NCBI GenBank assembly: GCA_963836435.1
Contig: CAWIJI010000011.1
Coordinates: forward strand, 9,678-73,677
Length of the DNA: 64,000 nucleotides
DNA from: an uncultured Acidobacteriota bacterium
Lineage (GTDB): Bacteria; Acidobacteriota; Terriglobia; 20CM-2-55-15
Reading direction: 5' to 3'
In this document: positions 1-64,000 of the stretch, piece after piece
Numbering within the stretch: position 1 is the first letter of the stretch
Layout of the letters: the number at the start of each line of letters is the position of its first letter
Made by a program: the position numbers and the translations under genes
The notes under the pieces: model-generated
The model's database searches: none
The model's input: the letters and a program-made list of their open reading frames with translations, nothing else
What the model was told of the DNA's origin: nothing

Positions 1-401
1 GTCGCCTGCCCCTGCAGCCCACTCATCCAGGGCTGGTGAATCAGTATCTTCGCATGCGGAAGGGCAAATCGCTTCTTCGCTGTTCCGCACGCCAGAAGCA
101 CGGCCGCCATGCTCGCTGCCTGGCCAACACAGATCGTGCTCACGTCGTTCTTGATGAATTGAAGCGTATCGTAGATTGCAAGCCCGGCTGTGATCGATCC
201 GCCGGGGCTGTTGATGTACAGAGAGATGTCCCGCTCGGGATCTTCCGCTTCGAGAAACAACAATTGGGCGATGACCAGATTTGCGACGTTATCGTCAATC
301 GGCGTGCCGATGAAGATAATGCTGTCGCGGAGCAGGCGAGAATAGATGTCGTATGCGCGTTCCCCGCGATTGGTCTGTTCAACGACCATAGGCACTAGCA
401 T
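1..401 (-). CDS. clpP: ATP-dependent Clp protease proteolytic subunit ClpP. The N-terminal ~133 aa are present; the gene runs off the window start.
   Basis: Minus-strand translation from the ATG at 399-401 reads [79 protein letters not shown]..., the canonical ClpP N-terminus. It lies downstream of tig, as in the usual tig-clpP-clpX order. Confidence 0.85.
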
Positions 402-473
402 GGATTCTTCACTCCCTCTTCAAATACCATAACCTTCATTCTTAGGCCGGTGCGTGCCCGGGTCAAGCGGCGA

Positions 474-1766
474 CTAGCTCGCCGCCGTGACCGTCTGAAC
501 GCGGGCATGTCCTTGCAGAAAGTCCAGTGTTTTCTTGTTCTGCAACTGCCCTCGCAAACGCGATAGTCCGGAGTCCCGGGAAAGGACTTCCTTTACTTTT
601 TCGCGCGGCTTGTTCATCTCCACGGCAATTCTGTCGATCTCGGCTTCGACCTCCGCTTCGCTGGTTTCGATTTTTTCCTGTTCGGCAACGTAGTCCAGGA
701 TCAGCGATCCCTTCACGTCCCTCACGGCCTGCTGCCGTTGATCCTCCTGAATCTTCCCCCAGTCGACATCCAGCCTTTGAGGGTTGATACCCTGCCGGGT
801 AAGGTCGCGCACCAGCCTCTGCATACGAATCTGGATCTGCCGCTCAACCAGCGATGGGGGGACCTCAAAGTCGTTGTTGTCTTCCAGCCATACCAGCAAC
901 TTGTCGCGCAGTTCCTCGTTCGCGTGGTTTTGCCTGTGTTTTTCAAGATCCTGCCGGATTTTCGCGCGAAGGTCTTCCAGCGTCTTGTATTCGCCCACCT
1001 CCTGCGCAAACTCATCATTGAGCTCCGGCGTCTTCTTTGTCTTCAGACTTTCGATCTTCACCTGATAGCTGACGGTCTTGCCGGCGAGCCGCTTTTCAGG
1101 ATAATCGTCGCGATAGGTGACGTCGAAGGTCTTCTCTTCATTGGCTGCCGTGCCTGTCAGGTTCTCGGTGAATTCCTTCAGCGTGGATTCCCCGCCGACC
1201 TCGACAGTGGCCTTGTCCGTAAACAAAGGCTGTTCGCCGCCTTCCGCAGTCCCGGTAAAGGAGATGTCCACGAAGTCTCCGGCTCTCACCGTTCGTTCTT
1301 CCTCGACCGGCGTGAGTTCCGACATGTCTTCCTGAAGTTTCTTCACCGCGGCATCGATGTCCGTGTCGGTCACCTCGACGTTGGCCGACGTGGTGGGAAT
1401 GTCCTTGTAGTTCGAGATGCTCAAGGCGGGATACACCTCGAAAACGGCTTTGAACCTCAGCGGTTTGCCATTGTCATATTCGATGGAATCGTATTCCGGC
1501 GCGTCTACCACATCGAGCGCCTGCTCTTTCACGGCGTCGGAAAAATATCGAGGCAGCAGATGCTGCACCATCTCCGAAACAATCTCGTCGCGGTATCTTG
1601 TCTTGACGACGGCGATGGGCGCCTTGCCGGGACGGAAACCGGGAACGCGCGCCCGCTTCATGTATTCCTTCGCGATATGCGTAATTTCATGGTCGACGAC
1701 GTCCTGCGGGACTTCGATATCGAACGATTTTCTGCATACCGAAATGTCGATGAGTTCTGCTTTCAT
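474..1766 (-). CDS. tig: trigger factor (ribosome-associated chaperone / PPIase)
   Basis: 430-aa ORF. N-terminal ribosome-binding region, central FKBP-like segment and acidic C-terminal domain are typical of trigger factor. Located between tRNA-Leu and clpP. Confidence 0.93.
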   Translation of the reverse strand: MKAELIDISVCRKSFDIEVPQDVVDHEITHIAKEYMKRARVPGFRPGKAPIAVVKTRYRDEIVSEMVQHLLPRYFSDAVKEQALDVVDAPEYDSIEYDNGKPLRFKAVFEVYPALSISNYKDIPTTSANVEVTDTDIDAAVKKLQEDMSELTPVEEERTVRAGDFVDISFTGTAEGGEQPLFTDKATVEVGGESTLKEFTENLTGTAANEEKTFDVTYRDDYPEKRLAGKTVSYQVKIESLKTKKTPELNDEFAQEVGEYKTLEDLRAKIRQDLEKHRQNHANEELRDKLLVWLEDNNDFEVPPSLVERQIQIRMQRLVRDLTRQGINPQRLDVDWGKIQEDQRQQAVRDVKGSLILDYVAEQEKIETSEAEVEAEIDRIAVEMNKPREKVKEVLSRDSGLSRLRGQLQNKKTLDFLQGHARVQTVTAAS

Positions 1767-1860
1767 GGATATCCTATTTTGATGGCTGCCCTACGCCTGA
1801 GGTGTCGCGCTATCGCGCTCACGCTTCGCGCGGGCTTGCAGTCGCAGCCGCTCACGGTCA

Positions 1861-1942
1861 TGCGAAAGGAGGGACTCGAACCCTCAAGGGTTTCCCCACT
1901 AGATCCTAAGTCTAGCGCGTCTGCCAGTTCCGCCACTTTCGC
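1861..1942 (-). tRNA. tRNA-Leu (anticodon TAG), class II tRNA with long variable arm
   Basis: Reverse complement reads GCGAAAGTGGCGGAACTGGCAGACGCGCTAGACTTAGGATCTAGTGGGGAAACCCTTGAGGGTTCGAGTCCCTCCTTTCGCA. It has a 7-bp acceptor stem, anticodon loop CTTAGGA, a long extra arm and a T-loop GGTTCGAGTCC. No CCA is encoded. Confidence 0.8.
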
Positions 1943-2125
1943 GTGGTGAACCTAAGATTCTGCGGATGTTGAGCTTGAGAGTCAACCTTCCCAATTCGGG
2001 GCCGTGCACCTCGAACCCCGATCTCTTCCAGGAGCTCGGACCCGCCGGTGACAGGATCGCCTGAAATGACCAGACCACGGCGAAACGAAGGAATGCCTTC
2101 CCTCGGACGGATCCGACACCCTCCA

Positions 2126-2680
2126 TCAGGAAGCGGCAGGTGGAGGAAACGCTTTCCTCAAGGTAAATGCATACGGTGTCGGCCCGGTCTCTCTCACGCT
2201 CCGCAGTCGCACGGCCGATTCTGCGACCGTAGGATAATGCCCCGCCGGTATCCACCATAACGCAACGTTGCCGCCGGCAAGCGAATCCAGCCACTGCCGC
2301 CGTTCATAAACCATCTCGGCGTGGGCGCTGTGCAGCGTATACGCTCTCAGGTCTTCGACACTCTCCCAAACAGACATGTTGTAGAACAATCTGGCCGGAT
2401 CGAGCCCCGGAAAGTCGGCGCGAAAGACCTCGAAAGAGTTGAAGGTCGCTTCAGAGTCCGGAACTCTCCATACGAATCCCGGACTCGCTTCCGCCAGCCG
2501 GTTGATTTCATCGATCCTCGCGGCGAGCCCAGACATGACCGGCTCTTCGATTGTGCCGTGCATCCAGGCAATGTTGGCGTGGGCCAGGCGAAAGGTCATT
2601 TTCGGAAAGGAGCACTCCGCGTCATTCGATCTGTGAAGAGGGACTTCCAAAAGGCCGCCTTCCCGAGAGACTCTCGGCAT
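2126..2680 (-). CDS. DUF3291-like domain protein. The true start is probably the internal Met (MTFRLAHANIAWMHG...).
   Basis: ORF translation resembles the DUF3291 family. The first ~27 residues are Arg/Ser-rich and look like upstream read-through. Confidence 0.5.
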   Translation of the reverse strand: MPRVSREGGLLEVPLHRSNDAECSFPKMTFRLAHANIAWMHGTIEEPVMSGLAARIDEINRLAEASPGFVWRVPDSEATFNSFEVFRADFPGLDPARLFYNMSVWESVEDLRAYTLHSAHAEMVYERRQWLDSLAGGNVALWWIPAGHYPTVAESAVRLRSVRETGPTPYAFTLRKAFPPPAAS

Positions 2681-2835
2681 TCAACCTGCTCCTTGTCATC
2701 GCAAAGATTCCCATCAAACTCAACATAAACGCGACAGGAAACGTGTGTCAATTGGGAGGGACCGTGAACATCAAGGTGCTGGCTGTGACGTTGTTGTGTA
2801 TTGAATTGATCGCGGGAGCGCAAACCACATCTGTC

Positions 2836-3591
2836 TCATTTTGTGCGGTAGATCACATCAACGACGTTGCGGATATATTGCTCGTCGGCCAGCCCATCGG
2901 TTGCTTCGTGGGGAAAGTCGACTTTGGCGTGGAAATGTTCGGCCAGTTGTCCGAACAGCGCGACGCGCGAGGCGGGCTCGAATTCGTCGCGCCGCATCAG
3001 GGCCTGCAGCGCCGTCGCGGCCTCGCCCGGAGATACACGCTGGCGGAGGCGTGCGGCCAGATGAGGATGTTGCCGAAGGGAATTGAATTTTCCTGTCAAG
3101 AGCTGATCGAGGTCGGGCTCGGTGATCTGCGGCGTGCGGACAACGATAGTGTTCGCGGCAATATCGCCAAGCCGCTGGCATTTGGAGCTGAACCAGCAAC
3201 TCAGGCCGCCGACGAAATAAAACAGCGGCAGCATATCGACGGCGCGCAGCAGGTTTCGCGTCACGACCTGATCGAACTGCAGGCGCATCCCTTCGGCGTC
3301 TACCACGCGAAGCCGGCAGAGCCGCTTTCCAACTGTTTGCCCACGCCAGAACCACTCCAGAAAGATCCCATAGCCGATGCTGATTGCGAAGTAGCCCACG
3401 GTCAACGCCGCGTTTGCGACGCCCGGGCCGATCGCCCCCAGCAGTCCCAATATCGTTCCGAGGGCGCTATCCAGGACTCCGACACAGAGAATGTCGATCA
3501 GCGCGGCCAGAAAACGCGTGGCAGGCCCGGCCAGCACCTGGGAAAAGACGATGCCTTCGGGAGTTCGAATCGGAAGTGAGCGCGTTCTCAT
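2836..3591 (-). CDS. RDD family membrane protein (last gene of the MoxR-associated operon)
   Basis: TM helices plus an R..D..D-type segment (GKRLCRLRVVDAEG). The start abuts the SpoIIM-like gene. Confidence 0.75.
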   Translation of the reverse strand: MRTRSLPIRTPEGIVFSQVLAGPATRFLAALIDILCVGVLDSALGTILGLLGAIGPGVANAALTVGYFAISIGYGIFLEWFWRGQTVGKRLCRLRVVDAEGMRLQFDQVVTRNLLRAVDMLPLFYFVGGLSCWFSSKCQRLGDIAANTIVVRTPQITEPDLDQLLTGKFNSLRQHPHLAARLRQRVSPGEAATALQALMRRDEFEPASRVALFGQLAEHFHAKVDFPHEATDGLADEQYIRNVVDVIYRTK

Positions 3592-3641
3592 CGGTCTCGG
3601 TGGCTTCCCCTCAGCTTGCTCATCCGCCTCCTTCCGTTCCT

Positions 3642-4637
3642 TCAGCTTTCCCTGGATCGGCCGGACCTTGCAAGAAAGAGCCAGAGGAGCGCTCCTTCAA
3701 CGACTCCAAAGGCTATCTTTGCGCCATAGGGAATGATCGGTTCGTGATACTGCGACAGAAACGCTTCCACGAATCCCGCCCACACGAGCATGAGGGCAAA
3801 CCCCACACTGAGGGTGACGACGTCGCCTGAGACTTGCCTCAATCGGTCTCCCAGCCGCGCACGACTTCCCCACCCGATAAGAGCTGCGGCAAGCAGCAGC
3901 CCGCCTTGTCCGGCAACCAGAATGGCAGGAATTTCGATGACGCCATGGGGCATCAACCAGCCGAGAAGAAACGATGTTTGTCCGTCGCTCACGTAGTCCA
4001 CGGCGATCGCGCCCAGCGCGACCCCGTTATAGAAAAGGAGCAGAATGGTGCCGAACGCGTACGTCATCCCCAGGGCCAGCGCAAAGATGGAAACCTGGAT
4101 ATTGTGAGTCATCAGCTGCGCGGAGAATGTCGATTGCCTGCCTTCCAAACGGTCCGCCGTGCGGCTCTCTTCTTCCGCCACGCGCTGGCTCGGCCGCAGC
4201 TGATCGTGACCGAACGGCATCGTGACGTGACGGCTGTCCGGATCGAACGCGGTTGCCAGTCCGCCAAAAGCGGAGCCCACAAGTGTAATGACAACGGCGA
4301 GGGCAAAAGCACGGATGTGTCGACGGAATGTCTGCGGGAACGTTCGAAAGAACCATTTCACCGGATAGAACTTGCGTCGCTTTTGACGCGCCTCGTGAAT
4401 CTCTCCGTAAGCGCGCGCGACAAGCCCTTCCAGGTAGCGGCGCGTTTGAGGCTCGGAAGAGAATGTTGTCAGTTTCGCCAGGCCTGCCGCGGCTCTTTCG
4501 TACAGCTCGTGAAAGCGCTGGAGTTCGTCCAGCGTCAGCCGGGCGTCGGGCTCGGCCTCGAGGAGGTTCAGAGTCTTCTCCAGTTCCTTCCAGCCGGGCC
4601 GTTCGGCCTCCATGAACCGCTGAAGGTCAAGAATCAT
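3642..4637 (-). CDS. stage II sporulation protein M-like (DUF95) integral membrane protein
   Basis: N-terminal soluble helical region followed by about 5 TM helices, in the position expected within the conserved MoxR/DUF58 cluster. Confidence 0.7.
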   Translation of the reverse strand: MILDLQRFMEAERPGWKELEKTLNLLEAEPDARLTLDELQRFHELYERAAAGLAKLTTFSSEPQTRRYLEGLVARAYGEIHEARQKRRKFYPVKWFFRTFPQTFRRHIRAFALAVVITLVGSAFGGLATAFDPDSRHVTMPFGHDQLRPSQRVAEEESRTADRLEGRQSTFSAQLMTHNIQVSIFALALGMTYAFGTILLLFYNGVALGAIAVDYVSDGQTSFLLGWLMPHGVIEIPAILVAGQGGLLLAAALIGWGSRARLGDRLRQVSGDVVTLSVGFALMLVWAGFVEAFLSQYHEPIIPYGAKIAFGVVEGALLWLFLARSGRSRES

Positions 4638-4646
4638 GGTCGCTCT

Positions 4647-5981
4647 TCATAACAACTGTCTCTGCTTGACGCTCAGATACTGCGATACCAGATCCGCGCT
4701 CAATCGTTCATTCTCGATCTGACTGAAACCGACTCCAAGCCGTTGCAAGGTCTTTCCCACCTGCCGCAGCTTGTGCCATCTCAGGTGGCCTCCAAGTTCC
4801 AGATAGAGATCATCCGCCGATGTGGGATGGCTATCCGAGAACAGCGGCGCGCTCCGCGGTTGCCGGATCATATCGACGAGGACGAGATGTTTACGGCGAA
4901 TCAATTCCACGTTTCGAACAAAACTCTCAGCGAGTGACGGATCGTCAAGCGCCGTCAGGAAAACAATCAGGGCGCGGCGCCGCAGCCGCAGTCGAATAAA
5001 CGAGCACACCTCGTCAAAGTCCGGCGTAACGCCGCGGGCCTGCAGGGTATAAAGCGCGTCACGGCAGGTTGCGTAGTGCGCCTTGCCGTTTTTCGCGCGG
5101 ACAAATCCTTCCACCTTGTCGCTGAACGAAAGCAGGCCGAACAGGTCGCCCTGTTTTTCGGCGGCCATCCCCAGTACCAGGGCAGCCGTTACGAGTCGTT
5201 CCAGAATCACGGTCCGGTTCGCGCCTTCTCCGATGGGCCTCGCCGAAAGGCGCGACGCGTCGATCACGACGTAAATTTCCTGGGTTCGTTCGATCTGAAA
5301 TACCTTGGTGATCGGCTTGGCGTGTCGTGCCGTTGCCTTCCAGTGAATCTCATCGAAGCCGTCCCCGGGCGTGTATTCGCGGAGTTTTTCAAAATCACGG
5401 CCTTTGCCCACCTGTCGTCGTGTATGCACTCCGAATGAGCCGCGATTGAGAAAAAGAGACGCCAGTTGTCCTCTTTCGGTGAGGAGATTCGGATACACTC
5501 GAATCTCGGACTGAACCCGGAGCGTCCGGCGGCACGACCACAAACCCAGTGGGGACGGGCTTTCCACGAACGTCGAGTCGATCCGGAACTTTCCTCGTTG
5601 TGCCGGCGAACAGGTCCATGACAGTTCAGACCAGCCGCTCCCTGGGGGGACGACGACATCCAGCTCCTCGGTTAACGGGAAAATCTCGACGGGCCAGCCC
5701 AGGGCTATGCGCAACGTCCGCCGGCGCTGCGTATCGTTGCGAATCCGAACGTCCAGTTTGTTCTGCCGGTCTTTCGACATCCGGGTCACTGCAGGCAGTT
5801 CCATGCCGATCCCGGCCAGAACGCGGCGTGATGCCCACGCGTCGGCGAGCGCCGCGATACCCAGTCCGCCAGCGAGAAGGATCGACAAAGGGGCCGAGGG
5901 GGGCGAAGCCGCTGCCAGCAACGCCGCCGGCAACGTCACTCCGGCAACCCAGAATAAGAGTCTGGAACGGGGTACGATCAT
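4647..5981 (-). CDS. DUF58 domain protein (VWA-like, MoxR-associated)
   Basis: Contains the DUF58 signature region REYTPGDGFDEIHWKATAR and N-terminal TM helices. Its start overlaps the MoxR stop. Confidence 0.85.
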   Translation of the reverse strand: MIVPRSRLLFWVAGVTLPAALLAAASPPSAPLSILLAGGLGIAALADAWASRRVLAGIGMELPAVTRMSKDRQNKLDVRIRNDTQRRRTLRIALGWPVEIFPLTEELDVVVPPGSGWSELSWTCSPAQRGKFRIDSTFVESPSPLGLWSCRRTLRVQSEIRVYPNLLTERGQLASLFLNRGSFGVHTRRQVGKGRDFEKLREYTPGDGFDEIHWKATARHAKPITKVFQIERTQEIYVVIDASRLSARPIGEGANRTVILERLVTAALVLGMAAEKQGDLFGLLSFSDKVEGFVRAKNGKAHYATCRDALYTLQARGVTPDFDEVCSFIRLRLRRRALIVFLTALDDPSLAESFVRNVELIRRKHLVLVDMIRQPRSAPLFSDSHPTSADDLYLELGGHLRWHKLRQVGKTLQRLGVGFSQIENERLSADLVSQYLSVKQRQLL

Positions 5982-5988
5982 GCGCGTT

Positions 5989-6969
5989 TCACCGGGGCAC
6001 GGCAATTTGCTGAAGAAGTTGCTGGATCACTTCCCCGACGCTCAGCCCCTCGATCTCAAATTCAGGACGAAGGATCAGTCGATGTTCCAAAACCGGAATC
6101 GCCATACTTTTAATGTCGTCGGGTGTTACGAAATCCCGCCCGGAAACCGCTGCGTTTGCCCGCGATGCCATGATCAGAGCCTGAGTCGCGCGAGGACCGG
6201 CCCCGACAAGAATGCTTTCGTGCTGGCGCGATGCGCGGACGATGTCCACCAGATAGCCGACCAGCTCGTCACGAATGACCAGGTGCGCCATGCCGTCGCG
6301 AAGCGCCCGGAGTTCGTCGGCGTGCACGACCGGCTGAACCGTCCCGGACAACAGCAGCGCTTCCGGGGCTTCGGGCGTCATCGTGCGCTGCGCGAGCGCC
6401 AGCTCTTCATCCCGTTCAGGCGTCTTCATCGTGATCTTGAGCATGAAGCGATCCTTTTGCGCCTCCGGAAGGGGGTATGTGCCCTCATACTCAATCGGGT
6501 TCTGAGTTGCGAAAACAGTAAAGCTATCGGGCAGGGAATGGGTTTCCCGGTCGATGGTCACGGCGCGCTCCTGCATCGCCTGCAGCAGCGCCGATTGCGT
6601 TTTGGCCGGCGCCCGATTGATCTCATCGGCAAGGAGGAAGGAGGTGAAGACCGGACCCCTGATCAGCGAGAACTCGTTCCGCTGAAGGTTGAAAACATTC
6701 GTCCCCGTGATGTCGGACGGCATCAGGTCCGGCGTGAACTGGATGCGCGCGAAATCACACCCCAGCACCTGGGCCAGCGTGCGCACCAGCAGGGTCTTCG
6801 CTACCCCGGGAACACCCTCGATCAACACGTGGTTGCCGGTGAAGATGGCGATCAACGACTTCTCGATGACGTCTTGTTGTCCAATGATGACCTTGGCCGC
6901 TTCGATGCGCGCGGCGGCCAGGACTTCCTTGATCCTTTGAAGGATGTCTTCGGTGCCCATGTCTCTCAC
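5989..6969 (-). CDS. MoxR-family AAA+ ATPase
   Basis: Walker A GVPGVAKT, a Walker B/sensor region, and the MoxR-typical length (326 aa). Confidence 0.93.
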   Translation of the reverse strand: MRDMGTEDILQRIKEVLAAARIEAAKVIIGQQDVIEKSLIAIFTGNHVLIEGVPGVAKTLLVRTLAQVLGCDFARIQFTPDLMPSDITGTNVFNLQRNEFSLIRGPVFTSFLLADEINRAPAKTQSALLQAMQERAVTIDRETHSLPDSFTVFATQNPIEYEGTYPLPEAQKDRFMLKITMKTPERDEELALAQRTMTPEAPEALLLSGTVQPVVHADELRALRDGMAHLVIRDELVGYLVDIVRASRQHESILVGAGPRATQALIMASRANAAVSGRDFVTPDDIKSMAIPVLEHRLILRPEFEIEGLSVGEVIQQLLQQIAVPR

Positions 6970-8138
6970 TTGTGAAGGATGCCGGCGATTGTTCGATAAG
7001 CCTCCACCGGATTCCTTTCTTTGGCGGTCCTGGAGATTTCCGCATTGAAAGCAGCTTCAGCACGTTGAAGGCGGAGAGCGGAGTAGCTGCCGGACTGCGC
7101 CGCCGTCTTTTTCCATTCCGTATAGCAGGCACTGAAAATGTCACGCGCCGGTATGTTGCGTCTCAGGAGATTGACGAAACCGGAGGCGGCATCCCTGCCC
7201 GCGATAAAAGCTTCCCCGGCTTGCGGGCGGTGCGCCAGCACCAGGCTCGTGGCATTCTTCCACACAAATAGCCCCCCTAGAAGGAAGAGCGCGGCGATGG
7301 CCCAGTGCAGGCGGTACCTTCGCATCAGGGCAGCCACGCCCGGGCTTTCCACGACTCCAAGATGCGCTTCGTCGAAAACGATGGTGCGGTTCGGTCCGAT
7401 CATCCACGCCAGAAGGTCGGCGTGCCGAGCGCTCTGCAGCGCCTCGTTGCTCAGAAAGTAGGAATCCGTCGCGATCACCACCGAGCCGGCTCCGACGCGG
7501 CGTTCCACCACTACCGGATTGCTGCCGCGCGCGTAGATGACTTTCCACGCCTTGCCCACCTCCGTGAACACGAGTCCGCTGTGCCAATCGAGTGTTTCTG
7601 GCAGATCCAGGCTGCCCGTGCTGACGACAAGCGCAGGCATGAACACGTCCTTCTCTCCGAGTTCCAGATTCACAACGCCCGGCACCAGTCCCCATTCGTC
7701 CCACAGCGATACCGTCTTTTCCCCCGGTTCTTCCTCGACAGGCTCCGGTCTTCCGTTCCCTTCAGGGGACGTATTCCGCGTCGATTCCGGAAACAGGGTC
7801 ATGACAAGCCGTGCTCCGCGCGTGACGAACTGATCAACCTTCTTCAGAGTGTCGGGCGAAACCTGCTTCCAGGCGCCCTCCGTCGTCGCAAGGTGCAGAT
7901 AGGTGACTCCTGTGGGGTCGGGCAAATCCGTCGGTGAGAGATCTCGCGCTGCCGTGAATCCCTCCAGTCTCCCGATGCTTTCATACAATGCCATCGTGCC
8001 GAGAGGATCTGCGCGAAGCGAGGAATACTCCGGGTAGACATCGCCGCTTTCAAACCGCATGGACAGGAGTTCGATGAATCCGTACGTCAGCGCCGCGAGA
8101 CAGATGATCAGAAGGATAGATGCGGAATAGCGTTTCAT
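6966..8138 (-). CDS. DUF4350-like domain protein (N-terminal signal/TM, second TM near the C-terminal third)
   Basis: Domain composition and its position between the DUF4129 and MoxR genes. 4-nt start/stop overlaps on both sides. Confidence 0.65.
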   Translation of the reverse strand: MKRYSASILLIICLAALTYGFIELLSMRFESGDVYPEYSSLRADPLGTMALYESIGRLEGFTAARDLSPTDLPDPTGVTYLHLATTEGAWKQVSPDTLKKVDQFVTRGARLVMTLFPESTRNTSPEGNGRPEPVEEEPGEKTVSLWDEWGLVPGVVNLELGEKDVFMPALVVSTGSLDLPETLDWHSGLVFTEVGKAWKVIYARGSNPVVVERRVGAGSVVIATDSYFLSNEALQSARHADLLAWMIGPNRTIVFDEAHLGVVESPGVAALMRRYRLHWAIAALFLLGGLFVWKNATSLVLAHRPQAGEAFIAGRDAASGFVNLLRRNIPARDIFSACYTEWKKTAAQSGSYSALRLQRAEAAFNAEISRTAKERNPVEAYRTIAGILHK

Positions 8139-9742
8139 GCGGCTGACTTGATTCGGTCGACGTTTGTTGCGAAACGCACAACGAGTTCCCGATCCGCCGG
8201 ATGCCTTCCATACCAGATGCGCTCGAGCATGACGAGGTTCTCGCTGAAGAGAGGCGCCAATCCGGCAATCGAATGTCCGCGGCGCTGCAGCTCACTCTCG
8301 TATTCACGGTTGGATTTGAAGTGTGCGATGCCCACCAGATGGCGTTGCGCAAGGTTGGCAAGACTGGCGAGGTGGTAGGCGCGCATGGCAAGCCGAAACT
8401 CGCCATTGTCCATGAGTTGACCGGCGAGGTTTATCCAGCCATCCTCAGGTAACTGGTCGGCCCGGACCGTTTCATCGCGAAGATCGGGGACACTCTCGAT
8501 TGCAACTCGCCCCGCTCCAGCCCTGGAGGCTGCCGCTCGCCGGCGAAATCGCAGCAGAAGGATCGCCAGCAGACACGCCAGTACGGTCAGCAAAACGAAC
8601 AGCAGAAGAGAAGATCTTATCCACCCAAACCCCGGCAGCCTTATCGGGTCGGAGGAGAAGATCTTTCGCCTGATGAAGTCGATCCATTCCGCCACCTTGC
8701 GGGCCGCATCCCTCACCATGCCCACGATGCGTTCCGCGAACCTCGTGACAAGCCCCTTCTCCGCGTCGGCGTCTGGCTGCCTTGGAAGTCTCCAGCTGTA
8801 CTTGGACTGATGAATCACTTCGTCGATTTGACGATCCAGCTGCGTCGCAGAGACCGGCGTTGCCTGTGCTGCATAAACGGAGGCACCGAAGGCCAGTGCG
8901 ACAGTCAAGGCGAGGAGTCCGGCCACGCGCCGCGGCGCCGCCTGAAACTGCCTGAGGTCGGCCCTGAGATCTTCACCGGTCTGGATTGACTCGCCGTAGA
9001 AACAGCGGAGTACATAGACGGTCTTCAGTATCGGATCGACGCATAAATAGGTCAGTCCGGCGATGATTCCGAGGAATGTTGTGTTCAGCATGGCGGCCGG
9101 ACTTCTGCTGAACACCGTTTCAATTCCCAGCAGCGTTCTGATCAGAAAGGGGATGGCGATGACCACGCCTGTCCAGTTCAGGAAGACACACAGCCCAAAG
9201 AAGAAGCCGATACCCATGGCTGAATGATTCTCGAACACCCAGAGTGTGGCCTGGCCCCATGCTTTCTTCGCGAGTTTGCCGGTTTCGCCCGATTCCGGAT
9301 CGGCAAGGGCGGTGACGTTCTGGTAAAACGCATAGACCCAGGCCAGCGGCAGCAGCAGGACGATGGCCAGAGGCAAAACGAAGAGCCCTGTGGAGTGGAT
9401 CACGATTTGAGGAAGCAGTACCCTCAGGCTGCCCTTCAATCCCCAGGACGGCGGCGGCTTCAGCGCGAGTTGTGAGCGAATTCTCGCACTGAACGATGCC
9501 TGGCACAGCTTCATCCAGAAGAAGAGCGTGCAGACGGCGCACGACGCTGCCATCAGATGTTGTCCCGCGAAGGGGCTCAGGCTCATGTCGACAAGGAAGT
9601 AGAGAAACGCCAGCAGGAAGGGAATCGTTCCCACGTAGTAGGTTGCCAGAGTGCGCGCCGGAGCGGCGCGAAACAGTTGCGCGGCTTCTTCGACGAGGTC
9701 CAGGCCTCCTTTCCCGTCTTCCAGGTGTCTTGCGCGTTTCAT
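8135..9742 (-). CDS. polytopic membrane protein with C-terminal DUF4129-like domain
   Basis: Start chosen at an internal Met (MKRARHLEDG..., or MDHDGQTM at 9763). The upstream 90 codons of the long ORF are Arg-rich read-through. The C-terminus (...REYESELQRRGHS...LERIWYGRHP) matches the DUF4129 pattern. ATGA overlap with the upstream gene. Confidence 0.65.
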   Translation of the reverse strand: MKRARHLEDGKGGLDLVEEAAQLFRAAPARTLATYYVGTIPFLLAFLYFLVDMSLSPFAGQHLMAASCAVCTLFFWMKLCQASFSARIRSQLALKPPPSWGLKGSLRVLLPQIVIHSTGLFVLPLAIVLLLPLAWVYAFYQNVTALADPESGETGKLAKKAWGQATLWVFENHSAMGIGFFFGLCVFLNWTGVVIAIPFLIRTLLGIETVFSRSPAAMLNTTFLGIIAGLTYLCVDPILKTVYVLRCFYGESIQTGEDLRADLRQFQAAPRRVAGLLALTVALAFGASVYAAQATPVSATQLDRQIDEVIHQSKYSWRLPRQPDADAEKGLVTRFAERIVGMVRDAARKVAEWIDFIRRKIFSSDPIRLPGFGWIRSSLLLFVLLTVLACLLAILLLRFRRRAAASRAGAGRVAIESVPDLRDETVRADQLPEDGWINLAGQLMDNGEFRLAMRAYHLASLANLAQRHLVGIAHFKSNREYESELQRRGHSIAGLAPLFSENLVMLERIWYGRHPADRELVVRFATNVDRIKSAA

Positions 9743-10083
9743 TGTCTGCCCGTCGTGATCCATGGAGCCCGCCAGACACTCGAGTCGTGGAAGGAGGCGG
9801 GCAAGCGAAGCAGGGTTTCGCCGATGATGAAAAAGAAGAACCATGCGATAAGAACTCCCGCAACCAGTTGAACAGATCGCATCAAGACTGAAAACCCGCG
9901 GCGCCTGGAAAATCCGGGTGCCGCCAGTTTCGTCAGGCATCTTGCGCAGAGGACGCGCTCGTCGTGTTCGGCGACGCATTCGCGGCAGAAGAATCGGCCG
10001 CACTCCGGGCAACGCGCCGCAGCTTCGCGCAATTGGTGATTAAAGCAGCGCTGCGACGAAAAGCTCGCGGCCGGGGCCGTCAT
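9739..10083 (-). CDS. zinc-ribbon (B-box-like CxxC...C..C) protein with C-terminal TM helix
   Basis: Motif CFNHQLREAAARCPECGRFFCRECVAEHDERVLCARCL followed by a hydrophobic helix. Paralogous to the cysteine module of the 10606..11202 gene. Confidence 0.55.
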   Translation of the reverse strand: MTAPAASFSSQRCFNHQLREAAARCPECGRFFCRECVAEHDERVLCARCLTKLAAPGFSRRRGFSVLMRSVQLVAGVLIAWFFFFIIGETLLRLPASFHDSSVWRAPWITTGRQ

Positions 10084-10670
10084 AGTACGTTCTCGCTTTC
10101 AGGCGCGGATGCCGGTTCACTCTCTTCGGTCAAGCGCTGCGCGTCTTCGGGCGTCAGGCGTCCCTGGGCGGCGGCGATCAGGGGGCGGACTCGCTCCAGC
10201 GCCTGGTATGCGCGGCGAATCCTGCCGAGGGAAGGCAGTTCTTCGACCTGGACTGCCGTCCGGAGATAGACTCTGCACGCCGGACCGGCAAGATTGTTGA
10301 TCACCAGCGGTATCGTGAGGATCACTGCCACGATCACCAGCGTTGTCACAGCTGCGCCCAGCCAGCCGAACACCAGCAGGTGCATGACGAGGAGCGCGAT
10401 CAGAACGCCATTCCAGACTGCCCTTCGTCCGGTCGGGCAAATGTAGAAGGCCTGAATATCCCGGAAGTAAAACCTCTTGTACTCCTCCGAGTAACTTGCG
10501 GAGTCGATGCTGAGCAGATGGTCTGCGCCAATCCACAAGCTCTGTCGGGGAGCACTCAATGAGGTGATGAGCGACTTGCGCCGCGGCCGCGACCGCGTCA
10601 GCCGCTTATAGATTGACGCTGCCACTGATGAACCTGATAAGGAAAAAGACGAGCACGACCCAACCGACAA
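10080..10670 (-). CDS. membrane protein with PH-like N-terminal region. The start is uncertain (overlaps the upstream gene by 65 nt, so an alternative start is possible).
   Basis: ORF with 2 TM helices, part of the tightly packed operon. There is no in-frame ATG between the upstream stop and the TM region. Confidence 0.45.
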   Translation of the reverse strand: MSVGSCSSFSLSGSSVAASIYKRLTRSRPRRKSLITSLSAPRQSLWIGADHLLSIDSASYSEEYKRFYFRDIQAFYICPTGRRAVWNGVLIALLVMHLLVFGWLGAAVTTLVIVAVILTIPLVINNLAGPACRVYLRTAVQVEELPSLGRIRRAYQALERVRPLIAAAQGRLTPEDAQRLTEESEPASAPESENVL

Positions 10671-11202
10671 TCTGCAGCGTAGACAGCGCGATGGCCAAAA
10701 TGAAGCGAATTTTCGTGCGCGGTACGATGCTGATCGGAGAATTCCAGTGTCGGATCGATAAATAGAGCGTCACCGGTGCAGTGACGATGGTGATGTAGAA
10801 GACGAGCATCGGAGCGATCGCCAGCGTCAGGGCGATGCTGTCGTGTTTTATTCTGCGATTTTCCAGGCTCTTGATCCTGCCCTTGGTCACGCCCGATTCA
10901 AGACAGGGGGGGCAGAAATGCTCGCCATTGAGTTCGCAGTCGCACAACGCACACAGAAAACGGCCGCATCCCTGGCAAGGCAGCAGAGCCCTCTTCTCGG
11001 TGTGGTAAAAGCACGTGGATTCTCCTTCGAGGAGCACCGGTTCGGCCTCTGCAGGCCGGGTGCGGCGCCTGAAGAAAGCAGGGAACACTTCAATCTCGAA
11101 GGCTGAAGAACACTGGCCGCAGTGCGTCAATTCGCCCTGGCTGACGGGGATATCTGTGATCGGAGCCTGGCATCGAGGACACAGTACAGCAACAGAAGTC
11201 AT
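10606..11202 (-). CDS. double zinc-ribbon membrane protein
   Basis: N-terminal CPRC...CGQC ribbon plus CFYH...CQGCGRFLCALCDCELNGEHFCPPCL module, then 2-3 TM helices. Confidence 0.6.
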   Translation of the reverse strand: MTSVAVLCPRCQAPITDIPVSQGELTHCGQCSSAFEIEVFPAFFRRRTRPAEAEPVLLEGESTCFYHTEKRALLPCQGCGRFLCALCDCELNGEHFCPPCLESGVTKGRIKSLENRRIKHDSIALTLAIAPMLVFYITIVTAPVTLYLSIRHWNSPISIVPRTKIRFILAIALSTLQIVGWVVLVFFLIRFISGSVNL

Positions 11203-11204
11203 CG

Positions 11205-11786
11205 TTACTTGTACACCACCCTTGTATTGCAGATGCGGTCGTGCAGGCCCCGCTTTTCCCCGTCAAACGCCGCCATGATGTATCCAATATAGAGGGTGAA
11301 GAGATTCAGCAGTTTTGCGAAATATCGTCCAGCCGCCCGCAGGTAGGACACTTTACCTCCGTCGGGCATGACGACTTTAACGCCGCAGGCCATTTTTCCC
11401 ACTGTCGCGCCGAATCGCCCGACCATGCCGGCTTCATAGACAACCCCTGTGGCAATACTCAACAGTTCGGCGAGGGCCAGCATCAGCGGCGGTCTGCTTT
11501 CCAGTCCAATGGCCTGATAGAAAGACATGCCCGTTAACAGCTGAATGCCGAAACTCAGCGGTACCATGAGGAATCCATCGACGAGCGCCGCCGCAAACCG
11601 GATCCAGAACCCCGCCCAGCGAAGTTCTCCGGTATCCATCCGGGCGCCTTCGGCGAGTTTCTGAATGAACAGAGGCTTGCAATCTGCGCAGACGTGGACG
11701 TTCCTGTAGCGGATCATGCTGTCCATGGGGAAGACGAGGCTGCATTCCGCGCAATTGGCTGCCGCGGAACTGACGTTCGATTCCAT
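11205..11786 (-). CDS. RDD family protein with N-terminal zinc ribbon (first gene of the operon)
   Basis: CAEC...CADC ribbon followed by an RDD-type membrane domain (...RGLHDRICNTRVV). Confidence 0.7.
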   Translation of the reverse strand: MESNVSSAAANCAECSLVFPMDSMIRYRNVHVCADCKPLFIQKLAEGARMDTGELRWAGFWIRFAAALVDGFLMVPLSFGIQLLTGMSFYQAIGLESRPPLMLALAELLSIATGVVYEAGMVGRFGATVGKMACGVKVVMPDGGKVSYLRAAGRYFAKLLNLFTLYIGYIMAAFDGEKRGLHDRICNTRVVYK

Positions 11787-11909
11787 CGATCCTCCCTGCA
11801 GGTGACTCCGTCACTGTTTCTGCCACAGTGCTCCTGGAAGTGCAATAGTTTCATCGGACTCCAATGAACGGTCTGGCTCCGGAGCCGCCGGCGTGCGATT
11901 CTCTTTCCA

Positions 11910-12383
11910 GTGAATGTGAAAGGGTACACGGTAGGCCTGAAGACGGTGGCGATTTTCGAAGCCTTGAAGGGCAGCATCGTCCTTCTTGCCGCAGCGGGAA
12001 TGATCTCGCTTGTTCACGAGGGCGCCCAGGCGGTAGCTGAAGAAATCGTTCTCCAATTTCATCTGAACCCGGCGAGCCGTTATCCTCATATTTTCCTGGA
12101 TGCAGTAGCTTCTTTGAGCAGCGGCAAGCTTTGGCTGCTTGCCGCGGGCGCCTGTTGTTACGCTGCCCTTCGCTTCCTGGAAGCCTTTGGTCTGTGGCGG
12201 GAACGTGCGTGGGCGGAATGGCTGGGCGCTGTTTCAGGCAGCTTCTACGTGCCGATCGAAGTCTATGAACTCATGCACGGCATCAGCGTGGTGAAGATAT
12301 CCCTGCTTATTATCAATATCGGGATCGTGGCTTTTTTGGGCAGGACCATCTACCGGAATCGTTGGCTTAGCCAATCCGCTTGA
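11910..12383 (+). CDS. DUF2127-like membrane protein
   Basis: 157 aa with 4 TM helices. Pattern (WRERAWAEWLG...YVPIEVYEL) resembles DUF2127. Confidence 0.6.
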   Translation: MNVKGYTVGLKTVAIFEALKGSIVLLAAAGMISLVHEGAQAVAEEIVLQFHLNPASRYPHIFLDAVASLSSGKLWLLAAGACCYAALRFLEAFGLWRERAWAEWLGAVSGSFYVPIEVYELMHGISVVKISLLIINIGIVAFLGRTIYRNRWLSQSA

Positions 12384-12479
12384 ACTCCATTTGGACAATG
12401 TGCCTCTTGAGGGGGACTACCCGTACTTGACGCCGGGTTTTCAGGAGGAGGGGGGCCATTCGCGCGAGTCGTTTCCCCT

Positions 12480-15400
12480 CTACGATTTCTCTGCAGGCGC
12501 CAGTACGGGTTTCGAAGTCCGCCGGAAGACTTTTGCCGCGTCGTCGATCAACGAATAGGCGACAGGGCACATCAGCAACGTGAGCAGCAGCGACAGGCTC
12601 TGACCGCCGATCACGGCAACGGCCACTGCGCGGCGTTCTTCAGCTCCGGGGCCGGTTCCAAGCGCGAGTGGCAGCATGCCGCCCACCAGTGCGAGGGTCG
12701 TCATCAGAATCGGCCGCAGCCTGTCGCGGTTGCCGATGAAGATGGCCTCAAGCTTCGGCATCCCTTCGGCGCGCAGATTATTCATGTGATCGATCTGAAG
12801 AATGGCGTTCTTCTTCACGACGCCAAAAAGCACCAACATGCCCAATGCAGAATACAGATTGAGGCTTTGTCCCATCGCCCACAGCGAAAAGAGCGCGAAG
12901 GGCACTGATAGCGGCAGGGCGAGCAGGATCGTAAAAGGATGGGTCAGGCTTTCAAACAGCGACGCCAGAATCATGTACATGAAAGCCACTGACAGCGCGA
13001 ACGCGATGAGGAACTCCGTGAACGTGCGCTCCAGTTCGCGCCCTCGCCCTGTGATCAGAGTGGAATATCCCGCGGGCATGTTCAGCTCGCGCGCGGCCGC
13101 AGTGAGTGCCTGATTGCGGTCCGCCAGACCGAACCCCGGGGCGACGGAAGCCTGCAGCGTGACCTGGCGCTGACGATCCAGCCGATTGATCTGCGACACG
13201 CTCTGCGCCGGCTGCAGACTGACGAGGTTGTCGAGGCGGATCAACTTACCGTCTTTCGCGGGAATATAGAGTCTCGATATCGTGTTGGGATCGTTGCGGA
13301 AGCCGTCGGCGAGCCTCAGTTGGACGTCGTAATCTTCGTTCACCGACGCATCGTGGAATCGGGATACCCGCTCGTCGCCGCCCACCATCAAGCGCATCGC
13401 CGAAGCGATCGTCTGCACATCCGCATTGAGTCGGCGGCGCGTTGCCGGTCTACCTGAAGCCGTAATTCCGGCCGGTTCAGCTGGATGGAAACCTGCGCGT
13501 CGAGAAGGCCCAGTTCCGGTCCGCGGTTGGCAAGCGCGTTGCGTAGCCAATCAGTTTTTCGATATCCGGTCCGCGGAAGACGAATCCGACGTCCGTTCGC
13601 GATCCCGCACCGGCAAGATTGATCGACTGGGTGTTGTTGATCTGGAACTTCACGCCTTTGTATTGCGCCAATTGCTTGCGCACGTTCTGCATGACGTCAC
13701 GCTGCGTGAAGTTTTGTGGAACGCTTCAAGCGGATCGCCGTGCAGGATTCCCCGCCCAGCCGCACCCACGAGAAAACCCGCTTTTCGTGGGGAACAAGCT
13801 GGACCCAGACGCGCCCCTGGCTCAAGGATCCGTTGTAGTCTCCACCGGAACTGCCAAGCACGGTCGTGACGCCGGGTGATGGACTTGACTTTGGCCTCCA
13901 CCGCCTGCATCAGATCGTCCATGGCCGCCAGGCTCATACCTTCGGGCGCCACCGCGCGAACCTCAAACTGCCCGTCATCGACGTTGGTGGGCAGATAATC
14001 CTGACGTATGACGCGGTACATCGGAACAGAAAGCCCGATAACCGCAACACCGAAGAGGGCGACGGCCACTCGATATTTCATGGAAAACCTGAGCGTGGCC
14101 ATGTATCCGGAATCGATCCAGCGGTAAAAACCCTGACGGGACCGAGCCGCGTCGTGCCCTCCCTGGCCCGTGCTCGAAACACGCAGCATTCGGGCGCACA
14201 TCATCGGAGTCAGGGTGAACGAAACCAGCAGGCTTACCATCACCGCCACCGCTGCGGTTATCCCGAATTGATAGAGGAACCGTCCCGCGATGCTCGACAT
14301 GAAAGAGACGGGGACAAAGATCACGACCAGGCTCAACGTGGTGGCCAGTACGGCGTGTCCGACGTCTGCAGTCGCAGCTCGCGCCGCTTCGAAAGGCCCC
14401 ATTTTCTTCTCTTCCATGAAGACGGAAGGTGTTTTCGAGCACAACAAGGGCGTCGTCAATTACGATTCCCACCATCAGGACCAGCGCGAGCATGGTGACG
14501 CTGTTCAGCGTGAAGTGAAGCGCCCACATCACTCCGAAAGCGGAGATCAGCGAGCAGGGGATGGAAACCGCGGCGATAATCGTGGCCTGCCAGTTGCGCA
14601 TGAAGGCCATCACCACGAGGCTGGCCAGGATGCTTCCCATCAGCAGGTGAATGTTGATTTCATGAAGGGCCGCATAGATAAAGCCGGATTGATCTTCCAG
14701 GGTCTGCAGTTGTACGTCGGGAGGCAATTGAGCCGCGATTTTAGCCAGGTTGGCCTTCACTCCTTCGATGACGTCGATGGTATTCGAGCCCGATTGGCGG
14801 CGGACTTCCAGCGTGACCGTTCTCTTCCCGTTCAGGCGGGAGGAACTGCGGGCTTCCTTCGTGCCATCCTCGGCGTAGCCGATATCGCGAATGCGGACCG
14901 GGGCGCCTTTAATTGTGGCGACGACGAGGTCGTTGAAGTCGGCGGTAGAGACCAGTCGTCCCATGGTGCGAAGATTCTGTTCATTATTTCCCGAGGTGAC
15001 ATTTCCTCCGGGAACGTCGGCGTTTTGCCTCACGATGGCATCGCGAACCGCAGTGATGGGAAGCTGGTATGCCGTGAGACGGTCGGGATCGATCCAGATG
15101 TTGACGGCGCGTTCGAGGCCGCCATTGATCTTCACCTCCCCGACCCCGGGGCTCCGCTCGATCTGTTCCCGGACGACCTTGTCGGCGATTTCGGTCAGTT
15201 CACGGATGGGGCGTTCGCTTATCAGCGCGATCGAAAGCGAGGGCGACTGGTCGGCGTCGAACTTGTTGACAACCGGCGGCAAGGCATCAATGGGCAGGTT
15301 GCGGACCACCGCGGCCACGCGGTCGCGCACGTCCTGAGCGGCAGTTTCGATGTCCCGGTTCAGATTGAACGTCAGGATCACATTCGACGTGCTCTGCCCG

Positions 15401-15654
15401 GAGCCTGACCGTATCTCGGCCACGCCTTCGATGGTATTGACGGCCTCCTCGATGGGCTGCACGACCGAGGTTTCAACTTCTTCCGGTGCAGCGCCGGGCA
15501 GCACGGTGCGCACGGCAATTGTGGGTAGTTCGACCTGCGGATGCTTATCCAGAGAGAGTTGGAAGTAGCTCGTCGCGCCGATGACAACCAGCGACAACAC
15601 AATCATTGTCGCGAAAACCGGACGTCGGATGCAGAGTTCGGCGAGCCTTTGCAT
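12480..15654 (-). pseudogene. RND efflux transporter permease (AcrB/CzcA superfamily) disrupted by multiple frameshifts
   Basis: Three long ORF fragments (13975..15654, 13650..14459, 12480..13550) plus a 71-aa piece (13477..13692) are all RND permease sequence in different frames. Joints are visible at about 14425 (ENTFRLH / MEEKKMGPF), about 13873 (KSIT / GVTTVLGSSGGDYNGSL), about 13720, about 13505 (LIGYA / NALANRGPELGLLDAQV) and about 13440 (LQVDRQRAAD / LNADVQTIASAM). Confidence 0.85.
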
Positions 15655-15657
15655 CGC

Positions 15658-16884
15658 CTATTTCTCCGCCGCCGGTGAAATCACCAGGACCTTCTCGCCG
15701 TCAGTCATGTTTCCTGGATTGAGAGCGACCTGTTCGTTCGCGGTAATGCCTTCCAGGATCTCAATACCCGCATTCGTGTGGCGTCCTGTTTTGACGCGTT
15801 TTTCCGAAGCCGTGCCGCCGGCAATGGTGAATACCCGGTCGATACCGGCGAAGGTGACGACCGAAGCCGCAGGCACCATCAGGGCACGCTGGCTCGAAGA
15901 GGTTACGATTTCGGCGCGCGCGAAAGCTCCAGGACGTATCGTGCCGGAGGGGTTCGCCACTTCAGTCTCCACAAGCAGCGTGCGGTTCGTTTCGTCGAAA
16001 GAAGGACTCAGTCGAGCCACCTGGCCCTGATGCTCGCCGCTCGATCCTTCTACCGTAAGGCGGACGGGCATTCCAACCCGGATGTTGATCGACTCCCGCT
16101 CCGGGACCTCGGTACGCAGCCGCAGCGGACTCATCTGGACGACGGTGGCAATGGGCGCGCCCGCCGATACATATTGGCCCACATTGGCTGCCCGCGCGCG
16201 GATCATGCCGTCGATCGGAGCGTATAACACGGCATCGGCAAGTTGCTGCCGCGCGATTTCCAGCTCCGACTTGCGCTGCGCCAGGACCCCTTGCCGGTTT
16301 CGCGCTTCATCCAGCGAATCCGCATATTGGGCTTCGGTGACCTTGTAAGCGGAGGAGGTCGCATCGAGGTCGGCTTTCGCCAGCAGCCCGCTTTGAGAAA
16401 GCTGCTGCGCGCGATCCAGCCGCGACTTTGCGCCGTCCATCTGCGCCCGCGCCTGCCGCACGGGCGCCAGCTGTTCCAGAATCACGTCCTCTTCTGTGCC
16501 ATTAGGCGAGAGGCCCAGCCGGACTCGCGCCTGCTGCAGGGCCGCTTCACTCTGGCGCATGCGCAACTGGAAATCCGTGGTATCGAGGCTGGCAATGACG
16601 TCGCCCTTGCGAACAGGCGTGCCCAGATCAACCGGAAGTTCAGCAATACGGCCGGCAACCTTCATGCCGAGAACAATTTCCTGTTCCGCTGCGAGAGTTC
16701 CGGTGATCGTGACGAGTTGCTCGATGGCTTTCTCCTCAGCCAGGGCCGTCGTGATCTTGCGGAGGGAATCACCACTGTTAATTCCGCGTCCCGGTGGGAC
16801 CGGAGCTGTCGATCCAGGCGCGGCATTGCAACCCGACAACAAGAAGATACTGAGAAACGCAGGTATCAGGACCTTGACAACCGT
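15658..16884 (-). CDS. efflux RND transporter periplasmic adaptor subunit (membrane fusion protein, lipoprotein)
   Basis: Lipobox LLSGC, biotinyl-lipoyl-like and beta-barrel MFP regions. Directly upstream of the RND permease. Confidence 0.88.
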   Translation of the reverse strand, partial: TVVKVLIPAFLSIFLLSGCNAAPGSTAPVPPGRGINSGDSLRKITTALAEEKAIEQLVTITGTLAAEQEIVLGMKVAGRIAELPVDLGTPVRKGDVIASLDTTDFQLRMRQSEAALQQARVRLGLSPNGTEEDVILEQLAPVRQARAQMDGAKSRLDRAQQLSQSGLLAKADLDATSSAYKVTEAQYADSLDEARNRQGVLAQRKSELEIARQQLADAVLYAPIDGMIRARAANVGQYVSAGAPIATVVQMSPLRLRTEVPERESINIRVGMPVRLTVEGSSGEHQGQVARLSPSFDETNRTLLVETEVANPSGTIRPGAFARAEIVTSSSQRALMVPAASVVTFAGIDRVFTIAGGTASEKRVKTGRHTNAGIEILEGITANEQVALNPGNMTDGEKVLVISPAAEK

Positions 16885-17001
16885 CATCCAACGCCTTTCG
16901 GTCTGCCCAATCCCAATCATTCTAAAGATAATTGGCGAACTGTCCAAGCCCTGTCTGGGACCAAAGTCCCAAATTCAACGTCGAGGGGGTCCCTCCCGGA
17001 G

Positions 17002-17283
17002 TTAGCCGGCCGAAATTCTGCTCTCCTCCGGGAGGAGTTGCTCTTTTGCCCGGTACCAGTCTTCGTCCGGAGAACCGTAGGGTCTGCCGCGGACTTCCCA
17101 CAGTGCATAGGCCTTTCGCTGGATCTCTTCGTCTGACAGCAGGTACACGGAGGGCGCGTCGGACGGCGCAGCCACTGCCCCTGCAGTCCTCGCCTTCGGC
17201 GACTTCCGCTTCAGTTCGGTCTTCGCAGTGGAGCGTTTTTCCACGCCATTGCTGCGTTTGGATGAACTCTTCCTGGATGTCAT
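17002..17283 (-). CDS. DUF2934-like small protein
   Basis: C-terminal motif DEEIQRKAYALWEVRGRPYGSPDEDWYRAKEQL. Start set at MTSRKSS because the longer ORF reads through an upstream palindrome. Confidence 0.55.
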   Translation of the reverse strand: MTSRKSSSKRSNGVEKRSTAKTELKRKSPKARTAGAVAAPSDAPSVYLLSDEEIQRKAYALWEVRGRPYGSPDEDWYRAKEQLLPEESRISAG

Positions 17284-17295
17284 GCGTATTCCTCC

Positions 17296-17345
17296 ACAAA
17301 GACAAAAGACGTCCAGCATCCCGCCCGCGCGGGAGAAATGGACGT
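17296..17345 (-). promoter_or_regulatory. 12-bp perfect inverted repeat (ACAAAGACGTCC ... GGACGTCTTTGT) immediately upstream of the DUF2934-like gene; candidate operator
   Basis: Seen directly in the sequence. The spacer itself contains cccgcgcggg. Confidence 0.35.
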
Positions 17346-17379
17346 CTTTGTCGTTACAAACTTCGTTGTCCAAAAAAAA

Positions 17380-17412
17380 GGCCTTCGGGCAGAAAAGCCG
17401 AAGACCTCATCG
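17380..17412 (-). terminator. rho-independent terminator downstream of the methyltransferase gene
   Basis: Minus strand reads ggtCTTCGGcttttctgcCCGAAGgccttttttttgg: a 6-bp GC-rich stem followed by a T8 run. Confidence 0.5.
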
Positions 17413-17564
17413 TCAGCACAAACACCATTGTCTCTGTGCTGAATACTGATTATCCGGATCGGCGGGACGATGTCAACTGCGACCTTGGCTCCGGCGAACG
17501 CCCGCTGAACCTCCTTCAAACCCTCGTCTGCTTTGCGCACGGAATGAGGGCAGACGGCATTGAT

Positions 17565-18323
17565 TCAGGCAGGCTTGCTGCCGATGGCGACAAGGCGTTG
17601 TGCATCCGGACCGTAAGGCTCTCCCCGAAGGTTTCCGTACAGCCTGACGTTCCGGAAACCGGCTCTCTCCAGGCTTTCGCGGAGCTCCTGCCCGGAATAG
17701 AGGTTCAGTTCGAACGTGAACCGCCGTGCCTTGCCGTTTCGGACGATGGTCCACCGGTTGCAAAGACGGCTCCAGCCGTCGAGGATTTGTGGCTGCTGGA
17801 TGAGGATCGAGCCATCAGGCGCAGTCTCCGCCAACGAGGGCTGGTAGATTTTTGCCAGCTTTTCCTTCCCCAACAGGTCGATAAGAAAATGCCCTTTGGG
17901 CCGAAGAGAGGTGAAGACGTTCTTCAGGACCAGAAAATCTTCGTTCCGGCTCCCGAAATATCCAAATGACGTAAACATGCTGAGCGCGAGATCGTAGGAG
18001 CCCTTTCGCACGAAGTTCCTCATGTCCTCCTGAATCCACTCCACCCGAACGTCTTCCTTTCGCGCGCGTGCTCTGGCCTTATCAAGGAGGTATCGGGTCC
18101 GATCGACGCCGGTCACCGACAGCCCCTGCTTCGCAAGCGCCACGGCGCATCTCCCCGGGCCGCAACACAGATCCAGCACGGCGTTGCCCGAAGGCGAGGC
18201 GAGAGCGAGCGCTTTTGCGACCTGGTCTGTTGCCTCCGCGATACGCGTGTCCGGAAACATGAAGGCGTAGGTTTCACGCCAGAATGACTCGTTTTCGAAC
18301 CATTCTTTTCCCCTGGTCTTCAT
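17565..18323 (-). CDS. class I SAM-dependent methyltransferase
   Basis: Motif I VLDLCCGPGRCAVALA, with acidic post-I and motif II regions. Confidence 0.85.
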   Translation of the reverse strand: MKTRGKEWFENESFWRETYAFMFPDTRIAEATDQVAKALALASPSGNAVLDLCCGPGRCAVALAKQGLSVTGVDRTRYLLDKARARARKEDVRVEWIQEDMRNFVRKGSYDLALSMFTSFGYFGSRNEDFLVLKNVFTSLRPKGHFLIDLLGKEKLAKIYQPSLAETAPDGSILIQQPQILDGWSRLCNRWTIVRNGKARRFTFELNLYSGQELRESLERAGFRNVRLYGNLRGEPYGPDAQRLVAIGSKPA

Positions 18324-18388
18324 GGTCGCGTATTGTAGCCGAAGGAAGTCGGGTCCGTGCTACTCGCACACCGAACTCCTCTGCTCTG

Positions 18389-19048
18389 ATGATCAACGAA
18401 TATTTCGTGGCGAGTCATGCGGGTACGGCAGACATGGATCTGCTTTGGGCTGAGGGCTGGCGGCACTTCGGTGTCTACTTCTTCCGCTACTCGGCCGCTC
18501 AGCACGACGGAAGTCCGCGCCACGTTCTGCCGTTGCGCATCGATCTCGCCGGTTTTACACCCTCGAGGAGTCAGCGCCGGGTTCTGCGGAGGAATTCTGA
18601 CGTTCGGGTCGTTATCCGCGACGCTGTCATCGACTCCGAGAAGGAGGGCCTGTTCGATCGCCATCGCGGGCGTTTCAAGGAGAATGTGCCGAATTCGCTC
18701 TACGACTTCCTTTCCGAGCACCCGGCCTCTGTCCCGTGCCCCAATCACGAGATCTGCGTTTACAGCGAAAGCCGGCTGCTCGCTTTCAGCTTTCTGGATA
18801 TAGGGTTGACGGCGACTTCCGCCGTTTACGCGGCATTCGATCCTGCCGAAAACAAACGCAGTCTGGGGATATTTACGATGCTTTGTGCTATCGAGCATTC
18901 CCTCAATCTCGGGCGGCGCTATTACTATCCCGGTTACGCGTACCGCGAGCCGAGCATGTACGATTACAAGAAGAGATTCGGCAGCCTGGAGTTTCTGGAT
19001 TGGAACGAAGGCTGGAAACGATGGCCGGACCCGGGCGGCGCCATTTGA
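18389..19048 (+). CDS. bpt: arginyltransferase-family protein (Bpt-like aminoacyl-tRNA-protein transferase)
   Basis: ATE_N/ATE_C-like pattern (...RYYYPGYAYREPSMYDYKKRF...). Start placed at MINEYFVASH. Confidence 0.6.
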   Translation: MINEYFVASHAGTADMDLLWAEGWRHFGVYFFRYSAAQHDGSPRHVLPLRIDLAGFTPSRSQRRVLRRNSDVRVVIRDAVIDSEKEGLFDRHRGRFKENVPNSLYDFLSEHPASVPCPNHEICVYSESRLLAFSFLDIGLTATSAVYAAFDPAENKRSLGIFTMLCAIEHSLNLGRRYYYPGYAYREPSMYDYKKRFGSLEFLDWNEGWKRWPDPGGAI

Positions 19049-19090
19049 TTATTCGGGGCCGTGCCGCCGGACTCTGAATGCAGGCCGGCC

Positions 19091-19828
19091 CTATCCGAAC
19101 CTTGACCTGAACTCCTTCGAGTAGTTTCGGCCGATCGGAAGTTCGGAACCGTCCGACAGTTTCACCAGATAGTTGCCGCCCGCCAGGGAGTGGACCTCGC
19201 GGGCATAGGAGAGCTGCACGATAACCTGTTTATGGATGCGGCAGAAGACCTCGGGATCCACGCGCTCTTCCAATTCCTTCATGGTGATGTTGAGCACGAA
19301 CTTTCCGGTGGCGGTGCGAGCGAAAACGAGGCGGTCTTCGGATTCGAAGGCGATCACGTCTGAAACATTGACCACCGCGAGTTTCTGGCCGGAGCGGGCC
19401 AGCAGGCGTTCGAGCTTTCGGCCCTCGTGGCGCACCTCTTCAAGTGTGCGGCGATGTGAGGAGGTCGAGATTGATTCCAGGCGGTCGAGGCATTGGGCCA
19501 GGCGTTTGGCTGTGACAGGCTTCATCAGGTAATCGAGCGCGTGCACGTCGAAGGCGCGGATGGCGTGGTGCCCGAAGGCCGTGACGAAAATCACAACAGG
19601 CCATTCCTCTTCGGGCAGGGAATCGAGCACCCCAAACCCGTCGAGGCCGGGCATCTCGATATCGAGGAAGAGCACGTCGGGTTGGAGTTCCTGAATGGCG
19701 GAAACCGCGGAGACGCCGTCGGCCGCTTCGCCGACGACCTCGATGCGATCCGCATGAGCGGCAAGAAGCCGGGCCAGACGGCGGCGCGCCTCATGTTCAT
19801 CGTCAACCAGAACAGCCCGGCGTTTCAT
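19091..19828 (-). CDS. LytTR-family response regulator (REC + LytTR DNA-binding domain)
   Basis: REC domain with LVDDE, phospho-acceptor region and K at the expected position, plus a LytTR C-terminal domain. Confidence 0.9.
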   Translation of the reverse strand: MKRRAVLVDDEHEARRRLARLLAAHADRIEVVGEAADGVSAVSAIQELQPDVLFLDIEMPGLDGFGVLDSLPEEEWPVVIFVTAFGHHAIRAFDVHALDYLMKPVTAKRLAQCLDRLESISTSSHRRTLEEVRHEGRKLERLLARSGQKLAVVNVSDVIAFESEDRLVFARTATGKFVLNITMKELEERVDPEVFCRIHKQVIVQLSYAREVHSLAGGNYLVKLSDGSELPIGRNYSKEFRSRFG

Positions 19829-21630
19829 AGCTTCAGCAGGATCTCCATTCGTGTCCCTTCAGGTTCAAGACGTTCGATGTGGAATTCTGCCGCGTCGCCG
19901 CAGGCATGCTTCAGGCGCTCGCGAGTATTGGTCAGCCCGACGCCCCCGGGACGCTCCTGAACAAAACCCACGCCGGTGTCTTCCACCCTGAGGATCAATC
20001 GATTCGCATCCATATGCGCGCTGACGCGCACTTCGCCTCCTTCCAGTTTCTGGCCAATCCCGTGTCGAACGGCATTCTCGACAAGCGGCTGCAGGATCAT
20101 TGGGGGTATCGACAGGTTCCTCGCCGCAGAATCCACATCGAAACTGTAGGATAACCGGCTGTTGAAGCGGGCCTTCTCAATCGCGAGATAAGACTCCAGG
20201 AACCTTAGTTCGTCATCCAGCTTGACGGAATCGAGGCGCGTGGAATCGAGTGCATAACGGAACACCTCGGCCAGATCTTCGGTGACGCGTTCGGCCTTCT
20301 GCGGATTGCTCTCGATCAATGCCGCGAGCGTATTCAGCGTATTGAAAAGGAAGTGCGGGTTGATCTGCGCCTGCAGCGCGCGCATCTGCGCGCGGGCCGT
20401 AATCTCGCGAAGTTCATGCCTTTCGACTAGGCTTTGCCGTTCGCTGTCCTCGCGTTTCAGTTTTTGCCGCTGAGCGGCGATCTGCAAAGCCGCATACCGC
20501 AGCAGCCGCAACTGGCGGCTCATGTAAGGCCGGGCATGTTGCCGAGGCCCGAGAGACAGGACCAGGGGCGGTGAGTCGGGAATCTTAACGGTTGCTGCCG
20601 CTTTGGCCAGGGGCTCGGTTGAGATCTTCACCCAATCGGCGGTCATTTCCTCACCAAGTACCTGTGCGGCTCGCAGCTCGAATTCCGCAAGTTGATCGAT
20701 AGCCCGTATCGCAGCGCCGACTCGCTCCTCCTGTTCCTCGGCTGCTTCGTCGTAACCCAGAAACTTCCGCTCAACCCAACGGGAGAGTGGCGCTCTCGCC
20801 ACGGCAATGCCCATCGCCAGACTCGCGATCCAGAGCGGCCACCAATCGTTTTGCGGGCCCACACTGAGGCCAATGCAAAACGCAGAGAGCAGGGCAATGC
20901 CGGTGAGCGTCTCACGCAGGAAGACGTCCATGAACGGGAAGCGATACAGCCGGTAGGCCGTTCCGATGGTGGACGGAACGGACATCATGCCGGCCGCCAG
21001 ATCCAGCCACTGTCCGTTGTCTTGCAGAGCACCGGAGTATTTCAGGACCGCGGCGAACGTCAGCGCGGTGAGGGGCATCAGCAACCTGAGTAGACGTTTG
21101 GCGTGGACCGTAGGGCCATCGCCCGTAGCTCTCACGCGGTGTCTTCGAATCGCTCGCAGCGTCATGAGGAGAAGGAAATAGACCAGCATCATCCTGAGCG
21201 TGATCTGAACGGCGAGATCCAGATCGATCAAGGGGCGCTTCCCGAACAGGACAAGAAACACGGAAGCGATGGCGACGATAGTGAAGGTCCATTGAGGATA
21301 ACGCAGGACCCGGCCAAGCCCGGTCACGAAGGCCGCAATGCGCGACCCGTCCGTTGGTCCACGAAGCGCATAGGTGAGCAGCAGCGGAAACGTCACCAAC
21401 GCGCAGGACCAAAGTGCGTCTCCCAGAATGGGGTGAAACAGGCCGGACTTTTCCCACAGATTTCCGAACTGCCAGGAAAAACCGGTCAGGCAGACGGCGA
21501 CGCGTGCGATGGCCTCCTTGCGCTCCCTGTCCGTGGTGTGACGGTAGAGCTTCAGGACAAGCACGGTAAGTGCCCCATGAATTACAGAGCCGGCAGTGTA
21601 GGCGACGAGTTGTGTTTCGTGCAGGGTCAT
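19825..21630 (-). CDS. LytS/YehU-type sensor histidine kinase with polytopic N-terminal membrane domain
   Basis: His_kinase region LQAQINPHFLFNTLNTLAALI and a C-terminal HATPase. 4-nt overlap with the response regulator gene. Confidence 0.85.
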   Translation of the reverse strand: MTLHETQLVAYTAGSVIHGALTVLVLKLYRHTTDRERKEAIARVAVCLTGFSWQFGNLWEKSGLFHPILGDALWSCALVTFPLLLTYALRGPTDGSRIAAFVTGLGRVLRYPQWTFTIVAIASVFLVLFGKRPLIDLDLAVQITLRMMLVYFLLLMTLRAIRRHRVRATGDGPTVHAKRLLRLLMPLTALTFAAVLKYSGALQDNGQWLDLAAGMMSVPSTIGTAYRLYRFPFMDVFLRETLTGIALLSAFCIGLSVGPQNDWWPLWIASLAMGIAVARAPLSRWVERKFLGYDEAAEEQEERVGAAIRAIDQLAEFELRAAQVLGEEMTADWVKISTEPLAKAAATVKIPDSPPLVLSLGPRQHARPYMSRQLRLLRYAALQIAAQRQKLKREDSERQSLVERHELREITARAQMRALQAQINPHFLFNTLNTLAALIESNPQKAERVTEDLAEVFRYALDSTRLDSVKLDDELRFLESYLAIEKARFNSRLSYSFDVDSAARNLSIPPMILQPLVENAVRHGIGQKLEGGEVRVSAHMDANRLILRVEDTGVGFVQERPGGVGLTNTRERLKHACGDAAEFHIERLEPEGTRMEILLKL

Positions 21631-21754
21631 GACAGCAGGAATTCTTCCTCAGTGCATTTTCAACTCGGCGATGCAGCGCTCCATCGATGTGGCGCTGAGA
21701 TTCTCTTGCGGGTGAAGAATAGCGCCACCGACTGCCGCAGGGTTGATGCGCCGT

Positions 21755-23653
21755 TCAATACGCTTTCTCCCCGCCATTTGCGATGAGGCGAAGCGCCGTG
21801 GCAGTCGTTTGTCCCGGCGGAACTTCCACCGCAACGCCCTCGCTCTCGTGTGCCTGCACAAACTCTGTATTGAGGTAAGCCCCGTCGGGAAGGTTCTCCC
21901 AGGCGAACGCCTTGTAGCTGCCGGGCGAAACGCCGCGAATGCGAAAGTGCCCCTGCAGGTCGGTCAGGGTTGTCCTGTAGAGTGCGGCATTCAGACGGCG
22001 CGGGCCGGGAGGAACCAGAACGACGAGAGTCCGTCCCATCGGCTGAGTATCGCCGCGCGTCAGAATCCCTTCAACGCTGCCGCCATCTGATCGCACGATC
22101 ACCTCGATCGGGTCCGGTACCTTGTCGGTGACATAGAGGCCTGCATCATAAATGCTTGCGGCCCCCTGGCGCACGTCGGCAATGTAGGAATCCGCCGGGG
22201 CGCCATTCAGAATGACGCGGTAGGCTCCTTCCGCAACGGCCGGGACTGTAAACGATCCGTCCGCGTCCGGAGTTTGTTGGCGGCCGGCAACGGCTTGATA
22301 GTTGGCAATGTAAACCGAAGGTCCATCCGCCTGCAGGCCCACGCGGATCGCCGTTCCTTCAGGTGGAGCCTTCCCATCGACAGTAACTCTGCCGCGAACA
22401 TCCACGCTCGCATGAACCCTCACCACAATCCCCTCGACGTTGCGATTGCCGACCTCGAACGACGCACGTCCCCACGCCATGGACGCAAGCCCGTTGGACC
22501 CCGGCGTACCCCGGGGATCCTGAATCCGGCCGAACAACTCGTACGATCCGGGAAGAATGTCGCGGATCTCAAACGCCCCTGATGCCGGGTTCAAGCCGAC
22601 CGTACCGACGTTTCTGGCAATTTCGGGAATCGTGTAGTCCGTCCGTGCCAGCATCAGCTGGGCTGACGATGGTGTCCCCGACGTGTCCGCGCGGCCCAGG
22701 GAACTGACGACATTGCCGGATACCGTAACGGGCAGGATTGAACGCAAGGCGATATCGATGCCGCCCGCCTCCTCTCCGGCGTTCACGGCCACACGAAGCG
22801 CCCTGGCCGCATCCAGAGCATCTCCGTAAAAGGTTCGAACCGGGATTTCCTCGGGGGAAGCCGTCGCAGCGGACGCCGAAACCGCCGGGCTGTGGGGTGT
22901 GGCCGCAACGAGGTAGGAGCCGGGCTGCACCCAGGCGAGGCGGAACTCGCCACGATCGTCCGTCTGCTTCGCGGCAATTTGTGAGAGGGAAGGCTGCCCG
23001 TTCGGATATTCGATGGCGAACGCCTGAACGTTTGCGTTGTTGGCGAGGCGTCCGTTTGCATCGCGAACCCGTCCGCTGATGACGCCGCCGGGGACAAGAG
23101 CCACGGCGACCTGCAGCGGCGCCTGTTGCTCGGGAACGACCAGGGACGTGATGGCCGTTTGCGGAAGAGGAGGCGCGCCATTAGGCGAGGGGCCGAAGTA
23201 GCCTTCACGCTGCACAATCAGCGTATAGCGTCCCGGCGGCACGTCGCGGATCACGAAGCGGCCGCTGCCGTCGGACACGGTCTTGAGCGGCAGACTGGGA
23301 TTGGCCTTCATCAAAGACTGCATCGCCTCGACCGCCATCAACAAGGCAGGAGGCAATCCTTGCGCGCGAAACTGGTTGATCGTCACCTGCATTTCCTGCG
23401 CGCTCATTGTCATCAACTGGGCCGAGGCGCTTTGGAAGGCGGCGGCCTGAAGACCTATCGCCGAAACGCCCCCAGCCGCTGCGGCAACGCGGTCCGCCGG
23501 AATTCCGATTGTCAGCGTGATCTGCGCGTCGGCGATGGGATCTGTACCACCTGCACGAGTCACCGTCCCAGTGATCATCGTGCGTGTGGTTGTCGCCGAC
23601 GGCGTTGCCGTCTGCATCACGAACAGGGTGAGGAGTGACAGTAGTGTTTTCAT
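21755..23653 (-). CDS. secreted carboxypeptidase-regulatory-like domain repeat protein
   Basis: Signal peptide MKTLLSLLTLFVMQTA. Repeated GxVxD..G.P...A.V CarbopepD_reg-like modules. Confidence 0.7.
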   Translation of the reverse strand: MKTLLSLLTLFVMQTATPSATTTRTMITGTVTRAGGTDPIADAQITLTIGIPADRVAAAAGGVSAIGLQAAAFQSASAQLMTMSAQEMQVTINQFRAQGLPPALLMAVEAMQSLMKANPSLPLKTVSDGSGRFVIRDVPPGRYTLIVQREGYFGPSPNGAPPLPQTAITSLVVPEQQAPLQVAVALVPGGVISGRVRDANGRLANNANVQAFAIEYPNGQPSLSQIAAKQTDDRGEFRLAWVQPGSYLVAATPHSPAVSASAATASPEEIPVRTFYGDALDAARALRVAVNAGEEAGGIDIALRSILPVTVSGNVVSSLGRADTSGTPSSAQLMLARTDYTIPEIARNVGTVGLNPASGAFEIRDILPGSYELFGRIQDPRGTPGSNGLASMAWGRASFEVGNRNVEGIVVRVHASVDVRGRVTVDGKAPPEGTAIRVGLQADGPSVYIANYQAVAGRQQTPDADGSFTVPAVAEGAYRVILNGAPADSYIADVRQGAASIYDAGLYVTDKVPDPIEVIVRSDGGSVEGILTRGDTQPMGRTLVVLVPPGPRRLNAALYRTTLTDLQGHFRIRGVSPGSYKAFAWENLPDGAYLNTEFVQAHESEGVAVEVPPGQTTATALRLIANGGEKAY

Positions 23654-23784
23654 GCCGCAAGTCTGCGGCGGCTTCCGTGCGGCTCCAATGGAGTTCGGAC
23701 GAACAGCGAAAATCGTCGACGAACGGCGATTCAGAGCTCGAAAACCCAAAACCTCGGGCGTGGCTCACGGGGTAGAATCGAGCC

Positions 23785-24204
23785 ATGAAACCACGGATCA
23801 CCCTGTTGACTCTCGGCGTTGACGACCTCGATCGTTCGCTTGTCTTCTATCGCGATGGACTTGGATTTCCGACCGACGGTATTGTCGGCACGGAATTCGA
23901 GCATGGCGCCGTAGCGTTTTTCGATCTGCAGCCCGGCTTGAAGCTCGCTCTTTGGAATCGTGCGAACATCGCCTGGGATGCCGGCATTTCGCAGACGGGC
24001 AGGAGCTCAACGGAACTTGCAATTGGTCACAACGTGAGTTCCAGAGAGGAAGTCGATGACGTGATGGCCAGGGCCCGAAGGGCCGGCGCATCGATTGCAA
24101 AGCCGGCCCACGATACCTTCTGGGGCGGCTACCAGGGCTATTTTCAGGATCCGGACGGCCACCTTTGGGAGATCGCCTGGAACCCGCAGATTCAGGTGGA
24201 CTGA
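23785..24204 (+). CDS. VOC family protein (glyoxalase / bleomycin-resistance fold)
   Basis: 139 aa with a tandem beta-alpha-beta-beta-beta pattern, ending HLWEIAWNP. Confidence 0.85.
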   Translation: MKPRITLLTLGVDDLDRSLVFYRDGLGFPTDGIVGTEFEHGAVAFFDLQPGLKLALWNRANIAWDAGISQTGRSSTELAIGHNVSSREEVDDVMARARRAGASIAKPAHDTFWGGYQGYFQDPDGHLWEIAWNPQIQVD

Positions 24205-24283
24205 ACTGGAAGGCCGGCGAAGATCATTTCGATTTCCTGTCACGATCGACAGGATTGACGAAAAGTAATCTATAGGATACATT

Positions 24284-24784
24284 TTGATGATGCATGTCGG
24301 CTATCACGTCATGGCCTGGAGACGACTCCGAGGGCTCACGCAGGAGGGGCTGGGTGAACGGGCCAACCTGAGCCGCCCGTACCTGTCGCGTCTGGAAAAA
24401 GGGAAAACAGATCCTGCGTTGTCGAGCCTGCGTCGCTTGGCGCTGGCGCTCGATGTCACCGTGGGACAGTTGGTTGAAGAACTCCCTCCCCAACAGCCGC
24501 TGAGCCGGGAGGAGATGGATCGGCTGGCGAGGGGTGCGCTGCACCCCGGAACGCGAGACGCGCACAGTCACAATGGAACGCGCGTTCTTGCATTGATGAA
24601 TCGAGAGCGCCGGAAAGCTCTGGGCTTCTATACCCCCAGGAAGAAAACCTCTTTAAATCCGGGGCCGCACTCGTCGGCCGTCAATGCCGCACGATGGCTG
24701 CGCGCGTCGCTGGGAGAAAAACAATGGAACGCCATTTTGCGGCGTATTGATAAGTTGGCAACCTCCGAACCGGCCGCCTCGTGA
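24284..24784 (+). CDS. XRE-family helix-turn-helix transcriptional regulator
   Basis: HTH LRGLTQEGLGERANLSRPYLSRLEKGK. The stop overlaps the downstream start (GTGA). Confidence 0.85.
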   Translation: MMMHVGYHVMAWRRLRGLTQEGLGERANLSRPYLSRLEKGKTDPALSSLRRLALALDVTVGQLVEELPPQQPLSREEMDRLARGALHPGTRDAHSHNGTRVLALMNRERRKALGFYTPRKKTSLNPGPHSSAVNAARWLRASLGEKQWNAILRRIDKLATSEPAAS

Positions 24785-25398
24785 AAGCCGCCGACATCCA
24801 CCGATTTTTTGAAGACCTGAACCGTCGCATCGATCAACCCGTCCGGATTCTGCTGACGGGAGGCGCTGCAGCCACTCTCCAGGGAACGACTCGGGCAACT
24901 TTCGATATCGACTTCGAAGTACGGATCAAAACCGGCGTGTGGGATCACGTACAGCGAGCCATTCAGGAAACATCAACCGCCACCGGCATTGCCGCACAGT
25001 ATGGCGAAGACATCGACCACTGGTCGTCCATCGCATTGCCTGCGAAGAAGAGCCGCCTGTACAGGCGTTTCGGTAAAGTGGAGGTTCGCATTCTGGACCC
25101 TGCCCTCTGGGCGATCGGCAAGCTGGCGCGATATCTGTCCAGCGATGTTCAGGACATGCGGATCGTTCTGAAGGCAACGAAGACGAAGCCAAATACGACA
25201 GTGAAGTTGTGGGGAACGGCTTTGGGTCTCAGCCCCGCGTCCAGCGCCCAGGGCTCGTTTCGCAAGCAGGTGGAGAACTTCCTCGACGAATACGCGCATG
25301 AAGTCTGGGGTGCTCAGGCGGACCACGTTCGACTGAAAAAGCGGTTCATTGAAACCGCTCAATCAGCCCGGCGGCACAAACGCTCGCACAATGGATAG
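24781..25398 (+). CDS. nucleotidyltransferase-fold protein, AbiEii/AbiGii-toxin-like
   Basis: Pol-beta NTase signature LLTGGAAATLQGTTRATFDIDFEV (hG[GS]x9-13 DhD). Size and motif resemble the DUF1814/AbiEii class. Translationally coupled to the XRE regulator. Confidence 0.55.
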   Translation: MKAADIHRFFEDLNRRIDQPVRILLTGGAAATLQGTTRATFDIDFEVRIKTGVWDHVQRAIQETSTATGIAAQYGEDIDHWSSIALPAKKSRLYRRFGKVEVRILDPALWAIGKLARYLSSDVQDMRIVLKATKTKPNTTVKLWGTALGLSPASSAQGSFRKQVENFLDEYAHEVWGAQADHVRLKKRFIETAQSARRHKRSHNG

Positions 25399-25520
25399 CG
25401 AAGTGGAACTCTGGCAGCGGCAGCCCGTCACCTGCCGCCTGATTCGTCGATCCGCCGCAGCTTTTCGGTCACCCCGTACCCCCTCCGCGCTGCGCCGCAG
25501 CAGATGAAGGCCGGCTGGGT

Positions 25521-26609
25521 CTATTCCTCGGAATCGGCCTTCCCAAACTTCCCGGAGATGACCGACCCCTTGATCTTGTCGAAACGGGCGAGGGCGGCAT
25601 CAAGATAGAGGGACGCAAACAACGAGGCGATGCTGACAATCAGCGCCACGCGCACGAAGTCCTGAGGGGAGAGCGCGGGATTCACCGTTCCTGACACGCC
25701 GATCTCCGCAAGCAGGTACAGCATCGCGCCGACAATGCCAGCCACCACTCCGAGGGCCGTATCCAGAACGATGACCATGCTCGTTACGGAGTCACCTCTT
25801 CGAATCGAACGGAGGGTTTGCATTCCTGCGCCCAGAAAACCTGCCGCACTGACCGCGAGAAAGAGGACGGGCAGCGAAAAACGGCCTTCGTCCCATTTCC
25901 CGAAAATCGCGGGCGCCCCGAGGAAAGGGAAGGTTAAGAAGAAAACCCATAGAACCATCGCCAACAGGAGGACTAGAAGCTCGAGGACGATCAGCCGCAT
26001 TGAAGTTCGGTCCAGTTTGGCCGCGCGCACGACACTCTCCAGCGTCTCCACGACCACTGTCCCGTTGAGCGCCTTTCCCCACGGAGCTGCAAGCAAGTCG
26101 ATTTCGCTGTCCTTCAGCGCGCCGTGGTAACACTCCTGCCGCCGGCTGCTGCCGTATTGCCAGAGCTTCATTGCGCCGCCGCCAAAGTCTCCGATGGGGA
26201 TCACCGGGATACCGAGCATCCATCCCGAAATTCCCGCAAGCACAACCCCGGCGCGGCCGCCTATGGTAAGCACCGCGTCCACTTCGCGGATCACTTCCAT
26301 ATTTGTCACGTCCCAGTCGGGAAAGGGGTGCCACACGGTTTTCAGATTCGGGTTCTTGTTTCCCTTGAAGGGTTCCGGCATTCCCTGAGGCGCGTGTACC
26401 TCGATCGATGCTTTGCCTTCGTTTGCCGACAAAGCTCCCTCAACAACACTGGGATCCACATCCTCGCTGTCGTCGGTTCCCACAATGATCACGTGCCCCC
26501 TGGTTGCCAGCGCCTTCCCGACCTCCCGGGCAGCGCTACGGATCTCATCGGCTCTATCTGGATCGTTGCGCACCGATCCCGCTACAAGAACTCTCAAGCC
26601 AACCTCCAC
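25521..26609 (-). CDS. degenerate SLOG/LOG-like Rossmann domain fused to a C-terminal 4-TM domain
   Basis: The N-terminal ~200 aa parallel the LOG core (VLVAGS... / HVIIVGTD... / VDAVLTIGGRAGVVLAGISGW... / IPVIPIG versus LOG ICVFCGSS / LVYGGGS / DAFIALPGGYGTLEEL / KPVGLLN), but lack the catalytic GGGxGxMG and PGGxGTxxE motifs. The C-terminal 160 aa form four hydrophobic helices. Confidence 0.55.
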   Translation of the reverse strand: MEVGLRVLVAGSVRNDPDRADEIRSAAREVGKALATRGHVIIVGTDDSEDVDPSVVEGALSANEGKASIEVHAPQGMPEPFKGNKNPNLKTVWHPFPDWDVTNMEVIREVDAVLTIGGRAGVVLAGISGWMLGIPVIPIGDFGGGAMKLWQYGSSRRQECYHGALKDSEIDLLAAPWGKALNGTVVVETLESVVRAAKLDRTSMRLIVLELLVLLLAMVLWVFFLTFPFLGAPAIFGKWDEGRFSLPVLFLAVSAAGFLGAGMQTLRSIRRGDSVTSMVIVLDTALGVVAGIVGAMLYLLAEIGVSGTVNPALSPQDFVRVALIVSIASLFASLYLDAALARFDKIKGSVISGKFGKADSEE

Positions 26610-26822
26610 AGGGACTGGATTCTTTCTCTGTCGTGCGAGTGCGGCTGATTTTACGATGGGGCTATCCCTTTGTTAAGCCGCTATTGCGCCGGCGCTCTGA
26701 ACTTGCGGGAATTCTCCGCCGACAGGGAAACCAACGCCCGAAAGTCGGGGCGGGCGGTTCTTGAGCCCCGGGGGTTGTCGGGCCATACTCCACCATCGCG
26801 GAAGAAAAGCAGGCTTGTTAGA

Positions 26823-28808
26823 ATGCTGGATATGCAGGTTCATCCCTCCGCTTGTCCCCTGGATTGTCCGGACCGATGCGCGCTGGACGTGACCGTCGAC
26901 AACGGACGCGTCGTGAAAATCGACGGCTCTTCCCGGTCGGATTACACCAACGGCTATATCTGTTCGAAGGTACGGCATTTCACCCAGCGTGAGTATTCTC
27001 CGGAGCGCGTGCTGCATCCGATGCGGCGAACGGGCGCCAAAGGCAGCGGAAAATTTGAAATCATTTCCTGGAGCGAGGCGCTGCAACAGATTGCGAAACG
27101 ATTCGCGGAGCTGGCGGACTCGGTCGGGCCGGAGTCCATACTGCCGTTTCACTACGACGGATCAAATGGCCTGATCAGTTCTCTGGGAATGGACGAGCGA
27201 TTGTGGAATCGGATCGGAACGAGCCAGCTTGCAAGGACATTCTGCGCAGCCAACACGGGGGCAGCCTGGTCTTCCGTATTTGGCGACCTTGCCGGATGCG
27301 ATCCGATGGACATTCGTGAATCGGACGCCGTGGTCCTCTGGGGAGTGAACCCCTCCGTCACGGGCATTCACATGGTTCCGTGGGTGCGGGAGGCCAGGGC
27401 GAAAGGGGCCTTTATCGCGGTCGTCGATCCTCGGCGTACGCCGCTCGCCCGCGATGCCGATCTGCACCTTCCTGTGCTTCCGGGCACGGATGTGGCGGTC
27501 GCGATGGCGATGATCCGCGTCGCCTGCGAAGAAAATCTTACCGATCGGGACTTCATCGGGCGATGGACTCGCGGGGCCGACGCGCTTCTGAAGGCAACGT
27601 GCACCGCCGAAGAGGCCGCCGTCCTGTCAGGGGTGCCGGCGGAAAGGATTCGCGCGCTTCCGCGGGCACTCGCCCGGGCGAAGGCTCCGTTTTTTCGGGT
27701 GGGGTGGGGACTCGAGCGAAACCGTAACGGTACGGATGCGCTGCGCGCGGTGCTTTCGCTGCGCGCCCTGATGGGCCGATTCGGCCGGCGGGGAAGTGGT
27801 GTCCTGATCTCCACAACAGCCGGGTATGGCATGGATCGCGCACCGGCGGCCGCGCCGCATCTGAGAAAACGGCCTGCGCGCACAATCAACATGAGCCAAC
27901 TGGGTATGGCACTGGAAGAGACGCGAGACCCGGAGATCCGCGCCCTGTTCGTCTACAATTCAAACCCCGTCGCGACGGCGCCCAACCAGGCGCGAGTTGT
28001 GCGCGCGATGTCCCGCGAGTCGCTGTTCACCGTCGTCCACGAGCAGATCTGGACGGACACCTGCGATTACGCGGATATCGTTCTTCCCGCTACGACCTTT
28101 CTCGAGCACAAGGAGCTATCCCGGAGCTACAGCGGCTACTCCCTGCAATGGAGTGACGCCGTCGTCAACACGCCAGGTGAAGCAAAGCCGAACCATTGGG
28201 TATTTTCGGAACTGGCAAAAGCGATGCGCTTTGAAGACCCCGAACTGCGGATCAGCGAGGAGGAACTCGCCCGCAGTGTGGTGAAGAATGCGGATGAAGT
28301 CAGAGACCGGGGCTACCTGGCGGTATCCCGTCCCGTGGCGTTCGTCGATGCGTTTCCGTCTCGAGGCTACGTGGATCTCGCAGGAGCGGCGCCGCCGCGG
28401 TATCGGCCGCCGTTCGTCGATGCGGATCTTCCGCTGATTCTGATTTCGCCTTCCAGCGACAAGGCCATCTCATCCCAGCTCTTCGAGTCGATGCCGCGCG
28501 GTGCGGCCAAGGTCGCGCTTGCGCCCCAGGAGGCAGAGCGTCGCGGTCTGCGTGAAGGGGGCGAAGTTCGGGTTCGCAATTCGTTCGGCACGGTGGTCGC
28601 GACGCTGACGATTTCCAAAGATATTCCTGAAGGCGTGGCGTCGATTCCGAAGGGATTGTGGCGGCGTTCCACGAAGAATTCCTGGACCGCCAATGCGCTT
28701 GCGCCCGATCACGTGGATTCTCTGGGTGGTGGGGCCTGCTACAACGACGCGCGTGTCGAGATCGAGGCTTGTTTTCCTGCAGCGGATTTGCAGGAAAAGC
28801 CGCGTTAG
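26823..28808 (+). CDS. molybdopterin-dependent oxidoreductase (MopB superfamily; N-terminal 4Fe-4S cysteine cluster, no Tat signal)
   Basis: CPLDCPDRCAL cluster at the N-terminus. Molybdopterin-binding and C-terminal MopB_CT-like regions. Confidence 0.85.
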   Translation: MLDMQVHPSACPLDCPDRCALDVTVDNGRVVKIDGSSRSDYTNGYICSKVRHFTQREYSPERVLHPMRRTGAKGSGKFEIISWSEALQQIAKRFAELADSVGPESILPFHYDGSNGLISSLGMDERLWNRIGTSQLARTFCAANTGAAWSSVFGDLAGCDPMDIRESDAVVLWGVNPSVTGIHMVPWVREARAKGAFIAVVDPRRTPLARDADLHLPVLPGTDVAVAMAMIRVACEENLTDRDFIGRWTRGADALLKATCTAEEAAVLSGVPAERIRALPRALARAKAPFFRVGWGLERNRNGTDALRAVLSLRALMGRFGRRGSGVLISTTAGYGMDRAPAAAPHLRKRPARTINMSQLGMALEETRDPEIRALFVYNSNPVATAPNQARVVRAMSRESLFTVVHEQIWTDTCDYADIVLPATTFLEHKELSRSYSGYSLQWSDAVVNTPGEAKPNHWVFSELAKAMRFEDPELRISEEELARSVVKNADEVRDRGYLAVSRPVAFVDAFPSRGYVDLAGAAPPRYRPPFVDADLPLILISPSSDKAISSQLFESMPRGAAKVALAPQEAERRGLREGGEVRVRNSFGTVVATLTISKDIPEGVASIPKGLWRRSTKNSWTANALAPDHVDSLGGGACYNDARVEIEACFPAADLQEKPR

Positions 28809-29023
28809 ACAAGACTTTTCTCCTTTATCCGGGGCGCGAACCGCAGAGTGAGGACGTCGTTTTCCAGAGAAGTCTGGCCGCCTGCTGGTTTGCCAGGCCG
28901 GCGTGAAGACCTTCGATCTCAAGACTGGAGCGGCGAAGGGAGCTCTCACCATCCCCACAGCCAACCCCTTTTGCAATGACCTTACCGTGCGGGCCGACGG
29001 GTCGATCTTTGAAAGGGCGCGAG

Positions 29024-29190
29024 CACGCCGGAGGCGTGCTGAGAATTTAGCCCCGGGTTAAGCGAGCGCAACCCGGGGTTGCCGTAACGGAGATGTTTGC
29101 ACCCCGGCAGGGGTGCAGGGATTCCTCGCACACCCCTGCCCTTGCCCTGCCGGGGTGCGAACGACCCTCGTGAGATGAACCCGGGTGTCG
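29024..29190 (+). repeat. MITE-like hairpin repeat family, copy 1 (partial; lacks terminal TIR module)
   Basis: Shares the cacgccggaggcgtg / ccccgggttaagcgagcg..cccgggg / caccccggcaggggtg / gtgagatgaacccgggtgtcg modules with the copies at 34.6, 48.2, 54.1, 58.7 and 60.1 kb. Confidence 0.8.
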
Positions 29191-29268
29191 AAGCTGCTTA
29201 CCGCAACCACTCCCCAGCGGAAGCCGAAGAAGAATCTCCTGGATACGTTCGGGGTGCACGGCCCGAAT

Positions 29269-29593
29269 TCAGTATTGGGGGATGGTGGGGTCTACTGTCA
29301 CGGACCAGAGATCGATACCGCCGCTCATGCTGCGGGTCTGGGTCAGGCCCTGCTGGCGAAGGTAGACGGCGGCGCTCAGGCTGCGGACCCCGTGATGACA
29401 GACTGTGACGATGGGCGTGTCCTTCGGCCAGGTTTCCACGATTTCCTTTGCCAGCGTTTCGTCCACCAGGCGGCAGCCTTCGATTCGTGCAATTTCATAT
29501 TCCTGCGGCGTGCGTACATCGATCAACGTGACGGCGCCCTTCTTCATCAGCTCCGCCACTTCCGTTGGCGAGATTTCGAGGTTCGGTTCCATT
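29269..29593 (-). CDS. rhodanese-like domain protein
   Basis: Active-site loop CHHGVRS. About 108 aa from MEPNLEISPTEV. Confidence 0.8.
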
Positions 29594-29727
29594 GTCGTTA
29601 CTCCGTAAACAGCATTGGTGCAACTTCGTTGAGGTTGCGCTGCCATACCGGATACGCATGAGCGCCGCCGGTGATGCGATAGATATGCTCGACCTTGTGT
29701 CTCGCAAGTGAGGTTTCATGGCCGGGA

Positions 29728-30492
29728 TTATACCCCGCAAATCCTGGGGAGCACGCTGCTGATGGCGTCCCTGAAGACGGCGTCGGCGATGCCGTCAAAA
29801 GGAGTCGGCTGTGCATTGATAATGATGACGCGGGCGCCCGCAGCTTTGGCGCCCGGAACCAGACCGGCGACGGGGTAGACCTGCAGGCTTGTTCCAATCG
29901 AGACCATGACATCGCAATCCCGCGCTGCGGCGGCGGCGCGACGCAGAACCTCGGGCACGAGTGCCTGGCCGAAGGATATGGTGTCGCTCTTGAGCAACCC
30001 GTTGCATTGACGGCACGGCGGATCCTGTTCTCCACCGCGCACGCGATCGAGCGTTTCCTGCATCGGTCCCCTCCAGCCGCAATCCAGACAAATCACGGCG
30101 TGCACGGTGCCGTGCACCTCGATGACGCGCGCGGGCGAGTTGCCGGCGCGTTGATGCAGGCCATCGATGTTCTGAGTAATGAGGGCGTGCAATTTGCCGC
30201 GGCGCTCGAGGGTTACAAGGGCCGCGTGTCCGGCGTTGGGCCGGGCCGTCCACGCCGGATGTTCGAGTCGTGCCTGCCATGCCGCTTTTCGAACTTCGCG
30301 GTCCGCAACGTAGCAGCGAATGTCCGACATCTTCTCTGCGGCCGGATTGCGCGTCCACAGTCCCTGAGGCCCTCGGAAATCCGGGATGCCCGAGTCTGTC
30401 GAAATGCCGGCGCCTGCGAGAACTGCCACACGTTTGGCGTGATCCAGCCAACTCTTTGCTTCGGCGATGGCAGCGGCTTCCACGAGAGCCAT
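29728..30492 (-). CDS. cobB: NAD-dependent protein deacylase (Sir2/CobB family)
   Basis: GAGISTDSGIPDFRG motif. Zn-ribbon CLDC...CRQC. HG and QNIDGLH motifs. Confidence 0.9.
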   Translation of the reverse strand: MALVEAAAIAEAKSWLDHAKRVAVLAGAGISTDSGIPDFRGPQGLWTRNPAAEKMSDIRCYVADREVRKAAWQARLEHPAWTARPNAGHAALVTLERRGKLHALITQNIDGLHQRAGNSPARVIEVHGTVHAVICLDCGWRGPMQETLDRVRGGEQDPPCRQCNGLLKSDTISFGQALVPEVLRRAAAAARDCDVMVSIGTSLQVYPVAGLVPGAKAAGARVIIINAQPTPFDGIADAVFRDAISSVLPRICGV

Positions 30493-30961
30493 CTTAACGC
30501 GCGTTTGAGAGCCGGCGCACGTCCCATAAATCGGAAACTCGTTGTCCGGTTTCGATTGACTGCCGCGGCAGCGGGTGTATTCTCAAGAAACGAAATCGGC
30601 CTAAATCCGAACTCGAAAGAGAGAGGGTGCGGGGGACCCAAACAGCGCGTAAGCGCTGCGGGGCGAATCCGAAGGTGGTAACGCCAGCGGTAGGGCGGCT
30701 TCCCAGCCCGAGTCCGTCAGCTAACCTCGCCGGCCAGAGCGGAAGAAACGATGAACCTTCACAACATAGTCTACCAACAACACACGATACCTAAGCCCTA
30801 GACGCGCGTTGCGCGGAGGGAATTTCAAGAGACTTCCGTGAAATTCGGCACGTGTCTCCGGTTCCCGGGCCAGGTTCAGGCAATTTCGTGAACGTCCCGC
30901 AATCTACTCCGCGCAGTTCGTGGACAGAGGTGTACGAACGCAGATTGGAGGCTGCACTTCA

Positions 30962-33040
30962 ATGACTATCACTTTGCTTCTTTGGACATTCGGGATTGTT
31001 CTGGCGCTTGTACTGATTCCCTGGCTTGCCGGGGTTCGATACATTCCGCACAACAAAGTCGGTATTGTCGAAAAGCTCTGGTCGCCCAAAGGCTCGTTGA
31101 CGGGTGGGCGCATCGTGGCTCTCGGAGGTGAAGCGGGTTTTCAGGCTGAACTTCTGCGCGGGGGAGTGCACGCGGGATTTTTCCCGTGGCAATACCGGAT
31201 TCACAAGGAACCGCTGGTCATGATTTCTGAGAGCAAGATCGGCTATGTCTATGCGCGCGACGGAAGTCCGCTCCCGCCGACGCAGACGCTTGCCCGGATT
31301 GTGGACTGCAATCACTTTCAGGATGCCGAGGGGTTCCTCAACCATGAAGGGCAGCGCGGCCGGCAGCGAGCCATTCTTCGTGAAGGCGTGTTCGCCATCA
31401 ACACGGCGTTGTTCGTCGTGATTACGGAGGATCGTGTCTTCGCCGGCCCGATGCGCGACCGGCAACAAAGCAAGTTCAATGAGTGGCAGGGCCAGTTGAA
31501 GTCCCTGCTGGGATTCGATCCGGTGGTTGTGGGCTTTGGCGGCCAGGCGGCGATCAGAGCCGAGGAACCTGTCGTGGGCGGCGCCGACCTCACGATGACG
31601 CCGACGGATACGATCGGCATCGTGACGATTCACGACGGCGCGCCACTGGAGTCGGGAGAAATCATTGCACCCGAAGTGCGAGCCGAAACCCGCAGTCACA
31701 ACTACTTCCAGGATCCGGAGACCTTTTTGTCTCTCGGAGGACGGCGTGGAAAGCAGTTACAAGTGCTGACCGACGGCACGTTCTTCATCAACCGCTGGTT
31801 CGCCACGGTTGAAACTCGTCCAAAGACGCTGATTCCGATCGGTTACGTCGGCGTTGTGGTGTCGTATTACGGCACCAGGGGCGAAGACACCACCGGCGAA
31901 GGATTTCGTTACGGCGAGCAGGTCGAACTCGGGGAGCGCGGGGTGTGGAAACAAGCGCTGCCTCCGGGGAAGTATCCGGTGAATCCCTATGCCGTGAAGG
32001 TGGAGCTGGTGCCGACGGTTAACTTCGTCTTGCGCTGGATTACCGGCCAGGCCGAGGCGCATCAATACGACAAGGACCTGGTTTCCATCGCGCTGATCAC
32101 GGCCGATGGTTACGAACCGGTGCTCCCGTTGTCGCTGGTGTTGCACATCGACTATGAAAAGGCCCCCAGCGTGGTCCAGCGTTTCGGCGATGTCAGCCGG
32201 CTGATCACGCAGACGCTGGATCCGATTCTGACGTCATACTTTCGCGATGTCGCGCAGTCGTCCAACATGCTCGATCTGTTGACGCACCGTGAAGATATTC
32301 AACGGCGGGCGACCGAGGAACTGGGGAAACGATTCAAGGAGTTCGATATCAATTGCATCGCGGTGTTGATCGGCCGTCCGGAGTCGACTATCGACGTGGC
32401 CGAGGAAGATCCGATCGACCGGCTCTTTGACCAGCTGCGCATGCGGCGGCTGGCCGAAGAACAGATTGCGACCTTCGGAAGGCAGGAGGAAGCCGCGATG
32501 CACCTGAAGGATCTTAACGACGCGAAAGCCGCGGCGGAAAAGCAGGCCGAGCTGACGCAAACCAAAATCGATATCGAAGTCGCGGGCAACCGCGGCGAGG
32601 CCCAGCTGGCGGAGGCGCAGCGTCTTTCTCGCCGTGATATTGCGCGGGCGGAAGGCGAGTCGCGATCGCGGGAACTGCTGGGTCGCGGCGAAGCTTCGAA
32701 GATCGCGCAAGTCGGTCTGGCGGAAGCCGCCGTTTCGCTGCAGAAGATTCGCGCGTATGGCGATCCGCGATTGTTCGCGTTGAACCTGGCGACCGATCGT
32801 TTCGCCAGCAGCGCCCAGCCTCTTGTTCCGGAACGCCTGCTGGTCATGGCAGGCGCCGCCGGCGGCGATCAGGCGGATCTCGGCTCTTCGAACGTGTTCA
32901 GCCAGTTCCTGACGCTGTTGCTGGCGGAGAAGTCCGGGCTGGGTGTGACCGAAAGCGGCAAAGGCATGGAGGACCTTGAAAAATTGACCGCAAGTCTGGC
33001 GAAAAAATTCGAGCAGACGATCAACGCGAGCGAATCGTAA
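30962..33040 (+). CDS. SPFH/band-7 (flotillin/YqiK-like) domain protein with long coiled-coil C-terminus
   Basis: N-terminal TM helix, SPFH core and an extended Ala/Glu/Arg-rich coiled coil. Start set at MTITLLLW. Confidence 0.8.
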   Translation: MTITLLLWTFGIVLALVLIPWLAGVRYIPHNKVGIVEKLWSPKGSLTGGRIVALGGEAGFQAELLRGGVHAGFFPWQYRIHKEPLVMISESKIGYVYARDGSPLPPTQTLARIVDCNHFQDAEGFLNHEGQRGRQRAILREGVFAINTALFVVITEDRVFAGPMRDRQQSKFNEWQGQLKSLLGFDPVVVGFGGQAAIRAEEPVVGGADLTMTPTDTIGIVTIHDGAPLESGEIIAPEVRAETRSHNYFQDPETFLSLGGRRGKQLQVLTDGTFFINRWFATVETRPKTLIPIGYVGVVVSYYGTRGEDTTGEGFRYGEQVELGERGVWKQALPPGKYPVNPYAVKVELVPTVNFVLRWITGQAEAHQYDKDLVSIALITADGYEPVLPLSLVLHIDYEKAPSVVQRFGDVSRLITQTLDPILTSYFRDVAQSSNMLDLLTHREDIQRRATEELGKRFKEFDINCIAVLIGRPESTIDVAEEDPIDRLFDQLRMRRLAEEQIATFGRQEEAAMHLKDLNDAKAAAEKQAELTQTKIDIEVAGNRGEAQLAEAQRLSRRDIARAEGESRSRELLGRGEASKIAQVGLAEAAVSLQKIRAYGDPRLFALNLATDRFASSAQPLVPERLLVMAGAAGGDQADLGSSNVFSQFLTLLLAEKSGLGVTESGKGMEDLEKLTASLAKKFEQTINASES

Positions 33041-34434
33041 CCCGACCGTCGGTGGCGGCGGATACAACTGGATGCTTTTTCAGGTACGGAAGTCACGGCA
33101 TCACGCAGGAGCGTTCCCGTGTCTTCCACGGAAGTTCCCTGGGTAAGCTCGGCCAGTCCGTCGCCGCCGGCGGCCATGAAGTCGTTGGCGGCGACGGTGT
33201 AACGCGACGCATCCCGCAGCGACTCGCCGTTGGCGAGAGTCGCCGAAAGAAGCCGGTTTGGAAAGGGCCGGGTCATATCCCACGAAACCTTCAGGCCGCT
33301 AACCGCAAGGACGCGGCGGCCCAGCAACTGTTTCACCTGAGCGCCGCTCAGGCTCATCTTCACTACAGTGTTCTGGAAGGGAAGCACGTCGAACAGGTCG
33401 CCTCTGGTAATCCGACCCTTCCGGATCGTCGAACGGATCCCCCCAACATTATGAAAAGCGATCTGCGTGCCGGCATAGTCGCGTATCGCGTCGGCCAGCA
33501 GGTTGTTCAGGGGCGATTCCTGGGTGTCGGACTTGACCAGATTGGCGCCCGCTTCGCCGACACGCTGGGCGGCGCGCGCAGCGAGCTGGCGCTCATACGG
33601 GGCGATGATCGCCGCGATATCCGGGTCTTTCGCAACACCCCGCACGGGGAACATCTGGGACGTCATGGATTCGATGGTCTTGCCAGACAAACGTATTTCA
33701 ACTTTGCCGAGATTCTGGGTGCTGCTTCCCGTTTCGACGATGAGCGTTTCCCCGACCTGCGTTGCACGAGTGGCGTGCGGATGGCCGGCAATGATGAGCC
33801 GGATTTCCGGAAAGGCTTTCGCGATCCGGACCTGCTCTTCGAACGAGACATGAGCAACAAGAAAAATGAAATCGGACTGCGGACGAACCATGGGCAGAGC
33901 TTCCCGGAGTGCGTCGATGGCGTTGGTGACTTTGATGTCCTTGAGATTTTTCGGATGCGTGACTTCGGAGAGTGTTTCCACCGTCAAACCGATCACGCCG
34001 ATGCGCAACCCTTTCACGTTCAGGATGGTGTAGGGCTGTACTTCCGGGACACCGCTCACATTCGCCGAGAGAACGGGAAAGTGCGCCTCTTTCAGGCGAT
34101 TCCGCAACTCCGTTATGCCGTAGTCGAATTCATGATTGCCCAGCGCGACGGCGGCGTACCCCAGCTTGTTCAGGATTTCGACCATCGGCTTGCCGAAAAA
34201 CTCGTCGTTGATCATCGAGCCGGTGAACATGTCGCCACCGTCGAGGAGGAGATCCGGACGCTGGCGTCGTATGAGGGTGGCAAGCTCGGCCATCCCTCCA
34301 ACGCCGTCCCGGGGCAGCACCTGTCCGTGCATATCGTTGGTGTGAAGCAGGACGAGCGTTGTTGGCGCCTGGGACAGCGCGAGGCCGCCGGCCAGCAGCA
34401 GGGAAGTAACGACGGTGAGCAGAAACTTCCGCAT
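32869..34434 (-). CDS. bifunctional metallophosphatase / 5'-nucleotidase (UshA/CpdB-like)
   Basis: Signal peptide, calcineurin-like metal ligands (HTNDMHG, GGD, GNHEFD) and a 5'-nucleotidase C-terminal domain. The 3' end overlaps the convergent SPFH gene by 172 nt, and the last ~40 codons are low-complexity. Confidence 0.85.
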   Translation of the reverse strand: MRKFLLTVVTSLLLAGGLALSQAPTTLVLLHTNDMHGQVLPRDGVGGMAELATLIRRQRPDLLLDGGDMFTGSMINDEFFGKPMVEILNKLGYAAVALGNHEFDYGITELRNRLKEAHFPVLSANVSGVPEVQPYTILNVKGLRIGVIGLTVETLSEVTHPKNLKDIKVTNAIDALREALPMVRPQSDFIFLVAHVSFEEQVRIAKAFPEIRLIIAGHPHATRATQVGETLIVETGSSTQNLGKVEIRLSGKTIESMTSQMFPVRGVAKDPDIAAIIAPYERQLAARAAQRVGEAGANLVKSDTQESPLNNLLADAIRDYAGTQIAFHNVGGIRSTIRKGRITRGDLFDVLPFQNTVVKMSLSGAQVKQLLGRRVLAVSGLKVSWDMTRPFPNRLLSATLANGESLRDASRYTVAANDFMAAGGDGLAELTQGTSVEDTGTLLRDAVTSVPEKASSCIRRHRRSGYDSLALIVCSNFFARLAVNFSRSSMPLPLSVTPSPDFSASNSVRNWLNTFEEPRSA

Positions 34435-34592
34435 GATGTGCCAAGCGTACCCTGTCCTGCGTACCGGGACAAGAGCAGGAAGAAACTCAGGACCCGCAGT
34501 TCGAGCGGCTGTCTCCTTGCGGCCTCTCGCACCCCTGCCGGGCACGTCTCGAACTTTGCAGGTTTAGCGTCCACCCCGGAGGGGTTCATGCC

Positions 34593-34785
34593 TGGAGTTT
34601 AGATATTTTGCACGCCGGAGGCGTGCTGGGAATTTAGCCCCGGGTTAAGCGAGCGAAGCGAGCGCAACCCGGGGTTACCGTAACGGAGATGTTCGCACCC
34701 CGTGAGATGAACCCCGGGTGTCGCTCGGCTCCACCCGGGGCTACCTTCCTTTCACGCCTCCGGCGTTCAAAATGTCTACCTCCGG
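34593..34785 (+). repeat. MITE-like hairpin repeat family, copy 2 (short variant with both terminal inverted repeats)
   Basis: Left end cctggagtttagatattttgcacgccggaggcgtg. Right end cacgcctccggcgttcaaaatgtctacctccgg is an approximate reverse complement of the left end. Confidence 0.8.
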
Positions 34786-34979
34786 CATCCGCGGAGGGTA
34801 GTGGTCGCGCGCTCTCCTTGCGCGCGACCCACCGGAACGGGCCCCGCAACGAGAAACACCCCTGCGGCGCCCGGCGCAGGGGTGCGAGGTTACATTTGGA
34901 CACGTGTGTCGCGTGAGGCGGGGTGGTCAAAGGCTTAGCCTGACTCCACAGTTCGCGCGCACTTGCGCCCGGCCTTCGG

Positions 34980-35640
34980 CTACCCCTCGTCAAGAGGCTT
35001 CAAGCGGAGGGGGACACCTGCTCGAATATCCAACATCTCCACCCACTTGCGAATCTCGTCTGCCGCCGCCTCCAGCGTCGTTGTTCCCGACTTTCCCACC
35101 TTCAGCGAATGGTCGCCACGCTCCGTCCACACCAGAGTTGCGCGGCCGCCGATCCGCTGCACCACCGTCTCCAGCAGGGTACGCTCCGCCAGGGTATCCC
35201 TCGTGCCGCTGAGGAACAGCATGGGCAGCTCTATCCCGTAAAGGTGCGCATCCCGCAGCTGATCCTGCTTGCCGGGCGGATGTAACGGATACCCCAGGAA
35301 CACGAGCCCTGCAACCCCCTCTGTGCTGCCGGCGATGTAGGACGCCACCCTTCCGCCCATCGACTTTCCCCCGATGATGATTTTTTCAGGTCGATGTGTT
35401 TCCGCGACTTGTGCCACGACCTCTCGGTAGAGCGCCTGCATCCTGGGTTGTGGATCCGGAATCTTTCGTCCCTGCCGCATGTACTCGAAGTTGAACTGCA
35501 CGGACAGAAAACCGCGCTTCGGCAGCGCTTCGTGAAAGAATTGCATGAAGGGGGAGTCGATTCCCTGGCCTGCACCGTGCGCCAGGATAATGGCGACGTT
35601 CCCGTCCCAGTGTTCAGGTGCTGCTGCGCTCCAGTTCATC
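34980..35640 (-). CDS. alpha/beta hydrolase (dienelactone-hydrolase-like fold)
   Basis: Nucleophile elbow GGKSMGG, with downstream Asp and His positions. Confidence 0.75.
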
Positions 35641-36313
35641 GAACCTCCTGCAGGCCGGCAGTCTTCTCGAGAAATCTGCGGAACTGCGATCCTGCCGGCA
35701 TCCAGCGGTCTATCAGCACCCGCGCCTTGCGCGGCGACATCTCCGCGCCTTCTCTCCACAGGTCTTCAAACAGCAGTTCCGTTGCGCCGACTGCCAGCGA
35801 CGGGAAAGCCCCGTCCTCGACTTCGCCAAACCCGACAATCAGGAATCGCGTGAAGAGTTCCTTCATTCCACGGGAGTAAGCGCCTTCGTGGAGCTTACCC
35901 CGAAGGTCCGTGAGCGCTTTCAGTTCTTTCGTTGACAGAGGCGAATTGTTTTCCAGGACCTCGAACAGAACCCGGGCCGTTTCGGAGAGTTCGTGGCGGG
36001 GAATACGCGCCGTCCGCGCCAGACAGAGCAAGGCCGCGAACAGGTCGCGTGAGAAAAACGTTGCGCGTCCCTGATACCACTTGGAATAGACGACCTCGCG
36101 GCAGTCCGAAAGGCTTTTCATCAGTTGCCACATGTTCGCGACCTTGTAGTCGCTGTCCTGATTCCATTCCCAGATCATTTCCGTTTTCGGGTAGAACTGC
36201 GACCATAGCGAGTTCGGCAGACTTTTGTTATTCAGCGGGAACACCAGCAAGGCGCCGTGGGTTTGGATGTGCGAGATTGCCGCTGGAGCGCTCCGTGGTT
36301 GGCCTGGTTTCAT
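35636..36313 (-). CDS. hypothetical protein (co-transcribed with the alpha/beta hydrolase)
   Basis: 225-aa ORF with a 4-nt overlap with the downstream gene. No recognisable motif. Confidence 0.4.
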   Translation of the reverse strand: MKPGQPRSAPAAISHIQTHGALLVFPLNNKSLPNSLWSQFYPKTEMIWEWNQDSDYKVANMWQLMKSLSDCREVVYSKWYQGRATFFSRDLFAALLCLARTARIPRHELSETARVLFEVLENNSPLSTKELKALTDLRGKLHEGAYSRGMKELFTRFLIVGFGEVEDGAFPSLAVGATELLFEDLWREGAEMSPRKARVLIDRWMPAGSQFRRFLEKTAGLQEVR

Positions 36314-36380
36314 ATTCTTTTAACCTTACTCCCGAAGAATAGCGCGGCAGCGAATTCAGGGCCGGCCGAATTCGCGTACA

Positions 36381-37934
36381 ATGCCGATTGTGACGGAGTT
36401 GTTGATCCCCACCCTTAATGAGTTATTGCGGGAAACGCTGACGAGCCGCGTCTATGAGGTCGCGAAGGAAACCTCGCTGGATTTCGCGCCGAAGTTGTCA
36501 CAACGAGTTGGCAACAATGTCTGGTTGAAGCGCGAAGACCAGCAGCCCGTGTTCAGCTTCAAGCTCCGCGGCGCCTACAACAAGATTGCGAAACTCTCAA
36601 AGGCCGAGCGCGAACGCGGCGTTATTGCGGCGAGCGCCGGGAATCACGCCCAGGGCGTTGCGCTTGCGGCAATGAAGCTGGGGCTTAAGGCGATCATCGT
36701 GATGCCTCGCACGACCCCTGAAATCAAGGTCGATGCCGTGCGCGCGATGGGCGCGGAAGTTGTTCTCGCCGGCGATCACTATTCCGAAGCCCAGCAGCAT
36801 TGCGATGAGCTTGTGAAAACGACCGGCATGACCTTTGTTCACCCGTTCGACGATCCCCTTGTTATTGCCGGACAAGGCACGATTGCGGACGAGATCCTGA
36901 GACAAAAACCCGAAGGCCTGCACGCCATCCTTGTGCCAATCGGGGGAGGCGGCCTGATCGCGGGAATAGCCGCCTACATCAAGGCGGTCCTGCCTGAAGT
37001 GAAGGTGATCGGTGTCCAGGCCAGGGAGTCGGATGCGATGTATCAATCGGTGGCCGCAGGCAAGCCGGTGACCCTGGAGCGCGTCGGCATTTTCGTAGAC
37101 GGCGTCGCCGTTCGAACCGTGGGCCGCTATACCTTCCCGATCATCCAGAAAACGGTCGACGAAATCCTGCTTGTCGATAACGATCAGATCTGCGCGGCGA
37201 TCAAGGACGTCTTCGACGACACGCGCGCCATCGTCGAACCGGCCGGCGCACTGGCCGTCGCCGCCGTCAAAACCTACACCGGCCGGACGCGGTTGCGGGG
37301 AAGGCACCTGGTGGCACTGCTCAGTGGCGCCAATATGAATTTCGATCGACTCCGCTTCGTCGCCGAGCGCGCCGAAGTGGGCGAATTCCGCGAAGCCCTT
37401 TTCGGCGTCACCATCCCGGAAAAGCCCGGCGCATTCCGGCAGTTTTGCGCGACGCTTGGGCCGCGCGTCATTACCGAGTTCAACTATCGTCTCAACTCGA
37501 GAGCCCGCGCGGAAATCTTCGTGGGGATGAGCATTCGCAGCCAGAAGGATGCGATGGACGTGAAGGCCAGCCTGAACGCTCTCGGCTATGAGACGGCAGA
37601 TCTCACCGCAAGTGAAATGGCGAAACTTCATGTGCGTCACATGGTGGGGGGACATGCTCAGGGAGTGAAGCGGGAGCGTCTTTGCCGGTTTGAGTTCCCT
37701 GAACGCCCGGGGGCCTTGCTCCAGTTTCTGGACACCCTGGGGGGGCGATGGAATATCAGTCTTTTCCATTATCGAAATCATGGCAGCGATTCCGGCCGCG
37801 TCCTCGCAGCCTTCGAAGTACCCGAGGGTGAAGACGTTGATTTTGAAGGCTTTCTTGCCGCTTTGGGCTACTTCTATCAGATCGCGGATGGGGATGAGGC
37901 CTACCGGCGTTTCCTGGCGCCACTCGAGAGTTAA
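36381..37934 (+). CDS. ilvA: threonine ammonia-lyase, biosynthetic (PLP enzyme with two C-terminal ACT-like regulatory domains)
   Basis: PLP-lysine region SFKLRGA. GGGGL loop. 517-aa length with duplicated regulatory domain. Confidence 0.93.
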   Translation: MPIVTELLIPTLNELLRETLTSRVYEVAKETSLDFAPKLSQRVGNNVWLKREDQQPVFSFKLRGAYNKIAKLSKAERERGVIAASAGNHAQGVALAAMKLGLKAIIVMPRTTPEIKVDAVRAMGAEVVLAGDHYSEAQQHCDELVKTTGMTFVHPFDDPLVIAGQGTIADEILRQKPEGLHAILVPIGGGGLIAGIAAYIKAVLPEVKVIGVQARESDAMYQSVAAGKPVTLERVGIFVDGVAVRTVGRYTFPIIQKTVDEILLVDNDQICAAIKDVFDDTRAIVEPAGALAVAAVKTYTGRTRLRGRHLVALLSGANMNFDRLRFVAERAEVGEFREALFGVTIPEKPGAFRQFCATLGPRVITEFNYRLNSRARAEIFVGMSIRSQKDAMDVKASLNALGYETADLTASEMAKLHVRHMVGGHAQGVKRERLCRFEFPERPGALLQFLDTLGGRWNISLFHYRNHGSDSGRVLAAFEVPEGEDVDFEGFLAALGYFYQIADGDEAYRRFLAPLES

Positions 37935-38000
37935 ATTCAGTGTATTTTTTTAAATTTGTAGGCTAGCACCTTATTTAAGTGGCTGCTATATTCCCGATTC

Positions 38001-39245
38001 TTGATGCCGCAGACGATCTTCATTCTCGGAACGGATGCCGAGCAGTGTGCTAAGCTGCGGGACATCCTTCAGGCCAGCGTGACCGACACTATAGTCACGG
38101 CCTCCGTCGGTGACAGCATTCCCAAGCTCGGGGAGTCCGACACTGTCATCGTCTCCTCCGAAGAACAAAAGACAGGGGCGCTCTACCGCGACCTGCTGAA
38201 CCGGCTCGAAGACCAAATTCATCGTGCACGCGTGCTCGGCGAGTTGATTCATTTGTCGTCGTCCGCTCTTCGGCTGGAAGATGTACTCGAGCGGGTTGTT
38301 GCGAAATCAACTGAAATTCTGGGAGATACTGCCTTTATTGTTCTGAAGGCGGACGAGACCCTTCGCCTTGAAGCGGCGTTTTCGACCGCCCAGGACCGGT
38401 TGATTCGAATGCTGGTGATGGTGATCAACTCGTCCCCCGAAACCGTCATGCGCAAATTCCTGGGTGATGTGCTGGAAGGGGGAAAGCCGGTGCTCATCTC
38501 CAATCTTCAACAGACTACAGCGCCACCGGCGATGCAGGACTTTGTCGAAAAATATGGCTTGTCGTCGGTGATTGCGACGCCGATTCGCACAAAGGAGAGG
38601 GTTCTTGGCGCGTTTGTCTCGTTTTCAGTGGCCCCACGAATACTGGGGCAGGCGGATCTGGAATCCGCTGCGGGACTGGCCGACTTTACGGCGATCGTGG
38701 TGGAGAATGCGCGGCTGTTCGCCGAAGTGCAAAGGTCGGCGACCACCGACGCGCTCACCGGCGTTTTCAACACGCGATTCTTCCACGAGGTACTGAGCCG
38801 CGAGGCTGCGCGCGCCCAGCGGTACAGTACCGCTCTTTCCCTCCTCATGATCGATGTCGATAGTTTCAAAATGATCAACGACACGTTTGGTCATCTCGTG
38901 GGCGACAAGGTTCTCACGGAGATAGGCCAAATCCTTCAGAAGACAGTCCGGAACACCGACATCGTGTTTCGATGTGGTGGCGATGAATTCGGAGTCGTGC
39001 TTCCCGGAACGAGCGCTGAGGGTGCGCTCCACGTCGCCGAAAAGATCCTGCAACGGGTGCAGGCGGGTCCCATCCTCCAGACAATGGGGTATACCGGGTC
39101 GATCACCGTCAGTATCGGAGTTTCGGACTACCAGCGAGGAAGTCATTTCGAAACTCTGGTCGCCGATGCGGATCAGGCCCTTTACACCGCGAAGCGAGCC
39201 GGGAAGAGTTGCATTCGAACCTTTGTCCAAGGTCAATCCCATTGA
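38001..39245 (+). CDS. diguanylate cyclase (GGDEF) with N-terminal receiver-like and GAF-like regions
   Basis: GGDEF active site RCGGDEFGVVL and I-site RxxD upstream. Confidence 0.88.
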   Translation: MMPQTIFILGTDAEQCAKLRDILQASVTDTIVTASVGDSIPKLGESDTVIVSSEEQKTGALYRDLLNRLEDQIHRARVLGELIHLSSSALRLEDVLERVVAKSTEILGDTAFIVLKADETLRLEAAFSTAQDRLIRMLVMVINSSPETVMRKFLGDVLEGGKPVLISNLQQTTAPPAMQDFVEKYGLSSVIATPIRTKERVLGAFVSFSVAPRILGQADLESAAGLADFTAIVVENARLFAEVQRSATTDALTGVFNTRFFHEVLSREAARAQRYSTALSLLMIDVDSFKMINDTFGHLVGDKVLTEIGQILQKTVRNTDIVFRCGGDEFGVVLPGTSAEGALHVAEKILQRVQAGPILQTMGYTGSITVSIGVSDYQRGSHFETLVADADQALYTAKRAGKSCIRTFVQGQSH

Positions 39246-39422
39246 AACGACGGGGCTCGCGTTTCTGAGTCCCGCCTTCGAAGTCACTTCCATCGGTTGG
39301 AACTGCTCCCGGAACTTTGGTTTTCGGGTTCAGGCCTATCGCTCTGCTCTCAAAGATCTGATGTCTGGCCGCAGATTTCGGCATCACGGAAAAACAGAGG
39401 GAGACGATCGTCAGGTTTCTCT

Positions 39423-40469
39423 TCAGGGTCGAACGGAAGACTGTTCACTATCTGTATTAGCCAGTTTTTTCAACGCCCATGCCGCGTGCGACCGCACATG
39501 TTCGTCCTCGTGGTCGAGGTAGCGGCGCAGCTTCGGAACCAGAGAGCGCAGGCCCGAGTTTCCGGCCACGATCATCAGGTTGCGTAACAGTCCCTTTACT
39601 CTGGCTCGCTTCAATGAGGTGCCCCGGATTTGCGAGGTCCATTCCTCGTGGGAGAAATCAAGGAGAGTTTCCAGCGCAGGCCAGAAGAGTCCGCTCTGCG
39701 GCAGGAATGCCGGATCGTTTGACGCCGGAGCTCGGCGATTCCACGGGCACACGTCCTGACAAATATCACACCCGAAAAGATGGTGCCCCAGCCCGTCGCG
39801 CGTTTCTTCGGGAATGGCCCCGCGTAACTCAATCGTGGCGTACGAAATGCACTTTCTGCTGTCGAGAACATAAGGCGCGACGAAAGCGTCCGTCGGGCAC
39901 GCGTCCAGACAACGCGTGCAGGACCCGCAGCGATCCGGAGGCGGCAGGTCGGGTTGAAGCTCGGCATCGGTAAGAACGCACCCCAGAAACAACCACGACC
40001 CCACTCCTTGATTGATGATGCAGGTGTTTTTGCCGAACCACCCGATGCCCGCATATTTTGCGAAAACCCGTTCCGTCAGCGGCCCGGTGTCCACATAGCA
40101 CCGGGTGCTCGCCCCGCCGTTTGCTTCAATCCAGCGTGCCAGCTCGCGCAGTTTCTTCTGAAGCGTTTTGTGGTAGTCCTTTCCCCATGCGTAGCGCGAA
40201 ACCCACGCGCGAAGGCTGTCGAACGAAGTCCGCACATGGTTTGTGTTGTAATTGACGGCGCAGACAATCACCGAACGTGCGCCAGGCAGGACAGACTGCG
40301 GGTCCATCCGTGCCGCCCGCTGTCGTTCGAGGTAATGCATCTCGCCGGCATACCCGCGATCAAGCCACTCCGCATAGAAATCGCTTTCGCGGGTGGGCTC
40401 GATCGGCGCAATTCCGGAGAGCGTGAATCCCAGCGTTGCGGCGAAGTTCTTGATGTCTTGCGCGTTCAT
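39423..40469 (-). CDS. queG: tRNA epoxyqueuosine(34) reductase
   Basis: Two 4Fe-4S ferredoxin motifs (CGSCTRCLDACPT, CDICQDVCPWN) and a C-terminal HEAT-like tail. Confidence 0.9.
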   Translation of the reverse strand: MNAQDIKNFAATLGFTLSGIAPIEPTRESDFYAEWLDRGYAGEMHYLERQRAARMDPQSVLPGARSVIVCAVNYNTNHVRTSFDSLRAWVSRYAWGKDYHKTLQKKLRELARWIEANGGASTRCYVDTGPLTERVFAKYAGIGWFGKNTCIINQGVGSWLFLGCVLTDAELQPDLPPPDRCGSCTRCLDACPTDAFVAPYVLDSRKCISYATIELRGAIPEETRDGLGHHLFGCDICQDVCPWNRRAPASNDPAFLPQSGLFWPALETLLDFSHEEWTSQIRGTSLKRARVKGLLRNLMIVAGNSGLRSLVPKLRRYLDHEDEHVRSHAAWALKKLANTDSEQSSVRP

Positions 40470-40515
40470 TGACCGTTCTAAGATACGCTCGAGCGTGCTA
40501 CTATTTCGATTCCTC

Positions 40516-40588
<73 letters not shown>

Positions 40589-40614
40589 TACACTTAAAGA
40601 TCAGACTGGGTTTC

Positions 40615-40635
40615 GGGGTACCACTGGGGTACCCC
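40615..40635 (+). other. perfect palindromic hairpin GGGGTACCactgGGGTACCCC 27 nt after tRNA-Lys
   Basis: Seen directly. May act as a terminator for the tRNA or lie at the boundary of the downstream island. Confidence 0.4.
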
Positions 40636-40677
40636 GTGGCCGCTATTGGGATTGAAGCGCGGCAGAGTAAGGCATTT

Positions 40678-41073
40678 CTATCTGACGATGAGTTCAGCGG
40701 CATTTGCGAGTTCTGTCGCAAGCTTCAACCAGCTGCCCTGATCCTGAGGAGGCCAATTTACGATGTTTCCGTGGCGTTCATGGGGGCGCGTATCGGGCTC
40801 GACAGTCAGTCCACGATTGAAAACTTCAGATGCTGAAAGATCGGCCCGTGCAATTATCGGTTTTCCGCGATGAGGAGCGACGTAGTCATCTCCGAGTTTC
40901 CAAATCTCCCCGTCACCTAGTTCATTTGTCCGATAGATAGATAGACTGAGATTCGCATGCGGAGGCGTGAAAGCGTTGAACTTCACTCGCTTTTTGACGG
41001 CAGAATACTTCGACCTCTCGTCCAAATATCTTGTGAGGCGCTCTTCAGCTCCGACGCTGCGCAGATCGATCAT
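40678..41073 (-). CDS. hypothetical protein (third gene of island operon)
   Basis: 131-aa ORF, 6 nt downstream of the previous gene. Has a ...PHERHGNIVNWPP motif. No confident family call. Confidence 0.45.
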   Translation of the reverse strand: MIDLRSVGAEERLTRYLDERSKYSAVKKRVKFNAFTPPHANLSLSIYRTNELGDGEIWKLGDDYVAPHRGKPIIARADLSASEVFNRGLTVEPDTRPHERHGNIVNWPPQDQGSWLKLATELANAAELIVR

Positions 41074-41079
41074 CTCGGG

Positions 41080-41592
41080 TTACGCCTGCTTGAACCGGTT
41101 CAGCCTCGAAAGGGCATCGATGATGTGTCCCGGAATCGAGTCGTTGAATGCCAGTACCCCGGATATCGCGTTGGGAGTCCCCTCAAGGCTTGCATACGTG
41201 AGCGACTGGCGCCCTGCCATAGCAACCACGAGGAGGTGATTCTTCTCGACGTACCATTCCAGACCAATCTGACCGTTTGGCGAAGGAACAATCTCTGGCA
41301 TCTCATTCATCGAAGGAAGGAGACTGATGAACCGGGATGCTTCCCGATACGCGTCAACTGATATGGGAGCAGCTCCCTCACCGTCCCAGTTTTCCATGCG
41401 GCATTCCACAAAGACTGTGTTGAGTCTCCGGAGCGTCTCAGATTTTGGGCTGAGGAGCACAGCTCGGGCGACGGCCTCGGTGTACTGCCGAACCAATAGC
41501 TGCGCTAGATGCTGCGACTCTACGCCAATACCCGTGTTTGCGTAGTAGCCGAAGCCTTGATAGTTGCGGTGCTCTGCAATGGCTGGACTCAT
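41080..41592 (-). CDS. hypothetical protein (second gene of island operon)
   Basis: 170-aa ORF with a 4-nt overlap with the TIGR04255-like gene. Confidence 0.45.
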   Translation of the reverse strand: MSPAIAEHRNYQGFGYYANTGIGVESQHLAQLLVRQYTEAVARAVLLSPKSETLRRLNTVFVECRMENWDGEGAAPISVDAYREASRFISLLPSMNEMPEIVPSPNGQIGLEWYVEKNHLLVVAMAGRQSLTYASLEGTPNAISGVLAFNDSIPGHIIDALSRLNRFKQA

Positions 41593-42353
41593 TCGAACAA
41601 CCTCACAGCCTTTTCAGTTAGGCTTGCGAAAAAAATCTTGTTTTTGAAGTTCCGGAGACCATCAAGCCTTGGCCAGATCGATGCGTCTCCGGGGTCGAAG
41701 TCGGATTGAATCCTCGTATCAATATCAAGAATGACATTTACCCGGTCCGGTTCCGTTACTCCCTCAAAAGCCTGAGTTATCGTTGCCGTGGCTGTAGGCT
41801 CTTCATTCTCAATCGTGACTCGTGTCACGAACCGCGAGACCTGTTGCGGCAATCCATTCGGAACAATTGGGGCCGCGACTAGATACTCGCCAAATGTATC
41901 GAACGGCGTAGGAAGTGCCAGATCATTGATGAATCTCACACCTAGTTTGGTCACCTTCGTAGGGTTTGTCGCCTCCCGATATAGATGCCACATCTCTTCG
42001 GTCAGCTTTCGAAAGTCCTCCCATTGTGTGTAAGGCCGGAGCCAATTGAACGTAAACCCATCCTTGCGAAATTGGACTGCTCTCGTCTTATCGGCATTAA
42101 GACAACGGAACCCCAAAATGTTCTGCTCGAAGCGACCTTGATTCTCTTTCAGGTCTAATTGAAACTGGCCCTCCGCGACATTGTGAACATTCGGATATTC
42201 GGCCGACACCCGTTCAACAAGGGACTGCAACAATTTCAACTGGAGAGCGCGGTCCGCGTCTTTAGGAAACCCGACGAAAATATCAATCAGGGCTTCTCTA
42301 ATGGGAGCGTTGTTTAGGTGATGGGGCTCACGCATTTTGGGCTCTTCTATCAA
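41589..42353 (-). CDS. TIGR04255-like family protein (conserved protein of unknown function)
   Basis: N-terminal NAPIREALIDIFVGF resembles the TIGR04255 N-terminus. 254 aa. Confidence 0.5.
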   Translation of the reverse strand: MIEEPKMREPHHLNNAPIREALIDIFVGFPKDADRALQLKLLQSLVERVSAEYPNVHNVAEGQFQLDLKENQGRFEQNILGFRCLNADKTRAVQFRKDGFTFNWLRPYTQWEDFRKLTEEMWHLYREATNPTKVTKLGVRFINDLALPTPFDTFGEYLVAAPIVPNGLPQQVSRFVTRVTIENEEPTATATITQAFEGVTEPDRVNVILDIDTRIQSDFDPGDASIWPRLDGLRNFKNKIFFASLTEKAVRLFE

Positions 42354-42775
42354 ATCTTCGACGTTTCAACTAAGAGAACGTGTACTGCCTGGGACGGCAA
42401 AGCCTCGCAAGGACCTTATTGAGTGGTTCGTGCTGTTCATTGAACCCCGGATCCGCGAAGGTCGCCGGTTTCCAACGGGGGCACTAGGGTTCAGTTTCAT
42501 CACTGATGATCCCCTTTCTGTATGACGGTTGCAACCAAGGCGTGATGAAGCCTGACCTTGATGCTCAATCATTTATTACCCGCATGAGGGACAGAGTAGG
42601 TCATGGGCTCTGCCACAATTGGCAACATTGCAATACTTCACATATGAAACTGTCCTCACATGGGGGAACAACCCTCGTGTTTTTGAGCATAGTCAGCAGG
42701 TCAATAGCTCCGAGGTTATGTTGCCGGTATACACGGGCAGCCGTACAACCAGAGCCACGAGAATCAGAGGTCCCT

Positions 42776-43261
42776 ATGGCAAACGAAACACCTCCTCCGG
42801 AGTTGTCGTTGGACGACATCTACCGAAAGTTCGGAGAGGTCGCTGAAGCTGCGCAGCTACTTGAACTCGAACTGGGAACTTTCTTGCTCGGAATTCATGG
42901 GGCCGAATCGAAGCTCTACCTGCTCGAAAACCAAGATCAAGCCATCGAAATCCACGACTTCATTAACAAGAGCACGTTAGGGCAAGTTCTGAAAAGAATC
43001 GGCCGCAAGACAGATGCCGAAGCCGTGGAGCGGCTATTCGCCAAGGCACTTGCCGAACGTAATCGGCTGTCCCATTCCTTCTATCGGCACCACAATTTCC
43101 GACGGAACTCTTCGGAAGGCCGCAGGATCATGCTTGATGATTTGGAAGCGATGCACGAGACAATACTCGACGCGTGGAAGGTGGCCGCCGCCCTGTCAGG
43201 TACAGACTTGGAAGCGTTCAAAGGATTCGTGCTGCCATCGCAGCACGTAGACTTGGATTGA
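42776..43261 (+). CDS. HEPN-like all-alpha protein (Rx4H motif ERNRLSH), paralog 1
   Basis: Start set at MANETPPPEL, since the upstream part of the long ORF is Cys/Arg-rich read-through. Helical throughout, with the candidate catalytic motif near the C-terminal third. Confidence 0.45.
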   Translation: MANETPPPELSLDDIYRKFGEVAEAAQLLELELGTFLLGIHGAESKLYLLENQDQAIEIHDFINKSTLGQVLKRIGRKTDAEAVERLFAKALAERNRLSHSFYRHHNFRRNSSEGRRIMLDDLEAMHETILDAWKVAAALSGTDLEAFKGFVLPSQHVDLD

Positions 43262-43360
43262 CGAGCCGCTGGAAGAATTGCCTCATTTGAGATAATCAGC
43301 AACATGCCGCACTCGACATACGGCGATAGAATCCCACTAACGATTCCCTTCGGAGGTTGT

Positions 43361-43693
43361 ATGAATAAGAGTATGCTTCCCAAATTGGTTGGTTCCCATC
43401 TACGAGTCCGGCCAATCTTGCGCCGATTCGATGAGTTCGGGGAACTTTCGCCTGAGGATGATCGCTGGCACGTCCAATACGCGGACGCCGAGGGAATCCG
43501 CGTATTGAATATTCGAACGCACCATGTCCTGACGATTCCGCCCGACCACATCCATGAGTTTCGTTCCGACAGTTCACCCTACTTTCCGGGAATAGCAACG
43601 GGCTTCCTGATGTTGCACAGCCAAGTTTGGCTTCAGGGTAGGAATGCTGGCCTCGAACCTCTGGATTGGGCATACGAACCGCGCAACTATTGA
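43361..43693 (+). CDS. small hypothetical protein between the two HEPN-like paralogs
   Basis: About 110-aa ORF from MNKSMLPKL. No recognisable motif. Confidence 0.3.
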   Translation: MNKSMLPKLVGSHLRVRPILRRFDEFGELSPEDDRWHVQYADAEGIRVLNIRTHHVLTIPPDHIHEFRSDSSPYFPGIATGFLMLHSQVWLQGRNAGLEPLDWAYEPRNY

Positions 43694-43704
43694 GGTACGC
43701 CTCA

Positions 43705-44154
43705 ATGAGCAAAGATGCGTTCTTCCTAAACGTCGCCCATGCACTTTCCGGTTGTCAACTGGTTGAGCAGGAGCTAAAGCTCTACATCACGGAGGCACTT
43801 GATTTCGTCAGACAGCGACTTGACGACAGAATGCCTTTCAAGATGTGCGGAGAGAACTATGCAAACTCGTCATTGGAGGGGCTGATTTCAATATTCCAGA
43901 AACTCACAAGAAATGTTGAACTCGTCAATCAACTGGGAAAGTTCAAAGAAGAGCGCAATTTTCTTAGTCACAAAGGAATCGCAGCTTGCTTCGACTACGA
44001 TGGTGAGTTTGACTACCCTACGGCGCTTGACATGCAGCCCCGGTTAGATGGGATAAAAATTGAAGCAGAAAGACTTCGCCATGCCATCCACGAGGAAGGA
44101 AGCAAAATTGAAAGGTGCCGGCCGGCGGATTTTGATGACGTGTCGGAACAATAA
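43705..44154 (+). CDS. HEPN-like all-alpha protein (Rx4H motif ERNFLSH), paralog 2
   Basis: Start MSKDAFFLNV, with GAGG 8 nt upstream. Collinear similarity to paralog 1 (...LGQVLKRIGRK...AERNRLSH versus ...LEGLISIFQKLTRN...EERNFLSH). Confidence 0.45.
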   Translation: MSKDAFFLNVAHALSGCQLVEQELKLYITEALDFVRQRLDDRMPFKMCGENYANSSLEGLISIFQKLTRNVELVNQLGKFKEERNFLSHKGIAACFDYDGEFDYPTALDMQPRLDGIKIEAERLRHAIHEEGSKIERCRPADFDDVSEQ

Positions 44155-44214
44155 GATCACAGAACCCTAAACGGCAACTCCGCCTCTGCGAGTGCTGCTT
44201 CGCGAATCTTGCGA

Positions 44215-44646
44215 TCAGATGAGAACGCCCGCTTTTGAATCTCGATGTCGGATTCGAGTCGAACCGCAAGCGAAGTTAGTCCGACAACAAGGACGGAGCA
44301 ACCGAGAGCGTTTGCTCTTCTCGGAAAGCTCATGCAGCTTGGGATCTGATTTCTCAAGGAAAGCAAAAAACTCTTCCTCCTCCTTCGGTCGCATACTCGC
44401 CGGTTTTGCCTCACCCGACATACTTGCCGCACTAGGACGCGCAGCAATAGATTCCTCGACAGCAGCAACGTGCTTGCACTTCTGCCCTTGGCGATACTGC
44501 GACGACGGACAGGAGCAGGGCGGAGTGCTGCGGAGGTCTATGAGATAGCGAATGCCAGGTCCCTTCTCTGAGGCGACGCTGTAATCACCCTCTGGCTCCT
44601 CCCGAACATCGGGGTTCCACGTTGCCGTACTCGCCTTAGTTGACAT
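44215..44646 (-). CDS. small SWIM-type zinc-finger ORF (CxCx(n)CxH). Boundaries are uncertain.
   Basis: CSCPSSQYRQGQKCKH matches the SWIM pattern. The C-terminal part may continue in another frame (44157..44468). Confidence 0.35.
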   Translation of the reverse strand: MSTKASTATWNPDVREEPEGDYSVASEKGPGIRYLIDLRSTPPCSCPSSQYRQGQKCKHVAAVEESIAARPSAASMSGEAKPASMRPKEEEEFFAFLEKSDPKLHELSEKSKRSRLLRPCCRTNFACGSTRIRHRDSKAGVLI

Positions 44647-45456
44647 ACTTACCTCCCCGCTCCATGACACGTCGGCAAACCGCTTCCGTTGTGGTTCTCC
44701 GCTCCCGTGCGCTCCGCCGCAAATACACCTTGCACCATGCCTGCACTCCATCACGAGAGGATTTGTTCGACCAAAACTCGGAGCGCGGCTGCGGCTTGCC
44801 CCGTTTGTGGCAGCGGGAATTCGTGCACACCTTCTTGAAGGCCGAACTCCATGCCGGGTGTAATTGTTGTGGAACAGGCTCTTGCACTGGACTGGACGGA
44901 GCAGAAGCGGTCGTGTGAATGCCTAACCACGAACCACGCGCTACAAAAACCACAGGGCCGAAACGCCACGTGGACAAGCTTTGGCGCCGGTTGTTCAGCG
45001 TCGACTAATTTTGTCCTGCGACGACAATTAGAATCCTGGTCGTGGTTTGTTATTAATCGTCGCCGGGCTTGTGAGTAACTGTGGAAAACGCAGCAGGGTT
45101 TTCCAAACAGCGTTGGAAATCCCCAACGGAAGCCTTCGGCAATTTTTTCTTGATGATTTCCACACGCTGCTTGAAAAAGCCTACGCAAAAACCGCTTCGG
45201 CTTTTTCACAGTTACACACAGGCCCGGCGGCGGATAAATAAACAACTCACGGGTTACTTTTAAAATGAGTTGCCGACATCCCCCAAAGTTACATTTTCAA
45301 ATGAATTGATAGAGTCCGGCCCTTTTGCGTGTGTGGGGAATTTTGGGGGAAGCATCCGCCTTCAGGAAGCCCGTGAGTGTGCCTTCCACGAAATCGTTAT
45401 CGGGAACGTCAGGACCGTAACGACATCGATAAAGAGAGTCCACCGTGAAGCGCACT

Positions 45457-47134
45457 CTAGGAGCCTGTAGGGGATAGATTTCTAGATTTCGATCAAAAAC
45501 GGGACCAGTGTTGACGAGCGGGCAGGTAAAAGACGAAGGCATGACCAAATGCTTTGTTGATGACGAAATCGATCAGATATTGATGATGCCGCCGTCGCTG
45601 CACGATTGGCTCCCGGAAGACCATTTGGCGCGATTCGTGGCGGATTTGGTGCCGAGCCTGGATCTGTCGGCGTTCTACGCTTCCTATGAAGAGAAAGATG
45701 GACGAGGCAATGCTGCCTATCATCCGGTGATGATGGTGCGGTTGCTGGTCTATGGCTACTGCATCGGAGTCGTGAGTTCGCGGCAGATCGAGAAACGGAC
45801 ATACGAGGATGTGGCGTTCCGGTATTTGAGCGCGGATGAACATCCGCACTACACGACGATCAACGAATTTCGGAAACGGCATTTGAAAGCATTGGAGGGA
45901 TTGTTCCTGCAGGTGCTGGAGCTATGTCAGGCAGCGGGTCTGGTGAAGATGGGGCATGTGGCCCTGGACGGGACGAAGAAGCAGGCGAACGCCAGCAAGC
46001 ACAAGGCGATGAGCTATGGGCGGATGGGAGAAGCGGAAGAAAGGCTCAGAGCGCAGGTGAAGGAACTGCTCGATCGCGCTGAAGCCGTCGACGCGGCCGA
46101 AGATGAAATGGAGCGGCAAGGTTACAGCGACAAGTTGCCTGCGGAATTGGCGCGGCGGGAGAGCCGGTTGAAAAAAATCGCCGAGGCGAAGGCGGCGCTG
46201 GAAGCGGAAGCGCGGCGGAAAGCGGAAGAGAAGAAAGCTCAAGCCGAGGCGCGAATTGCCGAGCGGCAGCAGCAGGAGCAGGAGACGGGAAAGAAGATCG
46301 GCGGGCGGGCGCCGCAGATTCCCGATCCGGAGCAGGCCAAGCCAGAGGATTGCGCGCAACGCAATTTCACCGATCCTGACAGCCGGATTATGGTCGACGG
46401 AGCGAACAAAGGCAGCTTCGTACAAGCCTACAACGCGCAGATCGCGGTGGATGCCGAAGCGCAAATCATCGTTGCCGCCGACGTCACGCAGGAAGTCAAC
46501 GACAAGCAGCAATTGGCGCCGATGTTCGAGCAGGTCGAAAAGAATACAGGAGCCAAACCAGTGGCGGGCAGCGCCGATAATGGTTATTGGGCTCCAGAAC
46601 AAATTGCCGACAAGCACGTCGAAGGCATCGATCTCCACATAGCCACCGGGCGGGATAAGCATGGAGCATCGGAGCAAACCGCGCCGTCAGCGGAGTCCGC
46701 AAAAGCGGCGACAGCTCTGGAGCAGATGAAGCAGAAACTGCAAACGGAGGCGGGGCGCGCCATTTACAAAATGCGCAAGGCGATCGTCGAACCAGTGTTT
46801 GGCCAGATCAAGGAATGCCGTCATTTTCGACGCTTCAGTCTTCGAGGCTTGGAAAACGTCAGAGCGGAGTGGAAACTTGTCTGCGCGACACACAACCTTC
46901 TGAAGTTATTTCGATCGGGACGCGGATTTCAGGCTGCGGCGGCATGAAGAGGATGCAGGAACCTCAGAAAACATGATGAGACCGAACTTCTCTCGCCAGT
47001 CTCCCCGTGTTCTCGTGCGTCAAGCCTCAAACGCAATGTCGACGGTTCCCGAACGGCGACCTGCGGAATTTTTCGACACGGAAAATTTCGAATTTTGGGA
47101 ACGGCGACCTGCCTTATCCCCTACAGGCTCCTAG
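45457..47134 (+). mobile_element. IS1182-like insertion sequence (about 1.68 kb) with perfect 20-bp terminal inverted repeats
   Basis: Left end CTAGGAGCCTGTAGGGGATA at 45457-45476. Right end TATCCCCTACAGGCTCCTAG at 47115-47134 is its exact reverse complement. Single transposase ORF inside. Confidence 0.85.
45541..46947 (+). CDS. IS1182-family (IS5-superfamily) DDE transposase
   Basis: N-terminal ...LPEDHLARFV... region, a central coiled-coil and a DDE_Tnp_1-like C-terminal half. About 468 aa from MTKCFVDDEI. Confidence 0.8.
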   Translation: MTKCFVDDEIDQILMMPPSLHDWLPEDHLARFVADLVPSLDLSAFYASYEEKDGRGNAAYHPVMMVRLLVYGYCIGVVSSRQIEKRTYEDVAFRYLSADEHPHYTTINEFRKRHLKALEGLFLQVLELCQAAGLVKMGHVALDGTKKQANASKHKAMSYGRMGEAEERLRAQVKELLDRAEAVDAAEDEMERQGYSDKLPAELARRESRLKKIAEAKAALEAEARRKAEEKKAQAEARIAERQQQEQETGKKIGGRAPQIPDPEQAKPEDCAQRNFTDPDSRIMVDGANKGSFVQAYNAQIAVDAEAQIIVAADVTQEVNDKQQLAPMFEQVEKNTGAKPVAGSADNGYWAPEQIADKHVEGIDLHIATGRDKHGASEQTAPSAESAKAATALEQMKQKLQTEAGRAIYKMRKAIVEPVFGQIKECRHFRRFSLRGLENVRAEWKLVCATHNLLKLFRSGRGFQAAAA

Positions 47135-47226
47135 GTCTAGGAACGACGCGGCTCTGACAGCTTGACTGCTCGGGCGCCCGATTCGCTTATATACCGCTCC
47201 GTCAATGGCATACCATTCTGAGTGCC

Positions 47227-48051
47227 ATGTACAGCCAGCTCGCCGCGCTCTCCAGTGACCACGTTGTGCTTGATCTGGGCAGTGGCAGTAGCAGCTTTCA
47301 CTACGAAACATGTCCCGCAAAGATCATTGCGATCGACGTATCGTCTGACAGAACGCCCGTCATGCTTTCTGAACGCGTGGCCTTCATTCATGCAAATGCA
47401 GCTTCTCTCCCACTGGCCGACAAATCAGCGGACGTCGTTATCTCTCACCACACGTTGGAGCATTTCGCCGACTACAGGGGGGTACTGTCGGAAATATATC
47501 GAGTCTTGAGACCTGACGGTTGGTTATGGATTGCGGTGCCAAACGGTTATGGTTTCGACGATTTTCTTTACCGGTGGGTGTTCTCGGGGGGTGGGCATGT
47601 CAACCGGTTCAGGCATGATGCACTCGTTACCGAAGTGGAGGAAGTAACGCGACTTCGGTTGCGCGATGAGTGCGCGTTGTTCAGCGGTTTCGTTTATCTG
47701 AAAAAGCCGACGGCGCGCGAGCTGCAACACTACCCGCCATCAGCCAGGCCTCTTGGAAATATTCCGGACGGTTTTTCCCACTTTGGCTCTCTCGCGTTGA
47801 ACGGTGTTACACGCATTGCCGACAGACTGTTTGGGTCGCGTCTCAGCCAATATGGCTGGGGATTGTTATTTTCGAATGCCGGATTGAATGCCTCGGGGCT
47901 TCCTTCGTACTTCAATGTTTGCCGCAGCTGTGGGTCCGGGCTCTCCTATCGCTTGCTGAAACGGAAAACTCTCTTTGGAGTCGGTCTTTATCATTGTCCT
48001 TACTGCAAAGTGCCCAACGTTTGTGTCGTTCCACCGGATTCTTGTGAATAA
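47227..48051 (+). CDS. class I SAM-dependent methyltransferase (Methyltransf_11-like)
   Basis: Motif I VLDLGSGSSSF, ...VISHHTLEHF..., LRPDGWLWIAVPNG. Confidence 0.8.
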   Translation: MYSQLAALSSDHVVLDLGSGSSSFHYETCPAKIIAIDVSSDRTPVMLSERVAFIHANAASLPLADKSADVVISHHTLEHFADYRGVLSEIYRVLRPDGWLWIAVPNGYGFDDFLYRWVFSGGGHVNRFRHDALVTEVEEVTRLRLRDECALFSGFVYLKKPTARELQHYPPSARPLGNIPDGFSHFGSLALNGVTRIADRLFGSRLSQYGWGLLFSNAGLNASGLPSYFNVCRSCGSGLSYRLLKRKTLFGVGLYHCPYCKVPNVCVVPPDSCE

Positions 48052-48138
48052 CTGCGATGAAAATGCTGAGCTCGTTATGGCGGGCGTAACGAGAATTTTG
48101 TTCCCGCAAGGCATAACGGGCCAGGCGCCGAAGGCGCC

Positions 48139-48400
48139 CTGGAGTTTAGAAATTTTTGAGTCTGAGCGGGCGCGGAGACACGAGGTTACGTCTCCGGTTT
48201 GCAGGTTCGTCCGCAAGGCGATGGCGACGTTGAAACGTGAGTCTCAAGCACGCCGGAGGCGTGCTGAGAATTTAGCCCCGGGTTAAGCGAGCGAAGCGAG
48301 CGCAACCCGGGGTTGCCGTAACGGAGATGTTCGCACCCCGGCAGGGGTGCAGGGATTCCTCGCACCCCGGCAGGGGTGCGAAGGCCGCTCGTGAGATGAG
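48139..48400 (+). repeat. MITE-like hairpin repeat family, copy 3 (with extra ~100-bp module after the left TIR)
   Basis: ctggagtttagaaattttt ... [100-bp module also present inverted at 60247-60352] ... cacgccggaggcgtgctgagaatttagccccgggttaagcgagcgaagcgagcgcaacccgggg ... gtgagatgag. Confidence 0.8.
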
Positions 48401-48455
48401 CAATCTTCCTGAGGATATCCGACTCAAGCGTTCCTGACGGATAGTTCAAGCGTAA

Positions 48456-49175
48456 ATGATATCTTCCGGCAGAATGATGAGGCGAACGGCTCGCATCTGT
48501 TGGATCGTGGCAATAGTTGCGCTGGCAACCCTGCCCTTCCTGGGCCGCGCTGTTTTCCTGGATGAACATTTGTTGCTCCTGCTCGTGCGCGGAGTTTTGA
48601 CGAACGGCGTGTCGGCCCATCTGGATGTGCCGACTATCTTCTTTGGAATTTCTCTCGAGAATCTGTCTTCGCATGCGCATCCGCCAGTAGCCGAATACTG
48701 TCTCGCCCTGCTCTACAAATTGTTCGGCGGCTTCAATGGGCCGGGATTCCGCATGGCGTTTTCTCTTTTTCCTCTTTCCGCCGCACTTGCCTTCTATGAT
48801 CTCGCTCGGCGTTTCACGCGCACTCCTTTGATCGTTACCCTGGTTTTTGCTGCCAGTCCCGCTTACTTCGTGATGAGTTCCACTTTGATGGCGGACATTC
48901 CCTCTCTGAGTTTTCTGCTCATTGGCTTCGCTTTGTATCTCAGGGGATCCTTATGGCCGGCTTCATTCTCTTTTGCACTCGCGCTCGGCACGACCTATCC
49001 GACTTTGATTCCTTTTTGTTCTCTGCTCATCTGGATGGCGTTGAATCGGCGTCCTGCTCGAGAGTTTGCGGCGCTGGCCGCTGCTCCCCTACCTCTCGTG
49101 GCGTGGTTGGCCCTGACCGCATTTCATTTCCATCAGATTCCACTTCTTCTTCCAAGTCGTCATACAGAGGGATGA
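48456..49175 (+). CDS. polytopic membrane protein resembling the N-terminal half of a GT-C glycosyltransferase (PMT/ArnT-like); possibly truncated
   Basis: DE motif in the first loop (FLDEH) and about 7 TM helices. Only 239 aa, against 450-550 aa for typical family members. A downstream +ORF (49351..49815) might be a displaced C-terminal part. Confidence 0.4.
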   Translation: MISSGRMMRRTARICWIVAIVALATLPFLGRAVFLDEHLLLLLVRGVLTNGVSAHLDVPTIFFGISLENLSSHAHPPVAEYCLALLYKLFGGFNGPGFRMAFSLFPLSAALAFYDLARRFTRTPLIVTLVFAASPAYFVMSSTLMADIPSLSFLLIGFALYLRGSLWPASFSFALALGTTYPTLIPFCSLLIWMALNRRPAREFAALAAAPLPLVAWLALTAFHFHQIPLLLPSRHTEG

Positions 49176-49584
49176 CAACCGACAGTTTCATGGAATTTCT
49201 GGTCGCTGTTTGGAAGCAGTCATCCCGCAATCTTTGGTGGCCTTCCGCGGACGTTCAATACCTTTCTGAGAGTGAGGGGTGGCGTATCCTTTCAGCAGGA
49301 TGCTTGACCTGCGTGACTAAAAGTAAGGAGACGCTTGTCGGTGGGCGTCGGTGATGGAGCTGTTTTGTTGCGGCCAGAGTGACTGGAGCCGCGACGGTTA
49401 CGCCGATCAGAGGATAGTCGTACCAAGGACATTGTTGGATGCGATCGCTTCCTTTGGTTATGTGAAGGACTGGTACCGACCACCGAAACGCGGCTTTATC
49501 GAGGTACTGAGGAGGCTTTGCCTTATGCGACCTTCGGCTCGGAAGATGCTCGCCGGTCTCTCTCCCAGCGAGTTTACCGGGCCG

Positions 49585-50037
49585 CTACTCGTTGACTCTT
49601 TGAAGCTGCTTAACGTCCAGCAGGTCCTTGTCCCGGCCGGACGCTTTCTTGTTCGCAATCAAAGCATCGAGACCAATGTAATCGACGGTATGTCCACCAA
49701 GATCTCCCTGAACCCGAGACGTCCACGCCTGTTCGAAGGACAAACCAGAGATCATCGTCAAGATGTCGATCCTATTGGGTGGCCGGCCAAGCTGAATCAT
49801 TCGGCCAGGCTTTGAAAGGTCTTCAATCGTGAGGGATAACGCTCCGAAGCCAAAAGCCGCAAGGGCATCCATTACTCTTGCTGCATTTTCTGACGTCGGT
49901 CTTACGAGGATATCGATATCGCCTGTATAGCGGGGATGTCCGTGAAATGCCACGGCGTGCCCGCCAACGACAAGAAACTCAACTTTCCTGGAGATCAGTA
50001 ATACGACAAACTCGCTCAAATCGGTCTGCAGCGCCAA
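49585..50037 (-). CDS. minimal nucleotidyltransferase-fold protein (MNT-like)
   Basis: Signature VVGGHAVAFHGHPRYTGDIDILV (GGx9-13 DxD). Confidence 0.6.
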   Translation of the reverse strand: MALQTDLSEFVVLLISRKVEFLVVGGHAVAFHGHPRYTGDIDILVRPTSENAARVMDALAAFGFGALSLTIEDLSKPGRMIQLGRPPNRIDILTMISGLSFEQAWTSRVQGDLGGHTVDYIGLDALIANKKASGRDKDLLDVKQLQRVNE

Positions 50038-50170
50038 GAGACCTCCGGTAGTTTTCGATCAGGTTGAGGAGGATGTCGACGCGTTCTTTGGGTGTAAGAC
50101 TGGCATAGTACTCAGCGTCGGCGCGTTCCGCTTCTTCAAAGCTTTGAAAGACTCTGGCTTCGCGTTCCAC
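49979..50170 (-). CDS. small helical protein upstream of and overlapping the MNT-like gene (possible cognate partner)
   Basis: 63-aa ORF (FQSFEEAERADAEYYASLTPKERVDILLNL...). Overlaps the NTase start by 59 nt. Confidence 0.35.
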   Translation of the reverse strand: MEREARVFQSFEEAERADAEYYASLTPKERVDILLNLIENYRRSLGAADRFERVCRITDLQES

Positions 50171-50589
50171 AAGGAAAATCTAACACGGTTCGTCGATAAT
50201 CGGCGCACTCGAGGGGACGCGCCTTACTGCAGCCACGGCTCGGAGCGGCCCGGATTCCGTGCAACCTGAACGATGGAGCGCCCCCGGAAAAACCCAACGG
50301 AATACCTCTGATAAGACACGGCGAATGCCCGGAGCACTATCAAAAAACCGCCGATCCCTAACTTGCGTGCCCATGAGGGCAAAGATTTCCCGCAAGGGCG
50401 CATCAGTCTGAACGCAGTCAGCGCAAAGGGGCGGCGAGAATGCCGCGTCGTCGAAAAGGTAGAAGTCGAAGCCGCGAGTGACGACCGTCGGTGAGCCGCG
50501 CCGTTCGTGCCAACCATCCGAAGGCTCCTTCGATCGCGTCTGCCGGCGGGTGGAAATACCGCAGCGTGATCGTAGAGTACAATTTCATC

Positions 50590-51303
50590 ATGAATAAGGG
50601 GCTGCTTGCCGGGGCGCGCGTGATCTTTATCCTGACGATGACGCTGCACACGACCCGCTCAGCTGCTATCGCCCAGCATGTGCTCGCCGGAATGAAGGTC
50701 GGTGGCCACGTGATCGCCCCCCTCGCCCTCCCTCGCTACGGTTCATCTACGCCGACCGCGTACAATGCGTTCACTCTTGGTCCCGTAGTGGAGTTGACGC
50801 TGCCGCACCGCGCGGGTGTCGAACTCGACGCGTTGCACAAAAGTTATGCTTACACCTATGCCGGCGGGGTTGATGTTGGTTTTTACTCACCGGCCTCAGG
50901 CGGAATCCTGGGGAAATCCGATGTTCACGTTCGCAGCTGGGAGTTTCCTGCTTTGATGAAGCTGCGTCTTACCGACCGTGTATCGCGCCTCTTCATGGCA
51001 GGGGGGATTTCGTTTCGGCACACCAGCGCTTCAGCTCATGTCCAGGGCAACCGATTTGGTCCGTTTTATAGCCAGGCGCCGACTCCGGTGGATTTCACGC
51101 AGAGTTCTCGCGCACTGATTCGAAGATGGACTACCGGGGCAGTGGTGGGGATGGGCGTTAATCTGCGCGCCGGTGACTTCCAATTTGCCCCTGAAGTCCG
51201 ATACAACTACTGGACCCATCCCGCCATCAGCCAGGGGCTGGGGTTCAGGTCGCAGCAAAATGCCATCGATGTCCTCGTGGGCTTGACGTTTGGAAAGAGA
51301 TGA
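50590..51303 (+). CDS. outer-membrane beta-barrel (porin/OmpA-like barrel) protein
   Basis: Signal peptide MNKGLLAGARVIFILTMTLHTTRSAAIA. Alternating amphipathic beta strands with an aromatic-rich C-terminus. Confidence 0.55.
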   Translation: MNKGLLAGARVIFILTMTLHTTRSAAIAQHVLAGMKVGGHVIAPLALPRYGSSTPTAYNAFTLGPVVELTLPHRAGVELDALHKSYAYTYAGGVDVGFYSPASGGILGKSDVHVRSWEFPALMKLRLTDRVSRLFMAGGISFRHTSASAHVQGNRFGPFYSQAPTPVDFTQSSRALIRRWTTGAVVGMGVNLRAGDFQFAPEVRYNYWTHPAISQGLGFRSQQNAIDVLVGLTFGKR

Positions 51304-51360
51304 GCGGGGGCGCTTGCGCTGGCGATAATTCGGGGTTCGAGTCGCGCGGCCCCGAATTCG

Positions 51361-53898
51361 TTATTCGATGTTGCGGAGGATGTCGAGCGGCTTACGGCGG
51401 AGGACGCCATAACTGGCGAACCAGCCCGCGCTCACGGTGAGACCCGCGGTGATTGCTGTGGCGATGACGGCCGGCAACCAGCGGAAGTGATAAGGCGCAT
51501 CGAGAAGTTGGCCGACGAGGATGGAAGACAAGAGGGTGGCGAGCACGGCTCCCAGCACGCCGGCCGCAACTCCGATCACCATGAACTCGGCGGAAAAGAT
51601 GCGCACCAGAGAGCTTTTTGTCGCGCCGACGGTGCGGAAGATGGCGACTTCGCGCATGCGGCGGTGTCGCGTTCCGGCGACGCTTGACGCCAGAACGATC
51701 AACCCGCCGAATATCGCGAAGCCGGCGACAAAGCGGACGGCCTGGCTTGTCTTGTCCATCACATCCTGGACGACTTCGAGAATGTCTGCGGCGTTGACCA
51801 CCGTCACGGTCGGGAATTCGGCAAAGATCCGTGTTTGCAGCGGGCCGATTCCTCCGGGCAACACGCGCACGGAGCCGTAGTAGGCGGTGGCGAAACCGTC
51901 CAGTGCCCCCGGCGAGAGTATGAACTGATTGTTCACCCCTGTGCGAACGCCGTCCGTGCGGCGGATATTCGCGACACGTGCGCGGATCGTGCCTCCCGGT
52001 GCGTTCCATTCAAGCATCTGTCCCACACGAATTCCGAGGCTTTCGGCCGCGACGTCATTGACGGAGACCAACGGTTCTGCAGGCTCGGGTTCCCACCACT
52101 TCCCCTGAAGAATCTGCGTCGACGCGGGCAGGTCCCTGCTCCAGGTGAGCACGAACACCGTATTGGTAAATCGTCGTGTGGCCTCGCCCGTGGTGATTTG
52201 TTCGATCGGTGTGCCATTCACCGACACCAGAGTCGAGGAGACTGCCGGTGACAGGGGTTCCCGGTGCACGATCGAGGGCTCGGTCTCCAGGATTCGTGCG
52301 ATCCCATCCTTCTCCCGATCGGTAATGTTTATCAGAAAAACATTGGGTGCATCCGGCGGCGCCGCCAGGCGGATCTCGTCGAGCAGCGAGTGCTGAACGA
52401 AATACACGCTCATCGTAAACATCACGCCGACGGCGAGGCTCGTCAGGATGGCCACGGAGTGGGCGCCGGGACGATAGAGATTGGCGATGCCGTGCCGCAA
52501 CGAGCGTGATTTGTAAACGAAGGCCAGTCTTGCCGTCTTTCGAAGCAGCCGCATCAGCCCGGCGCCCACAACGGCCATCAATCCGATCCCGGCAATGAGA
52601 CTCCCCGCAAATACTGTCGCATATTTCGGCGATTCGCTTACCCACACCGCGATTGCCCAGAGCCCGGCGATCGTGACTGCCGCGGCCACCAGGCTCGCTC
52701 GATCCCGCGTCGTCGCGGATTCCCCTTCAAACGTTTTTTGCAACAACGCCGATGGGCGGATCCCGCGGATAGCCAGGAGGGGCGGAAGGGAAAACAGAGT
52801 GGCCGTCAGCAGCCCTGCGACCGTGCCTTGCAGCATGGCTGCCCAGGGCCAGATCAAGGTGACGTGGACATCGAAGTAACCTGCAATGAGCCGGGCAAAG
52901 GCAGATTGGGCGATGGCTCCGAAGACTGCGCCGGCAACACTGCCGACGAGCCCGAGGCAGAACGCCTGGACGAGATAGATATAAAGGATGTGTTCGGACC
53001 GGCCGCCGATGCACTTCATGAACGCGATATTTGTCATCTTCTGGCGCAGGTGGCTTTGCATGGTTGCGCCGACACCCAGCCCACCCACGATCAGCGCGAT
53101 GAGGCTGACCATACTGAGGAATCGCGTCGAACGATCCAGGGCGCGAGTCAGCGCGGGATTGGTTTCCGTGTAGTCCGTAATCCGTGCCCGCGTTCCGAAA
53201 GTCGACTCCAGGGCTGCGCGAACCTTTTCGACGCTGCGGTTTTCCGGAAGCTTCAACAGAACTCGCTCGGTCACGCGACTGATGTCCGTGATGATGCCGG
53301 TACTGGTCAGCCCTTCGCGCGTAAACAGAACGCGGGGCCCGAGCGTGAACCCCGTCGTCATACGGTCAGGCTCGCTCGCGACACGCGCAGCGATGCGAAA
53401 CTCGGCCTGGCCGACGCGGATCGAGTCTCCCACGTGGATTCCCAGGCGCAGGAGCAGGTCGTCGGAAACGGCGACAGACTTCTCGTCGAGTCGAGTGTTC
53501 GCCGGATCCAGTTCGAGCTGGCCGTAATAGGGGTACTCGGAGAGATCCGCCCCCTTGATGGAGACCAGAACGGGGACGTGATTCCCGGAGGACGCCATGC
53601 TGACGGTCTCGGTAACTCTCGTCGTTCGGATTCCGTCAGCATCCAGTGCCTGAACCGCGTCGAGATCCGCCTGTGAAGGACGCATCGGCAATCGCACAGA
53701 GAGGTCCGCAGCCATCAAGGCCCTCGCTTCGCGAGACAACGTGTAGTGAACCGAGGCGTTGAACCCGGTGACTGCTGTCAGCGCGCCGGTTCCCAGGGCG
53801 ACGGCCAGAACGAGCAGCGCGAACTTGCCGGTTGCCGCGCGGGTTTCACGCCATGCCATCAGGAGAGCAAAACGCAGTTTGTGGCGGCTAAAGTTCAT
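51361..53898 (-). CDS. ABC transporter permease with two FtsX domains (YbbP/MacB-like)
   Basis: 845 aa. Two 4-TM FtsX modules, each preceded by a large periplasmic domain. Confidence 0.9.
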   Translation of the reverse strand: MNFSRHKLRFALLMAWRETRAATGKFALLVLAVALGTGALTAVTGFNASVHYTLSREARALMAADLSVRLPMRPSQADLDAVQALDADGIRTTRVTETVSMASSGNHVPVLVSIKGADLSEYPYYGQLELDPANTRLDEKSVAVSDDLLLRLGIHVGDSIRVGQAEFRIAARVASEPDRMTTGFTLGPRVLFTREGLTSTGIITDISRVTERVLLKLPENRSVEKVRAALESTFGTRARITDYTETNPALTRALDRSTRFLSMVSLIALIVGGLGVGATMQSHLRQKMTNIAFMKCIGGRSEHILYIYLVQAFCLGLVGSVAGAVFGAIAQSAFARLIAGYFDVHVTLIWPWAAMLQGTVAGLLTATLFSLPPLLAIRGIRPSALLQKTFEGESATTRDRASLVAAAVTIAGLWAIAVWVSESPKYATVFAGSLIAGIGLMAVVGAGLMRLLRKTARLAFVYKSRSLRHGIANLYRPGAHSVAILTSLAVGVMFTMSVYFVQHSLLDEIRLAAPPDAPNVFLINITDREKDGIARILETEPSIVHREPLSPAVSSTLVSVNGTPIEQITTGEATRRFTNTVFVLTWSRDLPASTQILQGKWWEPEPAEPLVSVNDVAAESLGIRVGQMLEWNAPGGTIRARVANIRRTDGVRTGVNNQFILSPGALDGFATAYYGSVRVLPGGIGPLQTRIFAEFPTVTVVNAADILEVVQDVMDKTSQAVRFVAGFAIFGGLIVLASSVAGTRHRRMREVAIFRTVGATKSSLVRIFSAEFMVIGVAAGVLGAVLATLLSSILVGQLLDAPYHFRWLPAVIATAITAGLTVSAGWFASYGVLRRKPLDILRNIE

Positions 53899-53924
53899 AA
53901 GGTCATTGTTGATCTTAACTAGTT

Positions 53925-54075
53925 TCTGTCCTGAAACTCACCCCGAAGGGGTGACGGGAACTTGGCCAGGGGTTAAGCGAAGCGCAACCCCTGGGTCAGT
54001 AAGTCCGCGCATGGTCGCACGCTGAAAGCGTGCGAGGATTGCTCGCGCCCTTTTCAGGGCGCGGGTTTCGTGGCT
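53925..54075 (+). repeat. hairpin-rich intergenic repeat module related to the MITE-like family
   Basis: caccccgaaggggtga, ccaggggttaagcgaagcgcaacccctgg and gcgcatggtcgcacgctgaaagcgtgcgaggattgctcgcgc are variants of the hairpins in the main family. Confidence 0.6.
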
Positions 54076-54104
54076 ATCGTCTCACCACCGCTCCGCGGTC
54101 AAAG

Positions 54105-54331
54105 CACGCCGGAGGCGTGCTGAGAATTTAGCCCCGGGTTAAGCGAGCGAAGCGAGCGCAACCCGGGGTTGCCGTAACGGAGATGTTCGCACCCCGGCAG
54201 GGGTGCAGGGATTCCTCGCACCCCTGCCGGGGTGCGAACGCCCCTCGTGAGATGAACCCCGGGTGTCGCTCGGCTCCACCCGGGGCTACCTTCCTTTCAC
54301 GCCTCCGGCGTGCAAAGTGTCTAAACTCCAG
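54105..54331 (+). repeat. MITE-like hairpin repeat family, copy 4 (full internal hairpin set; right TIR present)
   Basis: From cacgccggaggcgtgctgagaatttagcc... to ...cacgcctccggcgtgcaaagtgtctaaactccag. Flanked by a 13-bp direct repeat ACCGCTCCGCGGT (54087-54099 and 54335-54347). Confidence 0.85.
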
Positions 54332-54411
54332 AGCACCGCTCCGCGGTGCAACAGCCCGTCCAAAGGAGCCGAGTTTCGCGACAGAAACCTACTACGAAAC
54401 GCTCCCCAACC

Positions 54412-55086
54412 TCACCCTTCGTCCCTCACAATCCGTCCGTCATTCAGAATCAGCCTCCGGTCGGCGCGCGCGGCAAGCGAGTCGTCATGCGTCACGAGAA
54501 TCAGTGTGGTTCCTTCTTCCTTGTTGAGCTTCCAGAGCAGGTCGAGAACGTGTTTCCCATTAGTACTGTCGAGGTTTCCTGTCGGTTCATCCGCAAACAG
54601 TATCGAGGGCTTCATCATGAATGCGCGGGCAAGCGCCACACGTTGCTGCTCGCCGCCCGAGAGCTGGGCAGGGTAGTGCGAGCTTCGATCGTGGAGGCCG
54701 ACGCTCTCAAGCAGGTATTTCGCGCGGGAAGAAGCGCCGTCGCGCTCGTCTCCGAGCATTTCCATCGGAAGCATCACGTTCTCGATAGCCGTCAGGGTCG
54801 GCACGAGGTGATAAGCCTGGAAGACGAATCCGAGTTTGCGTCCGCGCAGAAGGGCCATTTCATCTTCGGCGAGCCCGGTGATGTCCACGCCGTCGATTTC
54901 GATCGTTCCGGACGTCGGCCAGTCCAGCCCGGCGAGCAGGCCCAGAAGCGTGCTTTTCCCGCTTCCCGAGGGCCCCATGATCGCGGCAAACTGACGATCT
55001 GGAATCTCGAAGCTGATGTCGCGAACGATCTCGACCGTGTGGGCTTCATGCCGGATGGTCTTGACCAGGTTGCGCACGGCTATCAT
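54412..55086 (-). CDS. ABC transporter ATP-binding protein (YbbA/LolD-like)
   Basis: Walker A GPSGSGKST, ABC signature LSGGEQQR and Walker B ILFADEPT. Confidence 0.95.
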   Translation of the reverse strand: MIAVRNLVKTIRHEAHTVEIVRDISFEIPDRQFAAIMGPSGSGKSTLLGLLAGLDWPTSGTIEIDGVDITGLAEDEMALLRGRKLGFVFQAYHLVPTLTAIENVMLPMEMLGDERDGASSRAKYLLESVGLHDRSSHYPAQLSGGEQQRVALARAFMMKPSILFADEPTGNLDSTNGKHVLDLLWKLNKEEGTTLILVTHDDSLAARADRRLILNDGRIVRDEG

Positions 55087-55109
55087 GATGGGAGCCCGGT
55101 ATCTAATAC

Positions 55110-55823
55110 ATGCATAGGATCACTTACTTGATGCTTTTCGCCCTGCTGGCCTCAGGCTGCGGGAATTCCACCCCGGCGGAATCGCCGCCTTCTGCCGGAG
55201 ATAGCGCCGTTCCTTCTCCTGCCCCCAACGCAACCGCCGATGACCGCCCTATTATTCTCGCATTCGGTGACAGCTTAACAGCAGGTTTTGGCGTGCCGCC
55301 GGGTTCCGGCTATCCGGAGAGGCTCCAAAAGGAGCTCGATGGGCAGGGTTACGCGTATCGCGTCGTGAATGCCGGCGTCGGCGGCGACACTACCGGGGGC
55401 GGTCTGGCGCGCCTTCGAAGAGCTCTCGATCTGAACCCGGAGATCGTCATTCTCGAACTCGGCGGCAACGACGGATTGCGCGGCATCCCGATCGACGTGA
55501 TGCAATCGAATCTTCAAGAGCTGATCGTCGCCTTCAAGAAGGGTGGGGCAAAGGTTGTGCTCGGCGGAATGACACTGCCAAGAAACTTCGGCCCCGATTA
55601 CATTTCCGCGTTCGAAAAGATCTATCCAGCGCTTGCTGCAAAAAACAGCGTGGCCCTCATCCCGTTTTTCCTGGAAGGTGCCGCAGGCAATCCGGATCTG
55701 ATGCAGGACGATGGCATCCATCCCAATCAGGCCGGCTACAAATTCGTCACCGCAAATGTTCTGAAGTATCTGAAGCCGCTCTTGAAAGAAGGGGAAGGGA
55801 AATTGGGGACAGAGAGCCATTAG
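55110..55823 (+). CDS. SGNH/GDSL arylesterase (TesA-like thioesterase/lysophospholipase), secreted lipoprotein
   Basis: Lipobox LLASGCG, block I AFGDSLTAG, and GGNDG and DGIHP blocks. Divergent from the ybbA-like gene, as in the E. coli tesA-ybbA-ybbP arrangement. Confidence 0.85.
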   Translation: MHRITYLMLFALLASGCGNSTPAESPPSAGDSAVPSPAPNATADDRPIILAFGDSLTAGFGVPPGSGYPERLQKELDGQGYAYRVVNAGVGGDTTGGGLARLRRALDLNPEIVILELGGNDGLRGIPIDVMQSNLQELIVAFKKGGAKVVLGGMTLPRNFGPDYISAFEKIYPALAAKNSVALIPFFLEGAAGNPDLMQDDGIHPNQAGYKFVTANVLKYLKPLLKEGEGKLGTESH

Positions 55824-55880
55824 CCGAAACCTTTATTTCCGCTCGGCTCATTGCTCGCTGTCCCCAATTTCCCTTCCCCT
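55791..55880 (+). repeat. palindromic REP-like element, copy A (35-bp arms, about 17-nt loop); supplies the last codons and stop of the tesA-like gene
   Basis: Left arm ggggaagggaaattggggacagagagccattagcc. Right arm ggctcattgctcgctgtccccaatttcccttcccc is a near-perfect reverse complement. Confidence 0.75.
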
Positions 55881-56000
55881 TCTTTCACCCGTTATCTCTA
55901 CGGCAGGGTCGGTCTTTCAAACTTCGTTGTTGGCGAAAGGTCTGGAATGGAGAGTGTGGTGAATTGGCGCAGGCTCAGGTCCCGCAATCGGCCGGTCCGG

Positions 56001-56561
56001 TCAGCGGCCCGGAGGATACTTGGCCAGCTTTCGCTGCAGCGAACGCCGGTGAATGCCGAGCAGCTTTGCCGCCTGGGTGATGTTGCCGGAACAGTCCGAG
56101 AGCACGCGCTGGATGTGTTCCCATTCGACGCGCGCCAGGCTGGGTACTGTCAGGGGTGCCTGCTTTTCGGGAAGGGTTGCATGCAGTCCCTCGTACGCCG
56201 CGAGTATCTGGTCGACGTCCAGAGGTTTGCCGAGGTAATGATCCGCACCCCGTTTCAGCGCCTGCATGGCCGTTGGGATGCTTCCGTATCCGGTCAGGAT
56301 GAACAAGGTAATCGTCGAATCGATTCTCTTGATGCTTTCGATAAGGTCCAGGCCGTTCGCATCCGGCATTCGCAAATCGAGCAGGACGAGATCGGGACTG
56401 GCTTTCGATACAAGGTCCAGAGTCTCGGTCGCGCTGCCGGATGCGTAGGCCCCCCATCCTCTTTCCCGGAATGCCCGGCAAAGACGATCGCGAAATACCG
56501 CCTCGTCGTCGACCACCAGGACGACGGGATCGTCTTTGAGGGGATCCTTACCGCTGGACAT
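56001..56561 (-). CDS. Fis-family response regulator (RegA/ActR/PrrA-like: REC + Fis HTH)
   Basis: REC domain (VVLVVDDE ... LLDLRMPD) and C-terminal ...ITQAAKLLGIHRRSLQRKL. Confidence 0.88.
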   Translation of the reverse strand: MSSGKDPLKDDPVVLVVDDEAVFRDRLCRAFRERGWGAYASGSATETLDLVSKASPDLVLLDLRMPDANGLDLIESIKRIDSTITLFILTGYGSIPTAMQALKRGADHYLGKPLDVDQILAAYEGLHATLPEKQAPLTVPSLARVEWEHIQRVLSDCSGNITQAAKLLGIHRRSLQRKLAKYPPGR

Positions 56562-57858
56562 TGTTGCCAACGGGAAGTTCCAGAATAGCCGTGCACCCCC
56601 GCCCCGGCGTCGACTCAAACGACAGGCTCCCTCCGAGGCGCTGGGCGAAAAGGTGGGCCAGAAAAGCCCCGAGACCCATACCTTGTCCGGGCGGCTTCGT
56701 GGTGAAGAACGGCTCGGCGACGCGGTCGGCAATTTCCGGAGTCATCCCCGTACCCCGGTCGCGAACCAGGAACCGGAGACGGGACTTGCTCGACTCTGCC
56801 TGCAGTAGTACAGGTTCTCCGTCAGGGCTGGCGTCCAGCGCGTTTTTGACGAGTGCGCCGAGCGCCTCCACGGCGGCCCGTGCCGGAAGCAGGCAGAAGC
56901 GTGGCCCGGAGTCTCCTACTTCCACTTCAATCCGTGCTTCCTGTTCCGGGAACCTCTGCCTGATACGACCCAGCAGATCCCCTAGCTCGACAGAACTCGG
57001 AGCCTCGCCCAGCGGGTCTGCGCCCTGGGCTCCCATGCGCTCGAGAATCAGACGACAACGTTCCACTTCGGCGCGAATCAGCCTGGCGTCGTCCTGGACC
57101 CTGTCATCCTGGAGCCGTGCCTTCGCGTCACGTTCGATCTCTTTTGCGGAAACCGCAATCGTTGCCAGCGGTGTCGCGATTTCGTGAGCAGCTCCGGCGG
57201 CCAGCGTTACAAGGGAAGCAAGTCGCTCGTTTCTCGCCAGGCGTTTCTGCATGAGCAATAACTCCTGCTCCTTCTGGCGCGCTTCCTCCGAGACCTTGCC
57301 GATGAAGTAACTGATAAGAACGGCAGCTGTCGTGAAGGCAGCCCACATCCCGAGCAGGTGCAGGGAGAATTCTCCCGGCGGCGAATGTATCCGGAACGCA
57401 GGGACATCGCGCGATACCCAGAAGAGCAAGCCGAACGAAACGACAGAGACGAATCCCAGCACCCAGGTCCAGGCCCGATGCAAGATCACTGCGGAGAATG
57501 TAATCTGAACGAGATACAGAAGACTGAAGGGGTTCGTCGGGCCCCCGGTCAGGGCGAGGATATAGGTCAGGCAGACTGTATCGAGGACGAACAGCATTCC
57601 GACGACGTGTTCGGCGTTCTTGTGCGGTTGCTTTTGCCAGCGCCTAAACAAATCGTTGGTGCTGACCTGCACCAGGATAAGGGCTATCAGTCCGGCAATG
57701 GGAACCTGGATCTGGAGCCCGATCGCCACCGCCAGAATCAGCAGGACTTCCCCGGCCATGATTCCGTAGCGGAGTCTCAGAATCCACGGCAACGCCAGCC
57801 GGGAAGCAATCTCGCCCGAATCAGAAGAGTTGGTTTCAGATTGGACCGCCACGCCCAA
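56548..57858 (-). CDS. RegB/PrrB/ActS-like membrane sensor histidine kinase
   Basis: Six N-terminal TM helices, an H-box with AAGAAHEIATPL, and a C-terminal HATPase_c. Overlaps the regA-like gene. Confidence 0.85.
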   Translation of the reverse strand: MGVAVQSETNSSDSGEIASRLALPWILRLRYGIMAGEVLLILAVAIGLQIQVPIAGLIALILVQVSTNDLFRRWQKQPHKNAEHVVGMLFVLDTVCLTYILALTGGPTNPFSLLYLVQITFSAVILHRAWTWVLGFVSVVSFGLLFWVSRDVPAFRIHSPPGEFSLHLLGMWAAFTTAAVLISYFIGKVSEEARQKEQELLLMQKRLARNERLASLVTLAAGAAHEIATPLATIAVSAKEIERDAKARLQDDRVQDDARLIRAEVERCRLILERMGAQGADPLGEAPSSVELGDLLGRIRQRFPEQEARIEVEVGDSGPRFCLLPARAAVEALGALVKNALDASPDGEPVLLQAESSKSRLRFLVRDRGTGMTPEIADRVAEPFFTTKPPGQGMGLGAFLAHLFAQRLGGSLSFESTPGRGCTAILELPVGNNVQR

Positions 57859-57930
57859 ATTCTACTCCCAGCCGCGGCAAACCGTCAGTGTGGCAAGGTG
57901 CCGCACGGGCGCGGAGAAGGAATGCCGGGA

Positions 57931-58040
57931 GATTGGAGGGGAATTGGGGACAGAGAGCCATTAGGCGAGGGCTCAATGTGGAAACTCGATAAAGGTCTCG
58001 GCTAATGGCTCTCTGTCCTCAACTCCCCCAATCTCCCCCC
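57931..58040 (+). repeat. palindromic REP-like element, copy B
   Basis: ggaggggaattggggacagagagccattaggcgag ... ctcggctaatggctctctgtcctcaactcccccaatctcc. Same GGACAGAGAGCCATTAGCC core as copy A. Confidence 0.75.
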
Positions 58041-58602
58041 CGTCATTTCTGCTCCGGCTTTTTGTCCTCGGGATACCAGTACTTCTTGTGAAGGTTTCGC
58101 AGGCGGTGTCGATTCCGCCTCCGGCACTTGAAAGCGCGTCGGCATCTTTGGCGTCAATCGCTTTCACCGCAACCAGGACCGAATCCTGCAGGGCGCGTGC
58201 GAGCTTCGCCCAGTCTCCTCGATCCTGGTTTATCAGCATCTCGATCTGATCGGGTGTGAGTTCGACATTGGGATCCTTGGCCTGTTCGCCGGGTCTCGCG
58301 ACTTTTCTTCCAGGCATCAGGATAAGATTCATGGCCTCGTGCAGTGTGACGGCTTCGTGGCGCATGTTGGCCCACTCCTCGTCGTTCTTGGGCGCCTGCG
58401 TCTCGACTCCCTTCTCCGTGACGGACGTGGAGACGGCGTTCCACAGGCTATCCGCCCTCGGCTCCACCATGGATTGCATGATCTCCCGGATGGTGAACGC
58501 CGGCGCAACGTCAGGCGGTGCATCGGCGGTTTTACTGGCTTCGCAGGCCGCTGCGGCGCACGCGGATATTGCGACGGTGAGAAATAGGAGGAACTTTCGC
58601 AT
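57973..58602 (-). CDS. class II cytochrome c (cytochrome c'-like) lipoprotein; the heme-binding CxxCH is out of frame, so possibly a pseudogene or a sequence error
   Basis: Lipobox LTVAISACA and a four-helix-bundle-like body. The ORF ends ...GGIDTACETFTRSTG.... Inserting one G (acct-g-tcacaag) restores ...TACETCHKKYWYPEDKKPEQK*, the classic C-terminal CxxCH-x2-Y of cytochromes c'. Confidence 0.5.
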   Translation of the reverse strand: MRKFLLFLTVAISACAAAACEASKTADAPPDVAPAFTIREIMQSMVEPRADSLWNAVSTSVTEKGVETQAPKNDEEWANMRHEAVTLHEAMNLILMPGRKVARPGEQAKDPNVELTPDQIEMLINQDRGDWAKLARALQDSVLVAVKAIDAKDADALSSAGGGIDTACETFTRSTGIPRTKSRSRNDGGEIGGVEDREPLAETFIEFPH

Positions 58603-58708
58603 TTAGCCTTCCTTTCATCGGGGCTGAATTAATTACGGGACAGCGCGTAAGCTACTACGAAAAACACGTCCGCAAGAATTGATTTCGCGAGGAATCAAAC
58701 TGCCCCGC

Positions 58709-58942
58709 CTGGAGTTTAGACATTTTTCACGCCGGAGGCGTGAAAGGAATTCAGCCCCGGGTGGAGCCGAGCGACACCCGGGGTTCATCTCACGAGCGGC
58801 TTGCACCCCTGCCGGGGTGCGAGGAATCCCTGCACCTCTGCGGGGCCCTGCCGGGGTGCAACATTCCCGATACGGCAACCCCGGGTTGCGCTCGCTTCGC
58901 TCGCTTAACCCGGGGCTAAATTCTCAGCACGCCTCCGGCGTG
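58709..58942 (-). repeat. MITE-like hairpin repeat family, copy 5a (inverted orientation, left TIR intact)
   Basis: cctggagtttagacatttttcacgccggaggcgtgaaagg...ccccgggtggagccgagcgacacccgggg...cacgcctccggcgtg. Confidence 0.85.
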
Positions 58943-58944
58943 CA

Positions 58945-59008
58945 CTGGAGTTTAGACATTTTGCACGCCGGAGGCGTGAAAGGAAGGAGCCCCGGGTGGA
59001 GCCGAGCG
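58945..59008 (-). repeat. MITE-like repeat copy 5b, left fragment (interrupted by the IS5-family insertion; continues at 60079)
   Basis: ctggagtttagacattttgcacgccggaggcgtgaaaggaaggagccccgggtggagccgagcg. The same sequence is continuous in copy 5a. Confidence 0.8.
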
Positions 59009-60078
59009 GGCTTTGCACATTAATGGATTCTCGAAGCAGATTCGCTGCCACTTGCTGACGCGGTTTTCGCTTCCGTGTTCAAGGTCTACTCCACGGTCTC
59101 TGCCCGTCGTTTTGCTTCCGACCTTCGCGAATCCAAAGAGCGCGGATACATCGACCATGCTCCGCACTTCAATTCCGTTTTGAACTACCTTGAGAATCCC
59201 GACTTGCGCCCGATCCTAATGGAACTGATTGAGGCTTCCGCGATGCCGCTAGAGGCAATCGAAACGGAATTCGCGGCTGACTCCACGGGCTTCAGCACGT
59301 CGCGCTACGAACGATGGTACGACCACAAATACGGCAAGGAATCGTTCAAGCAAGAATGGGTAAAGGTTCACGTCATGGCTGGAGTGAAAACGAACGTGGT
59401 AACTGCCGTGGAGATTCTGGACAAAGATGCAGCCGATTCGCCAGTGCTCCCGACGTTGCTCACGACTACGCAGAAACAGTTCCACGTGGCGGAAGTTTCA
59501 GCCGACAAAGGCTATCTGTCCTACAGGAACGCCAAGGCAATCGAGGATGCAGGCGCAACGCCTTTCATTGCGTTCAAGAAAGACAGCGGACCCGGAAACT
59601 ACCGGAAGGAAGGCGTCGCTAAGACCGCCGCGTGGTCACGGATGTATCACTACTTCCAATTTCGCCGGGAAGAATTCTTGGAGCACTACCACAAGCGGAG
59701 CAACGTCGAGGCAACGTTCTCTATGATGAAGCGGAAGTTTGGTGATTCACTGCGGAGCAAGACAGACGTGGCGATGGTCAACGAAGCCTTGTGTAAGGTG
59801 CTCTGCCATAATATCGTCGTGCTGATTCATGAGATGTTCGAGCTTGGTATTGATCCGATGTTTCTGAATACTCGGAGTGTCAGCTAGAATGCGCCCAACG
59901 CTCAGGAGGCCAAATGTTAGGATTTCGTCCAAACGAAGTGCCATTTATCGTGCTGGCGCTTGCCCTCTTTTTCTTCGCAATTCCATACCTTGCGCGACGG
60001 CAAAAGAAGTAAGACCCTGCACAACGGGAACGTGGCTGCACAACGGGAACTCAATTAATGCTCCCGTTGTGCAAAGCC
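59009..60078 (+). mobile_element. IS5-family insertion sequence (IS903-group-like, 1070 bp) with 9-bp target-site duplication AGCCGAGCG
   Basis: Ends GGCTTTGCACA... and ...TGTGCAAAGCC (11-bp IR). Identical 9-bp AGCCGAGCG at 59000-59008 and 60079-60087. The insertion interrupts the ccccgggtgGAGCCGAGCGacacccgggg hairpin of a MITE copy. Confidence 0.8.
59075..59887 (+). CDS. IS5-family DDE transposase (DDE_Tnp_1)
   Basis: ...EWVKVHVMAGVKTNVVTAVEILDKDAADSPVLPTLL...VSADKGYLSYRNAKAIEDAGATPFIAFKK... GTG start; 270 aa. Confidence 0.8.
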   Translation: MFKVYSTVSARRFASDLRESKERGYIDHAPHFNSVLNYLENPDLRPILMELIEASAMPLEAIETEFAADSTGFSTSRYERWYDHKYGKESFKQEWVKVHVMAGVKTNVVTAVEILDKDAADSPVLPTLLTTTQKQFHVAEVSADKGYLSYRNAKAIEDAGATPFIAFKKDSGPGNYRKEGVAKTAAWSRMYHYFQFRREEFLEHYHKRSNVEATFSMMKRKFGDSLRSKTDVAMVNEALCKVLCHNIVVLIHEMFELGIDPMFLNTRSVS

Positions 60079-60416
60079 AGCCGAGCGACACCCGGGGTTC
60101 ATCTCACGAGCGGCTTGCACCCCGGCAGGGGTGCAAGGAATCCCTGCACCCCTGCCGGGGTGCAACATTCCCGTTACGGTAACCCCGGGTTGCGCTCGCT
60201 CCGCTCGCTTAACCCGGGGCTAAATTCTCACCACGCCTCCGGCGTGCTCAGACTCGCGTTTCAACGTCGCCATCGCCTTGCGGACGAACCTGAAAACCGG
60301 AGACGTAACCTCGTGTTTCCGTTCCCGCTCAGACTCAAGAATGTCCAAACTCCAGAGCACGCCGGAGGCGTGCTGAGAGTTTAGCCCCGGGTGTCGCTCG
60401 GCTCTCCACCCGGGGG
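60079..60416 (-). repeat. MITE-like repeat copy 5b, right part plus nested extra module and a minimal copy
   Basis: 60079-60246 continues the interrupted element (...acacccggggttcatctcacgagcggcttgcacccc...cacgcctccggcgtg). 60247-60352 is the about 100-bp module also seen in copy 3. 60353-60416 is a minimal TIR plus one hairpin unit. Confidence 0.75.
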
Positions 60417-60591
60417 CTGGGAATCGTCCGAACTCCCTTAATTAACCCTTCGGGGTGATGCGTTTCGGAGACCGGCCGTAGAGCGATTTGATCCCAGGTG
60501 TGAACAGGAATTAAGCGCAGGTTCGCGGCGGCTAGCGCATAACCGGTTCAATTCTGATAATCTGTCGCGCATTCTGAGTTCGGGAGAGCCT

Positions 60592-62130
60592 ATGGAAACA
60601 ACACGGCCCATGAATGGTAGCGAGTTTATCGATTCCCTGCGCGATGACAGGGAAGTCTACATCTATGGCGAACGGGTCAAGGATGTGACGACGCATCCGG
60701 CCTTTCGCAACACAGCCCGCATGATTGCCCGGCTCTACGATGCTCTCCACGACCCGAAACACAAAGACAGGCTGTTGCTCCCGACGGATACCGGTAACGG
60801 CGGCTTCACTCATGCCTACTTCAAGGCTCCGAAAACCACAGCCGACCTCATCGCCGGACGCGACGCCATCGCCGAATGGGCGCGCATCGTCTACGGATGG
60901 GTCGGGCGCTCGCCGGACTACAAGGCGTCGTTTCTGGCTACGCTCGGCGCGAACGCGGAGTTCTACGCGCCGTATCAGGAAAACGCCAGGCGCTGGTACA
61001 AGTACAGCCAGGAGCGCGTGGCGTACGTCAACCATGCGATCATCCATCCGCCAGTGGACCGTGACAAGCCGCCGAACGAAGTGGCCGATATTTGCTGTCA
61101 TGTCGAGAAGGAAACCGATAAGGGGCTGATCATCTCCGGAGCAAAGGTTGTCGCGACCGGTTCCGTGCTCACGAACTTCACCTTCGTTGCCCATCACGGC
61201 CTGATCCCGGTTCAGGACAAGAAGTTTGCCGTGGTTTTCATCGTGCCGTCGAATGCCAAGGGAGTGAAGTTCCTGTGCCGCCCGTCGTACGAGATGACAT
61301 CCACGGTGATGGGCAGCCCGTTTGACTATCCCCTCTCGAGCCGGCTCGACGAGAACGACGCGATTTTCATCATGGACAACGTGATGGTCCCCTGGGAAAA
61401 CGTGTTTGTGTATGCCGATATCGAGAAAGCCAATAATTTCTTCCCGCGCACTGGTTTCCTGCAGCGGTTCGTCGTGCATGGGTGCACGCGCCTGGCGGTT
61501 AAGCTGGACTTCATCGCGGGATTGCTCCTGAAGGCTGTGGAAGCGGCGGGTTCCAAGGATTTCCGCGGCGTGCAGGCCAATGTCGGCGAAGTGATTGCGT
61601 GGCGCAATCTCTTCTGGGGATTGTCGGACGCCATGGTGCGCGACCCGCGTCCGTGGATCGGCGACTACATCCTTCCCAACATGGAACCGGGCAGCGCGTA
61701 CCACGTGATCGCTACAATTGCGTATTCGAAAGTTAAATACATCATCGAGCAGACCGTTGCCTCGGGCTTGATTTATCTCAATTCGCACGCACTCGACTTC
61801 AAGAATGAGGATATCCGGCCGTATATGGATCGCTACATGCGCGGCTCTAACGGCTACAAGGCCGAGGATCGCGTCAAGCTGATGAAGCTGCTGTGGGATA
61901 CTCTGGGCACGGAGTTCGGCGGCCGGCACGAACTCTACGAGATCAATTACGCGGGCTCGACAGAAGAGATTCGCCGCTACTGCCTGTTCGGCGCGCAGGC
62001 CTCCGGAGCCGCCGACCGCATGAAGGGATTCGCCGAGCAATGCATGGCCGAATACGATCTCGACGGGTGGCGTGTGCCGGATTTGACGGATCCTGGTGAA
62101 TTGAGCTATCACGCAAAAAAGAGGAAGTGA
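60592..62130 (+). CDS. hpaB: 4-hydroxyphenylacetate 3-monooxygenase oxygenase component family (HpaB-type two-component flavin monooxygenase)
   Basis: 512 aa, collinear with HpaB-family proteins (N-terminal ...[12 protein letters not shown]..., acyl-CoA-dehydrogenase-like fold regions). Confidence 0.85.
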
Positions 62131-62167
62131 ACCTCCGGATTCCGTGTTCGCTAGTCTAGGGTTCCGC

Positions 62168-63601
62168 TCAAGGCAGCGTTATTTTTGCGGCATCGCTCAG
62201 AATCAAGTCCTTGTATACGGGCGATAGCCATCCGTCCTTGATCAGCTGGTTCGTCCGCTGTTCCACCTTGCTCTGATAGTCCTTCCTGTTCTTGTAAAGG
62301 GCTTGCGTCTGTTCCTTTGTCAGGGGGAGTTGGTACCCGCCGATTCCGCAGAAGAATGCCGCCCCATTTGCTCCTCTGCCGGCAACCATCGGTGAGGGAT
62401 TTGAGATCGGCGGTGTGGCGGCTTCATTCGGTGCGCCGTATCGGTTCACCGGAACGTCAACGTAAGGATTACGCACGCCGCCTTTCGCGTTGCCGTTGGC
62501 GTCGAGCTCGAGCACGGACCCGTCATTTTTCGTATCGTTATCGACGGTGATGTATTCCGCGTGCGGCGGAATCTTCCCTTTATCCACCCACTGGATGAGA
62601 TGGTCGAGCCCCACGGTCATTCCCATGCCCTGGGGAAAGCGGCTCACGGGATACTTGCAGGGATCGGGCTCATACGTTGGATTGATGCGCGAATCGTTGT
62701 GCGCCATTCCGGCAACTTCATAGATCCGGAACTGATCTCCTGGCGCATCGCCGTCGGGCCGCCGGTAGCGGTTGCCGTTGGCGGCGCCGGCGACGACTTC
62801 GGTCATCGTGGGCATCAGGATGAGCGGCACATCGACCTTCATGATCGGATTGTTTCCGCCCTGGCTGGTCGGCAGGAAGCCGTCGAAGATCGGTGTCATG
62901 TCGGAGGTTCGATAGATCATATGCGCCGGCAGATAGCCGGTCACCGTGGCAGCGGACGCCGACGTGCCCATCAGGATCATTTTCCTCATCTGCAGACCTT
63001 CAAGCGGCCCGTCCCGGCGGCCGCTCTTTGCCAGAAGGCCGACCTGAGCGATGATTTCGTTCGCCTGGTTGTTCCCGATCTGCAGTTCCTGATAACGGTC
63101 CATATTCGCCATCGTGAACTGGGCGGTGCTGCCGGTGACAATCTCCAGGCTGATGTGACCCTGGGTCATGGCGTAGGTGTGCACGAAGTGAAACATCCAG
63201 CTGTTTCCGCTCGGGTGCATCGGTTCCGCGACGACGATGCCGCTGAACTTCTTCACGTCGGACGGACGCCGTACAAGGATTCGCGTCGTGTAGGGCTGGC
63301 CCTGGGCGATGCCGGAGACGAAGTATTCCCTCACGATGTATTTGAAGTGCGCCATGTCTTCGTCAGCCGGGAGCGCCTGAAGGCCGGGAAACATGGCTCC
63401 GGGGCCCGTGATTTCCCTGAACGTCGGCATGGTTGCCACGACGGGATTCGCCGGAAGTTGAGCACCCCCGCGTCCTCCCCCTCCGGCTGCCGCTCCGCCG
63501 CCGCCTCGGCCCCGTCCCTGGCCTGCGGCGGTTATGGTGATCAGCACCGCGGTGATGCTGATTGCGGCGATCGTGGCCGACAAGGCTTTTCCGGATCTCA
63601 T
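62168..63601 (-). CDS. secreted alpha/beta-hydrolase-domain protein with Gly-rich linker after the signal peptide
   Basis: Signal peptide MRSGKALSATIAAISITAVLITITAA, then a GRGRGGGGAAAGGGGRGG linker and a large hydrolase-like body. Confidence 0.6.
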   Translation of the reverse strand: MRSGKALSATIAAISITAVLITITAAGQGRGRGGGGAAAGGGGRGGAQLPANPVVATMPTFREITGPGAMFPGLQALPADEDMAHFKYIVREYFVSGIAQGQPYTTRILVRRPSDVKKFSGIVVAEPMHPSGNSWMFHFVHTYAMTQGHISLEIVTGSTAQFTMANMDRYQELQIGNNQANEIIAQVGLLAKSGRRDGPLEGLQMRKMILMGTSASAATVTGYLPAHMIYRTSDMTPIFDGFLPTSQGGNNPIMKVDVPLILMPTMTEVVAGAANGNRYRRPDGDAPGDQFRIYEVAGMAHNDSRINPTYEPDPCKYPVSRFPQGMGMTVGLDHLIQWVDKGKIPPHAEYITVDNDTKNDGSVLELDANGNAKGGVRNPYVDVPVNRYGAPNEAATPPISNPSPMVAGRGANGAAFFCGIGGYQLPLTKEQTQALYKNRKDYQSKVEQRTNQLIKDGWLSPVYKDLILSDAAKITLP

Positions 63602-63828
63602 GCGTCTCTCCTGGTCTGTTTTTGCCGACCCATCGTTACGGCAATCGGAGTGGTTGTCAAGTCCGTGCAAAACGGTGTAGTGTCCTAAGCCTACCCGAAG
63701 ATATTTGAAATTTTTGGGTAGGCGATCAGCTGTCAGCGATGAGCTTTCAGCTAAAGGAAGGGGAATTTCTTTCCAGCTGATCGCTGAGAGCTGTTTGCTG
63801 AGCGTCTAAGTCACCATTGGAGGCATCA

Positions 63829-64000
63829 TGAACACGATCAGTCGTCGGGAACTTCTTCTTTCGGTTCCCTCTTTAGCTTTGATTCCGGCTCTTGCGCCGC
63901 GGTTGCTGGGACAGGAGGCGCCGCCCATTCCCCTGAAAGCGCTCAACTACTTCGCGCTCAACGTTTCCGATATGAAGCGTTCCATCGACTTCTATCAGGG
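63829..64000 (+). CDS. VOC-family protein with Tat-type signal (partial; runs off the window end)
   Basis: MNTISRRELLLSVPSLALIPALAP... then ...LNYFALNVSDMKRSIDFYQG, a glyoxalase-fold N-terminus. Confidence 0.55.

What the first reader, a model, noticed from the sequence alone, without database searches (positions are those of the whole stretch)
12480..15654. RND permease gene broken by at least five frameshifts clustered in about 1 kb, while the adaptor gene is intact
The N-terminal ~480 and C-terminal ~330 codons read cleanly, but the middle third needs frame changes at about 14425, 13873, 13720, 13505 and 13440 to recover RND sequence. At least the one at 13873 lies in a homopolymer. Natural pseudogenes usually accumulate lesions dispersed along the gene. 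A tight cluster of indels suggests either a locally low-quality assembly, for example long-read homopolymer errors, or a hotspot. The upstream membrane-fusion gene is intact, so either the pump is dead or the sequence is wrong. That matters for interpreting other frameshift-like features in this window, such as the cytochrome c' gene.
Basis: seen in the sequence. Interest (0 to 1): 0.5.

Follow-up and report, generated by a model that had tools for sequence, protein, structure and literature searches.

The report
Efflux pump gene broken by likely errors
An efflux-pump gene in this soil acidobacterial contig is interrupted by six single-base insertions or deletions packed into 1 kb, and these most likely reflect a patch of poor consensus sequence in the assembly rather than a dead gene.

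Summary
The RND (HAE1-type) permease gene on the minus strand, 12480-15654, carries six single-base indels within 992 bp: +1 at 14421/22 and 13879, and -1 after 13758, 13714, 13538 and 13431. The adaptor gene (15658-16887) is intact.

Undoing the six indels gives one 1058-codon ORF with no internal stop. It is 90-92% identical to intact 1060-aa orthologues. The affected kilobase shows no relaxed selection: 80% of window-specific substitutions are at third codon positions, and none of 171 highly conserved residues is changed.

None of the indels sits in a long homopolymer. Two unrelated genes in the window carry the same kind of lesion: a 5'-nucleotidase (extra base at 33087) and a cytochrome c'-like gene (base missing at 58092/58091, inside its CxxCH motif). 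About 50 other genes look intact.

The source is a single 602,695-nt contig. The best explanation is uncorrected consensus indels in a long-read-type assembly, with a local low-quality patch over the pump gene (about 0.8). A real, very recent pseudogene cannot be excluded without reads (about 0.15). The finding is ordinary, but it is a useful warning about other frameshifts in this contig.

The parts
12480..15654 (-). RND (HAE1-type) efflux permease gene. As given it is split into four ORF pieces: 13975-15654, 13650-14459, 13477-13692 and 12480-13550.
   Evidence: ORF list and three-frame translation. Orthologues of 1060 aa at 90-92% identity. The repaired protein matches NCBIfam NF033617 over positions 2-1008 of 1009, while the as-is N-terminal ORF matches only 2-410.
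14421..14422 (-). Indel 1: one extra base. The gene strand reads CCG-T-C-TTC where the orthologues have CCG-A-TTC. It falls after codon 411, just after the TM4 'VIDDALVVLENTFR' stretch.
13879..13879 (-). Indel 2: one extra base (T on the gene strand, TCCA[T]CACCC). Removing it restores the conserved K-S-T-P-G-V.
13757..13758 (-). Indel 3: one base missing between these positions. It is the third position of a Leu codon (CT-).
13713..13714 (-). Indel 4: one base missing. It is the third position of an Asn codon that is Asn in 13 and Asp in 2 of the 15 closest homologues (AA-|AAC).
13537..13538 (-). Indel 5: one base missing (AC-|GCG).
13430..13431 (-). Indel 6: one base missing. It is the third position of an Asp codon that is invariant in 69 homologues (GA-|CTC).
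15658..16887 (-). Intact periplasmic adaptor (membrane-fusion protein) gene, 409 aa with a lipoprotein-type signal peptide. Its stop codon lies 3 nt upstream of the permease ATG.
   Evidence: The exact 409-aa product is on record from the 602,695-nt source contig.
33021..34434 (-). 5'-nucleotidase/metallophosphatase gene with one extra base (g at 33087, tcc[g]tac). As given, the ORF runs on to 32869, 171 nt into the convergent gene.
   Evidence: The orthologues are all 470 aa and end '...LLRDAVTSYLKKHPVVSAATDGRVTIRSR', exactly as the repaired window sequence does. The window's own called product is 521 aa.
58043..58602 (-). Cytochrome c'-like gene with one base missing between 58092 and 58091 (T[G]T of the first Cys codon of CxxCH). 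The repaired C-terminus reads '...ACETCHKKYWYPEDKKPEQK*'.
   Evidence: The repaired protein hits Pfam PF01322 (E 4.5e-5, 24.8 bits, just below the 26.5-bit cut-off). The as-is ORF has no hit.

Best explanation
The six frame changes are uncorrected single-base consensus errors in the assembly. They form a local patch of poor consensus about 1 kb long (13431-14422) in a contig that also carries sporadic errors of the same kind elsewhere. In the organism the gene is most likely an intact 1058-codon HAE1-type RND permease. It would be translationally coupled to its adaptor gene and work as an ordinary proton-driven efflux pump.

Shown here:
- the number and positions of the indels;
- the intact repaired frame;
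- the absence of any sign of decay;
- the same lesion type in two other genes;
- the length of the source contig.

Inferred:
- that the contig comes from long reads;
- that local read depth, or polishing, failed over this kilobase (for example a coverage dip, unpolished windows, or a mix of strains in the pile-up).
For: 1. Only indels are present. After six single-base edits the gene is one ORF of 1058 codons with no internal stop. It matches an RND permease profile end to end.

2. There is no relaxed selection in the affected kilobase. Window-specific substitutions fall 14/3/67 on codon positions 1/2/3 (20% at positions 1+2), against 28% in both clean flanks and 18-33% in intact orthologues. 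Of 171 residues that are at least 95% conserved among 69 homologues, none is changed apart from the codon that lost a base. Over the whole protein, 5 of 625 conserved positions differ, the same as in intact orthologues P0001-P0010 (3-6).

3. The lesions are tightly clustered. P = 0.013 within the gene and about 6e-7 within the window. Decay after a first inactivating hit should spread over the whole gene.

4. Two unrelated genes have the same lesion type with perfectly conserved downstream sequence in the shifted frame. The 5'-nucleotidase has +1 at 33087, and its last 24 residues are identical to orthologue P0266. The cytochrome c'-like gene has -1 inside CxxCH.

5. All 15 other genes shared with the syntenic contig L001 are full length in one frame. 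The 20 further ORFs scanned show full Pfam domain coverage or no hit, and none is split; the one short hit (the PMT_2 ORF) is listed under evidence against. So the errors are rare overall and concentrated here.

6. The window's proteins are on record from one contig of 602,695 nt (NCBI+ENA). The window holds two transposase genes and at least six copies of a 150-250-nt repeat, which short-read metagenome assemblies rarely span.

7. Related long contigs L083 (796 kb, named 'contig_1851') and L084 (131 kb) carry related RND genes (about 75% nt identity to the window gene, different flanking genes). These are broken by 3 and 4 single-base, non-homopolymer indels, next to intact adaptors.

8. Residual indels that break gene calls are a documented property of Nanopore assemblies, especially below about 40-fold coverage (PMC9262707).
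Against: No reads, depths or quality values are available, so the artefact is inferred and not seen.

The sequencing platform of the source is unknown.

Residual errors of polished Nanopore or PacBio assemblies are described as mainly homopolymer-linked (PMC9262707). Here none of the eight indels is in a run of 5 or more bases, and at most three could be contractions of 2-4-base runs.

A 150-fold local excess of errors needs a special cause that I cannot demonstrate.

No excess of substitution errors is seen in the patch. About one deviation at a conserved residue would be my rough expectation if the stretch had raw-read quality, so zero is not informative.

L083 and L084 were picked because they hold fragments, so they do not give an unbiased error rate.
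Confidence: 0.8

Rival explanations
1. This is a genuine, very recent pseudogene. The six indels are real and fixed in this population, the pump is dead, and the adaptor gene is left as an orphan.
For: The sequence as deposited has the lesions and the gene was called in fragments (559-aa product on record). Neighbouring genes are intact, as expected for single-gene inactivation. Acidobacteria carry many RND paralogues, so loss of one copy is plausible (background knowledge). RND genes of related contigs are also fragmented.
Against: There is no trace of relaxed constraint. Codon-position bias and conserved residues in the affected kilobase are as in intact orthologues, and the restored frame has no stop. 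Six indels with no detectable neutral substitutions would be unusual, because substitutions normally outnumber indels several-fold in decaying genes (background knowledge). After the first hit at codon 411 the remaining 1.9 kb should decay evenly, yet the last 951 nt have no indel (P about 0.035 by my own arithmetic, not a tool result; whole gene 0.013). Spontaneous indels are strongly biased to runs and repeats (background knowledge), and these are not. Two unrelated genes show equally 'fresh' frameshifts, which would need a genome-wide burst.
Confidence: 0.15
2. This is a real, localised mutation shower. A single error-prone repair or gap-filling tract about 1 kb long introduced several +/-1 frameshifts at once.
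For: Tight clustering. Absence of later decay, which fits one recent event.
Against: Known error-prone polymerases give mainly base substitutions and -1 events in runs (background knowledge). Here there are no excess substitutions, both +1 and -1 events occur, and they are outside runs. The isolated lesions in two other genes are not explained by this. Nothing marks the locus as special: no repeats, no composition shift.
Confidence: 0.04
3. The gene is expressed through programmed frameshifting or as naturally split subunits.
For: None beyond the bare fact of frame changes.
Against: All 69 close homologues, 76-92% identical, read through in one frame (1043-1070 aa). Six sites of both signs lack any common slippery motif. 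The first break falls inside the transmembrane core, right after TM4, so the pieces do not correspond to structural halves.
Confidence: 0.01

Closest known systems
HAE1-family RND multidrug efflux permeases (Pfam PF00873 ACR_tran; NCBIfam RND_permease_2; solved relatives MdtB, CmeB, MexB, AcrB)
   Same: The repaired protein is 1058 aa and matches NF033617 over positions 2-1008 of 1009 (E 1e-245). The best solved relative is E. coli MdtB, 9lyq_B (E 1.8e-129). It carries the 'DD' pair in the TM4 stretch VIDDALV. An adaptor gene lies immediately upstream.
   Different: As written in the window, the longest ORF covers only profile positions 2-410. The bit score (818) is below NCBI's strict 1250-bit cut-off for that subfamily model, so it is a divergent acidobacterial member. 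No outer-membrane factor gene was seen next to the adaptor and permease genes (ORF list).
Indel (frameshift) consensus errors of long-read assemblies, as described for Nanopore MAGs (PMC9262707) and targeted by frameshift-correction tools (proovframe, bioRxiv 10.1101/2021.08.23.457338)
   Same: Single-base indels break otherwise perfectly conserved ORFs. Several genes of one contig are affected. The contig is long and spans repeats.
   Different: The indels are not in homopolymers, and six of the eight are packed into 1 kb instead of being scattered. The platform of the source is not known.
Bacterial pseudogenes formed by frameshift decay
   Same: A disrupted ORF with an intact neighbouring gene.
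   Different: No excess of non-synonymous change, no stop in the ancestral frame, clustered rather than dispersed lesions, and no run bias.

Membership tests
RND superfamily, HAE1-type permease | End-to-end match to an RND permease profile, length about 1,050 aa | tested here: met
The as-is N-terminal ORF stops matching at profile position 410.
RND superfamily, HAE1-type permease | Score above NCBIfam's curated cut-off for a named subfamily | tested here: not met
   818 bits against a cut-off of 1250 for NF033617, and 556 against 940 for TIGR00915. This is a divergent member and is not assignable to a named equivalog such as MdtB/MdtC/AcrB.
RND superfamily, HAE1-type permease | Internal two-fold repeat (N and C halves) and 12 transmembrane segments | tested here: inconclusive
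   A weak N-half versus C-half tblastn match was seen (query 272-486 against window 13187-12567). Transmembrane topology was not predicted.
RND superfamily, HAE1-type permease | Partner periplasmic adaptor gene in the same operon | tested here: met
   Gene 15658-16887 scores 200.9 bits against TIGR01730 RND_mfp (cut-off 94.9). Its stop lies 3 nt before the permease ATG.
Long-read assembly indel artefact | Lesions are single-base indels, and the shifted downstream sequence stays fully conserved | tested here: met
   for the RND gene. for the 5'-nucleotidase. for the cytochrome c'-like gene.
Long-read assembly indel artefact | The same lesion type in unrelated genes of the same contig | tested here: met
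   Extra base at 33087 and missing base at 58092/58091.
Long-read assembly indel artefact | Errors concentrated in homopolymer runs | tested here: not met
   None of the eight indels lies in a run of 5 or more bases. Both RND insertions and the lesions in the 5'-nucleotidase and cytochrome c'-like genes are outside any run.
Long-read assembly indel artefact | Low depth, low quality or mixed alleles in the reads at the sites | not testable with these tools
   No reads or quality values are available. The source contig could not be retrieved.
Decaying bacterial pseudogene | Relaxed selection: excess changes at codon positions 1 and 2, changed conserved residues, stops in the ancestral frame | tested here: not met
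   20% of lineage-specific changes fall at positions 1+2 in the affected kilobase, against 28% in the flanks. None of 171 conserved residues is changed, and there is no stop.
Decaying bacterial pseudogene | Lesions dispersed along the gene | tested here: not met
   All six lie within 992 of 3175 nt (P = 0.013).
Programmed ribosomal frameshifting | Frameshift site conserved in orthologues, with a slippery motif | tested here: not met
   All close homologues read through in one frame. There is no common motif at the six sites.

The most novel reading that the evidence does not exclude
The six indels are real and arose together in one indel-only mutational event confined to about 1 kb, for example an error-prone repair tract. 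This event would have inactivated an efflux pump very recently in a soil Terriglobia population. The isolated frameshifts in the 5'-nucleotidase and cytochrome c'-like genes would then come from the same unusual mutational process.
Probability: 0.04. Interest if true: 0.55.

Novelty: not a real feature. Interest (0 to 1): 0.12.

Why it matters
The main value is as a quality flag. If the indels are artefacts, the organism has a working RND pump, an intact 5'-nucleotidase and an intact cytochrome c'-like protein. Any frameshift-like oddity in this contig, whether an apparent pseudogene, split gene, long overlap of convergent genes or 'missing' haem motif, should then be treated as suspect until reads are checked. 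Pseudogene counts, efflux-pump inventories and metabolic reconstructions from this genome would otherwise be biased. If the indels were real, the locus would show an unusual clustered, indel-only mutation pattern, but nothing here requires that.

Tried and rejected
1. Looking for the same species elsewhere.
- The genome-contig scan gave a best hit of only 82% aa identity over the N-terminal part (Terriglobia MAG SMAG_U761).
- A degenerate pattern specific to the window's residues, searched in JGI metagenomes, returned only 72-76% nt orthologues.
- A protein search with the repaired middle third found no fragment above 93% identity.
- So there is no independent same-species copy to compare.

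2. Retrieving the source contig by exact protein look-up. Both attempts failed, although listing of cluster members shows the proteins are on record from a 602,695-nt contig.

3. A first frameshift survey with a codon-frame HMM found frame switches only in the RND gene. I nearly concluded that the rest of the window was clean. It missed frameshifts close to gene ends. A tail-score check then exposed the lesions in the 5'-nucleotidase and the cytochrome c'-like gene.

5. An apparent frame switch at 29599-29743 was rejected. The Sir2-family (29728-30492) and rhodanese-like (29269-29646) genes are separate and intact.

6. A possible frameshift in a PMT_2-like ORF (48456-49175, only 239 aa) stayed unresolved. 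The downstream ORFs have no Pfam hit.

7. Natural compensating frameshift pairs were rejected. Every segment matches the orthologues in the orthologue frame.

8. No shared sequence motif was found at the eight indel sites. No repeat or composition change marks the patch.

Full report
**What is there**

The minus strand of 12480-15654 encodes an RND efflux permease. It is read in four overlapping ORF pieces in three frames. A search with a hand-joined translation found many intact homologues of 1043-1070 aa, the closest 90-92% identical. All of them come from metagenomes of Acidobacteriota/Terriglobia type.

I fetched the DNA of two of these orthologue genes (L001 from an ENA contig, L002 from a Logan contig) and aligned them with the window gene. 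At about 82% nucleotide identity throughout, the window differs by exactly six 1-nt indels and one in-frame 6-nt gap near the C-terminus.
- The indels are +1 at 14421/22 and +1 at 13879.
- They are -1 after 13758, 13714, 13538 and 13431.
- Deleting two bases and adding four gives one ORF of 1058 codons.
- That ORF matches the NCBIfam RND_permease_2 profile from position 2 to 1008 of 1009. The as-is N-terminal ORF matches only positions 2-410.
- The nearest solved structure is E. coli MdtB, followed by CmeB, MexB and AcrB.

The adaptor gene directly upstream (15658-16887) is intact. There are six events rather than five. The clean N-terminal part is 411 codons rather than about 480. The event near 13873 is not a homopolymer event.

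**Is the gene decaying?**

No sign of decay was found.
- I assigned substitutions to the window lineage (sites where both orthologues agree and the window differs). In the affected kilobase they fall 14/3/67 on codon positions 1/2/3. That is 20% at positions 1+2, against 28% in both clean flanks and 18-33% in the intact orthologues.
- The repaired frame has no internal stop.
- Its amino-acid identity to the orthologues in the middle third (0.87-0.92) equals that between the two orthologues (0.89).
- Among 171 middle-third residues that are at least 95% conserved in 69 homologues, the window deviates at none, apart from the one codon that lost a base.
- Over the whole protein it deviates at 5 of 625 conserved positions. 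Intact orthologues P0001-P0010 deviate at 3-6.

The sequence therefore behaved as a selected gene up to the moment the indels appeared.

**Clustering and context of the indels**

All six indels lie within 992 nt of a 3175-nt gene (P = 0.013 for uniform placement). None is in a long homopolymer.
- Both insertions are a base placed between unlike neighbours.
- Two of the deleted bases, judged from the orthologues, stood alone between other bases (A[C]A, A[T]C). A third (indel 3) is a lone C in the orthologues, but its identity in the window is unknown.
- At most three deletions (indels 3, 5 and 6) could be contractions of 2-4-base runs.
- No common motif, repeat or composition change marks the patch.

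**Is the rest of the window clean?**

Mostly, but not entirely.
- The ENA contig L001 is syntenic with window 2846-20827. All 15 other shared genes hit the window full length in a single frame.
- Pfam scans of 40 further ORFs found no gene split between neighbouring ORFs. Every hit covers its domain profile apart from a PMT_2-like ORF that looks truncated (below), and 13 ORFs have no hit.
- A codon-frame HMM found same-strand frame switches without stop/start signals only inside the RND gene.
- That HMM is blind near gene ends. A check of coding score in gene tails exposed two more lesions, described next.

The first is in the 5'-nucleotidase gene. It has an extra g at 33087. As written it runs 171 nt into the convergent gene. 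With the base removed it is 470 aa and ends '...LLRDAVTSYLKKHPVVSAATDGRVTIRSR', exactly like its orthologues, nearly all of which are 470 aa. The window's own product on record is 521 aa.

The second is in the cytochrome c'-like gene (as-is ORF 57973-58602; 58043-58602 once repaired). It lacks one base between 58092 and 58091, inside the first Cys codon of CxxCH. Restoring it gives '...ACETCHKKYWYPEDKKPEQK*' and a Pfam cytochrome c' hit (E 4.5e-5, just under the gathering score). The as-is ORF has no hit.

Neither lesion is in a homopolymer, and in both genes the shifted downstream sequence is fully conserved. A PMT_2-like ORF at 48456-49175 may also be truncated, but I could not resolve it.

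With eight known indels in about 55 kb of coding sequence, six falling in one 992-nt stretch has P of about 6e-7.

**Where the window comes from**

Exact-sequence look-up shows that the window's proteins, including the 559-aa N-terminal RND fragment and the 409-aa adaptor, are on record from a single NCBI/ENA contig of 602,695 nt. The contig itself could not be retrieved.

No genome of the same species is in the representative genome set; the best hit is 82% aa identity, to a Terriglobia MAG. None was found in JGI metagenomes either.

The window contains a tRNA-Lys followed by a low-GC island, two transposase genes, and at least six copies of a 150-250-nt palindromic repeat. A contig of this length that spans such repeats points to long reads, but this is an inference.

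Two other long contigs carry related RND genes (about 75% nt identity to the window gene, different flanking genes): L083 (796 kb, 'contig_1851', ENA) and L084 (131 kb, JGI). These genes are broken by three and four single-base, non-homopolymer indels at other positions, next to intact adaptors. In L083 the repaired frame is conserved with no stop; in L084 the picture is less clean, with one internal stop after repair and 39% of lineage-specific changes at codon positions 1+2. I chose them because they were fragments, so they only show that this pattern recurs in such assemblies.

The literature documents that Nanopore consensus sequences keep indels that fragment gene calls, especially below about 40-fold coverage. 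It describes those indels as mostly homopolymer-linked (PMC9262707).

**Interpretation**

The best explanation is a local patch of uncorrected consensus errors in a long-read-type assembly, set on a low background of the same error type (confidence about 0.8). The reasons are:
- the lesions are indels only;
- the repaired frames are perfectly conserved in three unrelated genes;
- the clustering is extreme;
- the indels are not in the run contexts typical of spontaneous frameshift mutations.

Weak points remain. No reads are available. The platform is unknown. The non-homopolymer context is also atypical for well-polished long-read assemblies; it fits a consensus built from few reads, or unpolished, better.

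A real and very recent pseudogene remains possible (about 0.15). A real clustered mutation event is a small subset of that (about 0.04). Programmed frameshifting or a natural split gene is effectively excluded by the single-frame orthologues.

**Comparison with known systems, and novelty**

The gene is an ordinary, somewhat divergent HAE1-type RND permease with its adaptor. The phenomenon matches known frameshift artefacts of long-read assemblies, except for the tight clustering and the lack of homopolymer association. I rate it as not a real biological feature and of low interest.

Noticed in passing
window 58043-58602 (minus strand); lesion between 58092 and 58091: A cytochrome c'-like gene has lost one base inside the first Cys codon of its CxxCH haem motif. 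The repaired protein (186 aa) hits Pfam PF01322 weakly (24.8 bits, cut-off 26.5). The as-is 209-aa ORF has no hit.
   Followed up: yes
window 33021-34434 (minus strand); extra base at 33087: A 5'-nucleotidase/metallophosphatase gene has a +1 insertion near its 3' end. As written it overlaps the convergent gene by 171 nt. Once repaired it is 470 aa, like nearly all its orthologues, and its last 24 residues are identical to orthologue P0266.
   Followed up: yes
window 30588-30750 (+), upstream of ORF 30920-33040 (+): A c-di-AMP (ydaO-type) riboswitch scores 73.9 bits against a gathering score of 38. It sits in front of a 706-aa protein whose only Pfam hit is an SPFH/Band 7 domain. This may be an unusual gene for that riboswitch to control.
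   Followed up: no
window 40516-40588 (tRNA-Lys CTT) and 40.6-50 kb: The tRNA-Lys is followed by about 10 kb of lower G+C (50-56% against about 60%) with atypical codon usage. The stretch includes a 479-aa ORF at 45508-46947 that reads like a transposase (not scanned against Pfam), a SWIM zinc-finger ORF, a methyltransferase and several ORFs without family hits. It looks like an integrated island.
   Followed up: partly
window 29003-29165, 34590-34778, 48136-48399, 54084-54336, 58707-59003, 60079-60397: A family of 150-250-nt intergenic palindromic repeats occurs in both orientations. Copies are 85-100% alike over 45-110-nt arms and are rich in CCCGGGG and GCACGCCGGAGGCGTGC motifs. This is probably a MITE- or REP-like element. 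Spurious ORFs ending '...RRRRAENLAPG' come from it.
   Followed up: partly
window 48456-49175 (+): A PMT_2-like glycosyltransferase ORF is only 239 aa, with negative coding score in its last 80 codons. It may be another truncated or frameshifted gene in the island. The downstream ORFs 48953-49354 and 49351-49815 have no Pfam hit.
   Followed up: partly
L083:4820-8017 and L084:5595-8767: Related RND permease genes (about 75% nt identity to the window gene, different flanking genes) on two other long contigs (ENA 796 kb, JGI 131 kb) are each broken into four pieces. L083 has three +1 indels (codons 51, 380, 641). L084 has four -1 indels (codons 87, 124, 686, 803). Their adaptor genes are intact. 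The L084 copy also has one internal stop after repair.
   Followed up: partly
window 59075-59887 (+): An IS-type DDE transposase gene (Pfam DDE_Tnp_1, 270 aa) is flanked by copies of the palindromic repeat family.
   Followed up: no

Follow-up and report, generated by a model that had tools for sequence, protein, structure and literature searches.

A hairpin-rich palindromic repeat family, probably of the tagged REP-doublet kind, in intergenic DNA of an uncultured acidobacterium

The window, which is the whole 64,000-nucleotide stretch of DNA from an uncultured Acidobacteriota bacterium analysed here, carries a family of repeats that is, on balance, probably a GTAG-tagged REP-doublet (REPIN/BIME-like) non-autonomous palindromic element moved by a Y1 HUH transposase. 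Elements of this kind are common, although the phylum has been little studied, and nothing about the family is surprising in kind. The anatomy of the unit, its conserved tag, the compensatory changes in its hairpins, its insertion relative to related genomes and the high identity of its copies were observed directly.

As shown in Table 1, eight intergenic copies or fragments occur in five intergenic regions within 31 kb of the window. The covariance model places all of them at 29-60 kb and none at 1-28 kb. The seven copies reported by the first-pass annotation are all present, with coordinates that agree or nearly agree. A diverged eighth arm (53938-54037), missed by that annotation, has the same architecture built from other stems (TCACCCC..GGGGTGA, CCAGGGGTT..AACCCCTGG and GCACGC..GCGTGC). 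The 34-mer CTGGAGTTTAGACATTTTGCACGCCGGAGGCGTG, with at most one mismatch, has four matches (34592+, 54298-, 58709+ and 58945+) and none in shuffles; the hairpin GCACGCCGGAGGCGTGC, with at most two mismatches, occurs 11 times against 0.05 expected, and CACCCCGGCAGGGGTG has eight sites against 0.08 expected. The alpha arms in the window are 94-100% identical, with 107 of 107 positions matching between copies 3 and 4. Identical arms occur at unrelated loci, the flanks of the copies are unrelated, and many copies are truncated. Copies in both orientations, together with a tandem and nested array (58.7-60.4 kb), were found as had been described.

Table 1. Coordinates, strand, composition and setting of the repeat copies and associated features in the window.
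Feature	Coordinates	Strand	Composition and remarks	Location
Copy 1	29023..29190	+	alpha arm (H1, TTAG, short-loop H2, H3), decayed second H3, truncated H4; no T; 75.6 bits	between 3' ends of molybdopterin oxidoreductase and rhodanese genes
Copy 2	34592..34785	+	T, H1, H2, (H3 pair deleted), H4, H1', diverged T'	between abhydrolase_11 3' end and 5'-nucleotidase 5' end
Copy 3	48139..48399	+	T (48139-48156), module X (48157-48247), alpha arm, second H3; truncated before H4; 78.1 bits	within low-GC island
Eighth arm, diverged	53938..54037	+	covariance model 56.5 bits, E 2.7e-12, outside training set	
14-bp direct repeat CACCGCTCCGCGGT, left of copy 4	54086..54099	+	direct reading; itself a small hairpin	
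Copy 4, most complete	54104..54331	+	H1, H2, H3 / H3', H4, H1', T'; folds into one long hairpin	between ABC ATPase and FtsX permease genes
14-bp direct repeat CACCGCTCCGCGGT, right of copy 4	54334..54347	+	hairpin 54333-54349	
Copy 5a	58709..58943	-	full palindrome, reverse; + strand reads T, beta arm, alpha arm; ends at H1'	
Copy 5b	58945..60355	-	T, beta arm (IS-interrupted), alpha arm, module X (60248-60337), T' (60338-60355)	
IS5-like insertion sequence	59009..60079	+	transposase 59075-59887 (PF01609)	nested in hairpin H4 of copy 5b
Copy 6, minimal unit	60357..60416	+	H1, TGAGAGTTTAG tag, H4-type hairpin with loop flipped relative to beta arms; 37.6 bits	

The gene map of the window, which is backed by Pfam, bears out the earlier statement that all copies are intergenic. 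An open reading frame at 33052-34602(+) that overlaps copy 2 was rejected as a gene and has no homologues. Most copies lie between co-directional or convergent genes and some between divergent genes, in both orientations, and the orientation of the copies relative to the genes follows no consistent pattern. The genes surrounding the five regions are syntenic and unduplicated. Copy 4 lies within an ABC transporter operon and must therefore be transcribed with it.

Read from the sequence, the repeat unit is an imperfect, hairpin-rich palindrome of ~220 bp, consisting of two arms that are inverted relative to each other with their tags outward. Each arm runs from a small hairpin of 7 bp, through an unpaired (G/T)TAG tag at the 5' foot of a large, GC-rich CCCCGGG hairpin and a linker of ~20 nt, to a second small hairpin. 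Three hairpins per arm are an unusual build, and reading the sequence confirmed the set of GC-rich hairpins named in the first-pass annotation. The linker lengths are constant, and CAGA or CTGA follows the small hairpins of the window family. The stem of the large hairpin has 9 bp in the window (CCCCGGGTT/AACCCGGGG), with loops of 10-19 nt, and 12-16 bp at related loci, with a loop of 3 nt; it has the form of the basal stem of a REP (fully paired, GC-rich and 7-20 bp long, or a long bulged hairpin). The alpha arms of the window carry TTAG in place of GTAG, as do half of the window arms in all; GTAG abuts the large hairpin in the beta arm of copy 4, and the beta arm of copy 5a reads TCAG. As single-stranded DNA or RNA, the unit can take up two folds, a set of local hairpins or a single long one: copy 4 forms one hairpin of ~110 bp (z = -14), and copies 4, 5a and 5b each hold two inverted REPs able to form one long hairpin, which is the arrangement of a REPIN.

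Some copies also carry a terminal motif, CTGGAGTTTAGA (T), and some an optional module X; this module, reported as an extra ~100 bp in copies 3 and 5b, is present in both and measures ~91 bp. At opposite ends the T motif does stand in inverted orientation, as would be expected of the 34-bp terminal inverted repeats originally described, but the full 34-mer occurs in only four copies, and in no copy is the hairpin core directly bordered by an intact 34-bp end on both sides. T is found inverted at both ends only in copy 2, where the second end has diverged, and in copy 5b; copies 1, 3, 4, 5a and 6 have one T or none (one each in copies 4 and 5a, none in copy 1), and in copies 3 and 5b module X separates the T motif from the hairpin. 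The unit is not defined by a terminal repeat of ~34 bp: its conserved core is the local hairpins with their (G/T)TAG tag, which related families have without T.

Thirty arms, drawn from the window and from 18 loci in other genomes, share a single architecture when aligned. TAG stands at the large hairpin's foot in every one of these 30 arms, for which the search pattern left the tag stretch free, and GTAG abuts the large hairpin in 24 of the 24 aligned arms from Acidobacteriota MAGs. Many contigs of other Acidobacteriota genomes carry this arm architecture with other loops and spacers, and a sister family occupies at least 12 contigs of one MAG (JBAZBK01). MAGs of Thermoanaerobaculia and of other Acidobacteriota have the three-hairpin arm, as do contigs assigned to Verrucomicrobiales and Fimbriimonadaceae bins; the Terriglobia-labelled match is partial. 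Solo arms stand ~45-130 nt upstream of genes at loci L002 and L021. The stems are kept by compensatory changes, and in the JBAZBK01 family the spacers have diverged while the hairpins are conserved. Paired cells make up 95% of the alignment, and double changes occur in 13 of 30 pairs, a level reached in 0 of 500 shuffles (slid controls gave 1-4 pairs), and this covariation does not separate RNA from single-stranded DNA.

In relatives of the window organism, at ~80% nucleotide identity, the syntenic sites are without the repeat family. At locus L023 the ATPase stop overlaps the permease start (GTGA), which is a precise empty site; at this junction the window carries 513 bp of hairpin DNA, including copy 4 and an older arm. 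Copy 2 is absent from the syntenic intergenic DNA of relatives, and a scan with the covariance model gives 12 strong arms in 31 kb of the window and nothing above 26 bits in ~80 kb of relatives. Copy 3 sits in a low-GC island that was acquired horizontally. From these sequence comparisons, the repeat appears to have been inserted recently in this acidobacterial lineage. The first-pass annotation had proposed an active or recently active non-autonomous element; the family is indeed modular, non-coding and recent, as the empty sites and the alpha-arm identity indicate, but it has no consistent target-site duplication. Compared with relatives, the region has undergone an inversion and the insertion of an island.

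In the REP-doublet reading, the tag and hairpin on single-stranded DNA would be recognised by a Y1 HUH tyrosine transposase whose single-copy gene lies elsewhere in the genome; candidates are a RAYT (PF01797) or one of the TIR-associated or class 3 enzymes that have been reported from Acidobacteria. The enzyme would cut and rejoin there, so that the doublet would spread into intergenic DNA without target duplication, and exchange between the shared palindromic stems, by recombination or by slippage during replication, may have shuffled, flipped, deleted and duplicated the modules. We infer the enzyme, the single-stranded DNA route and this origin of the modular differences. A Y1/HUH transposase gene was sought in the window and ~350 kb of other loci with an approximate query and a motif regular expression, and none was seen. 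The operational definition of a REP is GT[AG]G located 0-2 nt 5' of a GC-based, fully paired stem (PMC6006769), and the large hairpin agrees with it in all JBAZBK01 copies and in beta arms such as that of copy 4, though not in the TCAG beta arm of copy 5a or the TTAG alpha arms. The window loops of 10-19 nt are within the range of 2-20 given in PMC3733652 and above the range of 2-5 given in PMC6006769. The two large hairpins of the unit lie head to head as a dimer whose spacer contains small stem-loops, an arrangement known from other REP families (PMC3733652), and composite inverted repeats of a REP plus an unrelated stem-loop flank RAYT genes in Pseudomonas.

The GTAG-tagged REPs, dimers and REPINs of Pseudomonas, Enterobacteria and Stenotrophomonas (Nunvar 2010, Bertels & Rainey 2011, Di Nocera 2013) resemble the window family in the unpaired tetranucleotide tag at the 5' foot of a GC-rich hairpin, in the inverted hairpin pair with tags outside and a spacer of 20-100 bp able to hold small stem-loops, in the long-hairpin folding of the whole unit, in the extragenic location, mainly between co-directional and convergent genes, and in the absent target duplication and compensatory stem changes. 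Unlike them, the window arms have two extra small hairpins each, half of the arms have TTAG instead of GTAG, the large-hairpin loops have 10-19 nt, a terminal T motif and an optional 91-bp module are added, and the host phylum is Acidobacteriota. The BIMEs of E. coli, which are mosaics of REP types and linker motifs, are similarly modular, with copies that differ by whole modules, and are similarly arranged in tandem arrays of alternating orientation and placed between operon cistrons; however, the sequences are unrelated, and the window modules, which are larger, make up a palindrome of defined extent (~220 bp) and not clusters with open ends. BOX elements of Streptococcus pneumoniae share the modular build (A-Bn-C style), the variable module number and the strong predicted folding, whereas their sequence and host are unrelated and they are not palindromic doublets with a tetranucleotide tag. 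Several features count against the REP reading, in addition to the searches noted here that saw no Y1/HUH gene and, in JGI metagenomes, did not find the exact subfamily. The alpha arms have TTAG and one arm TCAG, not GTAG; the large-hairpin loops are longer than those of canonical REPs; and the terminal T motif and the 14-bp direct repeat are more typical of cut-and-paste or site-specific elements. The diverged spacers and conserved hairpins of JBAZBK01 could also reflect host function instead of mobility.

A distinct REP-like system, as opposed to a further REPIN family, is a tentative alternative to which we give limited weight. The three-hairpin arm would be an ancient conserved module recognised by a host protein or by an acidobacterial HUH system, of TIRYT or class 3 type, that has yet to be described, and the T-bounded palindrome of the window a recently mobilised derivative inserting beside small GC hairpins. 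The TIR repeats of TIRYT genes and the hairpins of class 3 Y1 HUH genes (Koribacter, Solibacter; PMC3733652, PMC6006769), compared by description only, come from the same phylum and likewise consist of hairpins or inverted repeats in high copy number on which a tyrosine HUH enzyme presumably acts. The CAGA or CTGA beside the small hairpins of the window recalls the CnGA foot reported for class 3, but that foot is 5' of the hairpin, and the window CnGA lies 3' of the small hairpin. It is also rather unlikely that the repeat is a classical IS-derived MITE, in which the ~34-bp ends (T and the first hairpin, CTGGAGTTTAGAC...H1) would be the TIRs of an unseen autonomous IS and a DDE transposase would act by cut-and-paste with target duplications. 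The true inversion of T, the bounding of copy 5b by T and T', possible short imperfect repeats beside copy 2 (CATGC/CATCC) and the recency of a family absent from relatives agree with a MITE, and the repeat is, like Correia elements and MITEAba12, small, non-coding and intergenic, with inverted ends and insertion polymorphism between relatives. The direct repeat flanking copy 4, annotated as 13 bp, does exist and would also agree, but it has 14 bp, lies 4 and 2 nt from the ends of copy 4 and is therefore not a clean target duplication, and it also forms a small hairpin like those of the element. The T ends have no duplication of fixed length, and the conserved part of the repeat is the internal hairpins common to T-less families elsewhere: the T motif was sought in the related families of other genomes and target duplications at full elements in JBAZBK01, and neither was found. 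T resembles the internal tag (CTGGAGTTTAG vs CTGAGAATTTAG), so that it may be another tag unit. T with H1 was not found in JGI metagenome contigs, and T alone matched only unrelated AT-rich phage coding DNA. Shared ends with the repeat were sought in both window IS elements without result, their ends GGCTTTGCACA and CTAGGAGCCTGTAGGGGATA being unrelated to it. The IS5-like element, with ends GGCTTTGCACA, is outside the repeat family; copy 5b is split because this element inserted, with a 9-bp target duplication AGCCGAGCG at 59000-59008 and 60080-60088, and removing it with one copy of the duplication exactly restores the hairpin.

A structured nucleic acid with a function for the host is an improbable reading; selection, and not transposition, would then maintain the repeat, for example as a site that stabilises or processes mRNA, as a bidirectional attenuator or as a platform to which proteins bind. 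The conserved and compensated stems between drifting spacers, the constant linkers, the necessary co-transcription of copy 4 and the solo arms upstream of genes are what such a function would predict. The structured RNA family suggested earlier agrees with the covarying hairpins, but the Rfam 15 search of the window gave no match for the repeat at the gathering score, only a c-di-AMP riboswitch and two tRNAs, and at E up to 10 copy 4 drew only far-below-threshold miRNA-precursor models that match any long hairpin. The copies, moreover, stand in convergent, co-directional and divergent regions in both orientations, close relatives work without copies at the same sites, and the many truncated copies and the identical arms at unrelated loci also argue against host function. 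A purely local origin, in which segmental duplication and gene conversion produced the copies inside this 30-kb region without any means of dispersal, is very improbable. The confinement of the copies to one part of the window, the inversion and island insertion there, and a search of JGI metagenomes that did not find the exact subfamily outside this locus point in its direction; against it, the copies occupy five separate regions among syntenic, unduplicated genes, their flanks are unrelated, one lies in the horizontally acquired island, and the sister family is spread through another genome.

To our knowledge, REP/REPIN-type repeats have been studied almost only in Proteobacteria. Tagged-hairpin doublets in Acidobacteriota, with richer arms and with clear differences in presence and absence between close relatives, would extend REP biology to a major soil phylum. 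The repeat family is also a marker for strain typing and helps explain assembly breaks in acidobacterial MAGs. In the window and its relatives, the same intergenic junctions, one of them in the ABC transporter operon, have been repeatedly colonised by different palindromic families, and one insertion remodelled the 3' end of a gene; both observations bear on operon expression and gene annotation.

As listed in the table, the repeat family is assembled from a terminal motif (T), four hairpins (H1-H4) and an optional module (X). The alpha arm runs from H1 through CTGAGAATTTAG to H2, and then through a 20-nt linker to H3, and the beta arm runs from H1 through AAGGAAGGTAG to the reverse complement of H4, followed by a 20-nt linker and H3. 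A complete unit consists of an alpha arm and an inverted beta arm and spans about 210-230 bp, as in copies 4, 5a and 5b. Copy 4 is predicted to fold into one long hairpin, with a folding energy of -94.7 kcal/mol as DNA and -169.5 kcal/mol as RNA (z about -14 for both). T lies outside H1 at some of the ends, and module X is placed between T and H1 in copies 3 and 5b.

The first-pass annotation had described three GC-rich hairpins common to the copies, insertion in both orientations and an array at 58.7-60.4 kb, all of which were confirmed by reading the window sequence; the copies also differ by whole modules, as it proposed. The extra module, given there as ~100 bp, is present in two copies with a length of about 91 bp. 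The terminal repeats of ~34 bp hold in part. The 34-mer was matched with at most one mismatch at four sites (34592+, 54298-, 58709+ and 58945+), against 0 matches in dinucleotide shuffles, and the full 34-mer is confined to those four sites; in no copy is the hairpin core bordered directly by intact 34-bp ends on both sides, contrary to the proposal that they bound the unit. The hairpin part of the 34-mer, GCACGCCGGAGGCGTGC, was counted 11 times in the window (0.05 expected), and CACCCCGGCAGGGGTG was present at eight sites (0.08 expected). Around copy 4, the direct repeat measures 14 bp instead of 13; it is a small hairpin itself and does not adjoin the element ends.

Parts of the repeat unit and positions of the features in the window and in related loci (L024, L119 and L120)
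Feature	Position or composition	Setting	Arrangement of flanking genes
Part T	CTGGAGTTTAGAcATTTT		
Part H1	GCACGCC-GGA-GGCGTGC		
Part H2	CCCCGGGTT-[AAGCGAGCG(AAGCGAGCG)C]-AACCCGGGG		
Part H3	GCACCCC-GGCA-GGGGTGC		
Part H4	CCCCGGGTG-[TCGCTCGGCTC]-CACCCGGGG		
Module X	48157-48247; 60248-60337	copies 3 and 5b	
Copy 1	29023-29190	between molybdopterin oxidoreductase and rhodanese	convergent
Copy 2	34592-34785	downstream of abhydrolase_11, upstream of 5'-nucleotidase	co-directional
Copy 3	48139-48399	between methyltransferase and PMT_2-like gene, in low-GC island	co-directional
Diverged eighth arm	53938-54037	same junction as copy 4	within operon
Copy 4	54104-54331	between ABC ATPase and FtsX permease of one transporter	within operon
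Copy 5a	58709-58943	between 209-aa gene and hpaB	divergent
Copy 5b	58945-60355	between 209-aa gene and hpaB	divergent
Copy 6	60357-60416	between 209-aa gene and hpaB	divergent
14-bp direct repeat	54086-54099; 54334-54347	around copy 4	
Hairpins outside T ends	34570-34591; 48122-48138; 54333-54349; 58927-58943; 60357-60373		
IS5-like element	59009-60079	transposase 59075-59887	
IS1182-family element	45457-47134	transposase 45508-46947	
c-di-AMP riboswitch (RF00379)	30588-30750	upstream of SPFH/Band 7 gene (30920-33040)	
tRNA-Lys	40516-40588		
Low-GC island	40600-51300	directly after tRNA-Lys	
Inverted segment	36358-51360	PALP to island	
Second palindromic family	window 34980-35030; L120 9700-9950; L119 9700-9940; L024 9750-9990	same intergenic junctions	

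The loop of H2 is a 9-nt tandem duplication, which copy 1 lacks. The H4 loop of copy 6 (60385-60415) is flipped relative to its arm context, and the second H3 of copy 3 (48360-48381) is direct instead of inverted, the stems being otherwise identical. These loop flips and module changes suggest recombination or slippage across the shared palindromic stems. At five of the seven T ends, a small GC-rich hairpin lies just outside the element at a distance of 0-4 nt; this could reflect insertion next to hairpins, or T could be a spacer between two hairpin units.

The gap that splits copy 5b is an IS5-like insertion sequence of 1071 bp nested in a repeat hairpin. It has GGCTTTGCACA ends, subterminal TGCACAACGGGA repeats and a transposase with PF01609 that scores below the NCBIfam IS5 cut-off. 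The 9-bp target duplication AGCCGAGCG flanks it, and the hairpin is restored exactly on joining. The identical junction was found on a 1.1-kb Logan contig of run ERR11718635 (locus L022). The second insertion sequence belongs to the IS1182 family (transposase 378.6 bits against a cut-off of 270) and is bounded by perfect inverted ends of 20 bp, CTAGGAGCCTGTAGGGGATA, that have no relation to the repeat family.

The junction that holds copy 4 was compared with those of relatives, in which the permease shows 89% amino-acid identity and about 80% nucleotide identity. In the relative L023, the stop codon of the ATPase gene overlaps the start of the permease gene (GTGA), leaving zero intergenic DNA, and in the relative L024 the junction is filled by a different palindromic element of 253 bp, whereas in the window it measures 513 bp and is made up of copy 4 together with the diverged arm and further hairpins. 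Copy 2 is absent from the abhydrolase/5'-nucleotidase spacer of the relatives, where other palindromic families are located. The covariance model, which also revealed the diverged arm, detected 12 arms in the window at 37 bits or more, all at 29-60 kb and none in 1-28 kb, and nothing above 26 bits over about 80 kb of relatives. The alpha arms of the window are 94-100% identical, and the arm of copy 3, which lies in a horizontally acquired island, equals that of copy 4 at 107/107 positions.

Related families were sought in one genome per species with a pattern of H1, 9-13 free bases and CCCCGGGT. At least 21 loci matched, at least 12 of which are on different contigs of the Thermoanaerobaculia MAG JBAZBK01; the matches listed also come from further Acidobacteriota MAGs and from single contigs with Verrucomicrobiales and Fimbriimonadaceae labels, which reflect binning only. 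A Streptomyces match looks like chance. The arm plan of the window recurs in the related loci: a small hairpin is followed by cAGAAGGTAG, then by a large hairpin CCCCGGGTCGCC..GGCGACCCGGGG, a variable linker of ~20 nt and GCACCCCGGAGGGGTGC-CAG, and a mirrored second arm comes next, the stems of which differ by paired substitutions (GCATCCC/GGGATGC; CCGGGGG/CCCCCGG). The T motif and module X are absent from the related loci examined, and their elements have no flanking duplication. Among the matches listed, about 9 elements lie between co-directional genes, 5 between convergent genes and 0 between clearly divergent genes on a crude ORF map.

When 30 arms are aligned, every one has TAG at the foot of the large hairpin, although this stretch was not constrained by the scan pattern. 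The three local hairpins are paired in 95% of cells, and double-sided changes occur in 13/30 pairs, a level of covariation reached by 0/500 shuffles, while slid-partner controls gave 1-4 such pairs. Therefore, the local hairpins themselves are maintained, as DNA or as RNA, between which this test does not distinguish.

With its 5' tag in the GTAG form, as in the copy 4 beta arm and all 24 aligned arms from Acidobacteriota MAGs, the large hairpin corresponds to the REP working definition of PMC6006769, and two such hairpins with their tags outward form the "head-to-head dimer" of PMC3733652. That paper also describes dimer spacers that contain small stem-loops, dimers that lie within longer palindromes, and inverted repeats around RAYT genes that combine a REP with an unrelated stem-loop. 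According to both papers, tyrosine HUH genes accompanied by families of inverted repeats or of hairpins occur in Acidobacteria. On these grounds, the family may well be a REP-doublet element (REPIN/BIME-like), which a Y1 HUH enzyme acting in trans on single-stranded DNA would probably move. It would then be a REP/REPIN-like family whose arms have three hairpins each, with T as an additional terminal motif and X as an optional module; such repeats have hardly been described in this phylum. However, unlike REPs, the alpha arms in the window carry TTAG instead of GTAG, the large-hairpin loops are long, this subfamily carries T, and one copy has the 14-bp flanking repeat. No RAYT was found in the window or the fetched loci by tblastn with an approximate E. 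coli YafM query and a HUH...Y motif scan, a weak test. It is also conceivable, though with considerably lower likelihood, that an undescribed HUH or host system of Acidobacteria uses the three-hairpin arm as its substrate, and that the T-bounded form targets small GC hairpins.

The inverted T ends would suit a MITE of the DDE type; this origin is rather unlikely, since there is no fixed duplication, the sister families are T-less, T + H1 had no match in JGI metagenome contigs, and the autonomous partner sharing the repeat ends, as envisaged earlier, was not found in the window, where both insertion sequences have unrelated ends. Compensated stems and fixed linker lengths could also be expected of an RNA or DNA structure that serves the host, but the lack of an Rfam match, the mixed orientations and contexts, the truncated copies and the absence of the element from the same sites in relatives make this quite improbable. 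Local duplication alone is very improbable, because the genes around the copies are syntenic and single-copy, and one copy lies in a foreign island.

A literature search returned no description of the repeat family, and nothing on hairpin sequences of Acidobacteria was found in the supplementary files of PMC6006769. The window-specific patterns TTTAGCCCCGGGTTAAGCGAGCG and CTGGAGTTTAGANANTTTNCACGCC gave 0 matches in JGI metagenome contigs, the general family pattern gave 0 in viral contigs, copy 4 had no plasmid match by blastn in distant mode, and no relevant Rfam family appeared at gathering or permissive thresholds. T alone matched viral contigs 94 times, about chance level; all of these come from AT-rich phage DNA (mean GC 0.36) unrelated to the family, the hairpin follows in no case, and they were rejected as family members. 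Single three-hairpin arms were observed on the Verrucomicrobiales-binned contig L007 (2233-2333; compensated third hairpin GATCCC..GGGATC) and the Fimbriimonadaceae-binned contig L020 (2007-2097; GACCC..GGGTC), and could reflect a wider distribution, horizontal transfer or mis-binning.

On the Pfam-supported gene map all copies are intergenic, as first annotated. The ORF 33052-34602(+), considered as a gene whose TAG stop is supplied by T, has no homologues, and the idea of T as a source of stop codons was therefore dropped; the gene actually present is that of the 5'-nucleotidase, on the opposite strand. The c-di-AMP riboswitch scores 73.9 bits and precedes an SPFH/Band 7 gene of 706 aa. Such genes are not known to be among the classes usually regulated by this riboswitch.

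The low-GC island (0.51-0.56) is absent from the relatives; its ORFs mostly have no Pfam match, and it contains a SWIM-finger protein, a methyltransferase, a PMT_2-like protein and copy 3. In the relatives L023 and L120, a different island (Fic, NUDIX, Uma2) lies at this tRNA gene. An inversion in the window covers 15 kb, from PALP to the island, in comparison with two relatives in which the order is ABC, FtsX, PALP, GGDEF, QueG, tRNA-Lys, island, Na/H exchanger, AlkZ, abhydrolase and onward. The inversion endpoints have no repeat copy and no long inverted repeat, only small unrelated palindromes. Two genes are missing from the window, that of the Na/H exchanger and, between SIR2 and rhodanese, that of an esterase. 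A second, unrelated palindromic family, with hairpins GTCCCCTCCT..AGGAGGGGTGGC, is found in the relatives at the same intergenic junctions, and its window copy is decayed and fused to the 3' end of abhydrolase_11. The C-terminal tail of this protein is about 14 aa longer than those of the relatives and diverges after ...IRKW (VEMLDIRAGVPLRLKPLDEG).

Follow-up and report, generated by a model that had tools for sequence, protein, structure and literature searches.

Three-gene toxin systems and two-gene defence candidates supply the closest described relatives of the cassette analysed here. CmdTAC comprises the ADP-ribosyltransferase (ART) toxin CmdT, the antitoxin CmdA and the SecB-like chaperone CmdC, and PDC-M32 is a two-gene 'phage defence candidate', itself a candidate only. 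In toxin–antitoxin–chaperone (TAC) systems, the conserved chaperone acts as the phage sensor and the toxin–antitoxin units are interchangeable, with the ART toxin CmdT included among them (bioRxiv 10.1101/2024.02.24.581848; PMC11618068). PDC-M32 is listed as a match in a Sinorhizobium prophage (PMC12429752), the sole literature mention that we found, and the NetFlax paper makes no relevant mention. Further comparisons were drawn with omega–epsilon–zeta, in which a conserved first gene is followed by a neutraliser and a toxin, and with ART-fold toxins that have cognate partners: DarT–DarG, RES–Xre (ParST, MbcTA), the T6SS pairs Tse2–Tsi2 and Tne2–Tni2, and Rhs TreX–TriX.

The cassette lies in the window, the whole 64,000-nucleotide stretch of DNA that was analysed, which holds the following features:

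40516..40588, forward strand, tRNA-Lys(CTT), outside the operon (ARAGORN; Rfam RF00005, 71 bits)
40589..50200 (approximate), no strand, low-GC island bearing the cassette, delimited by composition
40678..41073, reverse strand, P3, 131 aa, basic, predicted ART-superfamily fold, presumed effector or toxin
41074..41079, reverse strand, 6-nt spacer CCCGAG separating the TAA of P2 from the ATG of P3, as seen in the sequence itself
41080..41592, reverse strand, P2, 170 aa, acidic
41589..41592, reverse strand, 4-nt overlap ATGA, shared by the stop codon of P1 and the start codon of P2, as seen in the sequence itself
41589..42335, reverse strand, P1 (TIGR04255 family), gene 1 of the cassette, 248 aa, ATG at 42335
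41589-42353, reverse strand, longer open reading frame option for P1, 254 aa from the in-frame TTG at 42353
45508-46947, IS1182-family transposase within the island (47–49% similarity to annotated IS1182 transposases)

The ATGA overlap and the CCCGAG spacer bear out the original prediction of three minus-strand open reading frames with 4-nt and 6-nt junctions. The ATG at 42335 is the likely start of P1: it is the start point common to all homologues, and the identical public protein has 248 aa. The overlap is predicted to couple translation of P1 and P2, and the P2–P3 junction in homologous trios lies mostly between −4 and +13 nt. No promoter-like site was found, terminator-like sites occurred at no higher frequency than in shuffled sequence, and the tRNA was the sole Rfam match.

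P1–P2–P3 order was seen in 53 of the 56 metagenome loci found through P1, each with at least 950 nt downstream, and in 47 of the 48 genome loci found through P3 the gene immediately before P3 is P2, 31 of those loci having P1 ahead of P2. Since the same gene order recurs in 90 distinct trios of other organisms, 75 of them with the identical 4-nt overlap, the arrangement is far beyond chance. The co-occurrence analysis suggested with the original prediction shows the three families travelling as a unit across phyla, rather than homologues occurring singly. P2 and P3 are two small adjacent genes with partner-specific co-occurrence, as is asked of type II toxin–antitoxin pairs. At 14 loci a different, apparently unrelated gene 1 stands ahead of P2–P3, so P1 is not indispensable to the pair. 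The gene 1 of the 'long-P2' variants (Desulfobacterales, Bacteroidota), considered as a candidate divergent TIGR04255, encodes about 219–250 aa and aligned to TIGR04255 with hhalign E values of 0.014–0.22 and a probability of at most 3%.

The profile searches that the original prediction called for matched P1 to TIGR04255 and P2 and P3 to PDC-M32A and PDC-M32B only, no other PADLOC family being matched consistently by P2 and P3. PDC-M32A was matched by 29 of 35 P2-family members at positions ~270–334 of 375 (best E 9e-6), the window P2 reaching E 2e-5 over 65 profile positions. PDC-M32B was matched nearly full length by 28 of 71 P3-family members (best E 5e-9), and weakly by the window P3 (E 0.028, 95 of 123 positions). 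The order of the pair, A then B, is also that of the adjacent P2 and P3. As the window E values are weak and the A model is covered in part, P2 and P3 appear to be distant relatives of this candidate pair rather than members by the PADLOC standard. Two differences separate the systems: only the C-terminal ~65 positions of the 375-aa PDC-M32A match P2, and PDC-M32 has no TIGR04255 component, the P1 family matching no PADLOC model. The idea that PDC-M32A is a fusion of a TIGR04255-like domain and a P2 domain was not supported, no P1-family member matching PDC-M32A.

TIGR04255 is an NCBIfam family described as 'sporadically distributed' and assigned by annotation pipelines without a function. The likeness of gene 1 to this family, noticed at the outset, extends over the full profile (120.1 bits against a cut-off of 30, E 1.4e-34, positions 2–252 of 252), a match by which P1 is classed as a true member; its homologues in public sources carry the name 'TIGR04255 family'. 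No paper on TIGR04255 or DUF7689 was found in the searched literature.

Members of the family also precede other gene pairs. On the Vibrio plasmid CP063527, TIGR04255 is followed by a 179-aa gene and a zeta toxin (Pfam 46.8 bits), and at three loci (L145–L147) by a gene of ~150 aa and DUF7689 (135–148 bits), the P1 of these loci being 47–49% (L145, L146) and 43% (L147) identical to the nearest ART-linked P1. On Acinetobacter and Rhodococcus plasmids, gene 2 is an HTH protein or 'transcriptional regulator'; the third gene of the Acinetobacter cassette had no informative PDB match and no significant similarity to its counterpart in the Methylocystis cassette. Gene-2 products are non-homologous across TIGR04255 cassettes. 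The modules behind TIGR04255 are thus swapped and, because P1 is combined with ART, zeta-kinase or DUF7689 pairs, its job would be independent of toxin chemistry. A common short N-terminal motif in the non-homologous gene-2 products, a candidate for P1 docking, was not supported: it matched 1–2 of 10 products against 5–8% of control open reading frames.

By analogy, the cassette would resemble TAC systems in logic alone, in that one conserved hub is combined with exchangeable warheads. Both have three genes, a conserved third component beside swappable units and an ART-fold toxin among the warheads, but P1 is not SecB-like by its fold matches and no short motif common to the gene-2 products was found. 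The likeness to omega–epsilon–zeta lies in the gene order and in the zeta-family kinase that ends the Vibrio TIGR04255 cassette. Omega, however, is a ribbon-helix-helix repressor of ~70 aa, while P1, at 248 aa, is acidic and alpha/beta in fold, and the toxin candidate of the window is predicted to be ART-fold rather than a P-loop kinase, zeta occurring only in the other TIGR04255 cassette. The ART systems with cognate partners have no counterpart to the TIGR04255 gene, and their neutralisers differ from P2, which by sequence is not a macrodomain, an Xre-type HTH or a known immunity fold.

The cassette looks like a new toxin–antitoxin or phage-defence module, a putative function that agrees with the defence or addiction role which the original prediction considered plausible but unproven. 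With moderate confidence, we read it as a tripartite toxin–antitoxin or abortive-infection module made up of an ART-fold toxin, its cognate neutraliser and a TIGR04255 hub serving as sensor or regulator. P3 would be the effector, a minimal basic ART-fold enzyme that most likely poisons the cell via NAD+, either through transfer of ADP-ribose to a nucleic acid or a protein or through NAD+ destruction. P2, which is acidic, coupled to P3 and directly upstream of it, would bind P3 and hold it inactive. P1 may be the conserved hub paired with varied gene-2/gene-3 'warheads' (ART, zeta-kinase, DUF7689), and would most likely sense or control the release of P3 by the neutraliser, like the SecB-like chaperone in TAC systems. 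Gene linkage, the fold and conserved polar residues of P3, the charge pattern, module swapping and mobility are shown; that P3 is toxic and uses NAD+, that P2 neutralises it and that P1 senses or regulates is inferred. A bolder version, which we offer tentatively and as possible rather than probable, is that TIGR04255 forms a structurally new universal hub class for polymorphic toxin cassettes, a trigger sensor and possibly a phosphagen-kinase-like nucleotide-binding enzyme that does a SecB-like job by an unrelated mechanism before ART, zeta, DUF7689 or other pairs, and that P3 founds a minimal Glu-less clade of NAD+-using toxins.

P3 has the ART core fold in its structure model, which is of very high confidence (pLDDT 97), and its structural neighbours are nearly all ART-fold proteins (Tpt1, HopF, Tse2, OspC3, Tne2, RES, DarT), the RNA 2'-phosphotransferase Tpt1 being the best match. 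The original prediction had left all three genes without an assignable function, a view that has to be revised for P3; structure searches placed the proteins in no metabolic family, and P3 falls among ART-fold toxins. The segment PHERHGNIVNWPP, picked out earlier as conserved-looking in the last gene, proves to be the stretch in which the P3 family is most conserved (consensus PHPRHANIxGWP). An alignment of 19 sequences has H98, R100, H101, N103 and W107 without variation, and across 71 sequences H101, W107 and P108 reach at least 90% conservation. Known ART triads, R-S-E or H-Y-E, place Arg or His on strand 1, Ser or Tyr on strand 2 and Glu on strand 5. By strand position, P3 has an invariant R15 on strand 1 and an invariant S45 on strand 2, but H98/R100/H101 rather than Glu on strand 5; E11 (strand 1) and R76 are the other conserved polar residues. 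The polar nature of the invariant positions (R15, S45, R76, H101 and E11) speaks for P3 as an enzyme.

The P3 family is strongly basic and comprises at least 1789 clusters (counted as cluster representatives) at 50% identity. It is absent from Pfam and NCBIfam, and the PHROGs scan of P3 gave no meaningful match. Among 71 family members, none matches PTS_2-RNA, RES, DarT or another ART Pfam model at E ≤ 0.1, none has an NCBIfam match, and the PDB sequence search returned nothing. PDB sequence and profile searches with the P1, P2 and P3 families gave noise only, 9hnh matching repetitively over a short helical segment. P3 thus differs from the ART toxins of the systems above in that no Pfam model of theirs was matched, in its smaller size (131 aa) and in apparently having no catalytic Glu.

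Another chemistry for P3, either NAD+ degradation of the RES/MbcT/Tne2 type or Tpt1-like phosphotransfer on RNA ends, is a somewhat unlikely alternative; it would alter the P3 reaction only and leave the logic of the cassette unaffected. The family-wide failure to match the Pfam models RES, PTS_2-RNA and DarT at the threshold just given speaks against it, and a family so strongly basic is at least as easily reconciled with a nucleic acid as substrate as with NAD+ hydrolysis. Tpt1/KptA, for its part, is only 10% identical to P3 and has two lobes in its ~180 aa, one of which binds RNA and has no equivalent in P3. Tpt1 is also a housekeeping gene, whereas P3 sits in a mobile toxin-like cassette.

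P2 has a variable N-terminal third and a conserved C-terminal domain (NWDGxGA ... PEIxPxPxGxIxxEW) in an alignment of 35 relatives, and its family has a median pI of 5.1. Neither a DNA-binding nor a known antitoxin domain is recognisable in it, and it has no meaningful match in Pfam, NCBIfam, PHROGs or PDB sequences; the same holds for the 35 family members in Pfam. Its conserved residues are structural ones only (W, G, P and A, with no polar residue among them in the 35 relatives) and the pattern of a basic P3 with an acidic P2 is family-wide, so P2 looks like a binder rather than an enzyme. It is probably the neutraliser of P3; an adaptor role towards P3 is the presumed alternative.

The predicted fold of P1 is a duplicated beta-alpha-beta sandwich, TBP-like or phosphagen-kinase-like, with weak Foldseek matches to phosphagen kinases, TBP and AdoMetDC (TM 0.27–0.43). 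P1 resembles neither SecB nor any other known sensor, and SecB is absent from its fold matches; given this and the weakness of the structural matches, its role is argued from gene context only. Alternatively, P1 could be an enzyme, a very divergent nucleotide-binding protein of the phosphagen-kinase or glutamine-synthetase-like fold. It would either act on the product of gene 2 or gene 3, modifying it, or bind or synthesise a small molecule as the signal by which P2–P3 is switched. McsB, which tags proteins by phosphorylation, is an example of such chemistry. We consider this unlikely: identity to such proteins is 2–9% with query-normalised TM-scores of at most 0.3, Foldseek ranks TBP and AdoMetDC above phosphagen kinases, and the P1 family has no sequence match in Pfam, PDB or PADLOC. 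An enzyme would, moreover, need a common substrate feature, yet the gene-2 products are non-homologous and have no detectable motif in common.

Still less probable, to the point of being doubtful, is that P1 is an omega-like transcriptional autoregulator of an ordinary two-protein pair, placing a TBP-like saddle on the operon promoter. P1-family proteins are mostly acidic (median pI 5.6; 74% below 6) and have invariant acidic residues among their conserved sheet residues, neither of which would be expected of a DNA-binding saddle. Gene 2 is itself an HTH regulator in some TIGR04255 cassettes, which would make P1 redundant, and the window and its closest relative cease to be similar 13 nt before the P1 ATG, leaving no conserved upstream DNA in common.

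The cassette itself is real and moves horizontally. Between the window and an unrelated contig, DNA similarity is confined to the three genes (42348-40685, 70.5% identity) and the flanks differ; the distribution across unrelated phyla is patchy. A P2-like Ralstonia phage carries one copy at its end, a prophage copy has AbiTii directly downstream, and the copy on a Methylocystis plasmid adjoins an 'abortive infection family protein'; other copies have VapC, PIN, ParE or Eco57I as neighbours. The surroundings are of the conflict type: in the window, a low-GC island that adjoins a tRNA and contains an IS element; elsewhere, Abi and toxin neighbours and a phage-end copy. Degradation has left its own record. 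The sole P3 that stands without a P2 (L046) is missing the initial ~19 codons, the invariant Arg included, and two degraded copies (L004, L042) are damaged in several genes at once; as judged from these sequences, the pattern would be as expected of a toxin.

It is very improbable that the trio has an everyday role in the cell, such as Tpt1-like RNA repair with two accessory proteins, and is no conflict system. In favour of such a role, the housekeeping Tpt1 is the top structural match of P3, several cassette copies stand alone amid housekeeping genes, and P3 relatives were found neither by tblastn in plasmid and phage collections nor by a motif scan of IMG/VR; the last two observations also count against the toxin-module reading. 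Against it, the distribution over unrelated phyla is patchy and nothing but the three genes is shared between loci, the island around the window copy is low in GC and contains an IS element, degraded copies exist, the same gene 1 also precedes a zeta toxin or DUF7689, prophage and plasmid cargo copies lie beside Abi genes, and the sole library match is a defence-candidate pair.

For TIGR04255, a named family without a function, these data provide a context as the constant gene 1 of cassettes whose other two genes swap pairwise, and they point to a new conserved control or sensor module for toxin–antitoxin or abortive-infection systems, with the TAC chaperone as the nearest precedent. The P3 family, large and unclassified, would add a minimal Glu-less branch to the ART superfamily. 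The cassette and its variants are possible additions to defence-system and toxin–antitoxin annotation tools, and P1 could be used as a search handle for new toxins through guilt by association.

The neighbourhood of the window copy was largely as first described. The original prediction had placed the operon next to a tRNA, at the edge of an island and beside HEPN-like genes. Both neighbouring genes do have the ERNxLSH (Rx4H) motif, but Pfam, NCBIfam and PDB gave the HEPN assignment no support. Searches for an integrase in the island and for a direct repeat of the tRNA-Lys 3' end found neither, and in the absence of such a repeat no att sites bound the island. GC content is 53.6% over about 40.6–50.2 kb (52.1% in the cassette alone) against 59.4% in the flanks, in agreement with an island edge. 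The 3' end of tRNA-Lys forms the left edge of the island, with the P3 stop codon 89 nt past it, and the degraded cassette copy L004, in another organism, sits just past a tRNA-Ser.

The cassette comprises three successive minus-strand genes:

41589-42335, minus strand: P1, 248 aa from the ATG at 42335 (ORF 41589-42353 from the TTG)
41080-41592, minus strand: P2, ORF
40678-41073, minus strand: P3, ORF

The 4-nt and 6-nt junctions of the original prediction can be read directly from the sequence: ATGA (41592-41589) is common to the P1 stop and the P2 start, and the six bases CCCGAG lie between the P2 stop (TAA) and the P3 ATG. The ATG at 42335, not the TTG at 42353, is the most likely P1 start: all homologues begin at the corresponding Met, and the identical protein has 248 aa in the public gene call.

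We find that the trio is a unit. A motif scan started from P3 and covering one genome per species gave 48 loci, spread over Nitrospirales, Desulfobacterales, Brocadiales, Nitrospinota, Burkholderiales/Rubrivivax, Hyphomicrobium, Bacteroidota and others; P2 is immediately upstream of P3 in 47 and P1 upstream of P2 in 31. Among 56 P1-found metagenome loci with enough downstream sequence, 53 carry P1-P2-P3; the three families occur together rather than singly. The 4-nt P1/P2 overlap is kept in 75 of 90 distinct trios. The nearest relative (P3 76% identical) has the same three genes in another neighbourhood, of ribosomal-protein genes and a PIN/RHH pair, its DNA similarity to the window being confined to 42348-40685, and even in Roseateles, where the homologue of P1 shares no more than 35% identity with the window P1, P2 and then P3 follow. 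In 14 of the 48 P3-found loci, a longer P2 and a different first gene are present:

L010, L012, L016, L029, L030, L032-L036, L038-L040 and L043 (e.g. L033 2693-3352): long-P2 variants with a first gene of ~219-250 aa in place of P1

This gene has no significant similarity to P1; it may be an analogue in function or a relative that has diverged to an extreme degree. In these variants, from Desulfobacterales and Bacteroidota, P2 measures 190-243 aa and the conserved first gene comes in two subtypes.

P3 had been given no assignable function, a view that its structure revises by placing it among ADP-ribosyltransferase (ART)-fold proteins. The model is excellent (pLDDT 97.0, pTM 0.90), with predicted resemblance at lower Z to TreX, pertussis-like toxins, Scabin, NarE, MbcT, ParT and others. 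A word index yielded only two relatives, and exhaustive HMMER searches 1789 cluster representatives at E<=1e-3 (656 at E<=1e-10), the best 150 of the 1789 spanning 93 to 200 aa, mostly ~120-155 aa. No family member matches any Pfam or NCBIfam model, those of ART families included. The family is basic (median pI 9.05), with the consensus E..TRY...F......RVK..AF.P.......SVYR...L...EIW.IG...VA..R.K...ARADL.A..V....L...P...PHPRHANI.GWP. Its invariant R15 on strand 1 and S45 on strand 2 are placed as in enzymes of the R-S-E catalytic-triad class, whereas the strand that normally holds their catalytic Glu carries H98-x-R100-H101 instead. We favour a minimal ART-fold toxin that would probably use NAD+; that P3 is an NADase or a Tpt1-like enzyme, not a transferase, we hold to be a minority prospect that deserves some weight.

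P2 combines a variable N-terminal third with a conserved C-terminal domain of ~110 residues (NWDGxGA...LP....PEI.PEP.G.I.FEW...YAG.FG...HG). Its conserved residues are limited to W, G, P and A, a pattern expected for binding rather than catalysis. The family is acidic (median pI 5.1) and has no relatives in Pfam or the PDB. PADLOC is the sole library to recognise P2 and P3, which are distant matches of its 'phage defence candidate' PDC-M32: PDC-M32A is matched by 29 of 35 P2 relatives, restricted to its C-terminal ~65 positions, and PDC-M32B by 28 of 71 P3 relatives almost from end to end (best E 5e-9).

P1, predicted to be TIGR04255-like, indeed matches that NCBIfam HMM over its full length (120.1 bits, cut-off 30), with no Pfam, PHROG or PADLOC match. 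Its confident AlphaFold2 model from 34 homologues (pLDDT 89.9) predicts a duplicated beta-alpha-beta(n)-alpha sandwich with a single long antiparallel sheet. We take the fold class, but not a function, as established by this modelling, because the top Foldseek ranks, an AdoMetDC prozyme and TBP (E 5e-5 to 5e-4), come with TM-scores of only 0.27-0.43. The invariant residues (E14, D18, R134 and D204) are mostly charged and lie on successive strands, which suggests a ligand-binding face; Q88, R90, R130, R172, Q188 and E191 are nearly invariant. The family is acidic (median pI 5.6).

The recurrent picture is that TIGR04255 is a constant first gene placed before a variable pair, or 'warhead', whose last member is toxin-like where recognisable. 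In the three exceptions among the 56 metagenome loci (L145-L147), P1 precedes a DUF7689 protein, with an unrelated gene of ~150 aa between the two:

L145 3481-3909: DUF7689 third gene
L146 1636-2109: DUF7689 third gene
L147 5142-5618: DUF7689 third gene (Pfam 135-148 bits across the three)

Their P1s are 47-49% (L145, L146) and 43% (L147) identical to the nearest P2/P3-linked P1, a closeness similar to that between P2/P3-linked P1s and the window P1. This arrangement puts DUF7689, so far uncharacterised, in a toxin-like setting. These DUF7689 proteins share a YNCIAWA...H pattern with a Cys/His hydrolase look, and the ~150-aa protein upstream is helical. On a Vibrio plasmid, TIGR04255 is followed first by a 179-aa gene and then by a zeta-toxin-family kinase; on Acinetobacter and Rhodococcus plasmids an HTH or 'transcriptional regulator' gene follows, with a further third gene in Acinetobacter. 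P1 also occurs in a P2-like Ralstonia phage and in two IMG/VR prophages, there together with a P2-like gene and a very divergent P3-like gene in which the R...S...H pattern is retained (hhalign E 0.003). The phage cassette (YO139_2, ON170239.1, an unannotated record; TIGR04255 at 35550-36263, the P2-like and divergent P3-like genes downstream) sits at one genome end of this P2-like (Peduoviridae) phage. Directly downstream of the cassette on two IMG/VR prophage contigs is an AbiTii-domain protein (134.8 bits; L065 1738-2727, L066 5684-6673), and just upstream of a Methylocystis plasmid copy is an annotated 'abortive infection family protein' (L150 2009-3232).

The surroundings of the window cassette fit an acquired island, and the predicted position at an island edge beside a tRNA holds:

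40516-40588, plus strand: tRNA-Lys(CTT), 3' end 89 nt from the P3 stop
45508-46947, plus strand: IS1182-family transposase within the low-GC island, 47-49% identical to annotated plasmid IS1182 transposases

GC content drops from 59.4% in both flanks to 53.6% at ~40.6-50.2 kb and 52.1% in the cassette. No att repeat or promoter-like site was found; terminator-like sites do not exceed their frequency in shuffled sequence, and the tRNA is the sole Rfam match.

Some copies elsewhere are decaying. L004 (7263-10833), ~370 nt downstream of a tRNA-Ser, has P1 split by frameshifts and an ISAZ013-type transposase plus a further gene inserted between P2 and an intact downstream P3; L042 retains fragments of all three genes. 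The sole P3 without P2 among the 48 loci (L046 1349-1747) has its first ~19 codons replaced, the invariant Arg included, and similarity to an intact cassette begins inside P3. Such decay, in cases that are anecdotal, is expected if unguarded P3 is harmful.

The analysis demonstrates linkage, fold, conservation, charge pattern, modularity and mobility. We infer that P3 would be toxic and use NAD+, that P2 would be its cognate neutraliser, and P1 a conserved hub whose function is independent of toxin chemistry, most simply sensing a trigger or controlling the neutraliser. The nearest worked-out precedent is the toxin-antitoxin-chaperone (TAC) systems, where phages are sensed by a conserved SecB-like chaperone and the toxin-antitoxin unit can be exchanged, the ART toxin CmdT belonging to one such unit (PMC11618068; bioRxiv 10.1101/2024.02.24.581848). 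P1 is not SecB-like, so the likeness is an analogy of logic, not membership. That P1 is instead an enzyme of phosphagen-kinase/GS-like fold would suit its conserved charged sheet, but the structural scores are weak and a common substrate feature is lacking, making this improbable. An omega-like repressor is unlikely, since P1 is acidic and gene 2 of some TIGR04255 cassettes itself encodes an HTH protein, as is housekeeping RNA repair in the face of patchy distribution, island location, decayed copies and warhead swapping. Tripartite toxin-antitoxin or abortive-infection modules with an ART-fold toxin are an already known kind; what is new is TIGR04255 as a conserved component that pairs promiscuously, together with a Glu-less P3 clade that no family covers. 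Our literature search found no mention of TIGR04255 or DUF7689, and PDC-M32 only as a listed entry in a single paper.

Adjoining the cassette are two ~160-aa proteins (42776-43261 and 43666-44154, both plus strand), each with an ERNxLSH (Rx4H, HEPN-type) motif, their mutual alignment being restricted to its surroundings. Their predicted 'HEPN-like' label is motif-based and unverified, because neither matches Pfam or NCBIfam and a PDB search of the 42776-43261 protein, the one of the two searched, returned nothing; the same protein matches phrog_12893 (unknown function; E 1e-20). At a distance of ~2 kb, the cassette has a SWIM zinc-finger protein as a neighbour (44215-44754, minus strand; Pfam 23.4 bits, cut-off 19.6). 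On Thermus brockianus plasmid pTB1 the TIGR04255 gene likewise has a 'SWIM zinc finger family protein' (L061 6408-6689) ~2 kb away, which may be coincidence. Further along the window, the 20-nt self-complementary TCGCACCCCGGCAGGGGTGC occurs in two perfect copies, at 48331-48350 and 48360-48379, with starts 29 nt apart.

Follow-up and report, generated by a model that had tools for sequence, protein, structure and literature searches.

The window analysed here, a stretch of 64,000 nucleotides, carries two small neighbouring genes, A and B, which represent two large, previously unannotated families of proteins of about 150 amino acids. The reading that we favour, with a probability of roughly 0.6, is that A and B belong to the HEPN superfamily as stand-alone proteins, each independent of the other and probably an RNase with a role in conflict or defence, and that they are chance neighbours in an island next to a tRNA-Lys gene.

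The locus and its surroundings

Three genes are located in the region under study:

42776..43261, plus strand: gene A, 161 amino acids, GAGG 8 nt upstream; stand-alone HEPN-like protein of family A
43361..43693, plus strand: gene M, 110 amino acids, GGAGG upstream; no assigned function
43705..44154, plus strand: gene B, 149 amino acids, Shine-Dalgarno-like sequence; stand-alone HEPN-like protein of family B

All three are co-oriented, with a gap of 99 nt between A and M and of 11 nt between M and B. The two outer reading frames, already listed in a preliminary description of this DNA, are real genes of the plus strand with Shine-Dalgarno-like sequences. The frame of about 110 amino acids that had been placed between them is genuine as well. 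Its mechanical start lies at 43304, GGAGG stands before the ATG at 43361, and in a Logan contig, where this sequence was assembled independently, A, M and B are called together, again with a product of 110 amino acids for M. Furthermore, full-length homologues of M exist, although only four of them were found (64–75 % identity). The spacing of 11 nt between M and B suggests co-translation and could reflect a local functional link. In base composition A and B differ from each other (GC 0.53 vs 0.47; GC3 0.62 vs 0.52).

The three genes lie within a stretch of about 10 kb with lower GC content (0.54 vs 0.595 in the flanks), which begins directly after the gene for tRNA-Lys(CTT) (40516..40588), next to queG. 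Immediate neighbours in the window are a divergently transcribed gene of the TIGR04255 family, M and an ORF with a SWIM finger. The TIGR04255 gene forms a three-gene operon on the minus strand together with two ORFs weakly similar to PADLOC PDC-M32A/B. The island also comprises an intact IS element with perfect inverted repeats of 20 bp, a methyltransferase and a DUF6036 nucleotidyltransferase. An integrase was not found in the island. Explanations of the locus by attC sites, tandem repeats or a non-coding RNA were rejected: no attC-like site is present in 40000..51000 and the B copy of the window does not qualify as an integron cassette, repeats of note are missing between A, M and B, and the tRNA was the sole match of an Rfam scan at the locus.

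Conservation and predicted structure of families A and B

A word-index search yielded 819 homologues of A; at E ≤ 1e-3, the family comprises at least 1282 clusters of 50 % identity, each counted by its representative, from many bacterial phyla. For B, 412 matches were found by sequence search. No homologue of either family carries a Pfam domain. Among the PHROGs, A corresponds to phrog_12893 (E = 1.3e-20), the function of which is unknown. The residues on which the functional assignment is based are the following:

42863..42865, plus strand: Glu30 of A, invariant acidic residue in the first long helix
43055..43075, plus strand: motif E94-R95-N96-R97-L98-S99-H100 of A, predicted catalytic Rx4H, within AERNRLSHSFY
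43765..43779, plus strand: E21-x3-K25 (Ex3K) of B in the first long helix; both E21 and K25 are conserved in 100 % of 194–195 sequences
43951..43971, plus strand: motif E83-R84-N85-F86-L87-S88-H89 of B, predicted catalytic Rx4H, within EERNFLSHKGI

In about 320 distinct sequences of family A the motif positions are almost invariant (R95 99 %, N96 99 %, L98 98 %, H100 99 %). Outside the motif, high conservation is seen for E30 (100 %, n = 324), Q27 (99 %), H106 (97 %) and G115 (99 %). The picture is similar in 195 sequences of family B, both in the motif (R84 100 %, N85 99 %, H89 99 %) and elsewhere (Q18 100 %, C17 99 %, C95 98 %). Thus the Rx4H motifs pointed out in the preliminary description, ERNRLSH in A and ERNFLSH in B, each with an Asn after the Arg, are conserved far beyond chance. 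Lack of conservation of the R/H pair among homologues had been named there as an observation that would speak against the assignment; since R, N, H and the upstream Glu are kept in both families, invariant or nearly so across hundreds of homologues, this objection drops out.

AlphaFold models of both proteins are all helical, as had been proposed, with medium confidence for A (pLDDT 75) and a pLDDT of 84 for B. Each model begins with a long first helix, followed by a variable low-confidence region with short helices (about residues 40–70) and then by the motif helix. In A this predicted helix (81–100) ends at H100 and is followed by a kink and helices 102–141. In B it comprises residues 71–93 and holds R84–H89 in its C-terminal part; a loop (94–103) and the last long helix (104–137) follow.

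Probable assignment to the HEPN superfamily

HEPN domains are defined as four-helix up-down bundles in which an insert of variable nature separates helices 2 and 3 (PMC3710099). The motif Rx4-6H closes helix 3 or opens the loop that leads to helix 4, the Arg is followed by a polar residue (N, D or H), and often there is an additional upstream acidic residue, typically as Ex3[KR], in helix 2 (PMC3710099). A and B both possess the Rx4-6H motif with a polar residue after the Arg. In the AlphaFold models the motif ends the penultimate long helix and a variable insert precedes it. A second acidic residue is found upstream in both families, in B as E21-x3-K25 and in A as E30, which is not followed by K or R at the corresponding position (G34). 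However, the invariant Glu of A and B lies in the first predicted long helix and not in helix 2 as in the HEPN survey, so the equivalence of the helices is uncertain.

Searches of A, B and M against Pfam, NCBIfam and PADLOC gave nothing above threshold, in agreement with the earlier statement that no named HEPN family could be matched. In particular, neither A nor B has a Pfam or PADLOC match to Abi_2/AbiD-F, AbiU2, AbiV, Abi_C/AbiJ, RnlA, LsoA or MAE_28990. Among 41 divergent members of family A a single one reached E = 0.015 to HEPN_MAE_28990, and none matched the Abi models. Sub-threshold matches of family members (E = 0.0008–0.2) concentrate on HEPN models in all three databases. In Pfam these are HEPN_Apea (4 members), RiboL-PSP (3), Cthe2314 (3), DUF4145 (2), MAE_28990 and LA2681 for family A, and HEPN_Apea and Csx1_HEPN for family B; the matches cover the motif region. 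In PADLOC they are Cas13-ApeA, Csx1, Csx1/Csm6 and several CARF_HEPN models, and in NCBIfam cas_csm6 is the sole family matched by more than one member.

Profile and structure comparisons were less informative. No HEPN chain was retrieved from the PDB sequences with the profiles A1, A2, A3 (a divergent alignment with members of 24–54 % identity) and the merged A4; their matches to LRR proteins, designed bundles and GNAT proteins were regarded as spurious. Foldseek with the model of B found no HEPN structure in the PDB, generic four-helix bundles alone being returned (E ≥ 0.08). In hhalign comparisons of A3 and A2 with single Pfam-confirmed HEPN ORFs of the retrieved loci (Hypoth_Ymh, Abi_C, DUF4145-like), the latter ranked between 2 and 307 against 480 random ORFs and were not separated from the null. 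On the other side, no profile search placed A or B in any non-nuclease family. Since none of the HEPN matches is significant, membership is probable only; judged from sequence and models, A and B are likely members of the superfamily. The HEPN-like reading of the preliminary description is hence retained as far as motif conservation, topology and sub-threshold matches are concerned, but it is not backed by a significant family match.

Among the alternatives, the best surviving one regards A and B as non-catalytic or non-RNase helical bundles, whose E, R-N and H residues would bind a ligand or a nucleotide, much as nucleotidyltransferases do with their HEPN-like substrate-binding domains, or would take part in protein-protein recognition. 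Such a role would be compatible with the insignificant HEPN profile matches and with generic bundles as the best structural hits, and neither gene has the neighbouring antitoxin that one would expect if the RNase were constitutively toxic. We nevertheless consider it unlikely. HEPN domains without RNase function have typically lost the Rx4-6H motif (PMC3710099), whereas R, N and H are 99–100 % conserved here; moreover, the sub-threshold matches are to nuclease-type HEPN families (ApeA, Csx1/Csm6, RiboL-PSP) and the genomic contexts described below are of the defence type.

Relationship between A and B

A and B had been described as collinear paralogues. They are about 17 % identical, and BLASTP aligns them with E = 0.2 only (14/42 identities around the motif). 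A comparison of close-family profiles of both by hhalign resulted in a probability of 2 %. With the divergent alignment A3 against the B alignment, the probability rose to 79.8 % (E = 1.5e-5, 90 collinear columns), and the match spans from the N-terminal helix (AQLLExEL vs CQLVEQEL) through ERNxLSH. In a control with the B alignment shuffled in blocks of 7 columns, however, the scores averaged 21 (sd 4.3) and went up to 38, compared to 38.9 observed. As shuffled alignments reach 38, most of the signal between A3 and B stems from the motif block, which weakens the claim of paralogy.

An HMM of A3 applied to 356 kb of B loci matched 29/80 B-family ORFs and no other ORF. A joint MAFFT alignment of both families and their divergent relatives is collinear; its only four invariant columns are E30, R95, N96 and H100. 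A tandem duplication is contradicted by the BLASTP and hhalign values of the direct comparison, the shuffle control and the difference in GC content. According to the sequence comparisons, A and B are at best, and probably, distant relatives in one superfamily that come from two separate families; they are not the products of a local tandem duplication.

Genomic neighbourhoods and the proposed three-gene module

Neighbours were examined in 80 genome loci of family A, which span Acidobacteriota, Proteobacteria, Planctomycetota, Gemmatimonadota, Nitrospirota, Omnitrophota, Cloacimonadota, Thermotogota and Spirochaetia, and in 80 loci of family B from metagenomes. Within 5 kb of A, an ORF of the B or M family was found in none of the 80 loci, and near B a true A-family or M ORF was likewise missing (0/80). 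Five loci of the M family with available DNA contain neither an A-family nor a B-family gene. There is also no recurrent neighbour of either gene: the largest cluster of ORFs beside A is present in 7/80 loci and was judged tyrosine-recombinase-like from its sequence, and the largest one beside B is present in 5/80 loci and integrase-like. A second, divergent A-like gene adjoins A in a minority of loci (L029, with a gap of 5 nt, and L052; weaker in L026 and L051). With such pairs in few loci, HEPN-HEPN adjacency is an occasional theme and not the rule.

Gene M has no family match in Pfam, NCBIfam, PADLOC or PHROGs. Its homologues either follow housekeeping genes and precede a DUF4365 gene, or have unrelated genes beside them. 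A two-gene pair in which M serves the HEPN effector B as antitoxin, regulator or sensor, with A as an independent neighbour, would fit the 11 nt between the stop of M and the start of B. M homologues are also found directly upstream of other putative effectors, namely a DUF4365 nuclease-like gene 91 nt downstream in one case and a gene for 178 amino acids 3 nt downstream in another. This pairing is nonetheless quite unlikely: an M homologue occurs neither in the 80 B loci nor in the loci L004, L009 and L179, the four relatives of M are opposed to hundreds for B, and B exists alone as a cassette. M is outside any conserved unit with A or B.

A single three-gene toxin-antitoxin or abortive-infection module, in which M neutralises or regulates two HEPN toxins and which the preliminary description had suggested for these duplicated toxins with a small gene between them, would agree with the shared orientation, the gaps of 99 nt and 11 nt, the ribosome-binding sites on all genes and the joint presence of A, M and B in the second assembly of the same sequence, but it is very improbable and was abandoned in view of the complete lack of co-occurrence (0/80 A loci, 0/80 B loci, 0/5 M loci), the missing conserved partner, the single-gene integron cassette of B, the lone A cargo genes in P2 hotspots and an ICE, and the unequal GC of A and B. 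Because A and B each belong to a widespread stand-alone mobile family of their own, the arrangement A-M-B is regarded as a chance neighbourhood.

Occurrence on mobile and variable DNA

In Halothiobacillus diazotrophicus (locus L004), a homologue of B represents a typical single-gene integron cassette. One attC site ends 2 nt upstream of the ATG of this gene, and the attC of the cassette itself, 78 nt long, starts at the stop codon. The array contains attC sites of 96 nt beside an integron-type integrase (Phage_int_SAM_4/Phage_integrase) and also carries cassettes for TIR_2, Abi_C, an acetyltransferase and CdiI. In other loci, attC-like sites follow 5/72 A genes and 1/52 B genes. In Pseudoalteromonas, a further homologue of B sits at one edge of an inovirus prophage.

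Family A is represented on plasmids of Sinorhizobium and Pantoea. In an ICE, a member is flanked by the coupling protein and the relaxase, and another member has a Hachiman system and a gene for Hypoth_Ymh (HEPN) as neighbours. The protein gp38 of Salmonella phage PSP3 is also a family A member (HMM E = 6e-39); its gene follows replication gene A and tumAB and is the last one ahead of the right cos end. A homologue is present in 31/5426 complete E. coli genomes, where it lies in a P2-like prophage, with the replication endonuclease (gpA) on one side and the portal gene on the other. This cos-proximal locus of P2-like prophages is a hotspot of anti-phage systems (Rousset et al. 2022, PMC9122126). 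The E. coli family A protein WP_001576649 is listed among the hotspot genes in Table S5A of that study as 'hypothetical', and there is no sign that it was included among the systems tested there (PMC9122126).

Comparison with known systems and proposed function

The closest resemblance is to stand-alone HEPN RNases, especially the 'integron cassette HEPN' (PDB 3jrt; PMC3710099). Like A and B, it is a helical protein of about 150 amino acids in which helix 3 ends with R-N-x3-H and an acidic residue is found upstream. It is likewise encoded by a single gene on mobile elements, and the B homologue of Halothiobacillus is a cassette itself. In contrast to HepT/MntA (HEPN-MNT, type VII toxin-antitoxin), A and B have no adjacent MNT, no Pfam match to DUF86/HEPN and no conserved partner in 160 loci; the nearest nucleotidyltransferase-like gene in the window (49585..50037, DUF6036/DUF2204) lies on the opposite strand at a distance of 5.4 kb.

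With regard to their niche, A and B resemble Esos and Taranis, both integron cassettes of Vibrio cholerae, as well as AbiJ/Abi_C and AbiV. [quoted passage not shown] Esos, a single-gene HEPN-like cassette, confers phage defence (Darracq et al.). The comparison with Esos is by description, and A and B differ from Abi_C, AbiV, Abi_2 and AbiU2 in that they match none of the corresponding Pfam or PADLOC models. As to the cargo of the P2 cos-proximal hotspot (old/tin locus, PMC9122126), family A occupies exactly the same locus with PSP3 gp38 and WP_001576649, whereas the A copy of the window is outside any P2-like prophage.

By analogy with characterised HEPN enzymes (PMC3710099), A and B would each form a homodimer. 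The two R-N-x3-H motifs of the dimer, together with the invariant upstream Glu, may build a metal-independent endoribonuclease site, and RNA cleavage by A or B would generate ends with a 2',3'-cyclic phosphate. The outcome of such an activity may be growth arrest or phage exclusion. Members of both families travel as single genes, in integron cassettes, in the P2 cos-proximal hotspot, in an ICE and in defence islands. Due to this single-gene travel on mobile and variable DNA, A and B are likely to act in phage exclusion, in abortive infection or in some other conflict within the genome. A, B and the rare, unrelated M would have been brought together by a local accident of island assembly; possibly they are co-transcribed. 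A stand-alone HEPN RNase without an antitoxin would need some other control of its toxicity.

A more specific proposal, which we put forward as tentative, is that A and B are antitoxin-less immunity genes for single HEPN proteins. Each would encode a minimal RNase of about 150 amino acids, silent until a phage cue is received, and would spread as an integron cassette or as cargo of the P2 hotspot. Adjacent pairs, such as A and B in the window or the translationally coupled A'-A in L029, may then form heterodimers with composite active sites of altered specificity.

Significance

The apparent operon of two toxins plus a small gene is not a conserved system, and with this a false lead is removed. 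Two large families without annotation in Pfam, NCBIfam, PADLOC or, in the case of B, PHROGs are instead assigned a probable HEPN RNase activity and, likewise as probable, a function in conflict or defence. As orthologues of family A are present in the P2 hotspot of E. coli and in phage PSP3, this prediction is directly testable in a model system.

Genomic surroundings of genes A and B

Genes A and B, which encode HEPN-like proteins of 161 and 149 aa, lie in a stretch of about 10 kb after tRNA-Lys(CTT) (window 40516-50500) with a GC content of 0.54 compared with 0.595 in the flanks, and this region looks like a tRNA-linked genomic island. Neither an integrase nor a direct repeat of the tRNA-Lys(CTT) 3' end was found in window 40516-50500. 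Small hypothetical genes crowd the same low-GC stretch.

Features of the window around genes A and B
40516..40588, tRNA-Lys(CTT), directly after queG
40678..41073 (-), weak PDC-M32B similarity (PADLOC, 0.028)
41080..41592 (-), weak PDC-M32A similarity (PADLOC candidate, 2e-5)
41589..42353 (-), TIGR04255 family protein (E = 1.4e-34)
44215-44754 (-), SWIM zinc finger ORF (Pfam E = 4e-5; weak phrog_17897 match)
45457-47134, insertion sequence with terminal inverted repeats and DDE transposase
48330-48382, palindromic, GC-rich 20-mer TCGCACCCCGGCAGGGGTGC, two adjacent copies
49585-50037 (-), nucleotidyltransferase-like ORF, 150 aa (DUF6036/DUF2204, marginal scores)

The three overlapping or abutting genes at 40678-42353 (-) form an operon which is transcribed divergently from gene A and is possibly a candidate defence system. 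On the other side, the SWIM zinc finger ORF, called with 143 aa in a second assembly, is convergent with gene B. The insertion sequence is apparently intact: it encodes a 479-aa DDE transposase (DUF772, DDE_Tnp_1, DDE_Tnp_1_6), and its two ends, 45457-45476 and 47115-47134, are perfect inverted repeats of 20 bp. Further downstream, both 20-mer copies combine into one larger inverted repeat. The nucleotidyltransferase-like ORF, 5.4 kb away from genes A and B, is of an MNT-antitoxin-like type; no HEPN partner was seen adjoining it.

Homologues in an integron and in prophages

A family-B gene is carried by a chromosomal integron array of Halothiobacillus diazotrophicus (CP016027, 4000-10330) with nearly identical 96-nt attC sites, among cassettes that include TIR_2, a 71-aa ORF, Abi_C (HEPN), acetyltransferases and CdiI_2. 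A distance of just 272 nt within several pairs of attC sites suggests that some cassettes are very small or empty.

In Pseudoalteromonas pPBSW1 (3582-4721) a family-B homologue borders an inovirus-like prophage (Zot, DUF2523). Its neighbours are close, a 138-aa gene at a distance of 2 nt and an overlapping gene for a hydrophobic protein of 97 aa; neither is related to A or to M, the 110-aa product encoded between genes A and B. The P2-like prophage hotspot of E. coli SaT040 (2099-5420), which separates the replication endonuclease from the portal, is made up of four genes: a 380-aa hypothetical, a 158-aa hypothetical, DUF2971 and a family-A gene. Another DUF2971 gene is found near the Pseudoalteromonas B homologue.

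Adjacent A-like genes and a partly duplicated family-A protein

The N-terminal half of P0010, a 213-aa family-A member, is partly duplicated internally, with a second AAQxLET...NKST segment, and two matched stretches were reported by the profile search. Among the 80 family-A loci, a few have two such genes side by side: the A gene is directly adjoined by another A-like gene of HEPN type, which is divergent and has the motif RRNYLAHHYF or RRNWLAHDYF.

Family-A loci with a second A-like gene
L029, 4519-5456
L052, 4348-5453
L026, 5297-6322
L051, 5532-6134

The gap between the two genes is only about 5 nt in L029, and the adjoining genes of these four loci may encode heterodimeric HEPN pairs.
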